Of a stretch of DNA of 42,829 nucleotides, positions 1-42,829 are shown one piece after another (the stretch's first letter is position 1; each line of letters starts with the position of its first letter). This DNA comes from an uncultured Ectothiorhodospiraceae bacterium (GTDB lineage Bacteria; Pseudomonadota; Gammaproteobacteria; Steroidobacterales; XN24): NCBI GenBank assembly GCA_964582505.1, contig CAZOSZ010000001.1:1-42829 (forward strand), given 5' to 3'. The notes below the pieces were generated by a model. That model worked only from the letters and a program-made list of their open reading frames with translations, was not told where the DNA came from and searched no databases. Made by a program: the position numbers and the translations under genes.

Positions 1-1248
1 CAGGGCTCGCGGCGCGCAGCGAGCGGCTCGCTGCGCGATCGCTCCGGCGCCGCGCTGGGCGGCGGCAACAGATTGCGTCGCGGGCTGGTGGCCGGAGAGA
101 TCGCGCTATCCTTCGTGCTGCTGGTCGGGGCCGGGCTGATGGTGCGCAGCTTCGTCGAGCTGCATCGCACCGAGCTGGGTTTCGACTCGCAGGGCGTGCT
201 GACTTTCCAGGTCAACCTGCCTTTCCAGCAGTACCCGGAGTTCGAGCAGCGCCGGCAGTTCTACTACGCTTTCCAGGAGCGGCTGGAGGCACTGCCCGGG
301 GTGTCGAGCGCGGCGGCGGCCGCGCCGCTGCCGCTCACCGGCCAGCCCTTCCACGGCCGCTACGCCACCGAACAGCCCACCGGCGAGGACATGGCCTACC
401 GGCAGGCGAACTACCGCGTGGTCCTGCCCGGCTACTTCGAGGTGATGCGTACCTCGCTGCTGGCCGGCCGCGAGCTGACGCGCGACGACGAGATCAACGA
501 ACGACGCGTGGCCGTGGTCGACGATGTGCTGGTGGCGGCCTCCTGGCCAGGCCAGGATCCGATCGGCAAGCAAGTCTGGGTCCGGCTGAACGATCCCGAG
601 CCGGTGCCTTTCGAGGTGGTCGGCGTGATCCGCCGCCAGCTGCAGGACAGCCTGCACGAGGCACCTCGCGAGAGTATCTATTTCACCGCCGGAGGCTCCG
701 GCCAGTTCGGCGTCAACGCCTGGGCGGTGCGCGCCGAGGGGGGGCACGAGGCGCTGCTGGCGCTGGTGCGGCGCGAGCTCGCAGCGCTCGATCCGGGCCT
801 GCCGCTGGCGCAGGCGCAGTCGATGCAGAGTTTTGTCACCGCGGCGATGGCCCGCACCCGTTTCGCCTTGCAGCTGATCGGCGCATTCGGCGTGGCAGCG
901 CTGTTGATCGCTGCGGTGGGATTGTATGCCGCGATCCACTTTCTGGTCAGTCAGCGTCGCGCGGAAATCGGCGTGCGCATGTCTTTTGGCGCGCGGCCCG
1001 TGGACATCTTCCGCCAGTTCCTGCGTCATGGCCTGGCGCTGGCGACGGTCGGAATCGTGCTCGGGCTGGCGGCAGCCCTGGTGCTGTCGCGCGCACTGGA
1101 CGCCCTGCTGGTGAACGTCGCGCCGACCGATCCGGCCACCTATGTGGCGATATCGGCCTGTTTCCTGGTGATTGCCCTGGCGGCCAGCTCGATTCCGGCA
1201 CTGCGCGCCGCGCGTGTCAATCCGATGACGGTGTTGCGCGATGAGTGA
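1..1248 (+). CDS. ABC transporter permease, MacB/FtsX duplicated (ADOP-type) #1, 5' end outside window
   Basis: Frame is open from base 1. Second-half permease motifs are present: LVAGEIALSFVLLVGAGLMVRSF, LGFD..GVLTF, PGYFEVM...LLAGR, GLYA...VSQRRAEIGVRMSFGA, and the tail PALRAARVNPMTVLRDE*. Confidence 0.93.
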   Translation, partial: QGSRRAASGSLRDRSGAALGGGNRLRRGLVAGEIALSFVLLVGAGLMVRSFVELHRTELGFDSQGVLTFQVNLPFQQYPEFEQRRQFYYAFQERLEALPGVSSAAAAAPLPLTGQPFHGRYATEQPTGEDMAYRQANYRVVLPGYFEVMRTSLLAGRELTRDDEINERRVAVVDDVLVAASWPGQDPIGKQVWVRLNDPEPVPFEVVGVIRRQLQDSLHEAPRESIYFTAGGSGQFGVNAWAVRAEGGHEALLALVRRELAALDPGLPLAQAQSMQSFVTAAMARTRFALQLIGAFGVAALLIAAVGLYAAIHFLVSQRRAEIGVRMSFGARPVDIFRQFLRHGLALATVGIVLGLAAALVLSRALDALLVNVAPTDPATYVAISACFLVIALAASSIPALRAARVNPMTVLRDE

Positions 1249-2489
1249 GTTCAGCATGTCGCTGTCACCCGGCGACTTCATCGATCTGCGGCGACAGGCG
1301 ACGCAATTCGAGGAGCTGGCTGCCGTCGCGACTTTTCGCCAGGTACTCTCCGGTGACGACGAGCAGCCCGTGCAGGTGACCGTGGCGGGGGTCACGACCA
1401 ACCTCCACGCGCTGGCGGTTGATCTTGAGGTTATCGGATTCGCGCTGTTGCTGTCCTTCCTGACTGCATGGATGTTTGGAATGTTGCCGGCCCTGCGTGC
1501 TGCGCGTCCGATGCCTGCGGCCGCCCTGCGGACCGGCACGCGGACCGCCGGGCGCCGTGGCAACGGGCTGAATCGTGGCGTCGCGGTCGCCGAGATTGCG
1601 CTTTGTTTCGTTCTGGTCGTTGGGTCGGTCCTGATTTTCAAGACCTTTTCGGAATTGCGGCGCGCGGATCTGGGTTACCAGCCCGCCGGTGTCCTGACCT
1701 TTACCGCCTTGTCGCGCGGTTTTGCTGAACAGCGCGCCGAAGTGATGCGCGTACTCAAGGAACAGCTCGCGGCGCTGCCCGGTGTCGAGGCGGTCGGCGC
1801 TGCGACGCCCATTCCACTCGATGGCTCGGTGATGAACATGCGCTGGGGCGTGCCTGCTGCGGCGGACGACCCGGAGTTGTTTCAGCAGGCAAATGTGCAT
1901 TTCGTTCTCCCCGGGTACTTCGACACCGTGCGTGCGCGCCTGCTGGCGGGGCGTGCGCACACCGAGTCCGACAATCGTGCCGACGCGCGGACCGTAGTGA
2001 TCGACGAGCTGCTCGCCAGAAAGGCATTCGGCTCCGCGGCGGCGGCGGTCGGTGAATTGCTGCTGTTTCGAACCGGTGAGACTCCGGAGTTGTTTCAGGT
2101 CGTTGGCGTCGTGGCGCACCAGCGCCATCAGGGTGTGGCGGCCGACGGCCGCGAGACCCTGTTCCTGACGCATGGCCAGGACAGGTACATGGCGCCGGCT
2201 CGCTGGCTGGTGCGCAGCTCCGCTGATCCGCTGGCGCTGGCGCTGATTGGCGCATTCACGGCGATTGCAGTGGTGCTGGCGATCATCGGTCTGTACGGAG
2301 TACTGACGGCCATGGTGCGGGAACGAACCGCTGAAGTCGGCGTCCGCATGGCATTCGGGGCCTCGCCGCTGCGCATCTTCAGACTGGTTGTCGGCGAGGG
2401 CCTGCTGCTCGGTGCAGTGGGAGTGACGGCCGGTGTCGGCGGCACGCGCGGCGAGCCTGCCCCCGGCCAGGGCGCTGCACGATGAGTGA
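1241..2489 (+). pseudogene. Degenerate ADOP-type permease #2 (internal deletions, frameshifted C-terminus)
   Basis: The 414-aa ORF 1241..2485 lacks the first TM segment. It jumps from VTTNL to ALAVDLEVIGFALL (~250 aa missing versus intact paralogs) and from SSADPLALA to LIGAF. The family tail ARAASLPPARALHDE* lies in another frame, ending TGA 2487-2489. Confidence 0.8.
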
Positions 2490-2544
2490 CGGTTCAGCAC
2501 CCTGCGCAGGGTCCCCGATGCCTGCGCCGAGGGAGGAATAGACG

Positions 2545-5040
2545 ATGGGCAATTTCAGGTTTGCTGTGCGACAGCTCATGCTGCGGCCCGCCCTCACGGC
2601 GATCATCGTGTTGACGCTGGCGCTGGGCATCGGTGCCAACGCGGCCATGTACTCGATGTTCCACCAGGTGTTATTGCAGCCGTTGCCGGTGCCCGAACCG
2701 GGCAGCCTGGTCAACCTCGGTTCGCCGGGGCCGAAGATGGGCACGGTATCCTGCAGCAACATCGGCAGTTGCGACTACGTGTTCAGCTACCCGATGCTGA
2801 ACGACTTGCAGCGCGAACAGACGGTGTTTACCGGCATTGCCGCGCATCGCGGCTTCGGCGCGAGCATCGTGGTCGACGGCCAGGCGGCGAACGGCCAGGG
2901 CCTGCTCGTGAACGGCGACTACTTCATGGTGCTGCAGTTGCAGCCCGCGCTGGGCCGGCTGATCGGCCGGCACGACGAGCCTCAGGTCGGTGAAGGCCAC
3001 GTCGCCGTGCTGAGCCACGATTACTGGCAGAACGACTTCGGCGGCGACCCGCAGGTGGTCGGTCGCAGCCTCGTGGTCAACGGCCAGACGCTGACCGTCA
3101 TCGGTGTCGCGCCGGAGGACTTCACCGGCACCACCTACGGGCAACGGCCACAAGTGTTCGTGCCTCTGACGCTGCGCTGGCTGATGGAGCCGTATTTCCC
3201 ACCCGGCGCCGAAAACCGCCAATCGTACTGGGTCTACCTGTTTGCGCGTCTCAAGCCCGGAGTCTCCGTGGAGCAGGCCGAGAGCGCCATCAACGTGCCG
3301 TACCGCGCGATCCTCAACGACGTCGAGGCACCGCTCAACAGTCGCATGTCGGAGCAACGCCTTGAGGAATTCAAGGCCAGGACGCTGTTGCTGGAACCGG
3401 GCGCACGCGGCCAGAGCGACGCGCCGGACCAGGCGCGCCTGCCGCTGACGATGTTGCTTGGCCTCACCATGCTGGTTCTGCTGATCGCCTGCGTTAACAT
3501 TGCCAACCTGTTGCTGGCGCGCGGTGCGGCGCGCGCCGGCGAGATGGCGATCCGTGCTTCGATCGGAGCAAGCCGCACGCAGATGGTCGCGCAGCTGCTG
3601 ACCGAGGCCGGGCTGCTCGGCGGCCTTGGCTGCATCGCCAGCCTGCCAGTGGCGGCGGCGACGCTCGGCCTGATCAGCAGCATCATGCCCGCCCAGGTGG
3701 CGGCCAATGCGGATCTCGCGCTCGGGCCACCCGCGATCCTGTTCGCGGTGGGGGTGTCGCTGTTCACCGTGCTGCTGTTCGGCCTGTTCCCGGCATTGCA
3801 GGCCACGCGGGTCAGGCCCGGTGCGGTGCTGAAAGGCCAGGCCGGGCAGTCTGGCGGTGGCGGCACGCATCGCTTCCGCGGTGCACTGGTGACTGCACAG
3901 ATCGCCTTCTCGATGGTGCTGCTGGTGCTCGCGGGGCTGTTTTCGCAGAGCCTGGCCAATCTCGGTCGCGCCGAGCTGGGCATGCGCATCGAGTCGGTCG
4001 TGACCTTCGGATTGACGCCTGTGCTGAACGGCTACACGGCCGAGCAGTCGGCGCAACTGTTCGAGCGCGTCGAGGAAGAGCTTGCGGCGCTGCCCGGCGT
4101 GGCCAGCGTTGCCTCTTCGATGGTGCCGGTGTTGTCCGGCAACAGCTGGGGTGGCAACGTCGCGGTGGAAGGCTTCGAGTTCACCCCGGACACCGACCGC
4201 CAGGCACGATTCAACGAGGTCGGCCCGGGATTCTTCCGCACCCTGCAGATCCCGCTGCTGGCAGGCCGCGACATCAACGAGACCGACAGGCTGGCCGGCC
4301 CGCGGGTGGCGGTGGTCAACGAGAGCTTTGCGCGCAAGTTCAACCTCGGCGGGCAGGCCGTCGGCAAACGCATGGCGACCGGGACGCCGGAGGAACTGGA
4401 CATCGAGATCGTCGGGCTGGTCCGCGACGCCAAGTACAACAACGTCAAGATCGAGGTGCCGCCCCAGTATTTCCTGGCGCAGCGCCAGAACGCCGGGCTC
4501 GGCTTCATGAGCTTCTACGTGCGCACGCAGCTCGACAGCGACGAGATTCTCGGCGCGATTCCGCGGGTGATCGCCACACTGGACCCGAACCTGCCGGTCG
4601 GTAACCTGGCGACCCTGCCGGAGGTGGTGCGCGACAGCGTGTTTCTCGATCGCATGATCGGCACTCTGTCGACCGGCTTCGCAATGCTGGCCACCTTGCT
4701 CGCCGCCACCGGTCTGTATGGCGTGCTCTCCTACTCGGTGGCGCAGCGTACCCGCGAGATCGGCCTGCGGCAGGCGCTCGGCGCCACGCCGACCGCACTG
4801 CGCGGCATGGTGCTCAGGCAGGTCGGGCTGATGGCGATCATCGGCGGCGTGATCGGCCTGGCACTCGCGGTACTGGTCGGTCGCGCGGCCGAAGCGATTC
4901 TTTTCGGCCTGGGCGGCTACGACCCAGTGGTACTGGGTTCCGCCGTGGTGGTGCTCGGCGCAGTGGTGCTCGGCGCCGGGTATCTGCCGGCGCGGCGCGC
5001 CTCGCGCATCCCGCCAATGGAGGCGCTGCGTTATGAATGA
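2545..5040 (+). CDS. ADOP-type ABC permease #3 (831 aa)
   Basis: SD GGAGG upstream. Motifs FRFAVRQL...LALGIGANAAM, LLIACVNIANLLLAR, GLYGVLSYSVAQRTREIGLRQALGA and tail ALRYE; two periplasmic+FtsX repeats. Confidence 0.95.
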   Translation: MGNFRFAVRQLMLRPALTAIIVLTLALGIGANAAMYSMFHQVLLQPLPVPEPGSLVNLGSPGPKMGTVSCSNIGSCDYVFSYPMLNDLQREQTVFTGIAAHRGFGASIVVDGQAANGQGLLVNGDYFMVLQLQPALGRLIGRHDEPQVGEGHVAVLSHDYWQNDFGGDPQVVGRSLVVNGQTLTVIGVAPEDFTGTTYGQRPQVFVPLTLRWLMEPYFPPGAENRQSYWVYLFARLKPGVSVEQAESAINVPYRAILNDVEAPLNSRMSEQRLEEFKARTLLLEPGARGQSDAPDQARLPLTMLLGLTMLVLLIACVNIANLLLARGAARAGEMAIRASIGASRTQMVAQLLTEAGLLGGLGCIASLPVAAATLGLISSIMPAQVAANADLALGPPAILFAVGVSLFTVLLFGLFPALQATRVRPGAVLKGQAGQSGGGGTHRFRGALVTAQIAFSMVLLVLAGLFSQSLANLGRAELGMRIESVVTFGLTPVLNGYTAEQSAQLFERVEEELAALPGVASVASSMVPVLSGNSWGGNVAVEGFEFTPDTDRQARFNEVGPGFFRTLQIPLLAGRDINETDRLAGPRVAVVNESFARKFNLGGQAVGKRMATGTPEELDIEIVGLVRDAKYNNVKIEVPPQYFLAQRQNAGLGFMSFYVRTQLDSDEILGAIPRVIATLDPNLPVGNLATLPEVVRDSVFLDRMIGTLSTGFAMLATLLAATGLYGVLSYSVAQRTREIGLRQALGATPTALRGMVLRQVGLMAIIGGVIGLALAVLVGRAAEAILFGLGGYDPVVLGSAVVVLGAVVLGAGYLPARRASRIPPMEALRYE

Positions 5041-7483
5041 CCTGAACTTCGCACTGCGCGGCCTGGCGCGCACGCCGCGACTGGCCGTGGCTGCGCTGCT
5101 TTGCGTCGCCATCGGCATCGCCGCGGTGGTTGCGATCATCACGCTCGTCAATGCCGCCTTGCTGCGCAGCCTCCCGTACCCCGAGGCCGACCGGCTGGTG
5201 CGGCTGTGGACCTCGGTGGCCGAGGCCAACCCGCGCTCCGGGATCTCGATTCCGGATTTCGAGGACATCCGGCGCGAGGCGCGCGGCTTCGAGCTGTTGG
5301 CTGCGACCGCCCGCGAGCGCTTCGTGTTTCTTGGCGATGAACGCGCCGAGCGGATGCGCGGCGAGGCCGTTTCCGCCGACTACTTCGCGATCACCGGCGT
5401 GCGGCCGCAGTCGGGACGCGCGTTCGTCGCCGAGGAACTGCCACGCACTGGCCCACGAGCCATGTTGATCAGCGAGCGGGTGCGACAAAGCTGGTTTGGC
5501 GGCGCGCCGGACGTGGTGGGCCGGACGCTGCGCGTCGATCCGGGCCGGCCGGGCGTGGAGGAACTCAGCTACACAGTGATCGGCGTGATGCCACCCGGAT
5601 TTGCCGGCACGGTCGAGGACGACGTGGTGGACTTCTGGATTCCCCTGTCGCAGTTCGGCAGCGACCAGATCCGGCAACGGCGCGACGCGCGCGTGCTCTG
5701 GGTACTGGGCCGGCTGCGCCCGGGGGTGGCGCTGGCCGACGCGCAGCAGGAACTCGCCGCGCTGACGCGCGGCCTGGCCGAACAGCATCCCGATGCCAAC
5801 ACCGGCGCCAGCGGCTGGCTGGAGCCGGCCGGCGAGAACTGGCGCGAGGGGCTGCGCAGTGGACTGTACACGCTACAGGGGGCGGCGCTGCTGCTGCTGT
5901 TGATCGCCTGCATCAATGTGGCCAACCTGTTGCTGGCCAGACTCGCCGAACGGAGCCGTGAGCTGGCGGTGCGACAGTCGTTGGGAGCGCCTCGCGGCCG
6001 GATCATGCGCCAGCTCCTGACCGAAAGCGTCGTGCTGGCGGCGGCCGGCGGAATGCTCGGCCTGCTGCTCTCGTGGTGGATCGTCCGCCTGTTCAGCCTG
6101 CAGGCGGCGGCGCACGCGCCGGCCTGGCTGGATATCTCGATGGATCTGCCGGTGGCCGTCGCGGCGCTCGCACTGATGCTGTCGACCGGCATCGCCTTCG
6201 GGGCCTTGCCGGCGCTGCGCGGTTCGCATGTCGACCTGTCGCAGTCCTTGCGCGACGGCGGGCGGGGGGCCATTTCAGGGCGCGGCGGAACTGCTACGGG
6301 CGCCGCGCTAGTGGTCGTGCAGATTGCGCTGACCGCCATGCTGCTGGTCGGCGCCGGGTTGCTGGTGCGCAGCCACCAGGCGCTGGCCAACGCCGAGCTT
6401 GGCTATCGCACGGACAACATCCTGCGGCTCGCGGTCAGCGTCAATACCAGCGATTACGGTGACCCGGACGCTTTGCGCCGCTTCTACGGCGAGCTGCTGG
6501 GGCAACTCGAGTCGACCCCGGGCGTGGCCGGGGCCGGCCTGATCTATCCGACCGTGCCACCGTGGAGCGGCTTCCGGCCGCAGGTGGAGTACCGCCAGGC
6601 CGCGGATGGCGAGGCCAGGTCATTGCAGGTCCACGGCCACGCGATCGAGCCTGGCTACTTCACGACCATGAACATGGCCCTGCTGCGCGGGCGCATGTTC
6701 TCCGCGGCCGACGGGCCGGAGGCGCCGCCGGTGGCCATCGTCAGCCAGTCATTTGCCGAGCTGATCGCGGCAGGGGGCAATGCGCTGGACCGGACATTCC
6801 GGCTGGCGGATACCGAGTTCAGGATCATCGGCATCGCCGCGGATGTGCAGTTTGACAGCCCTGTCTCGCCGACCGCGTCTCAGTGGCGCACCGAGCGCAG
6901 CCCGGACCACGACGTCTACGTCTCGCTGCACCAGCGGCCGCAGAACCTGGTGTCCATCGCGGTGCACACCGAAGTGCCGCCCGCGACGCTGATTGACACG
7001 CTCACGCAGCGGATCAATGCCCTGGCACCGCGCTCGCCGGTGCACTGGGTGACCACCATGGAAGAGTCGCTCGCCGAGCGCTATGGCGAGACGCGTTTCT
7101 ACATGACGCTGCTGGCGGGATTCGCGGTCGCGGCGCTGCTGCTGGCTGCGACCGGGCTGTATGCGCTTCTCGCGCAGCGGGTGGCGCGGCGCACCGCGGA
7201 GATCGGCTTGCGCATGGCGCTCGGTGCGCGGCCGCGTGATGTGCTGGTGCAGGTCGCTCGCCGCGGCCTGGCATTGGCCGTGCTCGGCCTGGGGCTCGGG
7301 GCCGCGTTGGCCCTTGCCTCGGGCGGACTGATCGGAGGGCTGCTACACGGCGTGTCGCCCCGCGACGCGACGGTGTTCGGCGGCGTGACAGTGTTCCTGG
7401 CCGCGGTTGCACTGTTGGCGGTATGGGGGCCGGCGCGGCGCGCGGCGCGGATCGACCCGATGCGGGCGCTGCGGGAGGAGTGA
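5033..7483 (+). CDS. ADOP-type ABC permease #4 (816 aa)
   Basis: Overlaps the previous gene by 8 nt. Motifs DLNFALRGL, LPYPEADRLV, LLIACINVANLLLAR, EIGLRMALGA, RAARIDPMRALREE. Confidence 0.95.
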   Translation: MNDLNFALRGLARTPRLAVAALLCVAIGIAAVVAIITLVNAALLRSLPYPEADRLVRLWTSVAEANPRSGISIPDFEDIRREARGFELLAATARERFVFLGDERAERMRGEAVSADYFAITGVRPQSGRAFVAEELPRTGPRAMLISERVRQSWFGGAPDVVGRTLRVDPGRPGVEELSYTVIGVMPPGFAGTVEDDVVDFWIPLSQFGSDQIRQRRDARVLWVLGRLRPGVALADAQQELAALTRGLAEQHPDANTGASGWLEPAGENWREGLRSGLYTLQGAALLLLLIACINVANLLLARLAERSRELAVRQSLGAPRGRIMRQLLTESVVLAAAGGMLGLLLSWWIVRLFSLQAAAHAPAWLDISMDLPVAVAALALMLSTGIAFGALPALRGSHVDLSQSLRDGGRGAISGRGGTATGAALVVVQIALTAMLLVGAGLLVRSHQALANAELGYRTDNILRLAVSVNTSDYGDPDALRRFYGELLGQLESTPGVAGAGLIYPTVPPWSGFRPQVEYRQAADGEARSLQVHGHAIEPGYFTTMNMALLRGRMFSAADGPEAPPVAIVSQSFAELIAAGGNALDRTFRLADTEFRIIGIAADVQFDSPVSPTASQWRTERSPDHDVYVSLHQRPQNLVSIAVHTEVPPATLIDTLTQRINALAPRSPVHWVTTMEESLAERYGETRFYMTLLAGFAVAALLLAATGLYALLAQRVARRTAEIGLRMALGARPRDVLVQVARRGLALAVLGLGLGAALALASGGLIGGLLHGVSPRDATVFGGVTVFLAAVALLAVWGPARRAARIDPMRALREE

Positions 7484-7484
7484 G

Positions 7485-9938
7485 ATGAAAGCACTCGGGC
7501 AGGAACTGCGTTTCGCTGCCAGGACGTTGATCAACAATCCCGGCTTCACGCTGGTGATCATCGCCACATTGGCCCTTGGCATCGGCGCGAACACCGCGCT
7601 CTTCAGCGTGTTCCACGCCGTTGCCCTCAAGCCTTTGCCGTACCAGGAGCCGGAGCGGCTGGTAGCCCTCTGGGAAAGCGTCCCGGCGCAACAGGTGACG
7701 CACAACGTCGTCAGCAGCGGAAATTACCTTGACTGGCGCGACCGCAACGAGATTTTCGAGGCCATGGGCGCTTACTCCGGCACGTATCCTGTCGCGCTGT
7801 CGGGCGCAGACCGCCCGGAACAGATCGCGGCAGTCACCGCGACACCTTCGATGTTTCATGTGCTCGGCGTCCAGCCGGCGCTCGGCGCGTCGATCCCGCC
7901 GGGAAACGCGGAGGAGTTCGGCGACGACTGGACGCTGATCAGCCACGAATTATGGCGATCGTCGTTCGGCGCAGATCCGGCGGTGATTGGCAGGTCGGTT
8001 CGCGTTGATGACAGACTGGTCACGATCGCCGGCGTGATGCCGGCCGGGTTTCAATTTCCGGGCCGGGACGTTCAGATCTGGCTCCCGCGCCTGTTCGATG
8101 AACGCGACCGGGCGTCTCGCAAAGGCCGGCAGTGGAAGGTCATCGCGCGGCTCGCACCAGGCCTTAGCCTGGTCCAGGCCCGCGAACACATGCTGATGCT
8201 GGCGGACGTCATCCGCGACGAGCACCCTGCAGAAATGGACGGTTGGAGCGTGCAGGTAAATCCCCTGCATGGCGATTTCGTCGACGGCTATACAACCATG
8301 ATCACCGCAGGCGGCGGCAACGCCGCCATGCTCAGGCTCGTGATGGTCGTCGTCGGCGTGATTCTGCTGATTGCCTGTGCCAACGTCGCTGGCCTGATGC
8401 TGTCCCGTACCGCGGGGAGGCGCCACGAACTGGCGACCCGGCAAGCGCTCGGAGCGAGCAAGCGGCGGTTGATGGCCGGCGTATTCACAGAATGCCTGCT
8501 CTATGCCATGGCCGGAACGACGGCGGGTGTCCTGCTCGCCCATTGGGGGCTCAATGCGCTGATCGCGCTTGGGCCGGCGGACGTGCCACGTCTCCACGAA
8601 GCGTCGATCAGCGGTGAGGTGCTGGCCTTTGGCGCGTTTGTGACGATCGTCACGGTCGTGCTGGTGGGACTGTTGCCGGCCTTGACGGCATCCGGGCAGA
8701 ACCCGGCTGCTGCTCTGGCGAGTGGTTCGAGGGTGGGCGGTGGGCGCAGCTTGCACTGGCAGCGCGTGCTGGTCGTAACCGAGGTCGCGCTCGCCTGCGT
8801 GCTGACCGCCGGAGCAGGCCTGTTGACGCACAGCCTCGTGCGCCTACTTCAAGTTGACACCGGATTTGAGCCTGCGGGCGTGCAATTGATCGGTGTGCCG
8901 CTTCCGCAGCAACGGTATCCGGACTCCGATCGGCAAACACGCTTCCATGAACTGGTGATCGAGGAACTCGGCGCGCTACCCGGCACCGCGGCAGTCGCGG
9001 GAACCGCAGAGCCTCCGGTTGTCGGTCACCAGATGACTTTCGGCTTCGTCGTCGAGGGCCGGCGACTCGATGGGCCAAACGAGTTCGAGGAGTCGCAACC
9101 GGTGCGCGCGGTCACGAGGGATTATTTTCGGGTGCTCCGCGTCCCCCAGATCAGCGGGCGGGGCTTTGCCGCAGAAGACCGGGCCGGATCGCCTGCGGTC
9201 GCGGTGGTCAATCAGAGCTTCGCTCAAAGGCACTGGCCCAGTGAGAGCGCACTGGGCAAGCGCATCAGCCTGGACGGCCACGCCGGGCCGTGGATTGAAG
9301 TCGTGGGTGTCGTGGGCGATATGCGGCACAACGCCCTCGATCGGCCCGAGCCTCCCGTGATCTACCTGCCCTACGCGCAGAAGCCCTGGTGGTGGATGTC
9401 ATGGATGACGTACGTGATTCGTGCGAAGCCCGGTATCGCGATTCCTGCAGAATCGATTCGCGACGCCATCTGGCGGGTGGACCCGCAGATCGCCGTTGGC
9501 GCTGCGCAAAGTCTCGAGTCGCTCCATGCTGGGTCCAGCGCCCGGCGCAGGTTCACCACTGCGCTGCTTGGAGCCTTCGGAGCGCTGGCGCTCGCCTTGA
9601 GCCTGATCGGAATTTACGGCGTGCTCGCCCACGGCGTCGTGCGTCGCCACGGCGAGTTTGGGCTGCGAATGGCAGTCGGTGCAAATCGCACTGCGATCTT
9701 CAGACTCGTGATGTCCAATGGAATGAAACTGGTCGTCGCGGGGCTGGCCGTTGGCTTCGTACTGGCGCTGGGCTTCGCCCAGGCCATCTCGAGCCAGCTC
9801 TTCGGCGTCGCGACGCTCGACCCCCTGACCTTCACTCTGATGCCGGTGGCGATGGTCAGCCTGGCGCTTCTGGCCTGTCTGTTGCCGGCCGCGCGAGCAG
9901 CGCGGATCGACCCGATGCAGGCGCTGCGTGATGAGTGA
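7485..9938 (+). CDS. ADOP-type ABC permease #5
   Basis: Start moved to ATG 7485 (MKALGQELRFAARTL), 6 nt after GGAGG. Motifs ALGIGANTALFSV, LLIACANVAGLML, EFGLRMAVGA, RIDPMQALRDE. Confidence 0.94.
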   Translation: MKALGQELRFAARTLINNPGFTLVIIATLALGIGANTALFSVFHAVALKPLPYQEPERLVALWESVPAQQVTHNVVSSGNYLDWRDRNEIFEAMGAYSGTYPVALSGADRPEQIAAVTATPSMFHVLGVQPALGASIPPGNAEEFGDDWTLISHELWRSSFGADPAVIGRSVRVDDRLVTIAGVMPAGFQFPGRDVQIWLPRLFDERDRASRKGRQWKVIARLAPGLSLVQAREHMLMLADVIRDEHPAEMDGWSVQVNPLHGDFVDGYTTMITAGGGNAAMLRLVMVVVGVILLIACANVAGLMLSRTAGRRHELATRQALGASKRRLMAGVFTECLLYAMAGTTAGVLLAHWGLNALIALGPADVPRLHEASISGEVLAFGAFVTIVTVVLVGLLPALTASGQNPAAALASGSRVGGGRSLHWQRVLVVTEVALACVLTAGAGLLTHSLVRLLQVDTGFEPAGVQLIGVPLPQQRYPDSDRQTRFHELVIEELGALPGTAAVAGTAEPPVVGHQMTFGFVVEGRRLDGPNEFEESQPVRAVTRDYFRVLRVPQISGRGFAAEDRAGSPAVAVVNQSFAQRHWPSESALGKRISLDGHAGPWIEVVGVVGDMRHNALDRPEPPVIYLPYAQKPWWWMSWMTYVIRAKPGIAIPAESIRDAIWRVDPQIAVGAAQSLESLHAGSSARRRFTTALLGAFGALALALSLIGIYGVLAHGVVRRHGEFGLRMAVGANRTAIFRLVMSNGMKLVVAGLAVGFVLALGFAQAISSQLFGVATLDPLTFTLMPVAMVSLALLACLLPAARAARIDPMQALRDE

Positions 9939-9950
9939 GGAACTCGTCTG

Positions 9951-11045
9951 ATGCTGAAGTGCACCCCGCAACTTGTCCCGGGCCTGGTGCTGATCGCCTG
10001 CAGCACCGCACATGGCCAGAACCAGGTGCCGTTTGACTCCGAGGCCTGGTCCATACTCAGCCGTGGGCACGAGCTCACCGAATACCATGGGCAGCCGGCG
10101 CTTTACCTGATGGACGGCTACGCTGTATTGAGTGCGGAGGAGATCAGGAACGGCGTCATCGAGTTCGAAATCGCCTTTTCCGGCGAGCGTGGCTTCGTCG
10201 GTGCATTCTGGAGAATGCGGGAGGGCTCGAATTACGAGCATTTCTACATGCGCCCGCACCAGTCCGGCAATCCGGACGCCAGCCAGTACACGCCCGTATT
10301 CAATGGCGTGACGGGATGGCAGCTCTATCACGGCACCGGCTACTCGGCACCCGTCGAGTACACGTATCAGGACTGGATGCCGGTGCGGATCGAGTTCTGG
10401 GAAGACCAGGCACGGGTGTTCCTGGGGAACCTGGACCGCCCGGTGCTCGAAATTCCTGAACTCAAGCATGCACCCACTGCCGGCAAAGTGGGCCTGATGG
10501 TCGCCGGCAGATTCGCGCCTGCCTGGTTCGCCAACTTCTCCTGGCACAGCTTTGATGCGCCGCCGTTCGAGCGCATTCCCGTTGCGGCCACCGTTGCGGA
10601 CGGTGCCATCATGAGCTGGGAGGTTTCATCGGCGTTCGACTCGGCGGCGCTGGCCAGGCTGGTCGACATCGACCCGCATCAGTACGCGGGTCTGAGCTGG
10701 CGGACGCTCGAGAGCGAGCCGAACGGCGTCGCCAACCTGGCACGGCTGCACGGCGTCCGGGCCGGGGCTGACACCGTGTTCGCACGCACTACGCTGCGAT
10801 CCGAGGGGCAGGCTACGAAGAGTGTTCGATTCGGATACAGCGACCGGGTCAGGGTCTATTTCAATGGGCGCCTGCTCTACGCAGGGGACCGCACGGCATT
10901 CAGCCGCGACTATCGCTACCTGGGGACGATCGGTCCGTATTACAGGCTTTATCTGCCACTGGAATCCGGCGACAACGAGTTGCTGTTCGCCGTCACGGAA
11001 GGCTTCGGGGGCTGGGGCATCATGGCCAGCGTCGAGGAGGACTGA
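9951..11045 (+). CDS. Exported hypothetical protein, two predicted beta-sandwich domains (N-terminal DUF1080/ConA-like by resemblance)
   Basis: Signal-peptide-like N-terminus (LVLIACSTAHG-Q) and aromatic/beta-rich sequence (NGVIEFEIAF, YEHFYMRPH, YSDRVRVYFNG, GDNELLFAV...GGWG). Fills the gap in the operon. Family call tentative. Confidence 0.7.
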   Translation: MLKCTPQLVPGLVLIACSTAHGQNQVPFDSEAWSILSRGHELTEYHGQPALYLMDGYAVLSAEEIRNGVIEFEIAFSGERGFVGAFWRMREGSNYEHFYMRPHQSGNPDASQYTPVFNGVTGWQLYHGTGYSAPVEYTYQDWMPVRIEFWEDQARVFLGNLDRPVLEIPELKHAPTAGKVGLMVAGRFAPAWFANFSWHSFDAPPFERIPVAATVADGAIMSWEVSSAFDSAALARLVDIDPHQYAGLSWRTLESEPNGVANLARLHGVRAGADTVFARTTLRSEGQATKSVRFGYSDRVRVYFNGRLLYAGDRTAFSRDYRYLGTIGPYYRLYLPLESGDNELLFAVTEGFGGWGIMASVEED

Positions 11046-11063
11046 CCTTTGGCGGGGTCAACC

Positions 11064-13655
11064 ATGACCGGACACGTCCTGCTCGCTGCCCTGGCGTCAC
11101 TCGCCTTGGCCGATGGGCTTCAGGCGCTGAACCTCGACATGCCCGCCGGCCTCGACGATGGCCTCGAGGTTGACTCACCCCGTTCAGCAGGCCTCAAGGC
11201 GGCGCCACTCGATGCGCTCGACCAGGCGATCGTCGACGAATCCTTTCCCGACACCACCAGCGTGCTGGTGCTCAAGGACGGCAAGCTGGTGTTCGAGCGG
11301 TATTTCGGGGTTGGGGGCATCGAAGTGCTGAATGACACCCGTTCGGCCATGAAATCGGTGACGGCAATTGCGGTAGGAGTGGCGCTGGCTGATGGCGCGC
11401 TTTACTCCGTCGATGAGGCGGCCTTTGACAGGCTCGAGGACCTCGCGCCCTTCGCCCACGACGGTCCCCTGAAGCGCCAGATCACGCTCGCGGACCTGCT
11501 GACGATGTCCTCGTCGCTGGACTGCAACGATTGGGACGAGCGAAGCCCTGGCAACGAGGAGAACATGTATCCCCTCCGGCACTGGTCCCGCTGGGCGGTC
11601 GACATTCCGGTAACGACGGATTACCAGCGAGGTGAAACTGGACGCGCGCGCTTTTCCTACTGCACTGCGGGCACGTTCCTTCTCGGTCAGATCCTCGAGC
11701 GTGCAGTCGGCGAACCGGTGGACGAATACATCAACGGGCGACTGTTCGATCCACTCGGCATATCGTTGCGCGAGTGGCCGCACTCACCCAGCGGCGAAGT
11801 CATGACGGGTGGCGGGCTTCGTCTGCGCAGCCGTGATCTGCTCAAGCTCGGGAAGCTGGTGCAGTCCGGCGGTCGCTGGGGTGAGCGCCAGATAGTCGCG
11901 ACGGACTGGATATCCGAGATGCTCACGGTCAGGCACCGTGTGGATGGGGAGCAGCAATACGGATATCAGTACTGGCAGCGGCAGTACCAGTCGCCGTGCG
12001 GCAGGCTCGATGGCTGGTCCATGTCGGGCAATGGCGGCAATGTGATTGTGCACTTTCCGAGTCAGGCGATGGTGGCGGTGGTCACCAGGCAGCACTATAA
12101 CCGGCGAGGCATGCACGAGCAGACGGTTCGCCTGCTCGAGGAGCATGTCCTGGCCGCTTTGAATTGCGTCGCCCCCGTGGCGGCAAGCGGAGACGCATTG
12201 CAGGCGGTGCGCGATTACCGCGCGACGCACGCGAACAAGATTCTCGGTGAGTTGCGCGATTTCCTCACGCTGCCCAACGTGGCCAGCAATCGTGACGACA
12301 TCGAGCGCAACGCAGACCACCTCGTGGCACTTCTAGAACAGAGGGGCATCGCCGCGCGCACCCTGCGGGTGCCGGACGCTCCGCCGGCCGTTTACGGCGC
12401 CTACGACGTCCCAGGCGCGGCGCGCACGGTGGTCTTCTACGCTCATTACGACGGCCAACCCGCACCGATTGAGCAGGGCTGGGTCAGCGACCCCTGGATG
12501 CCGGTGCTGCGCGCCGGTGCGCTGGCCGACGGCGCCCATGAACTCGATTGGGCTGCGCTGGACGGCGACATCGATGAGGACTGGCGCATCTACGCGCGTT
12601 CGGCCAGCGACGACAAGTCGCCGATCATCGCGCTGCTCGCCGCGTTCGACGCACTCCTGGCAGCCGGTATCGAGCCGTCCGTGAACCTGCGCTTCTTCTT
12701 CGAAGGTGAGGAGGAAGCCGGCTCGCCGCACCTCGCCGATATTCTGCGCGAGCACCGCGATCTGCTGGCTGCGGATCTATGGCTGTTCTGCGACGGCCCG
12801 GTGCACCAGGACGGGCGCGGCCAGGTGGTGTTCGGCGTACGCGGCGCGATCGGGCTCGAGATGACCCTGTACGGCCCGTTGCGCGCGCTGCATTCGGGCC
12901 ACTATGGCAACTGGGCGCCGAACCCGGCTGCGCGCCTGGCAGAGCTCATCGCGTCGATGCGGGACGGCGAGGGCCAAATCCTGGTCGACGGTTTCTACGA
13001 CCGGGTCCGTCCGCTCGGAGATGCCGGGCAAGCCGCGCTCGCAGCGGTGCCCGATGCCGATGCGGCGCTGCGCCGGGACCTCGCGATCGGGCGCGCCGAG
13101 GCGAACAATGCGCGACTGGTCGAACGGATCATGCTGCCGGCGATCAATGTGCGCGGCATTCGCGCCGGCGGCGTGCAGGACGAGGCGGCCAACGCGATCC
13201 CGACCGAGGCGCACGCGTCGCTGGACATCCGCCTGGTGCCGGATCTCGGTCCGGACGAGGTGAAAACCCTCCTCGAAGCTCACGTACGCCGGCAGGGCTA
13301 TACGATCGTCCGCGACACGCCGGAGGCGGATATGCGCAGGCGCCATCCGAAGCTCGTCCGCATCAACTGGAGCAGCGGCTATCCCGGCCTGCGCACGCCG
13401 CTTGACCTGCCGGTATCCCGCGCCGTGGTCGCGGCAGTCGAAGCGGCGCGCGGCGAGGCCGTGGTGCGCATACCCAACCTCGGGGGCAGCCTGCCGATCT
13501 ACCTGTTCGACGAAATCCTCGCTACGCCGCTGATCATCGTGCCGATGGTGAACCACGACAACAACCAGCACGCCGCGAACGAGAACCTGCGCATCGGCAA
13601 CCTCTGGACCGGCATCGACATGTACGCGTTTGTCATGATGCGGCTGGACTGGTGA
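11064..13655 (+). CDS. Fusion: beta-lactamase-like serine hydrolase + M20/M25/M40 metallopeptidase
   Basis: Signal peptide. N-half has SxxK (RSAMKS), ITLADLLTMSS, FSYCT and SGNGG. C-half has YAHYDGQP, ARSASDDKS, FEGEEEAGS, LHSGHYG and NNQHAANEN. One continuous ORF; ATG 11064 preferred to TTG 11049. Confidence 0.9.
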   Translation: MTGHVLLAALASLALADGLQALNLDMPAGLDDGLEVDSPRSAGLKAAPLDALDQAIVDESFPDTTSVLVLKDGKLVFERYFGVGGIEVLNDTRSAMKSVTAIAVGVALADGALYSVDEAAFDRLEDLAPFAHDGPLKRQITLADLLTMSSSLDCNDWDERSPGNEENMYPLRHWSRWAVDIPVTTDYQRGETGRARFSYCTAGTFLLGQILERAVGEPVDEYINGRLFDPLGISLREWPHSPSGEVMTGGGLRLRSRDLLKLGKLVQSGGRWGERQIVATDWISEMLTVRHRVDGEQQYGYQYWQRQYQSPCGRLDGWSMSGNGGNVIVHFPSQAMVAVVTRQHYNRRGMHEQTVRLLEEHVLAALNCVAPVAASGDALQAVRDYRATHANKILGELRDFLTLPNVASNRDDIERNADHLVALLEQRGIAARTLRVPDAPPAVYGAYDVPGAARTVVFYAHYDGQPAPIEQGWVSDPWMPVLRAGALADGAHELDWAALDGDIDEDWRIYARSASDDKSPIIALLAAFDALLAAGIEPSVNLRFFFEGEEEAGSPHLADILREHRDLLAADLWLFCDGPVHQDGRGQVVFGVRGAIGLEMTLYGPLRALHSGHYGNWAPNPAARLAELIASMRDGEGQILVDGFYDRVRPLGDAGQAALAAVPDADAALRRDLAIGRAEANNARLVERIMLPAINVRGIRAGGVQDEAANAIPTEAHASLDIRLVPDLGPDEVKTLLEAHVRRQGYTIVRDTPEADMRRRHPKLVRINWSSGYPGLRTPLDLPVSRAVVAAVEAARGEAVVRIPNLGGSLPIYLFDEILATPLIIVPMVNHDNNQHAANENLRIGNLWTGIDMYAFVMMRLDW

Positions 13656-14299
13656 AGCACGTCATGCCTGCAACGACGGACACCTATCGCCGCCTGTACT
13701 CATCCGCGCGCCGCCTGGTCGGCGATCGCGCTGAAGCGGAGGATCTGTTGCAGGACGCCTTGCTGGCTGCGCTGAAGGCCGGCCGGATGCCCTTGAGCGA
13801 TCCGGCGGACCAGCGATGGGTGGCCGGCGTGTTGCGAAACCAGGCTGCCATGCGTGCACGGACAGGCGCCCGGCGCACCGTGCGGGAGCGCGCCTTCGGC
13901 GCATCGATCGAGGGCGAGCATGTGGCAGCGGACCAGGCGATGGCGTTCGATGCCTTGCTTGCGCCGATGCCGCCCGCCGCGCGCGCGGTCGCGGTCCTGA
14001 TCCTGCACGGGCTGAACGCCGACGAGATCTGCTGGATCCATCGGCTCTCGGACACCGCCTTCCGCCAGCGGCTGACCTCGATACGCAAGTCGCTGAAATC
14101 GCTGCCGGAGGCGCTCCGCGGCGAGGCGCTGGCCACGGCCCTTCACCGGCCGGGCATCGCCGGGCTCGAGCTCGGGCTGATCCGCCGCGCGCTGCGGGTA
14201 ACCCTCGAGCGCATGCCCGGAGTCGGGAGCCATGATCCCGACGGTCACCTGATCCTGATCTCGCCCGGCGCTCACAGATACCGCTGCGGCGGCAACTGA
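13652..14299 (+). CDS. ECF-like RNA polymerase sigma factor with C-terminal extension
   Basis: GTGA overlap with the previous stop. Region-2-like RRLYSSARRLVGDRAEAEDLLQDALL and region-4-like MPPAARAVAVL...ADEIC...TAFRQRLTSIRK. Confidence 0.75.
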   Translation: MKHVMPATTDTYRRLYSSARRLVGDRAEAEDLLQDALLAALKAGRMPLSDPADQRWVAGVLRNQAAMRARTGARRTVRERAFGASIEGEHVAADQAMAFDALLAPMPPAARAVAVLILHGLNADEICWIHRLSDTAFRQRLTSIRKSLKSLPEALRGEALATALHRPGIAGLELGLIRRALRVTLERMPGVGSHDPDGHLILISPGAHRYRCGGN

Positions 14300-14319
14300 G
14301 GGGCGAGGAGGAACATGAC

Positions 14320-14691
14320 ATGATTAACCAGACAGATACCGAAATCGCCGCGGTGTTCAAGGTCAGCAAGCTGGACCGGACGCTGGCGTTCTACAGCGAC
14401 GTGCTGGGGCTCGAGATCGGGCGTCACGACGACGGACACGGCGGCGCCTACGGCATGGGCCGGGTCGGCAGTGCGTGGTTCATTTTTTTCGAGGAGGCGG
14501 GCGTTGCGCCGGGTGGTTCACCGATTCTCGTCTTCAGCGTGAAAGAGGGCATTGAGAAGACGGTCGAGGCACTGGCGCTCAAGGGCGTCGAGATCGTGGT
14601 GCCGGTCAGCGAGGCACCGGGTGGCTTGAGCGCGGACTTCCTCGACCCGGACCGCCACGTGTTGAGCCTGTACCAGCCGGGGCCATCATGA
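14320..14691 (+). CDS. VOC (glyoxalase/bleomycin-resistance) family protein
   Basis: SD GAGGAGG; motifs VSKLDRTLAFYSDVLGL...FLDPDRHVLSLYQ. Confidence 0.88.
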   Translation: MINQTDTEIAAVFKVSKLDRTLAFYSDVLGLEIGRHDDGHGGAYGMGRVGSAWFIFFEEAGVAPGGSPILVFSVKEGIEKTVEALALKGVEIVVPVSEAPGGLSADFLDPDRHVLSLYQPGPS

Positions 14692-15365
14692 GCACGAAAG
14701 TATTGGTCTGTGCCCTGTTGTCGGCGTGCGTCGCGTTCGCGATGGCGGCGGACGGGTCCTGGCGCACGCCGAATGTGCTCTCTGGCGAGGGCCGCACGCC
14801 GCTCAGCGGCCAGGTCGAGGCGCTCGAATGGCTTGCCGGCGACTGGATCGGCGAGGGCCTCGGAGGGGCGGCGGAGTTCATGATGGCGAAGCCGTCGGCC
14901 GGCACCATGGCCGGCATCTTCAAGCATGCGCGCGACGGTGGCGTGACGTTCTACGAATTCATTGTCATCGGCGAGTTCGACGGCCGTACGGCGGTGCGCT
15001 TCAAGCACTTCCATCCGGACTTGCGCGGCTGGGAGGCGCAGGACGCGTGGATGGAGTTCCCGTTGCTGGAAGTCACGCCGGGCCGCGCGGCCTACTTCGA
15101 CGGCCTGACCTGGCGGCTGAACGACGATGGCAGCCTGGAAGGTTTTGTGATCGCGCGCACGGGAGTCGGGCCGGAGCGGGAACTCGGTTTCCGTTACCGG
15201 GCCGCGCGGAAGGCTGAATCGGCTGGCGCCGCGAAAGCCGGATGTCGGCCGCTGTTCAGCGTGCATTTCGGGACACTCGGCATGGTGCTTTGCCGCGCGC
15301 GATCGGCGGCTGACGTCGGGGGCTTGGAAGGGAAAGAGGCCGAGGCATGCAAAGACTTCGCCTGA
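14688..15365 (+). CDS. Exported DUF6265-like protein
   Basis: ATGA overlap; signal peptide; motifs LEWLAGDWIGE, MAGIFK, FYEFIVI, RFKHFHPDLRGWE. The last ~50 aa look non-conserved. Confidence 0.7.
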   Translation: MSTKVLVCALLSACVAFAMAADGSWRTPNVLSGEGRTPLSGQVEALEWLAGDWIGEGLGGAAEFMMAKPSAGTMAGIFKHARDGGVTFYEFIVIGEFDGRTAVRFKHFHPDLRGWEAQDAWMEFPLLEVTPGRAAYFDGLTWRLNDDGSLEGFVIARTGVGPERELGFRYRAARKAESAGAAKAGCRPLFSVHFGTLGMVLCRARSAADVGGLEGKEAEACKDFA

Positions 15366-16429
15366 TCATTGCCTTCGTGCTGCTGCTTTACGCCGTCAGT
15401 GCCGGCGCCGATCCATTCCGGCACGTCTGGCAGCAGATCGCACCCGGCGTGCACGTGGGGATCCGCGCCGACAGCCCGCGCATCCCGGTGATGGGGAATA
15501 CCACCTTTGTGGTCAGCGAGTCGGGCGTCGTGGTGTTCGATGGCGGCGGCGTGCCGCTGATGGCCGAGCGTGCGATCGAACGCATACGCGCAGTGACGGA
15601 CCAGCCGGTCACGCACGTCATCGTCAGTCACTGGCACCAGGACCACAACTGGGGCATCAAGGCTTACGCCGACGCGTTCCCGAATGTGCAGGTCATCGCA
15701 CATCGGTACACCAGGGACGCGCTGGTTGCCAGGAATCCGGGCGATGTCGACCAGGTTCGCAATGCGGTCGACAGGCTGCTGCCGAGCATCACGGAACAAT
15801 TGCAACGCGACCAGCGTCCAGATGGCAGTCCCATGCCGGCCGGGCACCGTGCATGGCTGCAGCGCTTTATCGCGGACTCGCCGCTCATCGACGCCGAGTA
15901 CAAGCGCCTGGTGCCGGCAGATATCAATCTCGGCTTCGAGCAGCGCATGGTGATCCACTCGGGCAGCGTGGTGATCGAGCTTTTGCACCTCGGCAGGGGC
16001 AACACGGCCGGCGACGTGCTGATGTGGCTGCCGGCGCAGCGCATCGTCGCCGCCGGCGACCTGGTCGTGCGGCCGACTCCCTACGGGTTCGGCAGCCATC
16101 CCGCGGAATGGGCGGAGACCCTTCGCCGGGTGAAGACCCTGGATTACCGGATATTGATTCCCGGGCACGGCGAGCTGCAGCGGGACGCCGACTACCTGGA
16201 CCTGCTGATCGAGACGCTGGAGTCTGTCGCCGCGCAGGCGGCGGCCATGGTCGAGGAAGGGATCGATGAGGAAGAGGCGGTGGATCGACTGGACCTCGGT
16301 GAGCTGGAGCCGCGCTTTACCGGCGGCGACGAGTTCCTCGCAGGCCGGTTCTCCGTCTGGTTCAGACAGCCGATCGCCCGTGCCGCGCATCGCATTGCTC
16401 GCGGCGAGCCGCCGGAGACCGCGCCGTAA
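15347..16429 (+). CDS. Exported MBL-fold metallo-hydrolase (cyclase-like)
   Basis: Signal peptide; SHWHQDH metal motif, GRGNTAGD, AAGDLV, LIPGHG. Confidence 0.9.
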   Translation: MQRLRLIIAFVLLLYAVSAGADPFRHVWQQIAPGVHVGIRADSPRIPVMGNTTFVVSESGVVVFDGGGVPLMAERAIERIRAVTDQPVTHVIVSHWHQDHNWGIKAYADAFPNVQVIAHRYTRDALVARNPGDVDQVRNAVDRLLPSITEQLQRDQRPDGSPMPAGHRAWLQRFIADSPLIDAEYKRLVPADINLGFEQRMVIHSGSVVIELLHLGRGNTAGDVLMWLPAQRIVAAGDLVVRPTPYGFGSHPAEWAETLRRVKTLDYRILIPGHGELQRDADYLDLLIETLESVAAQAAAMVEEGIDEEEAVDRLDLGELEPRFTGGDEFLAGRFSVWFRQPIARAAHRIARGEPPETAP

Positions 16430-16486
16430 CAGGCGATTCGAATCCGGGGTGTGCATCCTGGCGGTGCCGGCCCCGAGGGAGGACAC

Positions 16487-18904
16487 ATGGAAGACTTCAG
16501 GTTCGCGGTCCGCGCATTGGCGCACCGGCCGATGTACACCCTGATCATCGTGCTCGTGCTGGCCCTGGCGATCGGCGCCAACACCACGGTATTCAGCGTG
16601 TTCAACGGCTTTTTCCTGCGGCCGCTGCCTTATCCCGACGACGGCCGGCTGGTGGTGGTCTACAACACCTATCCCAAATCCGGTCTCGAGTTCGCCGGTA
16701 CCTCGATCCCGGACTACCTCGACCGGCGCGAGCAGGCGCCCTCTGTGGAGGAGCTGGCGATCTTCACCGGCACCCAGCGCACGCTCGGCCTGGACGGCGA
16801 GCCTGAGCGGATCTTCGTGCCGCGCGTCTCGCCCTCGCTGTTCGCTACGCTGGGCGTGCCACCGATGCTGGGCCGCGTCTTCAGCGACGACGAAGCGACG
16901 CCCGGCAGGGATCGCGTGGCGGTCATCAGCCATGCGCTGTGGAGCACACGTTTTGGTGGCCGGCCCGACATCGTCGGTCGCGACATCCGGCTCGACGGCG
17001 AGCCATTCACGGTCATCGGCGTGATGCCAGAACGCTTCAGCTTCCCGAACAGCGCACAGGCCTGGGTGCCGTTTGCCTTCACGCCGGAGCAGATGACCGA
17101 CAACGAGCGAGGCAACGAGTTCTCCGGCAGCATTGGTCGGCTGCGGCCGGGTGCCACGCTCGAGGGCCTCAACAGCGAGCTCGACCTGATCGTGGAGCGC
17201 AATGTCGAACGGCTGGGCAACGCCGCGGCATTCATCGAGGTCACCGGCTTCACCGGCCGGGCCCGGTTCATGCGCGAACTCGCGGTCGGCAATCTCAAGC
17301 CCATGCTGCTGCTGCTGCAGGCGACGGTGCTGGCCGTGCTGCTGATTGCCTGCGCGAACATCGCCAATCTGCAGCTTGCACGCATCGCTGCGCGGCGCAA
17401 GGAGCTGTCGGTGCGCGCGGTGCTCGGCGCGCGTCGCGGCCGCCTGGCGGGCCTGGTACTGACCGAGAGCCTGGTGCTGTCGGGCCTGGGCGCGGTGGCC
17501 GGCATCGCCCTGGCAATTGGCGGGCTGGAGCTGGTGCGCAGTCTGGGGCTGGACCGTGCTCAACAGGGCTTCGAGTTCGCGTTGGATGCGCGGGTGCTCG
17601 GCTTTACTGCCGGAGCGGCGCTGTTCGCTGCGCTGATTTCGGCATTGCTGCCAATTACGGTGCTTTGGCGCGAAAAGCTCGCCGAGGCGATTCACGAAGC
17701 GGGACGGCTGGGCGGCGGCGGGCGTGCTGCGCAGGGGCTGCGCAGTACCCTGGTGGTGGTGCAGATCGCGATGAGCGTGGCCCTGCTGATCGGCGCCGGG
17801 CTGCTCACCAGGAGCTTTTACCAGCTGCAGCAGTTGGGACCCGGTTTCGAAGTCGACGGCATCCTGACTGCGCGCGTCGGCCTGCCGCAGAACCGCTACG
17901 GCGACGCCCAAGCGCGCGGGCAATATTATGAACGGGCGCTCGAAGAGCTGCGCGCATTGCCGGGCGTGACACAAGTCGGCCTGACCAGCATCCTGCCGTT
18001 CTCGGGCAGCAACTCGCAGGGCTCGATCGCGATCGACGGCTACACACCGCCGGACGGCGTCGCGCCGCCACATGCGCAGGTGCGCAGCATCAACGAGGAT
18101 TACCTGCCGGCATTGGACATCCCCGTGGTGCAGGGTCGCAACTTCGAAACGCGCGAGCCAGATCGAGTGGTCATCATCGACCAGAACATGGCGCGGCGCT
18201 ACTGGCCGGAAGGGAACGCGCTGGGCCAGCGCCTGCGCCGTACGTTTGAGCCGGACGACCGCTGGTACACCGTGATCGGGATCGTAGCTCCGATCAAGCA
18301 GGGCAACCTGGCCGAGGATCCGACCAAGGAAACGATCTACTGGCACTACCAGCAGCGCCCGGACGTGGTGGGCGTGTTTGCGTTGCGCACCGCGCTGCCT
18401 CCCGAACTACTCGCCCGAGCAGCCAATGACGCAGTGCTGCGCGTCGACCCGGAGCTGCCGCTGTTCGACCTCAAGGCGCTGGACACGCGCGTCATGGAGT
18501 CGCTCGGCCCGCAGCGTGCGCCGATGGTGCTGACGCTGGTGTTCGCGGCAGTGGCCTTCACGCTGGCGGTCGTCGGCATCTACGGCGTGCTGACCTGGGC
18601 GGTCACGCAGCGCTTCGGGGAGATCGGCGTGCGCATGGCGCTGGGCGCACGCGGCACCGATATCGTGCGACTGATCCTGGGCCAGGGCGGCCGGTTGACC
18701 GCCATTGGCCTGGTGGCCGGCATCGGCGCGGCGGTCGTGCTGGGTCGTTACATGGCTTCGCAGATCCATGAGGTCAGCCCGCTCGATCCGCTGGTGTTCG
18801 GCATCGTGATCGTGGGGCTCGGCGGAGCGGCGCTGCTGGCGAGCTGGCTTCCGGCACGCCGCGCCGGGCGCATCGACCCGATGACGGCCTTGCGGGAGGA
18901 GTGA
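16487..18904 (+). CDS. ADOP-type ABC permease #6
   Basis: Start ATG 16487 after GGAGG (MEDFRFAVRAL). Motifs LAIGANTTVFSV, LLIACANIANLQLAR, EIGVRMALGA, RIDPMTALREE. Confidence 0.95.
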   Translation: MEDFRFAVRALAHRPMYTLIIVLVLALAIGANTTVFSVFNGFFLRPLPYPDDGRLVVVYNTYPKSGLEFAGTSIPDYLDRREQAPSVEELAIFTGTQRTLGLDGEPERIFVPRVSPSLFATLGVPPMLGRVFSDDEATPGRDRVAVISHALWSTRFGGRPDIVGRDIRLDGEPFTVIGVMPERFSFPNSAQAWVPFAFTPEQMTDNERGNEFSGSIGRLRPGATLEGLNSELDLIVERNVERLGNAAAFIEVTGFTGRARFMRELAVGNLKPMLLLLQATVLAVLLIACANIANLQLARIAARRKELSVRAVLGARRGRLAGLVLTESLVLSGLGAVAGIALAIGGLELVRSLGLDRAQQGFEFALDARVLGFTAGAALFAALISALLPITVLWREKLAEAIHEAGRLGGGGRAAQGLRSTLVVVQIAMSVALLIGAGLLTRSFYQLQQLGPGFEVDGILTARVGLPQNRYGDAQARGQYYERALEELRALPGVTQVGLTSILPFSGSNSQGSIAIDGYTPPDGVAPPHAQVRSINEDYLPALDIPVVQGRNFETREPDRVVIIDQNMARRYWPEGNALGQRLRRTFEPDDRWYTVIGIVAPIKQGNLAEDPTKETIYWHYQQRPDVVGVFALRTALPPELLARAANDAVLRVDPELPLFDLKALDTRVMESLGPQRAPMVLTLVFAAVAFTLAVVGIYGVLTWAVTQRFGEIGVRMALGARGTDIVRLILGQGGRLTAIGLVAGIGAAVVLGRYMASQIHEVSPLDPLVFGIVIVGLGGAALLASWLPARRAGRIDPMTALREE
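18827..18904 (+). repeat. 78-nt direct repeat, copy 1 (3' tail of permease #6)
   Basis: 72/78 identical to 21272-21349 by manual alignment. Confidence 0.85.
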
Positions 18905-18910
18905 GTTCCG

Positions 18911-21349
18911 ATGGGAGACGTCCGTTATGCCTTGCGTTCACTGGGCAGAAGCCCGGGCTTCACGACGGTTGCGGTGCTGACCCTCGCACTGGGAATCGGC
19001 GCGAACGTCGCGCTGTTCAGTGTCATCAGGGCGGTCATGCTCGAGCCCCTGCCATACCGGGACCCCGCCGGCGTTGCGATGATCTGGAGCCAGTGGAGCG
19101 CGTATCCCAAGACCTGGGTATCCATGCCCGAGTATCACCAGTATCGCGAGCACTTGCAGAGTTTCGACGACCTGGCACTGTTCCAGTCCTTCGAGCTGAA
19201 CATCACCGAAGGCGAGGCCGAGCGAGTCAAGGCGTCAACGATCACCACCAATCTGCTGCGCGTGCTCGGGATCACACCGGTGGCCGGCCGCGACTTCAAT
19301 GACGAGGACGGCATCGAGGGGCGAGACGATGTGGTGATCATCAGCCATGGACTGTGGCAGGCGCGCTACGCGGGTGATCCCGGCATCGTCGGCAATGCGA
19401 TCTCGATCAGCGGCAGGCCCAGACTGGTGGTGGGCGTGCTGCCGAGGGGATTCAGGCTTCCGCTGGACTTCGCCGGGGGCGAACCGTCACAGGTCTTCCT
19501 GCCGCTGGTCGTGGAGCCGAATACCGGCGCCATACCTCATGCGGGCGGCAGCCATTCGTACTTTGCAGTCGGCCGGCTGCTGCCGGGCGTCAGCGAGGCG
19601 GCGGCCAATGCAGAACTCGAAGCTCATGTGCGCCGGCTCACCGATCAGGGCGTCTATGGACCCGACATGGGTTTTCGTGCATTCGTCGTGACGGCATCGA
19701 ACGAGGTCGCCGGCCCGTTGCGTCCGGCTCTGATGGTGCTGCTCGGGGCGGTGATACTGGTGCTGCTGATCGCCTGCGCGAACGTCGCCGGCCTCGCGCT
19801 GGCGCGAGGCGAGGATCGGCGGCACGAGTTTGGGGTCCGCGCCGCTCTGGGTGCGGGCCGCACACGGCTGGCGCGACAGCTGCTGATCGAGAGCCTGATG
19901 CTCGGCGGCGCCGGCGCGCTGATCGGCGTGTGGATTGCCTGGCTGTGCGTGCAACTCATCACGACGACTGCACCTGAGCGGCTGGCGCGCCTGGCCGACG
20001 CCTCGGTCGATGCCCCCGTGATGGGCTTTGCCATCTTCCTGGCAATGCTTGCCTCGATACTGGCCGGGCTGATGCCGGCGGTCTATGCGGCGCGCGTGAA
20101 TCCGCATGGCAACCTCAGGGAGGGGGGTTATGGCCACACGGCGGGGCGTTCCCGGCATGCCGCGCGCCGCGGCATCGTCGCCGCGCAGGTGGCGCTTGCG
20201 GTCGTGCTGGTGACCGGGGCGGGGCTCAGCCTTCGAAGCTTCTGGAACATCGTGGCGCTGGACCCAGGATTCGATGCGAACAACGTGCTCACCATGCGGC
20301 TGGCGCCAAATGCGGTTTTCTACCCTGACGATGCAGCGGTGAGCGGGTACTACGGGGAACTGTTGCGCCGTGTACGCGGGTTGAGCGGAGTCGAACAAGC
20401 GGGCCTGGTTCGGCTGTTGCCGATCGATACCGAGATGGGCGACACCTGCGTGGAGGTCGAGCGGTACGCTGCACCCCACGGACATTGCCCGCCGGCGGAG
20501 TGGCAGGCCGCGAGTCCCGGTTACTTCGAGGCCATGGGCGTGCGCCTCGCCGAGGGCAGGATGTTCACGGATGGGGATGACCGGGACGCGGCTCTGGTTG
20601 CGGTCGTCAACGAGGCATTCGTCCGTCGCTACATCCCGGACGGCGACGCCCTCGGCACGCGCATTCGCTTCGCATTCAGGGAAGGGCTGCCCTGGCATAC
20701 CATCGTCGGCGTGGTGGCCGACGTCAGGCACAATGCAGTGACCGCCCAAGCCAGACCCACGTTCTACAGGCCGCACGCCCAGTGGGCCGTGCCCGCCGGC
20801 TCGCCACAACGCACCATGACACTGGTGGTCCGCGCTCGGCAGGAGTTCGAGGTGCTGACCACGTCGATTCGAGAAGTCGTGCAGGCGCTCGACGCCCGCG
20901 TCCCATTGTCAAGGATCCAGACGATGGACGAGATCCTCGGCAACGCGGTGGCCCAGCCACGTTTCACGCTGCAGTTGCTCGGTGCCTTCGCAATGCTTGC
21001 GCTTGGGCTTGCGGCGATCGGCATCTACGGTGTCGTCTCATACACGGTGGCAGCGCGTCGCCGCGAGCTGGGTATCCGCATGGTGCTGGGCGCCAGTCGC
21101 GGGGCCGTTACCTGGCTCTCGCTGCGTGATGGCCTCGTGAATGCGGCGTTCGGCTCCGCGCTGGGCCTGGCCGCCGCGTACTTCAGTATGCGCGCCTTGG
21201 CTGGCCTGTTATACGAGGTCGATACGGCCGATCCTGCCACTTACCTGGGTGTGATCGGCTTGCTTGGCGCGGCGGCGCTGCTGGCGAGCTGGTTGCCGGC
21301 ACGCCGCGCCGCGCGCATCGACCCGATGGTGGCCCTGCGGGAGGAGTGA
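18911..21349 (+). CDS. ADOP-type ABC permease #7 (812 aa)
   Basis: Motifs DVRYALRSL, ALGIGANVALFSV, LLIACANVAGLALAR, ELGIRMVLGA, RIDPMVALREE. Confidence 0.95.
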   Translation: MGDVRYALRSLGRSPGFTTVAVLTLALGIGANVALFSVIRAVMLEPLPYRDPAGVAMIWSQWSAYPKTWVSMPEYHQYREHLQSFDDLALFQSFELNITEGEAERVKASTITTNLLRVLGITPVAGRDFNDEDGIEGRDDVVIISHGLWQARYAGDPGIVGNAISISGRPRLVVGVLPRGFRLPLDFAGGEPSQVFLPLVVEPNTGAIPHAGGSHSYFAVGRLLPGVSEAAANAELEAHVRRLTDQGVYGPDMGFRAFVVTASNEVAGPLRPALMVLLGAVILVLLIACANVAGLALARGEDRRHEFGVRAALGAGRTRLARQLLIESLMLGGAGALIGVWIAWLCVQLITTTAPERLARLADASVDAPVMGFAIFLAMLASILAGLMPAVYAARVNPHGNLREGGYGHTAGRSRHAARRGIVAAQVALAVVLVTGAGLSLRSFWNIVALDPGFDANNVLTMRLAPNAVFYPDDAAVSGYYGELLRRVRGLSGVEQAGLVRLLPIDTEMGDTCVEVERYAAPHGHCPPAEWQAASPGYFEAMGVRLAEGRMFTDGDDRDAALVAVVNEAFVRRYIPDGDALGTRIRFAFREGLPWHTIVGVVADVRHNAVTAQARPTFYRPHAQWAVPAGSPQRTMTLVVRARQEFEVLTTSIREVVQALDARVPLSRIQTMDEILGNAVAQPRFTLQLLGAFAMLALGLAAIGIYGVVSYTVAARRRELGIRMVLGASRGAVTWLSLRDGLVNAAFGSALGLAAAYFSMRALAGLLYEVDTADPATYLGVIGLLGAAALLASWLPARRAARIDPMVALREE
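21272..21349 (+). repeat. 78-nt direct repeat, copy 2 (3' tail of permease #7)
   Basis: 72/78 identical to 18827-18904 by manual alignment. Confidence 0.85.
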
Positions 21350-21350
21350 C

Positions 21351-22259
21351 ATGCGCAACCTGAACGTCTGGAGCATTTTGCTGTTGATCGCGCTCGCGTC
21401 GGCCACGGTGCGTGCCGTGGAGATCAGCGAGCACTGCCGTGGCGACGAGCATCGCCAGTTCGACTTCTGGCTCGGCGCCTGGGAAGTCCATGGTGCCGAC
21501 GGCCAGCTGGCCGGCCACAACGATATTCGGCGCGTCGCCGGAGGCTGCGCGCTGCAGGAGAGCTGGCGCGGGGTCAGGGGCGGCGAGGGCATGAGCATCA
21601 ACAGCTACGACGCCGATACGAAGCGGTGGACCCAGCGCTGGGTCGGCGTCGGCGTCACGCTGTGGCTGGAAGGTGGGTTCGAGGAAGGGCGGATGGTGCT
21701 TACCTCGCCGGGGCAGCGCAGCACGCCGCGGGGACCGGTCATTGACCGAATCAGCTGGTCTGCCCTCGACGACGGCCGAGTGCGACAGCTCTGGGAGGTG
21801 TCCGGCGACCACGGCGCGAGCTGGCAGACGATTTTCGAAGGCTTGTATTCCAGGCTCGGGCCAGCCACCGGAGACAACACGGCACTGGTGCGTCAGGTGG
21901 CCGATACCGAGCGGGCGTTCGCCAAAACCATGGCCGATCGCGATTATGGCGGGTTTCAATCCTTCATCGCCGACGATGCGATCTTTCTGACCGGCGGAGG
22001 CGACGCGCTCCGTGGCAAGGCAACGATTGCGGCGCGCTGGAAGCGATTCTTCGACGGGCCTGCGGCCCCGTTCGCCTGGGATCCCGAACATGTCATCGTG
22101 CTTGATGACGGAACACTGGCACAGACCCACGGGCCGGTGATGGATGTAGACGGCAGGATCGTATCGCGTTTCCAGTCGGTGTGGCGCCGTGAATCCTCGG
22201 GTGAATGGCGCGTGGTGTTTGATAACGGCTACCCGGTGTGTCCCGTTCCTGGGCCATGA
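21351..22259 (+). CDS. Exported two-domain protein: DUF1579-like beta domain + NTF2/SnoaL-like (DUF4440/YybH-type) domain
   Basis: ATG 21351 lies 6 nt after GGAGG; signal peptide. Domain 1: EHRQFDFWLGAWEV...VRQLWEVSGDHGASW. Domain 2: QVADTERAFAKTMADRD...SVWRRESSGEWRVVFDNG. Confidence 0.8.
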   Translation: MRNLNVWSILLLIALASATVRAVEISEHCRGDEHRQFDFWLGAWEVHGADGQLAGHNDIRRVAGGCALQESWRGVRGGEGMSINSYDADTKRWTQRWVGVGVTLWLEGGFEEGRMVLTSPGQRSTPRGPVIDRISWSALDDGRVRQLWEVSGDHGASWQTIFEGLYSRLGPATGDNTALVRQVADTERAFAKTMADRDYGGFQSFIADDAIFLTGGGDALRGKATIAARWKRFFDGPAAPFAWDPEHVIVLDDGTLAQTHGPVMDVDGRIVSRFQSVWRRESSGEWRVVFDNGYPVCPVPGP

Positions 22260-22291
22260 CGGCGCCACAACAAATGAACAAGGGAGCGGCG

Positions 22292-24709
22292 ATGGGAACA
22301 ATCTGGTTTGACCTGAAGCTGGCGCTCCGCACACTGGCGCGCAGCCACGGCTTCGTCGCAGTGGCGGTGACGGTGATGGCGCTCGGCGTGGGGGCGACGA
22401 CCTTCGCCTTCATCGCCATCAACGGGATCGTCTTGAGCCCACTGCCGTACCCGGAAGCCGACGAGCTGGTGCACATTGAACTGGTTTCTCCGGACCAGCC
22501 CCGGGGTTTCGAGATCGGCATGCACGACCTGCGCGACCTGGCCGGCCGGCAGCAGTCCTTTCACAGCCTGTTCGCGTATTACAGCGGCACGCTGAATGTG
22601 AGCGACCATGAGCTGCCGATCCGCCATGACGGCGCGTTCGTGACGGCGAATGCCCTGCAACAGATCGGCGTGCCGCCACTTCTCGGCCGGCAATTCATGG
22701 ACGGCGAGGATCGCCCGGGCACGCCGCTTGTGGTGGTCATCGGCCGGGAGCTGTGGCGACAGCGCTACAACGAGGACCCGGACATCATTGGCCGGGTGAT
22801 CCGCGTGAACGGCGAGCCGGCCACGGTGGTTGGGGTGATGCCACAAGATTTCCAGTGGCCCCACCGCCACCAGATCTGGGTGCCGATGCGGCAGGACCTT
22901 GAGTCCCTGGCACGCGGTGACACCGTGACGGTCGAGGCATTCGGGCGTTTGCGCCCGGGCGTGACGCTGCAGCAGGCGAGTGCGGAGTTCGCCACGATGT
23001 ACGCTGCAGTGCTCGCAGACAACCCCGGCTGGAACGCCGGTGCGACGCCCTGGCTGAAGCCCTATCGGGAAGAGTTCGTTGGAGATCAAACTGCCGCGGT
23101 GCTTTCGGCCATGCAAGTGGCCACCCTGCTGGTGCTGCTGATTGCCTGTGCCAACGTCGCCAACCTCATGCTCGCGCGCACCTCGGCACGCCGTCGGGAA
23201 CTTTCGGTGCGTACTGCCCTGGGGGCAAGCCGCTGGCGAGTGGTATCCGGCACGCTGATCGAGAGTCTGCTGGTGAGCGTCGCGGGAGGTGCCATCGGCA
23301 TCAACATTGCCCGTGCCGGCGGCGCCGCGGTCGAGCGCTACCTGATCGAGAGCGGCGATCCGCTGCCTTACTGGATGAGTTTTGAAGTCGACTGGCGGGT
23401 GGCGGGATTCGCCTTCGCGGTCGCGTGTGCAGCGGGCGTTGCGGCCGGGCTCGCTCCGGCTCTACGGGCGGCGCGCCACGATGTGACCGAGGGACTGAAG
23501 GCGGGTGGAGGGGGCGGTTCGAGCGTCTCGGCCGGCCGTTTCACGCGCACCCTTGTGACCATCGAGATCGCGCTGAGCTGTGCGCTGCTCATCGGCGGCG
23601 CGATGGCGGTGCGCTCCGTTGTCAGTCTCCAGTTCATGTCCATCGGCGCGGACGTCAGCGGCGTGATGTCGGGGCGCATCGGGCTGTTCGATTCGCAGTA
23701 TCCCGACGAAGCCAGCAGGCGCCAGTTCTGGGCACAGCTGGAGGCGCGCATGGCGGAGCTGCCAGGTGTCAGCCATGTCGCCGTGACCACCAGCCTGCCG
23801 GCCTACAGCGCCGGTGTCAGCCCATACCTGCCCGAGGGTCGCGAGCCTCCGGCTGACGATCGTTACCCGGTGGCCCGTAGCGTCGTGGTCACTCCAGGTT
23901 TCTTCGAGACCTTCGACGTTCCCTTGCTGGCCGGGCGTAATTTCCATGCCAGCGACCGCGCCGAGACCCTGCCGGTGGTACTGGTCAACAGTACTTTCGC
24001 GGAACGCGCCTGGCCGGGCGAGGATGCCATCGGCAAGCACCTGCAACTTGGCGGTGCGAGTGCGACACAGCAGCACGTGACAGTCATTGGAGTGACCGGC
24101 GATGTCTATCACCAATCGCTCGACGATCCGCTGGAGCCGGCGCTCTACCTGCCGCTCGCGCAGGCCGACGCTCGCTTCGCCAGCATCGCCGCGCGAACGC
24201 CGGGGGACCCCGCGGCACTCGCCAACCCGATCCGTGAGGCAGTGCGTGCGGTCGATGCCGACCTGCCGATCTATTGGCTGGAGCCGGCACAAATGTGGGT
24301 TGACCAGCGCCGTTCCGGACACCGGCTGCTGGGCGTGATTTTCGGCCTGTTCGGCCTGGCGGCAGCGATCCTTGCCTCGGTGGGCGTGTACGGGGTGCTG
24401 GCCTTTGGCGTGGCACAGCGAACCCGCGAGTTCGGAGTGCGCCGTGCGCTCGGGGCCGATAAGAGCGGCATTGTCGGGCTGGTACTCGGCCAGGGGATGC
24501 GGCAGCTATTCATCGCGCTGCCGATCGGTCTCGTACTGGCCTTCGGGCTCGGCCAGATACTGCGAGAAGTGCTTGCCGTATCCAGCACGGATCCGCCGAG
24601 TTTTCTCGGCGTGCCACTGCTGATCGGCATCATCGTGATCGCGGCGAGCCTGGTGCCGGCCTTGCGGGCGGCGCGAGTGCAGCCGATGGAGGCGCTGCGT
24701 TACGAATGA
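22292..24709 (+). CDS. ADOP-type ABC permease #8
   Basis: Start ATG 22292 after AAGGGAG (MGTIWFDLKLALRTL). Motifs LLIACANVANLMLAR, AQRTREFGVRRALGA, RVQPMEALRYE. Confidence 0.94.
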   Translation: MGTIWFDLKLALRTLARSHGFVAVAVTVMALGVGATTFAFIAINGIVLSPLPYPEADELVHIELVSPDQPRGFEIGMHDLRDLAGRQQSFHSLFAYYSGTLNVSDHELPIRHDGAFVTANALQQIGVPPLLGRQFMDGEDRPGTPLVVVIGRELWRQRYNEDPDIIGRVIRVNGEPATVVGVMPQDFQWPHRHQIWVPMRQDLESLARGDTVTVEAFGRLRPGVTLQQASAEFATMYAAVLADNPGWNAGATPWLKPYREEFVGDQTAAVLSAMQVATLLVLLIACANVANLMLARTSARRRELSVRTALGASRWRVVSGTLIESLLVSVAGGAIGINIARAGGAAVERYLIESGDPLPYWMSFEVDWRVAGFAFAVACAAGVAAGLAPALRAARHDVTEGLKAGGGGGSSVSAGRFTRTLVTIEIALSCALLIGGAMAVRSVVSLQFMSIGADVSGVMSGRIGLFDSQYPDEASRRQFWAQLEARMAELPGVSHVAVTTSLPAYSAGVSPYLPEGREPPADDRYPVARSVVVTPGFFETFDVPLLAGRNFHASDRAETLPVVLVNSTFAERAWPGEDAIGKHLQLGGASATQQHVTVIGVTGDVYHQSLDDPLEPALYLPLAQADARFASIAARTPGDPAALANPIREAVRAVDADLPIYWLEPAQMWVDQRRSGHRLLGVIFGLFGLAAAILASVGVYGVLAFGVAQRTREFGVRRALGADKSGIVGLVLGQGMRQLFIALPIGLVLAFGLGQILREVLAVSSTDPPSFLGVPLLIGIIVIAASLVPALRAARVQPMEALRYE

Positions 24710-24727
24710 TGGCGAACGGGGGCGACC

Positions 24728-27058
24728 ATGTTTGAACTGAAAATCATCTTGCGGCGGCTGCTCAATAGTCCGGCCTACGCGGCGCCGGCCATCCTGATCG
24801 TGGCACTGGGCATTGGTGCGGTGGCGATCATTACGGCGTTTCTGCGCGGCGGATTGCTCAACGCATTTCCCTACCCGGAACCGGACCGCATCAGTTTCGT
24901 GTACGCACAGCGGGCCAGCGACAATACGGAACGCTGGCAGTTCTCCGGTCCGGAGATGGTGGCTGTGAGTGACGCGACGGCCGCCTTTTCTGACCTGGCG
25001 GCATTTGGCGGCGGTAGTTTCAATCTCACCGGCGGCGATTTCCCGGTGCGTGTCAGGGGCTTGACGGTCACTCATGAGTTTTTCCGCGTGTTCGGCGTCG
25101 AACCGATCCTGGGTCGCAGCTTCGACGTCGGTGATGCCGGGCGCTCTGACCTGGTGGTCGTCGGCGAGGAGTTCTACCGCCGGCATCTGGGCGCAGACCC
25201 CGGAAGGCTTGGTTCGGAGGTCATACTCAACGGCAGTCCGCGCGTCGTGATCGGCGTCGTCCCGGAGCGTTTCCGCTTCATCGGCGCCGAGGCGTTCGTG
25301 CACTATAGTCGTGACCCCGCGGCATTGCCGCCGGACCGTCACAGCCTGTATCTGATCGGACGGCTGCGACCCGGCGTCGACCTGCATGCGGCCGAGGACA
25401 TCATTGCCGCGACCTTGCAGCCGCTTGAGGCTGACTGGCGTTATCTGTTGCGGCCATTGACCGCCAACCTGGAGCGCATCGGACCATCGCTGGTGGCACT
25501 CGCGTTTGCCGTGCTTGTACTGCTTGGGCTCATTGTCACCAACCTGGGCGCCCTGCAGCTCGCGCGTCTCGAGCGTCGGCGCGTCGAGAATGCGATCATG
25601 GTTGCAACTGGCGCCACACCGGCGGTCGCGACACGGCAATGGCTGATCGAAAACTTTGTGCTGTTTGCGGCCGGCGCCGCGATAGGTCTCGCAGGCGCAG
25701 CGTATCTGCTTGATTTAGTAGTGAATCTTGTTCCGGAGCGCGCGGGAGGCATGGAGCTTCTGCCCCCGGAATCACGCGTCGTGCTCGATGCGCCCACACT
25801 GGCGACCGCTGTACTTACGGCGTTCATTGCGTCGGGATTGGTGGCCTGGGCGCCCGCACTGCGTGCACGTCGCTTGGACGTTGTCACTGAGCTGCACGGT
25901 TCAGGCGCAACCCGCCGGTCGCGCCTGCAAGGCATGCTGGTGCTCTGCCAGGTGGCCATCGCCACCCTGCTGGTGGCGATGACGGTATTAGTCGTGCATA
26001 GCCATGCGAGCCTGCAGTCACGCGAGCTAGGCTTCGACCCGCGTGCCGTGCGGACATTCCAGATCTCGCTGCCATCGCAGGACTACCCGGCAGCGTCGGA
26101 TCGCGCGGCCTTCTACGCGCACCTGGTCGAGCGCCTGCAGACGGTGCCGGGCATCGAGCGCGCCGGCGCCGCACACCTGTTGCCGCTGGAGGGCTTCCAA
26201 CCCCGCGCCGACATCCAGGTCCGCGGTGAGCGGGTTAACGTGCTGTTCAATCAGGTCGGCCCGGGCTATTTCGAAACCTTGCGTACTCCGCTGCGCACCG
26301 GGCGCATGCTCGGACTGCACGATCGCGCCGATTCGGAACCGGTGGCGCTCGTCAATCAGGCCTTTGCCGACCGACACTTCGGCGGCCAGGCAGTGGATCA
26401 GCTCATCGTGGATGCGGACGGCGCTGTGCGTCGTATCGTGGGTATCGTCGGCGATTCGCTCCAGCACTCTATCGGTGCTGAGCCAGAGCCGGAGTTGTAC
26501 CTGCCGCACGTGCAGGCGACCGATCCGCGCGGATGGTCGGCGGTCGTGGTACGCGGCACTCCGGGCCTGAACGACATTCGCACTGTGGTGGCAGAATTGG
26601 ACCCGGCAGTCCCGGTTTTCGCCATACGTACTCTGGGCGAGGTGTTGCAGTCCGCATTCGGCCTTTATCAATTGACGCGGGCGCTGCTGTTGATGTTCGG
26701 CATCAGCGCCCTGCTGCTGACTCTCACGGGGATCTACGGACTGCTGGCACAATTCGTCAGCCAGCGCCGGCGCGAGCTGGGCATACGCGCGGCGCTCGGC
26801 GCCGCGCCCTGGCGACTCTCGGCGTTGGTGATCTGGCGCTGTGCAGGCCTCGTGGGGGCGGGGCTGCTGATCGGGCTCGGTTCGGCGAGCCTCGCCGGAC
26901 GCCTGATCCAGGCCATGCTGGTTGAGGTCGCCCCCATTGAGCCTCGAATTCTGTTGTGGGCGATCGGCACGATCGCGCTGACCGCGCTGGCGGCCGCGCT
27001 GCCGCCCGCCGTGGCGGCCGCGCGGCTGCGGCCGGTCGAGGCACTGCGTTACCAATGA
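24728..27058 (+). CDS. ADOP-type ABC permease #9 (776 aa, divergent)
   Basis: Motifs ALGIGAV, FPYPEPDRI, GIYGLLAQFVSQRRRELGIRAALGA, RLRPVEALRYQ. First FtsX motif degenerate (LGLIVTNLGALQLAR). Confidence 0.92.
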   Translation: MFELKIILRRLLNSPAYAAPAILIVALGIGAVAIITAFLRGGLLNAFPYPEPDRISFVYAQRASDNTERWQFSGPEMVAVSDATAAFSDLAAFGGGSFNLTGGDFPVRVRGLTVTHEFFRVFGVEPILGRSFDVGDAGRSDLVVVGEEFYRRHLGADPGRLGSEVILNGSPRVVIGVVPERFRFIGAEAFVHYSRDPAALPPDRHSLYLIGRLRPGVDLHAAEDIIAATLQPLEADWRYLLRPLTANLERIGPSLVALAFAVLVLLGLIVTNLGALQLARLERRRVENAIMVATGATPAVATRQWLIENFVLFAAGAAIGLAGAAYLLDLVVNLVPERAGGMELLPPESRVVLDAPTLATAVLTAFIASGLVAWAPALRARRLDVVTELHGSGATRRSRLQGMLVLCQVAIATLLVAMTVLVVHSHASLQSRELGFDPRAVRTFQISLPSQDYPAASDRAAFYAHLVERLQTVPGIERAGAAHLLPLEGFQPRADIQVRGERVNVLFNQVGPGYFETLRTPLRTGRMLGLHDRADSEPVALVNQAFADRHFGGQAVDQLIVDADGAVRRIVGIVGDSLQHSIGAEPEPELYLPHVQATDPRGWSAVVVRGTPGLNDIRTVVAELDPAVPVFAIRTLGEVLQSAFGLYQLTRALLLMFGISALLLTLTGIYGLLAQFVSQRRRELGIRAALGAAPWRLSALVIWRCAGLVGAGLLIGLGSASLAGRLIQAMLVEVAPIEPRILLWAIGTIALTALAAALPPAVAAARLRPVEALRYQ

Positions 27059-27069
27059 GGCGGATCGAT

Positions 27070-27119
27070 GCAGGAGAGGCGTCAGGCCCGAACCGGGCCG
27101 CGGCTGAAGCCGCTCCCAC
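27070..27119. repeat. REP doublet (GTAG/GTGG-family-like), upstream of ATPase
   Basis: GCAGGAGAGGCGTCAGGCCCGA followed by the inverted unit CCGCGGCTGAAGCCGCTCCCAC; internal palindrome GCGGCT-GA-AGCCGC. Confidence 0.7.
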
Positions 27120-27222
27120 CAGCAACCCTGCGGAACCTCTCGAATGGGCCACCAGGGGCCCGAGGCGGACAGATCGTCGAGGCACGTCTGAAGAAACAGG
27201 TTTAGAAAAGCGGTTTAATTAT

Positions 27223-27882
27223 ATGATTAAGTTAAATAATATCGAGAGATCCTACAATGGCAAGGCGGGCCGCACCTGGGTCCTGCGGCAGATCAGGCTG
27301 AACATTGGCAGGGGAGAATTCGTCAGCGTGATGGGGCCATCCGGAGCGGGCAAGACGACGCTTCTGAACATCCTCGGCATGTTCGACGGCGAGTGGACCG
27401 GCGAGTACTGGCTCGACGGTCAGGCGGTGCACGAGCTGCCGCAGAAAAAGCGCGCCGAGCTTGGCCGGAAGCACATCGGCTTCGTCTTCCAGCAGTACCA
27501 CTTGCTGGACGAACTGACGGTCTATGAGAACCTCGAGATCCCGCTGACCTATCGTGATGTGCCGCGCAAGGAGCGGGAGGGAATCGTCGCCGACATGCTG
27601 GATCGCTTCGGGGTCGTCGGCAAGAAGGATCTCTATCCGTCACAATTGTCCGGAGGCCAGCAGCAGCTCGTCGCGGTGGCGCGCGCCATGGTGGCCAGTC
27701 CGTCGCTGATCCTTGCCGACGAACCGACCGGAGCACTGCACTCGGACCACGGCCGCATGATCATGCAGACGCTGAAAAAGCTGAACGAGGCGGGCACCAC
27801 AATCGTCCAGGTCACGCACTCCGAGGAAAACGCCGCTTACGGTGACCGGGTCATCCGCCTGCGCGACGGCTGGCTGGACTGA
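27223..27882 (+). CDS. ABC transporter ATP-binding protein (LolD/MacB-type), 219 aa
   Basis: Start at ATG 27223 ([11 protein letters not shown]). Walker [21 protein letters not shown], Walker [14 protein letters not shown] switch. Confidence 0.96.
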
Positions 27883-27924
27883 GAGGCATTGGCCCCGACG
27901 GGTCGCGGCTGAAGCCGCTCCTAC
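27881..27924. repeat. REP doublet downstream of ATPase
   Basis: GAGAGGCATTGGCCCCGA-CGGG-TCGCGGCTGAAGCCGCTCCTAC; the reverse complement of the second unit reads GTAGGAGCGGCTTCAGCCGCGA. Confidence 0.75.
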
Positions 27925-27933
27925 GGTTGCGCT

Positions 27934-27939
27934 TATACT
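27934..27939 (+). promoter_or_regulatory. Candidate sigma70 -10 box (TATACT), possibly a leaderless transcript
   Basis: TATACT ends 6 nt before ATG 27946; no SD visible; no convincing -35. Confidence 0.4.
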
Positions 27940-27945
27940 CGGCAA

Positions 27946-29301
27946 ATGAAGACGCGCGCTGCCCGGATACTCGTGGCCGACGACCAGCGAGATGTGCTCG
28001 AAGCCCTGCGACTGTTGCTCAAGGGCGAGGGCTACCAGGCGGAGAGTTACAGCCACCCCAGCGCACTCATCGAGACGCTGCGCGGGCAGTCGGCGGACGT
28101 GGTGTTGATGGACCTCAACTACACGCGCGACACCACCTCCGGAGAGGAGGGCCTGGACGCGATCGGACGGATTCGCGCCTTCGACCCGCACACGCCGATC
28201 GTGGTGATGACGGCCTGGGGCACCATTGAGCTGGCGGTCGAGGCGATGCGCCGCGGCGCGCAGGATTTCATCGAGAAGCCGTGGGACAACGCGCGGCTTC
28301 TGACGGTCCTCGGCACGCAGGTTGCGCTGGGACAGGCCCTGCATCGTGCCCGTGCGCTCGAGACCGAGAACCGACAGCTCCGCGGCGATGCTGGCGAGAT
28401 GGTCGCAGGATCGGCCGCCATGCAGCCAGTGCTCGAGACCGTCGAGCGGATCGCTCCATCGGATGCCAACGTGCTGATCACCGGCGAGAGCGGCAGCGGC
28501 AAGGGACTGATCGCGCGCCTGATCCACGAGCGCTCGCCGCGCGCCGCGCGCAGCCTCGTGGTGGTCAACATCGGCAGCCTGGCCGAAACGGTGTTCGAGA
28601 GCGAGATGTTCGGCCACGTCAAGGGCGCGTTCACCGACGCCAGGACCGACCGCATCGGGCGCTTCGAGCTGGCGGACGGGGGCACGCTGTTCCTCGACGA
28701 GATCGCCAACCTGCCGGTCACCCAGCAGGCGAGGCTGCTGCGCGTGCTGGAGGACGGCGAGTTCGAGCGGCTCGGCTCCTCGCGCACCCAGCAGACCGAC
28801 GTGCGGGTATTGTCGGCGACCAACGCCGAGGTCGATGCCGAAGTCGAGGCGGGACGCTTGCGCAGCGACCTGCTGTATCGCCTGAACACCATCCACATCC
28901 ATCTGCCGCCGCTGCGTGAACGTGGTGACGACATCGTGGCGCTGGCGCAACGTTTCCTGGAACGCCACGCGCGACGATACTCGCGGCAGGTCGAGGCGCT
29001 CACCGACCCGGCGCTGGCGGCCCTGCGTCGCTATCAATGGCCGGGCAACGTGCGCGAGCTCAACCATGTAATCGAGCGCGCTGTGCTGATGTGCCACGGT
29101 GGCACTCTCGGCCCTGCAGACCTGCGCCTCGATGGCGCAACGGCGACGGGCGATCGCGGGCCGGTGACCCTCGACGAGGCCGAGCGCGAGCTGATCAAGA
29201 CGGCACTGGCCCGCCACGGCGGCAATGTGATCGCCGCCGCGGTAGAGCTGGGCTTAAGTCGCTCGGCGCTGTACCGGCGCATGGAGAAACTCGGCCTGTG
29301 A
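27946..29301 (+). CDS. Sigma54-dependent response regulator (NtrC family: REC-AAA+-Fis HTH)
   Basis: ILVADD, VLMDLN, MTAWG, FIEKPW; GESGSGK, ESEMFGHVKGAFTDA, GTLFLDEI, WPGNVREL; LGLSRSALYRRM. Confidence 0.96.
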   Translation: MKTRAARILVADDQRDVLEALRLLLKGEGYQAESYSHPSALIETLRGQSADVVLMDLNYTRDTTSGEEGLDAIGRIRAFDPHTPIVVMTAWGTIELAVEAMRRGAQDFIEKPWDNARLLTVLGTQVALGQALHRARALETENRQLRGDAGEMVAGSAAMQPVLETVERIAPSDANVLITGESGSGKGLIARLIHERSPRAARSLVVVNIGSLAETVFESEMFGHVKGAFTDARTDRIGRFELADGGTLFLDEIANLPVTQQARLLRVLEDGEFERLGSSRTQQTDVRVLSATNAEVDAEVEAGRLRSDLLYRLNTIHIHLPPLRERGDDIVALAQRFLERHARRYSRQVEALTDPALAALRRYQWPGNVRELNHVIERAVLMCHGGTLGPADLRLDGATATGDRGPVTLDEAERELIKTALARHGGNVIAAAVELGLSRSALYRRMEKLGL

Positions 29302-30626
29302 AGCGACGGCGAGGGCTGAGATACCAGGATCGCGTGCTACTGCTGGTGTTGCTGGCAATCGGGCCCGCCTGGGTGACCGCCACGCTGTTGCTGTGGCACT
29401 GGGAAGCCGACGTGTCCCTGCGATGGACCCTGTTCATCTTGATATCGCTGCCAGCCATGGGCGGCGCGTTGGCGGTTCGTCGACGCGTGGTATTTCCCCT
29501 GCAGTCACTGGCCAATCTCCTCGAAGCGCTGCGCGAGGGCGACTATTCGTTGCGCGGCCGCAATGTCGATCCTGAGGATGCGGTCGGCGAGGTCATGGTC
29601 GAAGTGAACTCCCTGAGCCGTACCCTGCATCGCCAGCGGCTCGAGGCGCTCGAGGCCGGGGTGCTGCTGCAGAAGGTGATCACCGAGGTGGACCTCGCGG
29701 TGTTCGCTTTCGATGCCGAGCGCCGGTTGCGGCTGGTCAATCGCGCGGGCGAGGTGTTGCTGGCCCGCAGGGCGAGCCAGTTGCTGGGTCGCCAAGCCGG
29801 CGAGCTGGGGCTTGCGCCGATGCTCGACGAAGTTTCCGGCCGCATCGTCTCCCACGTCTTCCCGGGCGGAGCGGGACGCTGGGAGATTCGACGCCGTGGC
29901 TTTCGCGAGGGGGGCCGGCCGCACGAGTTGCTGGTCATCTCTGAGCTGAGCCACGCTTTGCGTGAAGAAGAACGCCAGGCCTGGCAGCGCCTGGTGCGCG
30001 TCATCGGTCACGAGCTCAACAATTCCCTGGCGCCGATCAAGTCGATGGCCGGCACGCTGCAGCGGCTCATCGGCCGCGAAATGCTGGCAGACGACTGGCG
30101 CGAGGATGCCGGGGCGGGCCTGGCGGTAATTCACGACCGGGCCGAGTCGCTGGGCCGTTTCATGGGCGCGTACGCGCGATTCGCGAGACTGCCGCTGCCA
30201 ACGCGGCGTGAAGTCGACTTCCCGGCGCTGTTGCGCCGCGTGGCGTCGCTGCACGGCAGGCTCGTCCAGGTCGAACCGGGCCCGGAAGTGCAGCTTCATG
30301 CCGATGCAGATCAGCTCGAGCAAGTGCTGATCAACCTGATCAAGAACGCGGTCGAGGCGGCTGGAGAACTCGGCAGGGTGTATGTTCGCTGGCAACTTCA
30401 GGACGGCGAACTGGCGGTCGAGATCGAAGACAACGGTCCCGGACTGGCACGCACGGACAACCTGTGGGTGCCGTTTTTTACCACCAAGCCCGGCGGCACC
30501 GGCATCGGACTGGTGTTGAGCCGCGCGATCATCGAGAACCACGGCGGCACGGTCACCCTCGAAAACCACGCGAGCGGGCGCGGCTGCATTGCGCGCATCG
30601 ACCTGCCCCTGGGCGCCGGGCGCTGA
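29298..30626 (+). CDS. Sensor histidine kinase (2 TM, HAMP-like, PAS-like, HisKA, HATPase)
   Basis: GTG 29298 overlaps the RR stop. Motifs IGHELNNSLAPI, QVLINLIKNAVEA, EDNGPG, PFFTTKPGGTGIGL. Confidence 0.93.
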   Translation: MKRRRGLRYQDRVLLLVLLAIGPAWVTATLLLWHWEADVSLRWTLFILISLPAMGGALAVRRRVVFPLQSLANLLEALREGDYSLRGRNVDPEDAVGEVMVEVNSLSRTLHRQRLEALEAGVLLQKVITEVDLAVFAFDAERRLRLVNRAGEVLLARRASQLLGRQAGELGLAPMLDEVSGRIVSHVFPGGAGRWEIRRRGFREGGRPHELLVISELSHALREEERQAWQRLVRVIGHELNNSLAPIKSMAGTLQRLIGREMLADDWREDAGAGLAVIHDRAESLGRFMGAYARFARLPLPTRREVDFPALLRRVASLHGRLVQVEPGPEVQLHADADQLEQVLINLIKNAVEAAGELGRVYVRWQLQDGELAVEIEDNGPGLARTDNLWVPFFTTKPGGTGIGLVLSRAIIENHGGTVTLENHASGRGCIARIDLPLGAGR

Positions 30627-30659
30627 TGCCCGGCTGCGTCGCGCCGGCAGCCCCGAATT

Positions 30660-31364
30660 CTAGTAGCGGTAATCCAGCAGGCGAATCTCGTCGGCGAACA
30701 GCTCGGCGATGCGGGCTTTCTCCGCTTCGCCCAGGATTTCTCGGTAGTTACGTCTGTCCTTGCGGTAGCGCGATTTCGCCCGTGGCAGCTCGAGCGGCTC
30801 CGGCAGGCCGATGTGCCTGCGCACCGACTCCAGCTCCTCCTGCAGGTTCTCGAAGCGGCAAATCCTGTCTACCACCGGCTCGCCGTTGATCGTGTACAGC
30901 AGGTATCCGCGATCCTGCAGCTTGCTCACATACTTGGACTCCAGAAACTTTCGCAGGCTGGGCCTGGGCGGGTACCGGTATTGCCAGTAGTAAGCCGAGA
31001 TGACGCGGTCCCACGGATTTCTCTGCACGCAGAACTTGAAGTACGACTGCCAGATGTCCTCGCCCAGCAGCGACCTGGCCTCGCTGGCCGGCATGTGGTT
31101 GTAGAACTTGCGTCCGAACTTGCGCCGTTTGCCGGATGACAGCAGCGACAGTCCGCGCAGTGGCGCCGGCGCGTCCTCGGCATCGGCCATGTAATGCTGC
31201 GGCCCCGGATGGCCGAGCGCCCGCCTGAGTGGTTCGTCCTCGGGGGACACCGGTGTGATGATATCGTCCGGACCGCAGAATCTGGCCAGGGCGATTTCGA
31301 TGGACGTGCCTGCGGTCTTGCTGGTCTTCAGAAAAATGAACCGATGCCGGTGGGATACGATCAT
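30660..31364 (-). CDS. Sulfotransferase family 2 protein
   Basis: Start MIVSHRHRFIFLKTSKTAGTSIE (ATGA overlap with upstream gene); VQRNPWDRVISAYYW; ICRFENL. Confidence 0.88.
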   Translation of the reverse strand: MIVSHRHRFIFLKTSKTAGTSIEIALARFCGPDDIITPVSPEDEPLRRALGHPGPQHYMADAEDAPAPLRGLSLLSSGKRRKFGRKFYNHMPASEARSLLGEDIWQSYFKFCVQRNPWDRVISAYYWQYRYPPRPSLRKFLESKYVSKLQDRGYLLYTINGEPVVDRICRFENLQEELESVRRHIGLPEPLELPRAKSRYRKDRRNYREILGEAEKARIAELFADEIRLLDYRY

Positions 31365-32308
31365 GATTCGATGGCGCCTCCCGGCGCAGCCCGGGCGCGG
31401 CGCTTGCGCTGCACGCGCCGCCATTTGTTATACAGGAACATGTACAACCAGTCCCTGTACGAACCGTAACGGAACCGCTCCCACGGCGTTGGCGGCTGCG
31501 GCGGGTTGGGGCCGCGCAGCGCATAGCCCAGCTCCTCCAGCAGGTCACGGGCATACCACTCGAATATGCGGATTTCGGTCGTGCTCAGGCTGCTTTGCCA
31601 GCGGTCGATGCTCGAAGGATCCGGCGGTCGCCCCACCAGCGCATGCTGGTTTCTCGTGTACTCCGGCACCTCCATGCGCGTGCCGGTGTGCATGTCCGGC
31701 CGGTAGGTCAACCCCAACCAGGTGCAGAGCGCCTGGCAGGTCGGCGCCGGCTCGCGCACCAGCTCCTCGTACCGTACGCGGTACACGCGCTGCGGCCAGC
31801 GCCGGCTGGCGATCAGGCCTTCGCTGGTCTTGCGCCGCCACCAGCGGGCGGCACGGATGATGTCGTTGGGCCCCCAGTCCAGCGGGAGGATCGAGGCCGC
31901 GTTGGCGCGTCCGTCGCGCACGATGTGCACGAAACGCACGCCGGGAAATGCGGCGATCATCTGCTCGGCGTAGCGCAGGTTGTGCGGCGTATGGTCGATC
32001 CAGGTGTCTACGGTCTGGCCGTGACGCTCGCCGAACGCCTGCAGCAGCGCGGTGAAATAGCTCTCGCAATCGTCGCCCTGCAGCTGCAACAAACGCTCGC
32101 GCGGTATACCCCAGTTGCCGATCCTGAAGTTGCTCCGCATGCGGGTCGCCATGTACGCGGGCAGCGACTTGTGCCGCGCGGCCGCGCGAATCAGCCTGGT
32201 CTTGAACTGCGACTCCGGCGTGGCAACGCAGCCGTCGAGGTTGCCGAGCATGCTGCCCAGCAGTGTGGTGCCGCTGCGCGGGCAACCGCCTATGAATACG
32301 AACTGCAT
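31361..32308 (-). CDS. Sulfotransferase (Sulfotransfer_3-like)
   Basis: PAPS loop FIGGCPRSGTTLL, DHTPHN, HIVRDGRANAAS, VRYEELVREP. Confidence 0.9.
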   Translation of the reverse strand: MQFVFIGGCPRSGTTLLGSMLGNLDGCVATPESQFKTRLIRAAARHKSLPAYMATRMRSNFRIGNWGIPRERLLQLQGDDCESYFTALLQAFGERHGQTVDTWIDHTPHNLRYAEQMIAAFPGVRFVHIVRDGRANAASILPLDWGPNDIIRAARWWRRKTSEGLIASRRWPQRVYRVRYEELVREPAPTCQALCTWLGLTYRPDMHTGTRMEVPEYTRNQHALVGRPPDPSSIDRWQSSLSTTEIRIFEWYARDLLEELGYALRGPNPPQPPTPWERFRYGSYRDWLYMFLYNKWRRVQRKRRARAAPGGAIES

Positions 32309-32353
32309 CGGGAGTCTCGGGGCATCATGCTCGATGCGGAGGGCGCGGCCGCG

Positions 32354-33295
32354 TCAGCGCCCGAGCCAGCGTGACTTGGTCCGCCGGATCCAGCTGCGCA
32401 GATGGTTGAACGGGCGGCTGCCGGTATAGCGTCCCTTGGAGACGTGACGAATGCGATACGGAGGCGGCGCATCGACGGCCGTGCCCTGGCTGCGCAGCAG
32501 CCAGCGGAAGGCCGTATCCTCGTAGGTCTTGCGCCAGCGCGCCGAGGGCGTCTGGTAGAAGCGAATGCCCTCGCAGTAACCGCAGGCACGCGCGACGTCG
32601 CCGTGGGCGATCTGCATCGGGCCGGTCGCCTTGTGCAGAACCTTGATGCTGAACTGCCCGGGGTCGATATCAACCAGGCGCGGCTGCCCCGCGGCGGCGG
32701 TCAGCACCGGATCATCGTCCCTGTACATCCGCGAGATCCGCTCCTCGCGCGGATGCACCAGCACGTCGCGGCGATCCTGCAGAGCAGCCGCCAGGCCGTC
32801 CAGGCAGTCGTCGCGAAACATCACGTCGCAGTCGGTGAACCAGATCCAGTCCGCGCGCGTGGCCTTGGCCGCCATGTTGCGTCCGATCGCACGGCGGAAC
32901 AGCTGCTCGCGCGGCAGCGCCTGCCAGTTCCAGGTGACGCCGGGCACCTGCCGGGCGGCGAAATATTCGAGCAGCGCCACCGAGCGCAGGTCTTCGAGTG
33001 AATGGAACACCGTCATCGTCACGCCAAGCTGGCGCGGGGGGAACTGCACCAGCGAGCTCAGTTGATAGGCCAGCAGATGCGCATAGTTCCAGCAGTGGCT
33101 GACGATCTCGATCTGCAGGCGGCCCTGGCGTGCGGCGCGCTGCTCGGGTGGCGGCAACGTGCGCAGGTACCAGCGCGCCGGTACCATGCCACTGGCGGCC
33201 AGGCGCAGATACCAGCCGGTGAGCGCTTCGCGCCAGCGATCCATGCGGCCGCGCTCGTGATTGGGCCCGCTCGCCATGTCGTCAGGATGCGGCAC
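32354..33295 (-). CDS. Glycosyltransferase, GT-A fold (family 2-like)
   Basis: RRAIGRNMAA...ADWIWFTDCD (DxD) and YEDTAFR. Start uncertain (33295, 33277 or 33244). Confidence 0.8.
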   Translation of the reverse strand: MPHPDDMASGPNHERGRMDRWREALTGWYLRLAASGMVPARWYLRTLPPPEQRAARQGRLQIEIVSHCWNYAHLLAYQLSSLVQFPPRQLGVTMTVFHSLEDLRSVALLEYFAARQVPGVTWNWQALPREQLFRRAIGRNMAAKATRADWIWFTDCDVMFRDDCLDGLAAALQDRRDVLVHPREERISRMYRDDDPVLTAAAGQPRLVDIDPGQFSIKVLHKATGPMQIAHGDVARACGYCEGIRFYQTPSARWRKTYEDTAFRWLLRSQGTAVDAPPPYRIRHVSKGRYTGSRPFNHLRSWIRRTKSRWLGR

Positions 33296-33435
33296 AGCGG
33301 CGGGATCGCGCGCGCCAGGAACGCCAGATAAGCAATGGGAGCACGATTTTCCTATTTCACATCATCGGTCAACGGGCAGACCCAAGGCGAGCTCCATCTC
33401 GAAATCGAGGACGCCGGTCCCGACCTGGCACCTGT

Positions 33436-34464
33436 CTAAATCAACGGATAGGGCCTGGCGCGCACCCACTTGGAGAACAGCCATTTTTCGCCGCGGGTGG
33501 GGGCCAGGCCGGCGTGCTGCGTTTGCGGGTCCGGCAGGCCTTCGGGGGTGGTATTCCAGAACACCAGGGCGTCGCCAGTCTTGCCCTTGAAGCGCCAGTC
33601 AAGCTCCGGGAACTCGGTCTCGCCACCTTCGTAATCGTCATTCAGGTAGATCAGCACCGTGGTAGTGCGCTGGCCGGCCACCTGCAGTTCCAGGGCGTGT
33701 TTCTCGGACTGTGTGATGAAGTCGAAATGCGGCCGGTATTCCTCGCCCGGCTTGTAGTGCAGCACGTTGGAGGGTTCCTGGTTGGCCAGCGCTACGCCGA
33801 TCGCATCCGCAATGCGGGCATTGACCATCTGCAGGACCAGGTCCGACTCGATCAGACTGAAGCCCGCGCCGGAATTGCTGCGATACTCCGCCTGTGAACC
33901 GCCGCCGTGCACCGGGTCCTTGACCCTCACGGCCTGGAGCTTGGGCCTGGCGCGCTCGATGATCCACGCGCAGAACGAGCGCGGAATGAAGTTTTCGATC
34001 ACACCCACCCGCGGCGCCTCGAACTGCCATTGCGTCGGGTGGGGCGCATCCCACTGGCGCGCGTCGAACCGTACCGGGTCGCCCAGCAGCATGACCTGCT
34101 CGCGCGCACGCTGATCGCCGCGGGATGCCGCGTCCTTCAGCATGTTGACCGCACCCTCCCATTGCCCGGACAGTGTTGCCAGCACCGACATCAGCGAAAG
34201 CGCCTCGGGCATCCCCTGCAATGCGGCGGCATTGACCCACTTGGCACCCTCGACAGGATCGAACGGCGCGGCGCGGCCCACCACCAGACGCGCGCCCAGC
34301 AAGAACTGCGCCGGCACGTGCCCCGCTTCCGCGGCCGCACGCAGTGCACCGAGCGCCTGCTCGTGCATGCCACGGCTGTCCAGCATGACCGCCAGCGCCA
34401 TCTGCGCGTCCACGTCGCCGGACTTTGCCTGTTGTTGCAGTCGTTCCTCGTCCGGGCTCGTCAA
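33436..34464 (-). CDS. 2OG-Fe(II) oxygenase, prolyl-4-hydroxylase-like, with N-terminal Sel1-like repeats
   Basis: Sel1-like GDVDAQMALA and AAEAGHVPAQFLLG. Catalytic motifs VLHYKPGEEYRPHFD, TVLIYLND..EGGETEF, HAGLAPTRGEKW. TTG start after a G-rich SD. Confidence 0.9.
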   Translation of the reverse strand: MTSPDEERLQQQAKSGDVDAQMALAVMLDSRGMHEQALGALRAAAEAGHVPAQFLLGARLVVGRAAPFDPVEGAKWVNAAALQGMPEALSLMSVLATLSGQWEGAVNMLKDAASRGDQRAREQVMLLGDPVRFDARQWDAPHPTQWQFEAPRVGVIENFIPRSFCAWIIERARPKLQAVRVKDPVHGGGSQAEYRSNSGAGFSLIESDLVLQMVNARIADAIGVALANQEPSNVLHYKPGEEYRPHFDFITQSEKHALELQVAGQRTTTVLIYLNDDYEGGETEFPELDWRFKGKTGDALVFWNTTPEGLPDPQTQHAGLAPTRGEKWLFSKWVRARPYPLI

Positions 34465-34599
34465 GCAGCCACCCCCCTCGCAGTTCAGCTGTCAGGTTCG
34501 CCGCGCCATGTTCGGGCGCGGCACGCGGGCTGCAATCTTAACGCATGGGGTCCCATCGGCGGTGAAGGCGCAAGCTGGCTGAATCCCGGGCGCAAGTCA

Positions 34600-35328
34600 T
34601 CATCGCCCGAGCTCCCCCGCGGGGCGGTCGGCCAAGGCAATGACCACCCGCTTGTTGCGCCGCCCCTTGTTCTCCACCCGGCTTACCACCACAGCGCCGA
34701 TCTCGGCGGCCATCGCGACGTGCGTGCCGCCGCAGGGCTGCAGGTCCACACCCGGGATCTCCAGCAGGCGGATCCGCCCGGCATCGCGTGGCGGCTGCAC
34801 CGAGAGGGTGCGCACGAGCTCGGGCTGGCGCTCGAGTTCCTCTTTGCTGATCCAGCGTGAGCGCACCGGGTGGTTGGCCTCGATCAGCGCGTTGACGGCC
34901 GCGGTCACCTGCAGCTTGTCGATCTCTTCCCTGGTGTCGAAATCCAACCGGCTCTTCTCCGCGCTGATCTGCCCTCCGGTCACGCCGTAGCGCAGCACCG
35001 CGCCGAGCAGGTGCAGGCAGGTGTGCATGCGCATGTGGGCATAGCGGCGCTCCCAGTCGATGATCGCCTCGAGCTGCGTGCCGGGCTCCGGCGGCGCAAC
35101 GTCTGCGGCCAGCCGGTGCAGGATCCGCCCGGCCTCGCCCTTGCGGGTATCCGTCACCCGCCAACTGCGACCGTCGGCGGCCCGCAGCTCGCCGGTGTCG
35201 CCCGGCTGGCCGCCGCCGAGCGGATAGAACACTGTGCAATCGAGCACCACGCCTTCCGGCCCCGCGACCACCACCGTGGCCGGGCAGCTGCGTCGATAAG
35301 CGTCCTTGCTGAAAATCGGCTCGGTCAT
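34600..35328 (-). CDS. alaX: Free-standing alanyl-tRNA editing protein (AlaX)
   Basis: TVFYPLGGGQPGD, RMHTCLH (HxxxH), DLQPCGGTHV (CxxxH). Confidence 0.93.
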   Translation of the reverse strand: MTEPIFSKDAYRRSCPATVVVAGPEGVVLDCTVFYPLGGGQPGDTGELRAADGRSWRVTDTRKGEAGRILHRLAADVAPPEPGTQLEAIIDWERRYAHMRMHTCLHLLGAVLRYGVTGGQISAEKSRLDFDTREEIDKLQVTAAVNALIEANHPVRSRWISKEELERQPELVRTLSVQPPRDAGRIRLLEIPGVDLQPCGGTHVAMAAEIGAVVVSRVENKGRRNKRVVIALADRPAGELGR

Positions 35329-35608
35329 CGTCCTGGCGGCTCAAAGGGAATCCGATTCATGGCTTCGTGCATGCTGACGCCCGCGCGGCTCGCCCGCGAA
35401 ACTCTAGCACGCGATGTGGTCGCGCGGGCGGGCCCAGGCGAGGGTCGAAACGCCTGACACCGACTGCGGGCCCATGGGCTGACCCGCGGACCGCATTTCC
35501 CGCAACTGGACTGGGTCGACTGCCGCGAATGTGACCCGCCTCACGCCTGCGGCGCACGGGCCTGCGTAAAGTTTCGGCATGCCAGGTCGATCCGATACGG
35601 AGATTTCC

Positions 35609-36082
35609 ATGACGCTCGAGGCGTCTCGGGGGCGGCAGGCTGCCAGTACTGGACATACATCCAGCGACCGGCAGGCATCCTCCAGCAAGCACGACAAGGC
35701 CGCGTCCCGCGACGAGCTTTCGCCGATTCCGCCTGCGGCGCTGGGGATCGCCCGCCTGGCGCGCGGCCACGCCGGCACGCCCGGCGGCGACGCCCGGGGG
35801 AACGGCAAGACGCAGTCGCAGCTGACCGTAGGGCTCTATCGTCGCAACCTCGGCATCCACGATGACGCCGCCTACTTCCGCCTGAAAATGGGGATGTTGC
35901 GCATGTTGCGCAAGCGGCTCGACGTGCAAGGCATCGACATCGACGATGTCGATGGACTGCCGCAGGGCGAGGAAGCCTTCGAGATGCGGCTCGACCCGCC
36001 CGACGCCGCGGTACTGGCACGCGCCAGGTCGGTTGCGGCGCGCATCCTGCGAACCGGCCGCTGGCGTCAGACCGAGGTCTGA
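35609..36082 (+). CDS. Hypothetical protein
   Basis: GGAGA SD before ATG 35609 (longest ORF starts at 35579). Fills the gap between alaX and the convergent cupin gene, with host-like codons in the 3' half. No motif recognised. Confidence 0.55.
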   Translation: MTLEASRGRQAASTGHTSSDRQASSSKHDKAASRDELSPIPPAALGIARLARGHAGTPGGDARGNGKTQSQLTVGLYRRNLGIHDDAAYFRLKMGMLRMLRKRLDVQGIDIDDVDGLPQGEEAFEMRLDPPDAAVLARARSVAARILRTGRWRQTEV

Positions 36083-36107
36083 GCGGGCCGGGCCTCGCGC
36101 GGCCCGC
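36083..36107. terminator. GC hairpin between convergent genes
   Basis: GCGGGCCG (36083-36090) pairs with CGGCCCGC (36100-36107); no U-tract. Confidence 0.35.
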
Positions 36108-36115
36108 CAGCTCCG

Positions 36116-36589
36116 CTAGTTTCTCGGGTCGTCGGCGGGGTCGAGGTACTCGATGCCCCAGGGCCCGGTACCATGCAGCTGGATGACGGTCGGCTCCTCG
36201 GTATAGGCGAACATCGGCTCCCCCGGCGCCATCACGGCGAAACTGCCTGCCGCCATGGCCCTGGCGGCGTCGCGACTGAACTCCTTGCCGTGCGCGAAAT
36301 AAAGCGTGCCCTCGAGCACCGTGACGCGCTCGTAGGCAGGGTGCACGTGAGGGGCTATGCGGTAGTTGGCCGGAAGTTTCAGCCGGAATGTAAACGGCGC
36401 TGCCTCCGCCAGGTTTCCCTCGATCACCGAGATCTTCGCCCCTGGCGCCATCGAGCCGATGTCCGTCCATACCAGCTCATCGGCATTGACGAAAAGGTGC
36501 CCTTTCCCGTGGTAAGGCAGTTCAGCGGAGGCCGCGGGTGCGATGACCAGCGCCAGCGCCATCAGCAGGGTTGCCAGCTTTATCTTCAT
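36116..36589 (-). CDS. Exported cupin-domain protein (DUF4437-like)
   Basis: Start MKIKLATLL with a signal peptide; cupin motif FRLKLPANYRIAPHVHPAYERVTVLEG; QLHGTGPWGI. Confidence 0.88.
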   Translation of the reverse strand: MKIKLATLLMALALVIAPAASAELPYHGKGHLFVNADELVWTDIGSMAPGAKISVIEGNLAEAAPFTFRLKLPANYRIAPHVHPAYERVTVLEGTLYFAHGKEFSRDAARAMAAGSFAVMAPGEPMFAYTEEPTVIQLHGTGPWGIEYLDPADDPRN

Positions 36590-36647
36590 GGGTCTGATGC
36601 CTCGCGTTAAGTGAATGGCTTGTGGCTGTGGCAACAACCATAAATGC

Positions 36648-36677
36648 CTGTCATTTCACCTGCAAGGCGCATATAAT
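36648..36677 (+). promoter_or_regulatory. Candidate sigma70 promoter for the outer-membrane protein gene
   Basis: CTGTCA (36648-36653), 18-nt spacer, perfect TATAAT (36672-36677) in a divergent intergenic region. Confidence 0.5.
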
Positions 36678-36802
36678 CCGCTTCGCGCCGGGCGGCACCT
36701 CAGGGGAGAATCCCCTGGGAACCGTCCGGCGCATTTGCGTGTCTAGTGTCGTGCGCCGGGATGAGGCGCGACTGTATCCCCCCACACGGAGTGAGAAACT
36801 GT

Positions 36803-37393
36803 ATGCACAAGAAGTTCGCCGTTCTGGCCGCCTCGATGTTCGCGTTCGCGGGCGCCGCCCAGGCCACCGACCTCAATTACAACTACCTCGACATTGGCTA
36901 CACGGTCACCGATATCGACGACATCAGCGTGGATGTGAAGTCCTACGGAATCGCCGGTTCGTTCCTGGTCTCCAACGAGATCTTCGTCTACGGTGGCTAC
37001 ATGGACGGTCAGACCGACCGTTTCTTCGGCGGCCGCATTGACATATCCGGCTACACCCTGGGCCTGGGCTATCGCCTCGGCATCAGCCCGCAGACTGATT
37101 TCAACTTCGGCGCTGCATTCGAGCGCGCCCGGCTGAAGGGCACCGGCGCGCACGCCGGCCTGGGCTCCGAGTCGGACAACGGCTATTCGCTGAGCGTCGG
37201 CGTGCGCCACCTGTTCGCGCCGCAGTTCGAGCTCGGTGCCGCCGTGACCTATGTCGACGTGTTCGACGACGACGACACTGTGCTGTCGGTCGGCGGCCTC
37301 TGGCACATCAACGAGGTCGTCGCAGTGGGCCTGGCCTACGGCGTGGGCAGCGACGCAAGCAGCTACACCGGCAGCGTGCGTTTCAAGTTCTGA
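36803..37393 (+). CDS. Outer-membrane beta-barrel protein (Ax21/OmpP1X-like by resemblance)
   Basis: Signal peptide MHKKFAVLAASMFAFAGAAQA; LNYNYLDIGY, LGLGY, alternating beta-strands; C-terminal Phe (GSVRFKF). Confidence 0.88.
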   Translation: MHKKFAVLAASMFAFAGAAQATDLNYNYLDIGYTVTDIDDISVDVKSYGIAGSFLVSNEIFVYGGYMDGQTDRFFGGRIDISGYTLGLGYRLGISPQTDFNFGAAFERARLKGTGAHAGLGSESDNGYSLSVGVRHLFAPQFELGAAVTYVDVFDDDDTVLSVGGLWHINEVVAVGLAYGVGSDASSYTGSVRFKF

Positions 37394-37427
37394 TCGATAT
37401 CCAGTAATATTCGGATATCACCGACCG

Positions 37428-37460
37428 GGCGGCGGGGAGCGATTCTCCGCCGCCTTTTTT
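37428..37460 (+). terminator. Rho-independent terminator
   Basis: Stem GGCGGCGGGGAG / TTCTCCGCCGCC followed by T6, just downstream of the OMP gene. Confidence 0.88.
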
Positions 37461-37589
37461 CGTGTCGGGGCCTGAAACACGGCCGGTGCGCCCGGCGTCG
37501 AGCTCAAGATTCTGATGCCAGGAATCATTTGCTAGACTCGGTCCATGCGTCGGCGCTGATCGCCCATACCACTCAGCCGGGGCCGGGAA

Positions 37590-39950
37590 ATGGCGGAAGC
37601 AGGAAGCAAAGTCAGGCAGGACGATCCCGCTCGGATCAGGATCCGCAGGGTCCTGGTGGCCTACATCATCGTGGCGAGCCTCTGGATCCTGTTCTCGGAC
37701 CTGGCGGTGTCCTGGCTCTTGGACGCGGAATCCCTGACTGCCACGGTCGGGATGCTCAAGGGACTGGGCTTCGTGGCCGTCACCGCGGCGCTGCTGGGCG
37801 CCTACCTGCGCCGCGAGCAGCGGCGCGCCTTCCGCAGCACCGCGCGGCAGGTCGCGACGGCTGCCGCCCTGCTTGAGCACTTCCGCGCGCTGTCCTCCAG
37901 TGTCAGCGACATCGTGCTGCTGGTCGACGAGCAGGGCCGGATCCTCGAGGCCAACGACGCTGCAGTCGACGTTCTCGGCTGGCACCGCAGGGCGCTGTGC
38001 GAGCGCACTATCGACGACATCGAGATCCGAACCGCGCGCGCCGGCAAGCCGCGTACCCCGTCCTACGCGAGCACCTTTCGCCTTGCCGACGGCCGCATGT
38101 TGTCTGTCGAGGTGGATGTCCTGCAACTGCGAGTGGGCTCGCGAAGCTTGCGCCAGTTTGTCGCACGCAGCAGTGCGGACCTGGAAGACACGCGCTCGGG
38201 GCGCCGCGACCGTTCCTGGGTGGACGTTTTCTTCGACATGCCGTTCATCGGCATGGCGATCACTTCACCGGCCAGCCAGCAATGGGTGCGGTTCAACGAC
38301 CGGCTCTGCGAGATCCTCGGCTACCCGCGTGAGGAACTCGAGCAACTGACCTGGGTGGATGTCACGCATCCGGACGACGTCCGGCAGGACGAGACCCAGT
38401 TCGAGAAAGTCGTACGCGGCGAGACCGACGGCTACCGCAGCGAGAAGCGCTTCGTCCGCAAAGACGGCAGGGTACTGCACGCGGAGATCGATGTCCGCTG
38501 CCGGCGCCTGCCGAGCGGCGCCGTGGACTATTTCGTCGCAACCGTGCAGGACGTCACCGGGCGCGTACTGGCGGCGAGCGCGCTGAGCGACAGCGAAGAG
38601 CGTTTCCGCCTCGCCGTCGAGGAGGCGCCCATTCCCATCATGATCCATGCCGAGGACGGCGAGGTGCTGGCGCTGAGCCGCGCCTGGACCGAGACCAGCG
38701 GCTACGGCATTGACGACATCCCGACACTTGCCCAATGGACGGCACTGGCCTACGGGGAGCGCAGCGCCGAGGTCACGTCGGTCATTGACCGCACCTATGC
38801 CTCGGCGCGGCGCATTCACGAGGGCGTGTTCCGGGTGCGCTGCCGCGATGGCAGCGAGCGTTACTGGGAGTTCAGCTCTATTGCCCTGCCGGCGCTCGCC
38901 GACGGCCGCCGTACTGCAATCAGCATGGCGGCGGACATTACGGATCACAAGCGCGCCGAGGCGGACGCACGACTGCATTCGCAACGCATGGAGCTCGCCC
39001 AGGCGAGCGCGCGGATCGGCACCTGGGACTGCGACATACCGAGCGCGACCTTGCACATGCACCATGGCACGCCGGCGCTGTTCGGCTTCACCCCCGAGCC
39101 GTGCTCGATGTCGCTGTCCACGTACGTCGAGCTGATGCATCCGGAGGATCGCCAGCCCTTCCTGGAGCGGGTCCAGCGCCACCTGGCGCAGGGCGGGGAG
39201 TACTTTTCGAAATACCGCTTCATCTGGCCGGATGGCAGCGTCCACTGGATCGAGGATCGCAGGCTGCTGCACCACGACGAGGCCGGCAGGCCGGTGCGCG
39301 CCTTTGGCATTAACATCGACGTCACGGAGCAGGTCGCGGCCGACGCGCGCATCCGCGAATACATCGCGCGCCTCGAGCGCTCGATGCACGGCACTGTCGA
39401 GGCGATTGCCCATATGGTCGACCTGCGGGATCCTTACACGGCCGGCCACGAGCTGCGGGTCGGCGCGCTGGCCGAGGCCATTGGCCGGGAAATGGGGCTG
39501 GAAGATACGGTCTGCCAGGGGCTGCAGATCACCGGCCGCGTGCACGACATCGGCAAGATCAACATCCCGGCCGAAATCCTGTCAAAGCCCGGCAGGCTCT
39601 CGGAGCTGGAAATGAGCATGGTCAGGACCCACGCGGAGGTCGGTTGGGAGATTCTCAAGGACATCGAGTTCGACTGGCCGGTGGCCGACGTCGTGCGGCA
39701 GCACCACGAGCGCCTCGACGGCAGCGGCTACCCCCGCGGCCTGAAGGGCGAGCAGATCATTCTCGAGGCGCGCATCATGGCGGTGGCCGACGTGGTCGAG
39801 TCGATGGCCTCGCACCGGCCCTACCGCCCGTCCAAGGGCATCGAAGCCGCGCTCGAGGAGATCGAGGACAAGGCCGGTTCGCTGTACGATAAGGCGGTGG
39901 TGGGCGCCTGCACGCGGCTGTTCCGCGAAAAGGGCTTTAAGCTGTCCTGA
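37590..39950 (+). CDS. Membrane-anchored multi-PAS/PAC HD-GYP cyclic di-GMP phosphodiesterase
   Basis: Two N-terminal TMs; PAS/PAC repeats (FNDRLCEILGY..THPDD, MHPEDR..DGSVHW); RDPYTAGH, HDIGK, HHERLDGSGYP, MAVADVVESM. Confidence 0.93.
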   Translation: MAEAGSKVRQDDPARIRIRRVLVAYIIVASLWILFSDLAVSWLLDAESLTATVGMLKGLGFVAVTAALLGAYLRREQRRAFRSTARQVATAAALLEHFRALSSSVSDIVLLVDEQGRILEANDAAVDVLGWHRRALCERTIDDIEIRTARAGKPRTPSYASTFRLADGRMLSVEVDVLQLRVGSRSLRQFVARSSADLEDTRSGRRDRSWVDVFFDMPFIGMAITSPASQQWVRFNDRLCEILGYPREELEQLTWVDVTHPDDVRQDETQFEKVVRGETDGYRSEKRFVRKDGRVLHAEIDVRCRRLPSGAVDYFVATVQDVTGRVLAASALSDSEERFRLAVEEAPIPIMIHAEDGEVLALSRAWTETSGYGIDDIPTLAQWTALAYGERSAEVTSVIDRTYASARRIHEGVFRVRCRDGSERYWEFSSIALPALADGRRTAISMAADITDHKRAEADARLHSQRMELAQASARIGTWDCDIPSATLHMHHGTPALFGFTPEPCSMSLSTYVELMHPEDRQPFLERVQRHLAQGGEYFSKYRFIWPDGSVHWIEDRRLLHHDEAGRPVRAFGINIDVTEQVAADARIREYIARLERSMHGTVEAIAHMVDLRDPYTAGHELRVGALAEAIGREMGLEDTVCQGLQITGRVHDIGKINIPAEILSKPGRLSELEMSMVRTHAEVGWEILKDIEFDWPVADVVRQHHERLDGSGYPRGLKGEQIILEARIMAVADVVESMASHRPYRPSKGIEAALEEIEDKAGSLYDKAVVGACTRLFREKGFKLS

Positions 39951-41098
39951 TGCGTTTCATCCATACCGCTGACTGGCACCTCGGCCGCCAGTTCCACAAT
40001 GTCTCGCTGATCGAGGACCAGCGGCACGTACTCGAGCAGCTGGTGGCGCTCGCCACCGAAGCGGAAGCGGAGGCCCTGATCATTGCCGGCGATGTGTTCG
40101 ACCGTGCGGTGCCCAGCCCCGAAGCGGTAGTGCTGCTCGACGAGTTTCTCGCCGAGACCGTGCTGCACCTCGGCATCCCCGTGCTGATGATTGCCGGCAA
40201 CCACGACAGTGGCCGGCGGCTGGCTTTCGCCTCGGGGCTGCTGTCGCGGGCCGGGCTGCATGTGTTCGGCCGGTACGATGGGCCGCCACGTGCCGTGACG
40301 CTGAGCGACCGGCACGGGCCCGTGCACTTTGTTTCACTGCCCTATGCCGAACCGGCGCTGTTGCGCGAGGCGAGCGGCCAGGCCGAGCTGCACAGCCATC
40401 AGCAGGCAATGGCCTGGCTCGGTGAGGCCGCCCGCGCGGCCATTCCTGCCGGCGAGCGCAGCGTCTGTATCGCACACTGCTTCGTCGCCGGCGGCGCCGA
40501 GAGCGAATCCGAGCGGCCGCTGAGCGTCGGCGGCTCCGCCGCGGTCTCGGCGGAGTGCTTCGCGGGCTTCAGCTATACGGCGCTCGGTCACCTGCACCGG
40601 CCGCAGGCCGTCGGCGAGCGGATCCACTACTCGGGCTCGCTGCTGAAGTATTCTTTCTCGGAGATCCCGCACGCCAAGTCCGTCCAGCTGGTGGAGCTGG
40701 GCCCGGACGCCTCGCTGGACATTCAGCGCGTGCCGCTCCGGCCGCGCCGCGACCTGCGATTGATCGAGGGATTGCTGGCTGAGCTGCTCGAAGGCCCACC
40801 GCCGGGCGAAAACCCGGAAGACTTCCTGCTGGTGCGGCTGACCGACGCTGGCGCGTTGCTCGACCCGATGGGCCGGCTGCGCGAGCTGTATCCCAACGTG
40901 CTGCATCTGGAACGCCCGGCGCTGGAGCGGGCCGCCGCCGCGTCATTGCGGGCGCCGCGCGCCGGCATGGCGGACCGCGAACTGTTCGCGGCCTTCTTCG
41001 AGCAAGTCACCGGTGAAGCGCTGTCGGCCGAGCAGCAGGACGCCCTGCGGGAGCTGCTCGAGGCGATGGCGCGCGAGCGTCGCGAGGCGGCGGAATGA
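39950..41098 (+). CDS. sbcD: Exonuclease SbcCD subunit D
   Basis: HTADWHLG, IAGDVFD, AGNHD, ALGHLH, YSGSLLKYSFSE. Confidence 0.96.
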   Translation: MRFIHTADWHLGRQFHNVSLIEDQRHVLEQLVALATEAEAEALIIAGDVFDRAVPSPEAVVLLDEFLAETVLHLGIPVLMIAGNHDSGRRLAFASGLLSRAGLHVFGRYDGPPRAVTLSDRHGPVHFVSLPYAEPALLREASGQAELHSHQQAMAWLGEAARAAIPAGERSVCIAHCFVAGGAESESERPLSVGGSAAVSAECFAGFSYTALGHLHRPQAVGERIHYSGSLLKYSFSEIPHAKSVQLVELGPDASLDIQRVPLRPRRDLRLIEGLLAELLEGPPPGENPEDFLLVRLTDAGALLDPMGRLRELYPNVLHLERPALERAAAASLRAPRAGMADRELFAAFFEQVTGEALSAEQQDALRELLEAMARERREAAE

Positions 41099-42829
41099 GG
41101 CCGCTGCGGCTCGAACTCGAGGCCTTTGGCGCCTTCGCCGAGCGCCAGGTGCTGGATTTCCGCGCGCTCGGCGAGCAGCGCCTGTTCCTGGTGCATGGCC
41201 CGACCGGCGCCGGCAAGACCACCTTGCTGGATGCGATCTGTTTCGCTTTGTACGGGGATTCCACCGGGGCGGAGCGCGACGCGAGGGGTTTCCGCAGCGA
41301 TTTCGTCGGCCCCGAGCGGATCACCTCGGTGACGCTCGACTTCTCGGTCGGCGAACGCGTCTACCGGGTCACGCGCCAGCCGGAACAGCATCGTGCCAAG
41401 CTGCGCGGCGAAGGCACGACGGTCTCGCCACCGTCCGCCACCCTGTGGGACCAAACCGGGGTCAGAGACGAGAATGGCAGCGACCAAGGCCGGGTGCTGG
41501 CGACGCGTGTCAACCAGGTCACGGAGGAGGTTGCGAACATTCTCGGATTTCGCAGCGAGCAGTTCCGTCAGGTCATCGTGCTGCCACAGGGGCGATTCCG
41601 GGAGTTCCTGCTGGCGAATTCCAGGGACCGTGAGGAAATCCTCAGGCAGCTCTTCGATACTGCCTGGTATGGTCGCATCGAGGAGGCGCTGAAGCAGCGC
41701 AGCCGCGAACTGCAATCCGAGGCTGCGCAACTGCGCACGCGGCGAGCCGCGCTGCTCGGCCAGGCCGAATGCGTCGACGAAGCGGCCGTGGCAGCGCGAC
41801 TCGAGCAACTTGGCAAGGAATTGCGGGTGGCCGAGCAGCGCGCTGCCGAACTGGGCGAGCGAAGCGCCGTGGCGAGTCAGGCGCTGCAGCGTGCCCGGAC
41901 CGAGCACGCGCTGTTCGAACGCCGTGCAGCCGCACAGGCGGGCTTGCAGGCGCTGCTCGACAGGCAGCCGGAGATCGCGACCCAGCGCGCGCGGGCGGAA
42001 GCCGGGCGGCGCGCGTCGGGGCTCGGGGACCTCGCCCAGGCGCTGGATGCGACGCGGCGCACCGCACAGGCGGCGACTGCGGAACTCGAGCGGCTGCGCG
42101 CCGGAGAACACGCGGCGGCTGCAGCGCTGGTGGAAGCCGTCGAGGCCCTGAGGCGCGAGCAGTCGCGCGAAATGGAGCGCGAGGCGCTCAAGGCTCGGGT
42201 CGAGGCGCTGCACGGGATCCGCCCGCTGCTGGAGGAGATGGCCGGTCTGGTGGCCCGGCGGGACACGATGTGGGCAGAGCAGCGCCGCGCGATGGCCGGG
42301 GCGGATCGGGCGATGCAATCGCTGGTGGAGGCCCGCGCGCACGCCGCCGGGCTGCGCCGGGTCCGTGAACTCGGCAGCGCGGCGCTGCTGGCGCGCGAAC
42401 TGAAGCCGGGCGAGCCCTGCCCGGTATGCGGCTCGACCGATCACCCGCAGCCGGCGGCGGACTCTGCCGAAGTGCCCGCGGATGGCGAGCTGCTGGCCGC
42501 CGAGCAGCACGTCGAACAATGCGAGACGGTGCTGGCGGCGGCCGGGCGCGCGCAGCAGCAGGTCGAACGCGATGCCGTCGCGACACAGGCGGGCATCGAG
42601 GCGTTGCGCAGGCAGCTGGGCAAGGATGCCGATGACTCGCTCGACGCGCTGCACAGCGCGCAGCAGGAGTCCGAACGCGTCCAGGTGGAGCACCAGCGTG
42701 CCATGGCCGCGGTGGATCGGGCCACGAAAGCCGAGCGGCTCGCCCGGGAGGCGGAAGTCCGGCTGGCGACCTCACTCGCCGCGGCCGAGGCACGGTACGC
42801 CGTTGCCCGGGACGCGCTGTCGCAGGCCG
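41095..42829 (+). CDS. sbcC: Exonuclease SbcCD subunit C (SMC/Rad50-like), 3' end outside window
   Basis: Absent from the ORF track because there is no stop in the window. ATG 41095 overlaps the sbcD stop. [47 protein letters not shown]; in-frame zinc hook CPVCGS at 42418. Confidence 0.95.
   Translation, partial: MRPLRLELEAFGAFAERQVLDFRALGEQRLFLVHGPTGAGKTTLLDAICFALYGDSTGAERDARGFRSDFVGPERITSVTLDFSVGERVYRVTRQPEQHRAKLRGEGTTVSPPSATLWDQTGVRDENGSDQGRVLATRVNQVTEEVANILGFRSEQFRQVIVLPQGRFREFLLANSRDREEILRQLFDTAWYGRIEEALKQRSRELQSEAAQLRTRRAALLGQAECVDEAAVAARLEQLGKELRVAEQRAAELGERSAVASQALQRARTEHALFERRAAAQAGLQALLDRQPEIATQRARAEAGRRASGLGDLAQALDATRRTAQAATAELERLRAGEHAAAAALVEAVEALRREQSREMEREALKARVEALHGIRPLLEEMAGLVARRDTMWAEQRRAMAGADRAMQSLVEARAHAAGLRRVRELGSAALLARELKPGEPCPVCGSTDHPQPAADSAEVPADGELLAAEQHVEQCETVLAAAGRAQQQVERDAVATQAGIEALRRQLGKDADDSLDALHSAQQESERVQVEHQRAMAAVDRATKAERLAREAEVRLATSLAAAEARYAVARDALSQA

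Follow-up and report, generated by a model that had tools for sequence, protein, structure and literature searches.

Gene content of the locus

We examined a 42,829-nucleotide stretch of DNA (hereafter the window, which is the whole of contig C1) from an uncultured Ectothiorhodospiraceae bacterium, together with its upstream continuation, contig C99. In this soil bacterium, the two contigs hold a 36-kb row with 10 permease genes (1 of them decayed), 1 adaptor, 2 ATPases (A1 and A2) and 1 regulator pair, at a permease : ATPase : adaptor ratio of 10:2:1. The order was sigma54-type promoter, adaptor (MFP), permease, A1, nine permease genes together with seven cargo genes, A2, regulator (RR) and histidine kinase (HK) (Table 1).

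Table 1. Positions of the features of the row in the window (C1) and on contig C99.
Feature	Position	Strand	Match or remark
Palindrome	C99 5919-5904		~90 bases upstream of the box
sigma54-type -24/-12 box	C99 5829-5814
Adaptor (MFP, RND-type)	C99 5800-4547		TIGR01730 114 bits (cut-off 94.9)
P1, C-terminal half	1..1248	+	N-terminal half on C99 ~1213-1, minus strand
P2, decayed permease	1241..2485	+	internal and terminal deletions
P3, ADOP permease, 831 aa	2545..5040	+	TIGR03434 817.6 bits
P4, ADOP permease, 816 aa	5033..7483	+	TIGR03434 769.2 bits
P5, ADOP permease	7485..9938	+	TIGR03434 858.9 bits
Cargo, 364 aa, no family	9951..11045	+	signal-peptide-like N-terminus (by eye)
Cargo, serine beta-lactamase-fold hydrolase + M20 peptidase fusion	11064..13655	+	PF00144, PF01546, PF07687
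Cargo, ECF-type sigma factor	13652..14299	+	PF04542; TIGR02937 under cut-off
Cargo, glyoxalase/VOC-fold protein	14320..14691	+	PF00903
Cargo, DUF6265 protein	14688..15365	+	PF19780; signal-peptide-like N-terminus
Cargo, metallo-beta-lactamase-fold hydrolase	15347..16429	+	PF00753; signal-peptide-like N-terminus
P6, ADOP permease, 805 aa	16487..18904	+	TIGR03434 857.5 bits
P7, ADOP permease	18911..21349	+	TIGR03434 885.5 bits
Cargo, DUF1579-like + DUF4440/SnoaL-fold protein	21351..22259	+	PF14534, weak PF07617; signal-peptide-like N-terminus
P8, ADOP permease	22292..24709	+	TIGR03434 802.9 bits; orthologues G001-G003
P9, ADOP-like permease, 776 aa	24728..27058	+	TIGR03434 566.7 bits, under cut-off
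ABC ATPase A2, 219 aa	27223..27882	+	PF00005
sigma54-dependent RR	27946..29301	+	receiver PF00072, AAA+ PF00158, Fis HTH PF02954
HK	29298..30626	+	membrane hairpin, HAMP-like helices, PAS-like domain, DHp, HATPase

A 5-base gap separates C99 from C1; we found no exact overlap between the contig ends, and the join rests on bridging contigs from 4 out of 4 other runs that span the gap. P1 is one in-frame gene across the join, its halves covering TIGR03434 positions 5-386 (C99) and 391-803 (window), and in genome G001 it is a single ORF with 76-78% identity to both halves.

The initial annotation had described nine permease genes on one strand. That count stood (plus strand, 1-27058), but only 7 of them are whole in the window (P1 runs over the contig end, P2 is decayed) and 6 out of the 9 pass the curated TIGR03434 cut-off of 622.3 bits. 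The overlaps and short gaps it described were confirmed (-19 to 164 bases between the 19 window genes), as were the NtrC-type RR and the HK after the ATPase. Its statement that PadR is lacking agreed with 0 matches in a profile search of the whole genome (91.8% complete). The predicted continuation past the left edge was found on C99, which adds the adaptor, the tenth permease and A1. A2 is indeed the only ABC ATPase in the window, but the system has two ATPases and not one, because A1 sits upstream. The suggested leftward search recovered an adaptor and a -24/-12 box; a TolC gene was not found at the locus (window and C99 part). Matches to OEP, the outer-membrane channel, were located on five other contigs of the genome. 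The other MacB-type ATPases of the genome adjoin their own partners (LolCE, FtsX, YbbP, or a permease with an adaptor), and one further MacB-type ATPase lies 3' of pspA, at a contig end.

The seven non-permease genes lie at 9951-16429 and 21351-22259; 5 of the 7 have signal-peptide-like starts, including the beta-lactamase-fold/M20 fusion, and 3 have hydrolase folds. The 364-aa protein had no Pfam or NCBIfam match, the metallo-beta-lactamase-fold protein stayed under all the named beta-lactamase cut-offs shown (NCBIfam), and no match to the TesA family was detected in the row. In congeners, these genes have other neighbours or are absent, and G001 has only the M20 part of the fusion.

The permeases

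Two MacB_PCD and two FtsX domains per chain (~800 aa) were present in 7 out of 7 whole window permeases, and also in the C99 permease, which scored 591.6 bits with TIGR03434, slightly under the cut-off. The structure model of P6 showed 8 membrane helices and two periplasmic domains (pLDDT 87.5). Its best Foldseek match was YbbP (9ge6), with MacB also among the top matches, and the permease profile search matched MacB at 2.5e-40; the modelled fold is that of a type VII ABC permease (MacB fold). With the MacB equivalog PRK10535, in which the ATPase and one 4-helix permease form a single chain, the best score was 215 bits against a cut-off of 966, and the YbbP family profile had no match among the window permeases, while a separate YbbP-like gene is encoded elsewhere in the source genome. 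The modelled topology also differs from that of BceB, which has 10 helices and one extracellular domain.

Reading frames were intact in 9 out of 10 permease genes. P2 has lost all but roughly residues 61-114 and 362-745 of the 804-aa orthologue that is intact in G001; we rejected an assembly artefact, since contigs from other runs cover its junctions gap-free, and two runs have an additional 105-base skip inside it. Paralogues of the array are mutually 26-35% identical, and orthologues in G001 64-96%. P3 has orthologues in G001, G002, G003 and G032; P5 and P7 had none among the compared loci, P5 being a singleton at the 48% cut. The P6 lineage is often next after A1 in loci of the order. Comparison among relatives, as the initial annotation had advised, showed a permease content shuffled between congeners. 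Its idea of different periplasmic domains was supported by mean identities over 60 permeases of 0.32/0.30 for the periplasmic domains, compared with 0.55/0.48 for the coupling-helix regions. In any such permease family, the membrane part is expected to be more conserved than the periplasmic part.

The two ATPases

A1 is canonical, with the D-loop Asp in 42 out of 42 loci. A2 keeps the Walker A motif, the Walker B glutamate, the signature and the H-switch, and its D-loop Asp is replaced by His (alignment to MacB NBDs). The top motifs of 80 loci show this His, as do 26 out of 31 close representatives; distant representatives had Asp in 42 out of 46. A2 forms its own clade (support 100/100), an old sister clade of A1, and is single-copy in every genome that carries it. 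Three genomes (G170, G219 and G291) have the adaptor, A1, an ADOP row, the regulator and the kinase, with A2 absent. Another two, G070 and G115, have A1, ADOP and the kinase and gave no A2 match, the G070 assembly being in 440 contigs and G115 having frameshifted genes. A1 is likely the main motor, because these five genomes do without A2, and, judged by its sequence and distribution, A2, the window's ATPase, is the non-canonical and dispensable one. We rejected an obligatory A2, as A1-only arrays exist.

Regulation

The AAA+ domain of RR carries a GAFTDA loop, and rpoN is present in the genome; with the box and the upstream site on C99, the sequence evidence contains all the elements of a sigma54-activated operon (box, upstream site, GAFTGA-type loop, rpoN). 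The C99 palindrome is the sole one of the 38 core palindromes of the genome with a sigma54-type box after it. In loci of the same class, the box precedes the first gene in 10 out of 10 (2 with a relaxed -12), and the palindrome occurs in 8 out of 10, its pattern being derived from these loci themselves. In other phyla, only 3 out of 25 loci have a box in the 2.3 kb upstream of the adaptor, and the palindrome was found in 9 out of 19, compared with 5 out of 34 control stretches. In the kinase model, helices 9-34 and 39-79 are joined by an outer loop of 4 residues, and the loop was equally short in 43 homologues (by eye).

No sigma70 promoter was detected before A2 on the plus strand, and promoter- and terminator-like counts along the row were at shuffle level, with no excess. 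The median gap before A2 is 180 bases after a permease and 303 after A1, and that from A2 to RR is 18. A2-RR-HK is thus often set apart by a longer gap, which counts somewhat against a putative single 36-kb transcript.

The core in other genomes

The MFP-A1-A2-RR-HK core was found in several phyla. Among 80 loci around A2 relatives, the regulator was present in 55, A1 in 42 and the adaptor in 37, and 13 of the 80 comprised the complete row without a permease. Five genomes with such a permease-free core had at least 53, 53, 41, 11 and 53 scattered ADOP matches (floors, with at most 53 candidates scored per genome), one A2 each and 1-3 copies of A1. In particular, G042, a closed genome, gave at least 53 ADOP matches (53 out of 133 candidates scored), with one A1 and one A2; G041 and G043 have extra A1 copies. 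The earlier proposal of one motor for many permeases holds as a ratio of few motors genome-wide (10:2 at our locus, and the G042 counts), but its literal single ATPase is refuted. The same motor-regulator core is found again where dozens of orphans lie scattered over a genome, so these pumps likely share one engine.

Within the order, this kinase occurs in 9 out of 121 genomes. The same 9, and no others, have more than one ADOP match; 107 lack any ADOP match and five have a single match without such a kinase. Within the genus, ADOP and A2 co-occur in the same 4 out of 15 genomes, and the other 11 are without the whole set; the related genomes in these counts are not independent. Not every ADOP depends on the core, because of the single-ADOP genomes without the kinase, one of which (G034) has its own adaptor and ATPase. 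Finally, of 39 adaptor ORFs outside this locus, 14 have a TolC-like gene immediately before them.

Relation to known systems

In soil bacteria, few paralogue families are as large as the ADOP permeases. The family (TIGR03434) is described as usually lacking an adjacent ATPase and as often paired with PadR; our locus differs, since its row contains an adaptor and two ATPases, and the genome had no PadR match. We know of no motor, regulator or substrate for this family. One acidobacterium has 102 ADOPs (PMC10564751) and two Dyadobacter have 28 and 33 (PMC11573002), while the accessible text of the Solibacter paper (PMC3174227) had no mention of these permeases under the terms searched. Earlier papers already describe ADOP clusters and a link to sigma54. 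A literature search, with most subscription papers and supplements outside its reach, returned no description of an ADOP hub or of the A1/A2 pair.

The cluster of ten ADOP paralogues in Psychroflexus torquis (PMC3914696) resembles our row in its duplicated MacB_PCD-FtsX permeases, its many divergent paralogues and its position among other transporter genes, including ATP-binding ones. Our row, in contrast, lies inside a defined core of adaptor, two ATPases and two-component pair, with no PadR; the accessible text on the P. torquis cluster speaks of no common motor, promoter or regulator. With MacAB-TolC (type VII; PDB 5nik, 5lil, 5gko; PMC5985334) the locus shares MacB-type periplasmic and membrane domains, ATPases and an RND-type adaptor; TolC-like genes accompany part of the adaptors in other loci. 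It differs in that the permease halves are fused in one chain, two kinds of ATPase exist as separate proteins, ten permeases accompany one adaptor without a TolC gene at the locus, and the predicted control is by sigma54. BceAB-BceRS (PMC10314905, PMC5985334) likewise sets a type VII transporter beside a kinase with two membrane helices and almost no outer loop, whereas our system is Gram-negative, has an adaptor, an NtrC-type sigma54 activator and a PAS-like kinase domain, and includes many permeases. MsmK and MceG (PMC4519317, PMC9947336) are single ATPases for several transporters; they serve importers of other ABC types, and the scale here reaches tens of permeases per core.

Proposed mechanism and alternatives

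We consider it fairly probable that the ten MacB-type double permeases are interchangeable front ends of one type VII pump, MacAB-TolC-like, and draw in common on two ATPases and a single adaptor, all encoded in an operon-like row; the TolC-type channel would presumably come from elsewhere in the genome. A1, the canonical ATPase present in all arrangements, would dock as a dimer on the pair of conserved coupling helices that each permease offers, and drive mechanotransmission. A2 may act as an accessory subunit, pairing with A1 or taking its place in some complexes, where it would slow or uncouple one hydrolysis site. Each divergent periplasmic head would select a different amphipathic compound or peptide, taking it from the outer leaflet or the periplasm and handing it via the adaptor to TolC; hydrolases encoded in the row and exported may degrade compounds related to the permease substrates. 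Lacking an outer sensor domain, the kinase would read transporter activity or membrane state inside the bilayer and phosphorylate RR, which would activate the sigma54 promoter from the palindrome. Permease genes would be gained, lost and reordered as cassettes. In other phyla, scattered permeases may be served in trans by the same core, and we propose that ADOPs look orphan for this reason.

A bolder version, which we hold to be rather doubtful, makes the core a universal engine-and-sensor hub of the ADOP family, with up to a hundred interchangeable recognition permeases of one cell on one motor pair, a single intramembrane kinase reading activity Bce-style and A2 tuning the signal. If true, soil Gram-negatives would possess a modular, quickly reshuffled chemical-surveillance repertoire. 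Engine sharing among ADOP pumps is now open to testing. The conserved single-copy core points to one gene (A1 or the regulator) whose loss should switch off the whole ADOP family, and it offers a predicted activator site and a naturally D-loop-variant ATPase for study; our locus is a compact case, with every core part in cis and congeners that display turnover.

A1 and A2 could instead form an obligate asymmetric heterodimer, one subunit per permease half, and of their two ATP sites one would be consensus and the other degenerate. The single-copy, anciently diverged A2 with its D-loop His would fit, as would the C-terminal motifs, which differ between the two permease halves, and the degenerate site of TAP tolerates a D-loop change (PMC4242082). 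We think this unlikely, given the five genomes that combine A1, ADOP and the kinase without a detected A2, and given that no convincing A1-A2 fusion was found in 150 representatives (one was a partial chimera).

Equally improbable in our judgement is that A1 pumps while A2 belongs to a sensing arm, forming slow, signalling-competent complexes read by the kinase (Bce-like flux sensing). RR follows A2 directly in 41 out of 80 loci, at the short median gap given above, and in G131 and G069 other genes lie between MFP-A1-permease and A2-RR-HK. In addition, a D-loop change in TAP abolished hydrolysis (PMC4242082), and BceS senses only with its transporter (PMC5985334). However, the same kinase family stands beside A1 alone in the five genomes lacking A2, three acidobacterial loci have A2 followed by MFP-A1 with no regulator in view, BceS contacts the permease via membrane helices and lipids (PMC10314905), and the cytoplasmic PAS-like domain of the kinase could be the input.

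It is quite unlikely that the permeases bypass TolC and, like YbbAP-TesA, lift membrane-bound compounds to the periplasmic hydrolases encoded between them. YbbAP-TesA (PMC12646458; 9ge6) shares the single-chain double permease with two periplasmic domains, the separate ATPase and nearby hydrolase genes; YbbP is the best fold match of P6, at 12% identity, and the cargo starts and folds and the lack of a TolC gene at the locus agree with such a route. Against it, an RND-type adaptor heads the row as part of the conserved core, the cargo genes swap neighbours or disappear between congeners, and the model has 8 helices and not the 10 of YbbP (PMC12646458).

The shared pump remains our preferred reading. 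A last alternative, a largely neutral accumulation of duplicated or inserted genes with few in use, we regard as very improbable: the decay of P2, its further skip in two runs and the absence of the whole set from 11 congeners would fit, but nine frames are intact, paralogues are far less alike than their G001 orthologues, the Psychroflexus ADOP clusters are highly translated (PMC3914696), and an acidobacterium transcribed 80 out of 102 ADOPs (PMC10564751).

The locus and its continuation on a second contig

The locus is a real, conserved variant of the type VII pump. The G000 assembly (uncultured Ectothiorhodospiraceae bacterium) comprises 392 contigs (2.8 Mb), and the window, whose DNA is also present in sequencing runs of soil metagenomes, spans contig C1 entirely. 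The initial annotation had the array running past the left edge, and it does: contig C99 of the same assembly carries an RND-type adaptor (MFP), a tenth permease, a second ABC ATPase (A1) and the N-terminal half of gene 1, which is truncated by the contig end. In each of the four runs compared, one contig spanned the junction of C99 with the window, and the lengths gave a 5-base gap every time (2858 = 1580 + 1273 + 5; 675; 639; 347), which preserves the reading frame of gene 1. The locus extends over 36.4 kb, measured from the start of the adaptor gene to the stop of the kinase gene. The congener G001 holds it whole on one contig: MFP, permease, A1, nine permeases with cargo (non-permease genes), A2, response regulator (RR) and histidine kinase (HK). 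The earlier reading of only one ATPase was thus incorrect, because the contig break had hidden the part on C99. The proposed leftward search yielded an adaptor and a -24/-12 box on C99, but no TolC gene at the G000 locus. Contig C20 has at one of its ends the 25 bases that open reversed C99, and may therefore be its upstream neighbour. The cytoplasmic N-terminus of the adaptor (5800-5760 of L001, the C99 region) begins with an MDIPRP motif common to G000, G001 and another compared genome, G032, which could be a docking peptide.

Features of the locus in the window and on contig C99
Feature	Position	Strand
RND-type adaptor (MFP)	C99 5800-4547	minus
Tenth permease	C99 4470-2083	minus
ATPase A1, 46% identical to A2 of the window	C99	minus
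Gene 1, N-terminal half	C99	minus
Cargo: 364-aa protein, no family match, signal-peptide-like start	window 9951-11045	
Cargo: serine-hydrolase/M20-peptidase fusion	window 11064-13655	
Cargo: ECF sigma factor, then VOC-fold gene	window 13652-14691	
Cargo: DUF6265 protein		
Cargo: metallo-hydrolase		
Cargo: DUF4440 protein		

The permease row

Profile searches detected MacB_PCD and FtsX domains in nine genes of the window (1-27058), all on the plus strand, as first described, but only seven of them are whole (776-831 aa) and six exceed the cut-off of TIGR03434, the ADOP family. Intergenic distances along the row range from -19 to 164 bases. The reported absence of PadR extends to the G000 assembly (91.8% complete), where the profile search gave no match. 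Gene 2 (P2) retains only residues 61-114 and 362-745 of the intact 804-aa G001 orthologue, and is a real pseudogene, since contigs of other runs span its junctions without gaps. In two runs, contigs lack 105 bases of it (window 1662-1768; short side 25 letters), possibly a further deletion allele.

Eight intact paralogues share 26-35% pairwise identity. Among 60 permeases, mean identity was 0.32 and 0.30 in the periplasmic domains versus 0.55 and 0.48 in the coupling-helix regions. The G000 and G001 rows contain ten permease genes each, in different order, with seven lineages in common (64-96%) and three private to each. The first permease and A1 (C99 4470-1219) were 96% and 93% identical to G001:C3 10455-13754, against 64-78% for the other shared permeases and 79-88% for A2, RR and HK, a difference suggesting a possible recent exchange of the row's front part between the two species. 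G001 has an eleventh ADOP-like gene outside the row (G001:C54 651-2768), a true orphan in a one-core genome. The model of the permease at 16487-18904 (pLDDT 87.5) has two periplasmic domains and best fold matches to YbbP and MacB; it shows eight membrane helices, whereas ten are given for YbbP and BceB (PMC12646458).

Two divergent ATPases

A1 is canonical, its D-loop Asp being present at every one of 42 loci. A2 retains Walker A, the Walker B glutamate, the signature and the H-switch, and is substituted at the D-loop Asp (His), at the Arg after the signature (Leu) and after the switch His (Ser/Asn). The D-loop His occurred in all 12 commonest motifs of 80 A2 loci (77 sequences); since this set was gathered with A2-derived patterns, we repeated the tally by unfiltered search on single-domain representatives (55 multi-match rows excluded), and found His in 26 of 31 at identity ≥55% and Asp in 42 of 46 at identity <50%. 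In a tree of 33 hand-selected rows, A2 from five phyla formed one clade (100/100) with a long branch, grouping with A1 (96/87). For TAP, a D-loop Asp-to-Ala change is reported to abolish hydrolysis at the consensus site and to be harmless at the degenerate site (PMC4242082); by analogy, the A2 change may affect hydrolysis comparably. The remaining ATPases of this kind in G000 have as neighbours LolCE, FtsX, YbbP or a permease and adaptor of their own, and one follows pspA at a contig end.

Putative promoter, palindrome and kinase

The -24/-12 box TGGCACGCTCTTTGCT lies just 5' of the adaptor start on C99 and is one of three strict boxes in the G000 genome, which also contains rpoN; a palindrome, GTCCC-N6-GGGAC, lies about 90 bases upstream of it. 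All 10 class-level loci examined have a box 5' of their first gene (-12 relaxed in two), and 8 of the 10 have the palindrome, whose pattern was derived from these same loci. In other phyla the palindrome occurred in 9 of 19 upstream stretches versus 5 of 34 controls, but a box within 2.3 kb of the adaptor in only 3 of 25 loci. In gamma-Proteobacteria, Opitutia and Bacteroidia, FtsX-like permeases and their ATPases have already been tied to sigma54 by a published promoter survey (PMC12316311). The kinase model (mean pLDDT 72.9; hairpin 86-93) has helices 9-34 and 39-79 joined by a 4-residue turn, followed by HAMP-like, PAS-like, DHp and ATPase parts, and 43 homologues have an equally short loop, as judged by eye. 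So modelled, without an outer sensor domain, the kinase would have to take its signal from the membrane, from a partner protein or from its own PAS domain; BceS is the known model for the partner-protein case (PMC5985334, PMC10314905).

The core in other genomes

Eighty loci centred on the nearest relatives of A2, many of them incomplete, belonged mostly to Gemmatimonadota and Acidobacteriota; the regulator was found in 55, A1 in 42 and the adaptor in 37, and 13 were complete MFP-A1-A2-RR-HK rows without a permease. Five genomes with a permease-free core had at least 53, 53, 41, 11 and 53 ADOP matches (lower bounds, from at most 53 candidates scored), with a single A2 and one to three A1 each. 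Among these five, the closed chromosome of G042 has one A1 and one A2. Across 121 genomes of the order, with at most seven ADOP candidates scored per genome, ADOP matches occurred in 14, the kinase in nine and A2 in seven; the nine kinase-bearing genomes were exactly those with at least two ADOP matches, and five genomes had one ADOP and no kinase. Within the genus, 4 of 15 genomes carry ADOP, and these same four carry A2. Among 300 other genomes of the class, A1 was found in four and A2 in none; all four have ADOPs, and three combine MFP, A1, ADOPs, RR and HK. A1, adaptor, regulator and kinase thus make up the constant part, with A2 optional. The sampled genomes are kin and not independent.

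Proposed working of the pump

The row would form a sigma54-switched, MacAB-TolC-like pump, in which a single adaptor would serve exchangeable permease heads, with A1 as putative main motor and A2 as accessory. The TolC channel would be supplied from elsewhere in the genome; at other loci, a TolC-like gene lies 5' of 14 of 39 adaptor ORFs. Family knowledge and the hydrolase cargo point to amphipathic compounds or peptides as substrates. The permease array by itself is not unique; accessible parts of earlier papers describe a highly translated cluster of ten ADOP paralogues in Psychroflexus torquis (PMC3914696) and large ADOP numbers in other genomes (PMC10564751, PMC11573002), and the known cases of shared ATPases, as far as covered there, serve importers (PMC4519317, PMC9947336). 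A literature search of main texts outside subscription papers found no published description of the core, the A1/A2 pair or the palindrome. The locus makes the question of what powers ADOP orphans testable.

Cargo and flanking genes

Seven non-permease genes interrupt the row, five with signal-peptide-like N-termini as judged by eye. Running towards the kinase on the minus strand (window 30660-34464) are two sulfotransferase-family genes, a glycosyltransferase-2 match and a 2OG-Fe(II) oxygenase; none was found next to the core at the congener loci used for comparison. The matching place of the serine-hydrolase/M20 fusion in G001 holds the M20 part alone, so the fusion is lineage-specific. No anti-sigma gene was recognised with the ECF sigma factor of the row, which stays paired with the VOC-fold gene inside the G001 row (76% and 87%).
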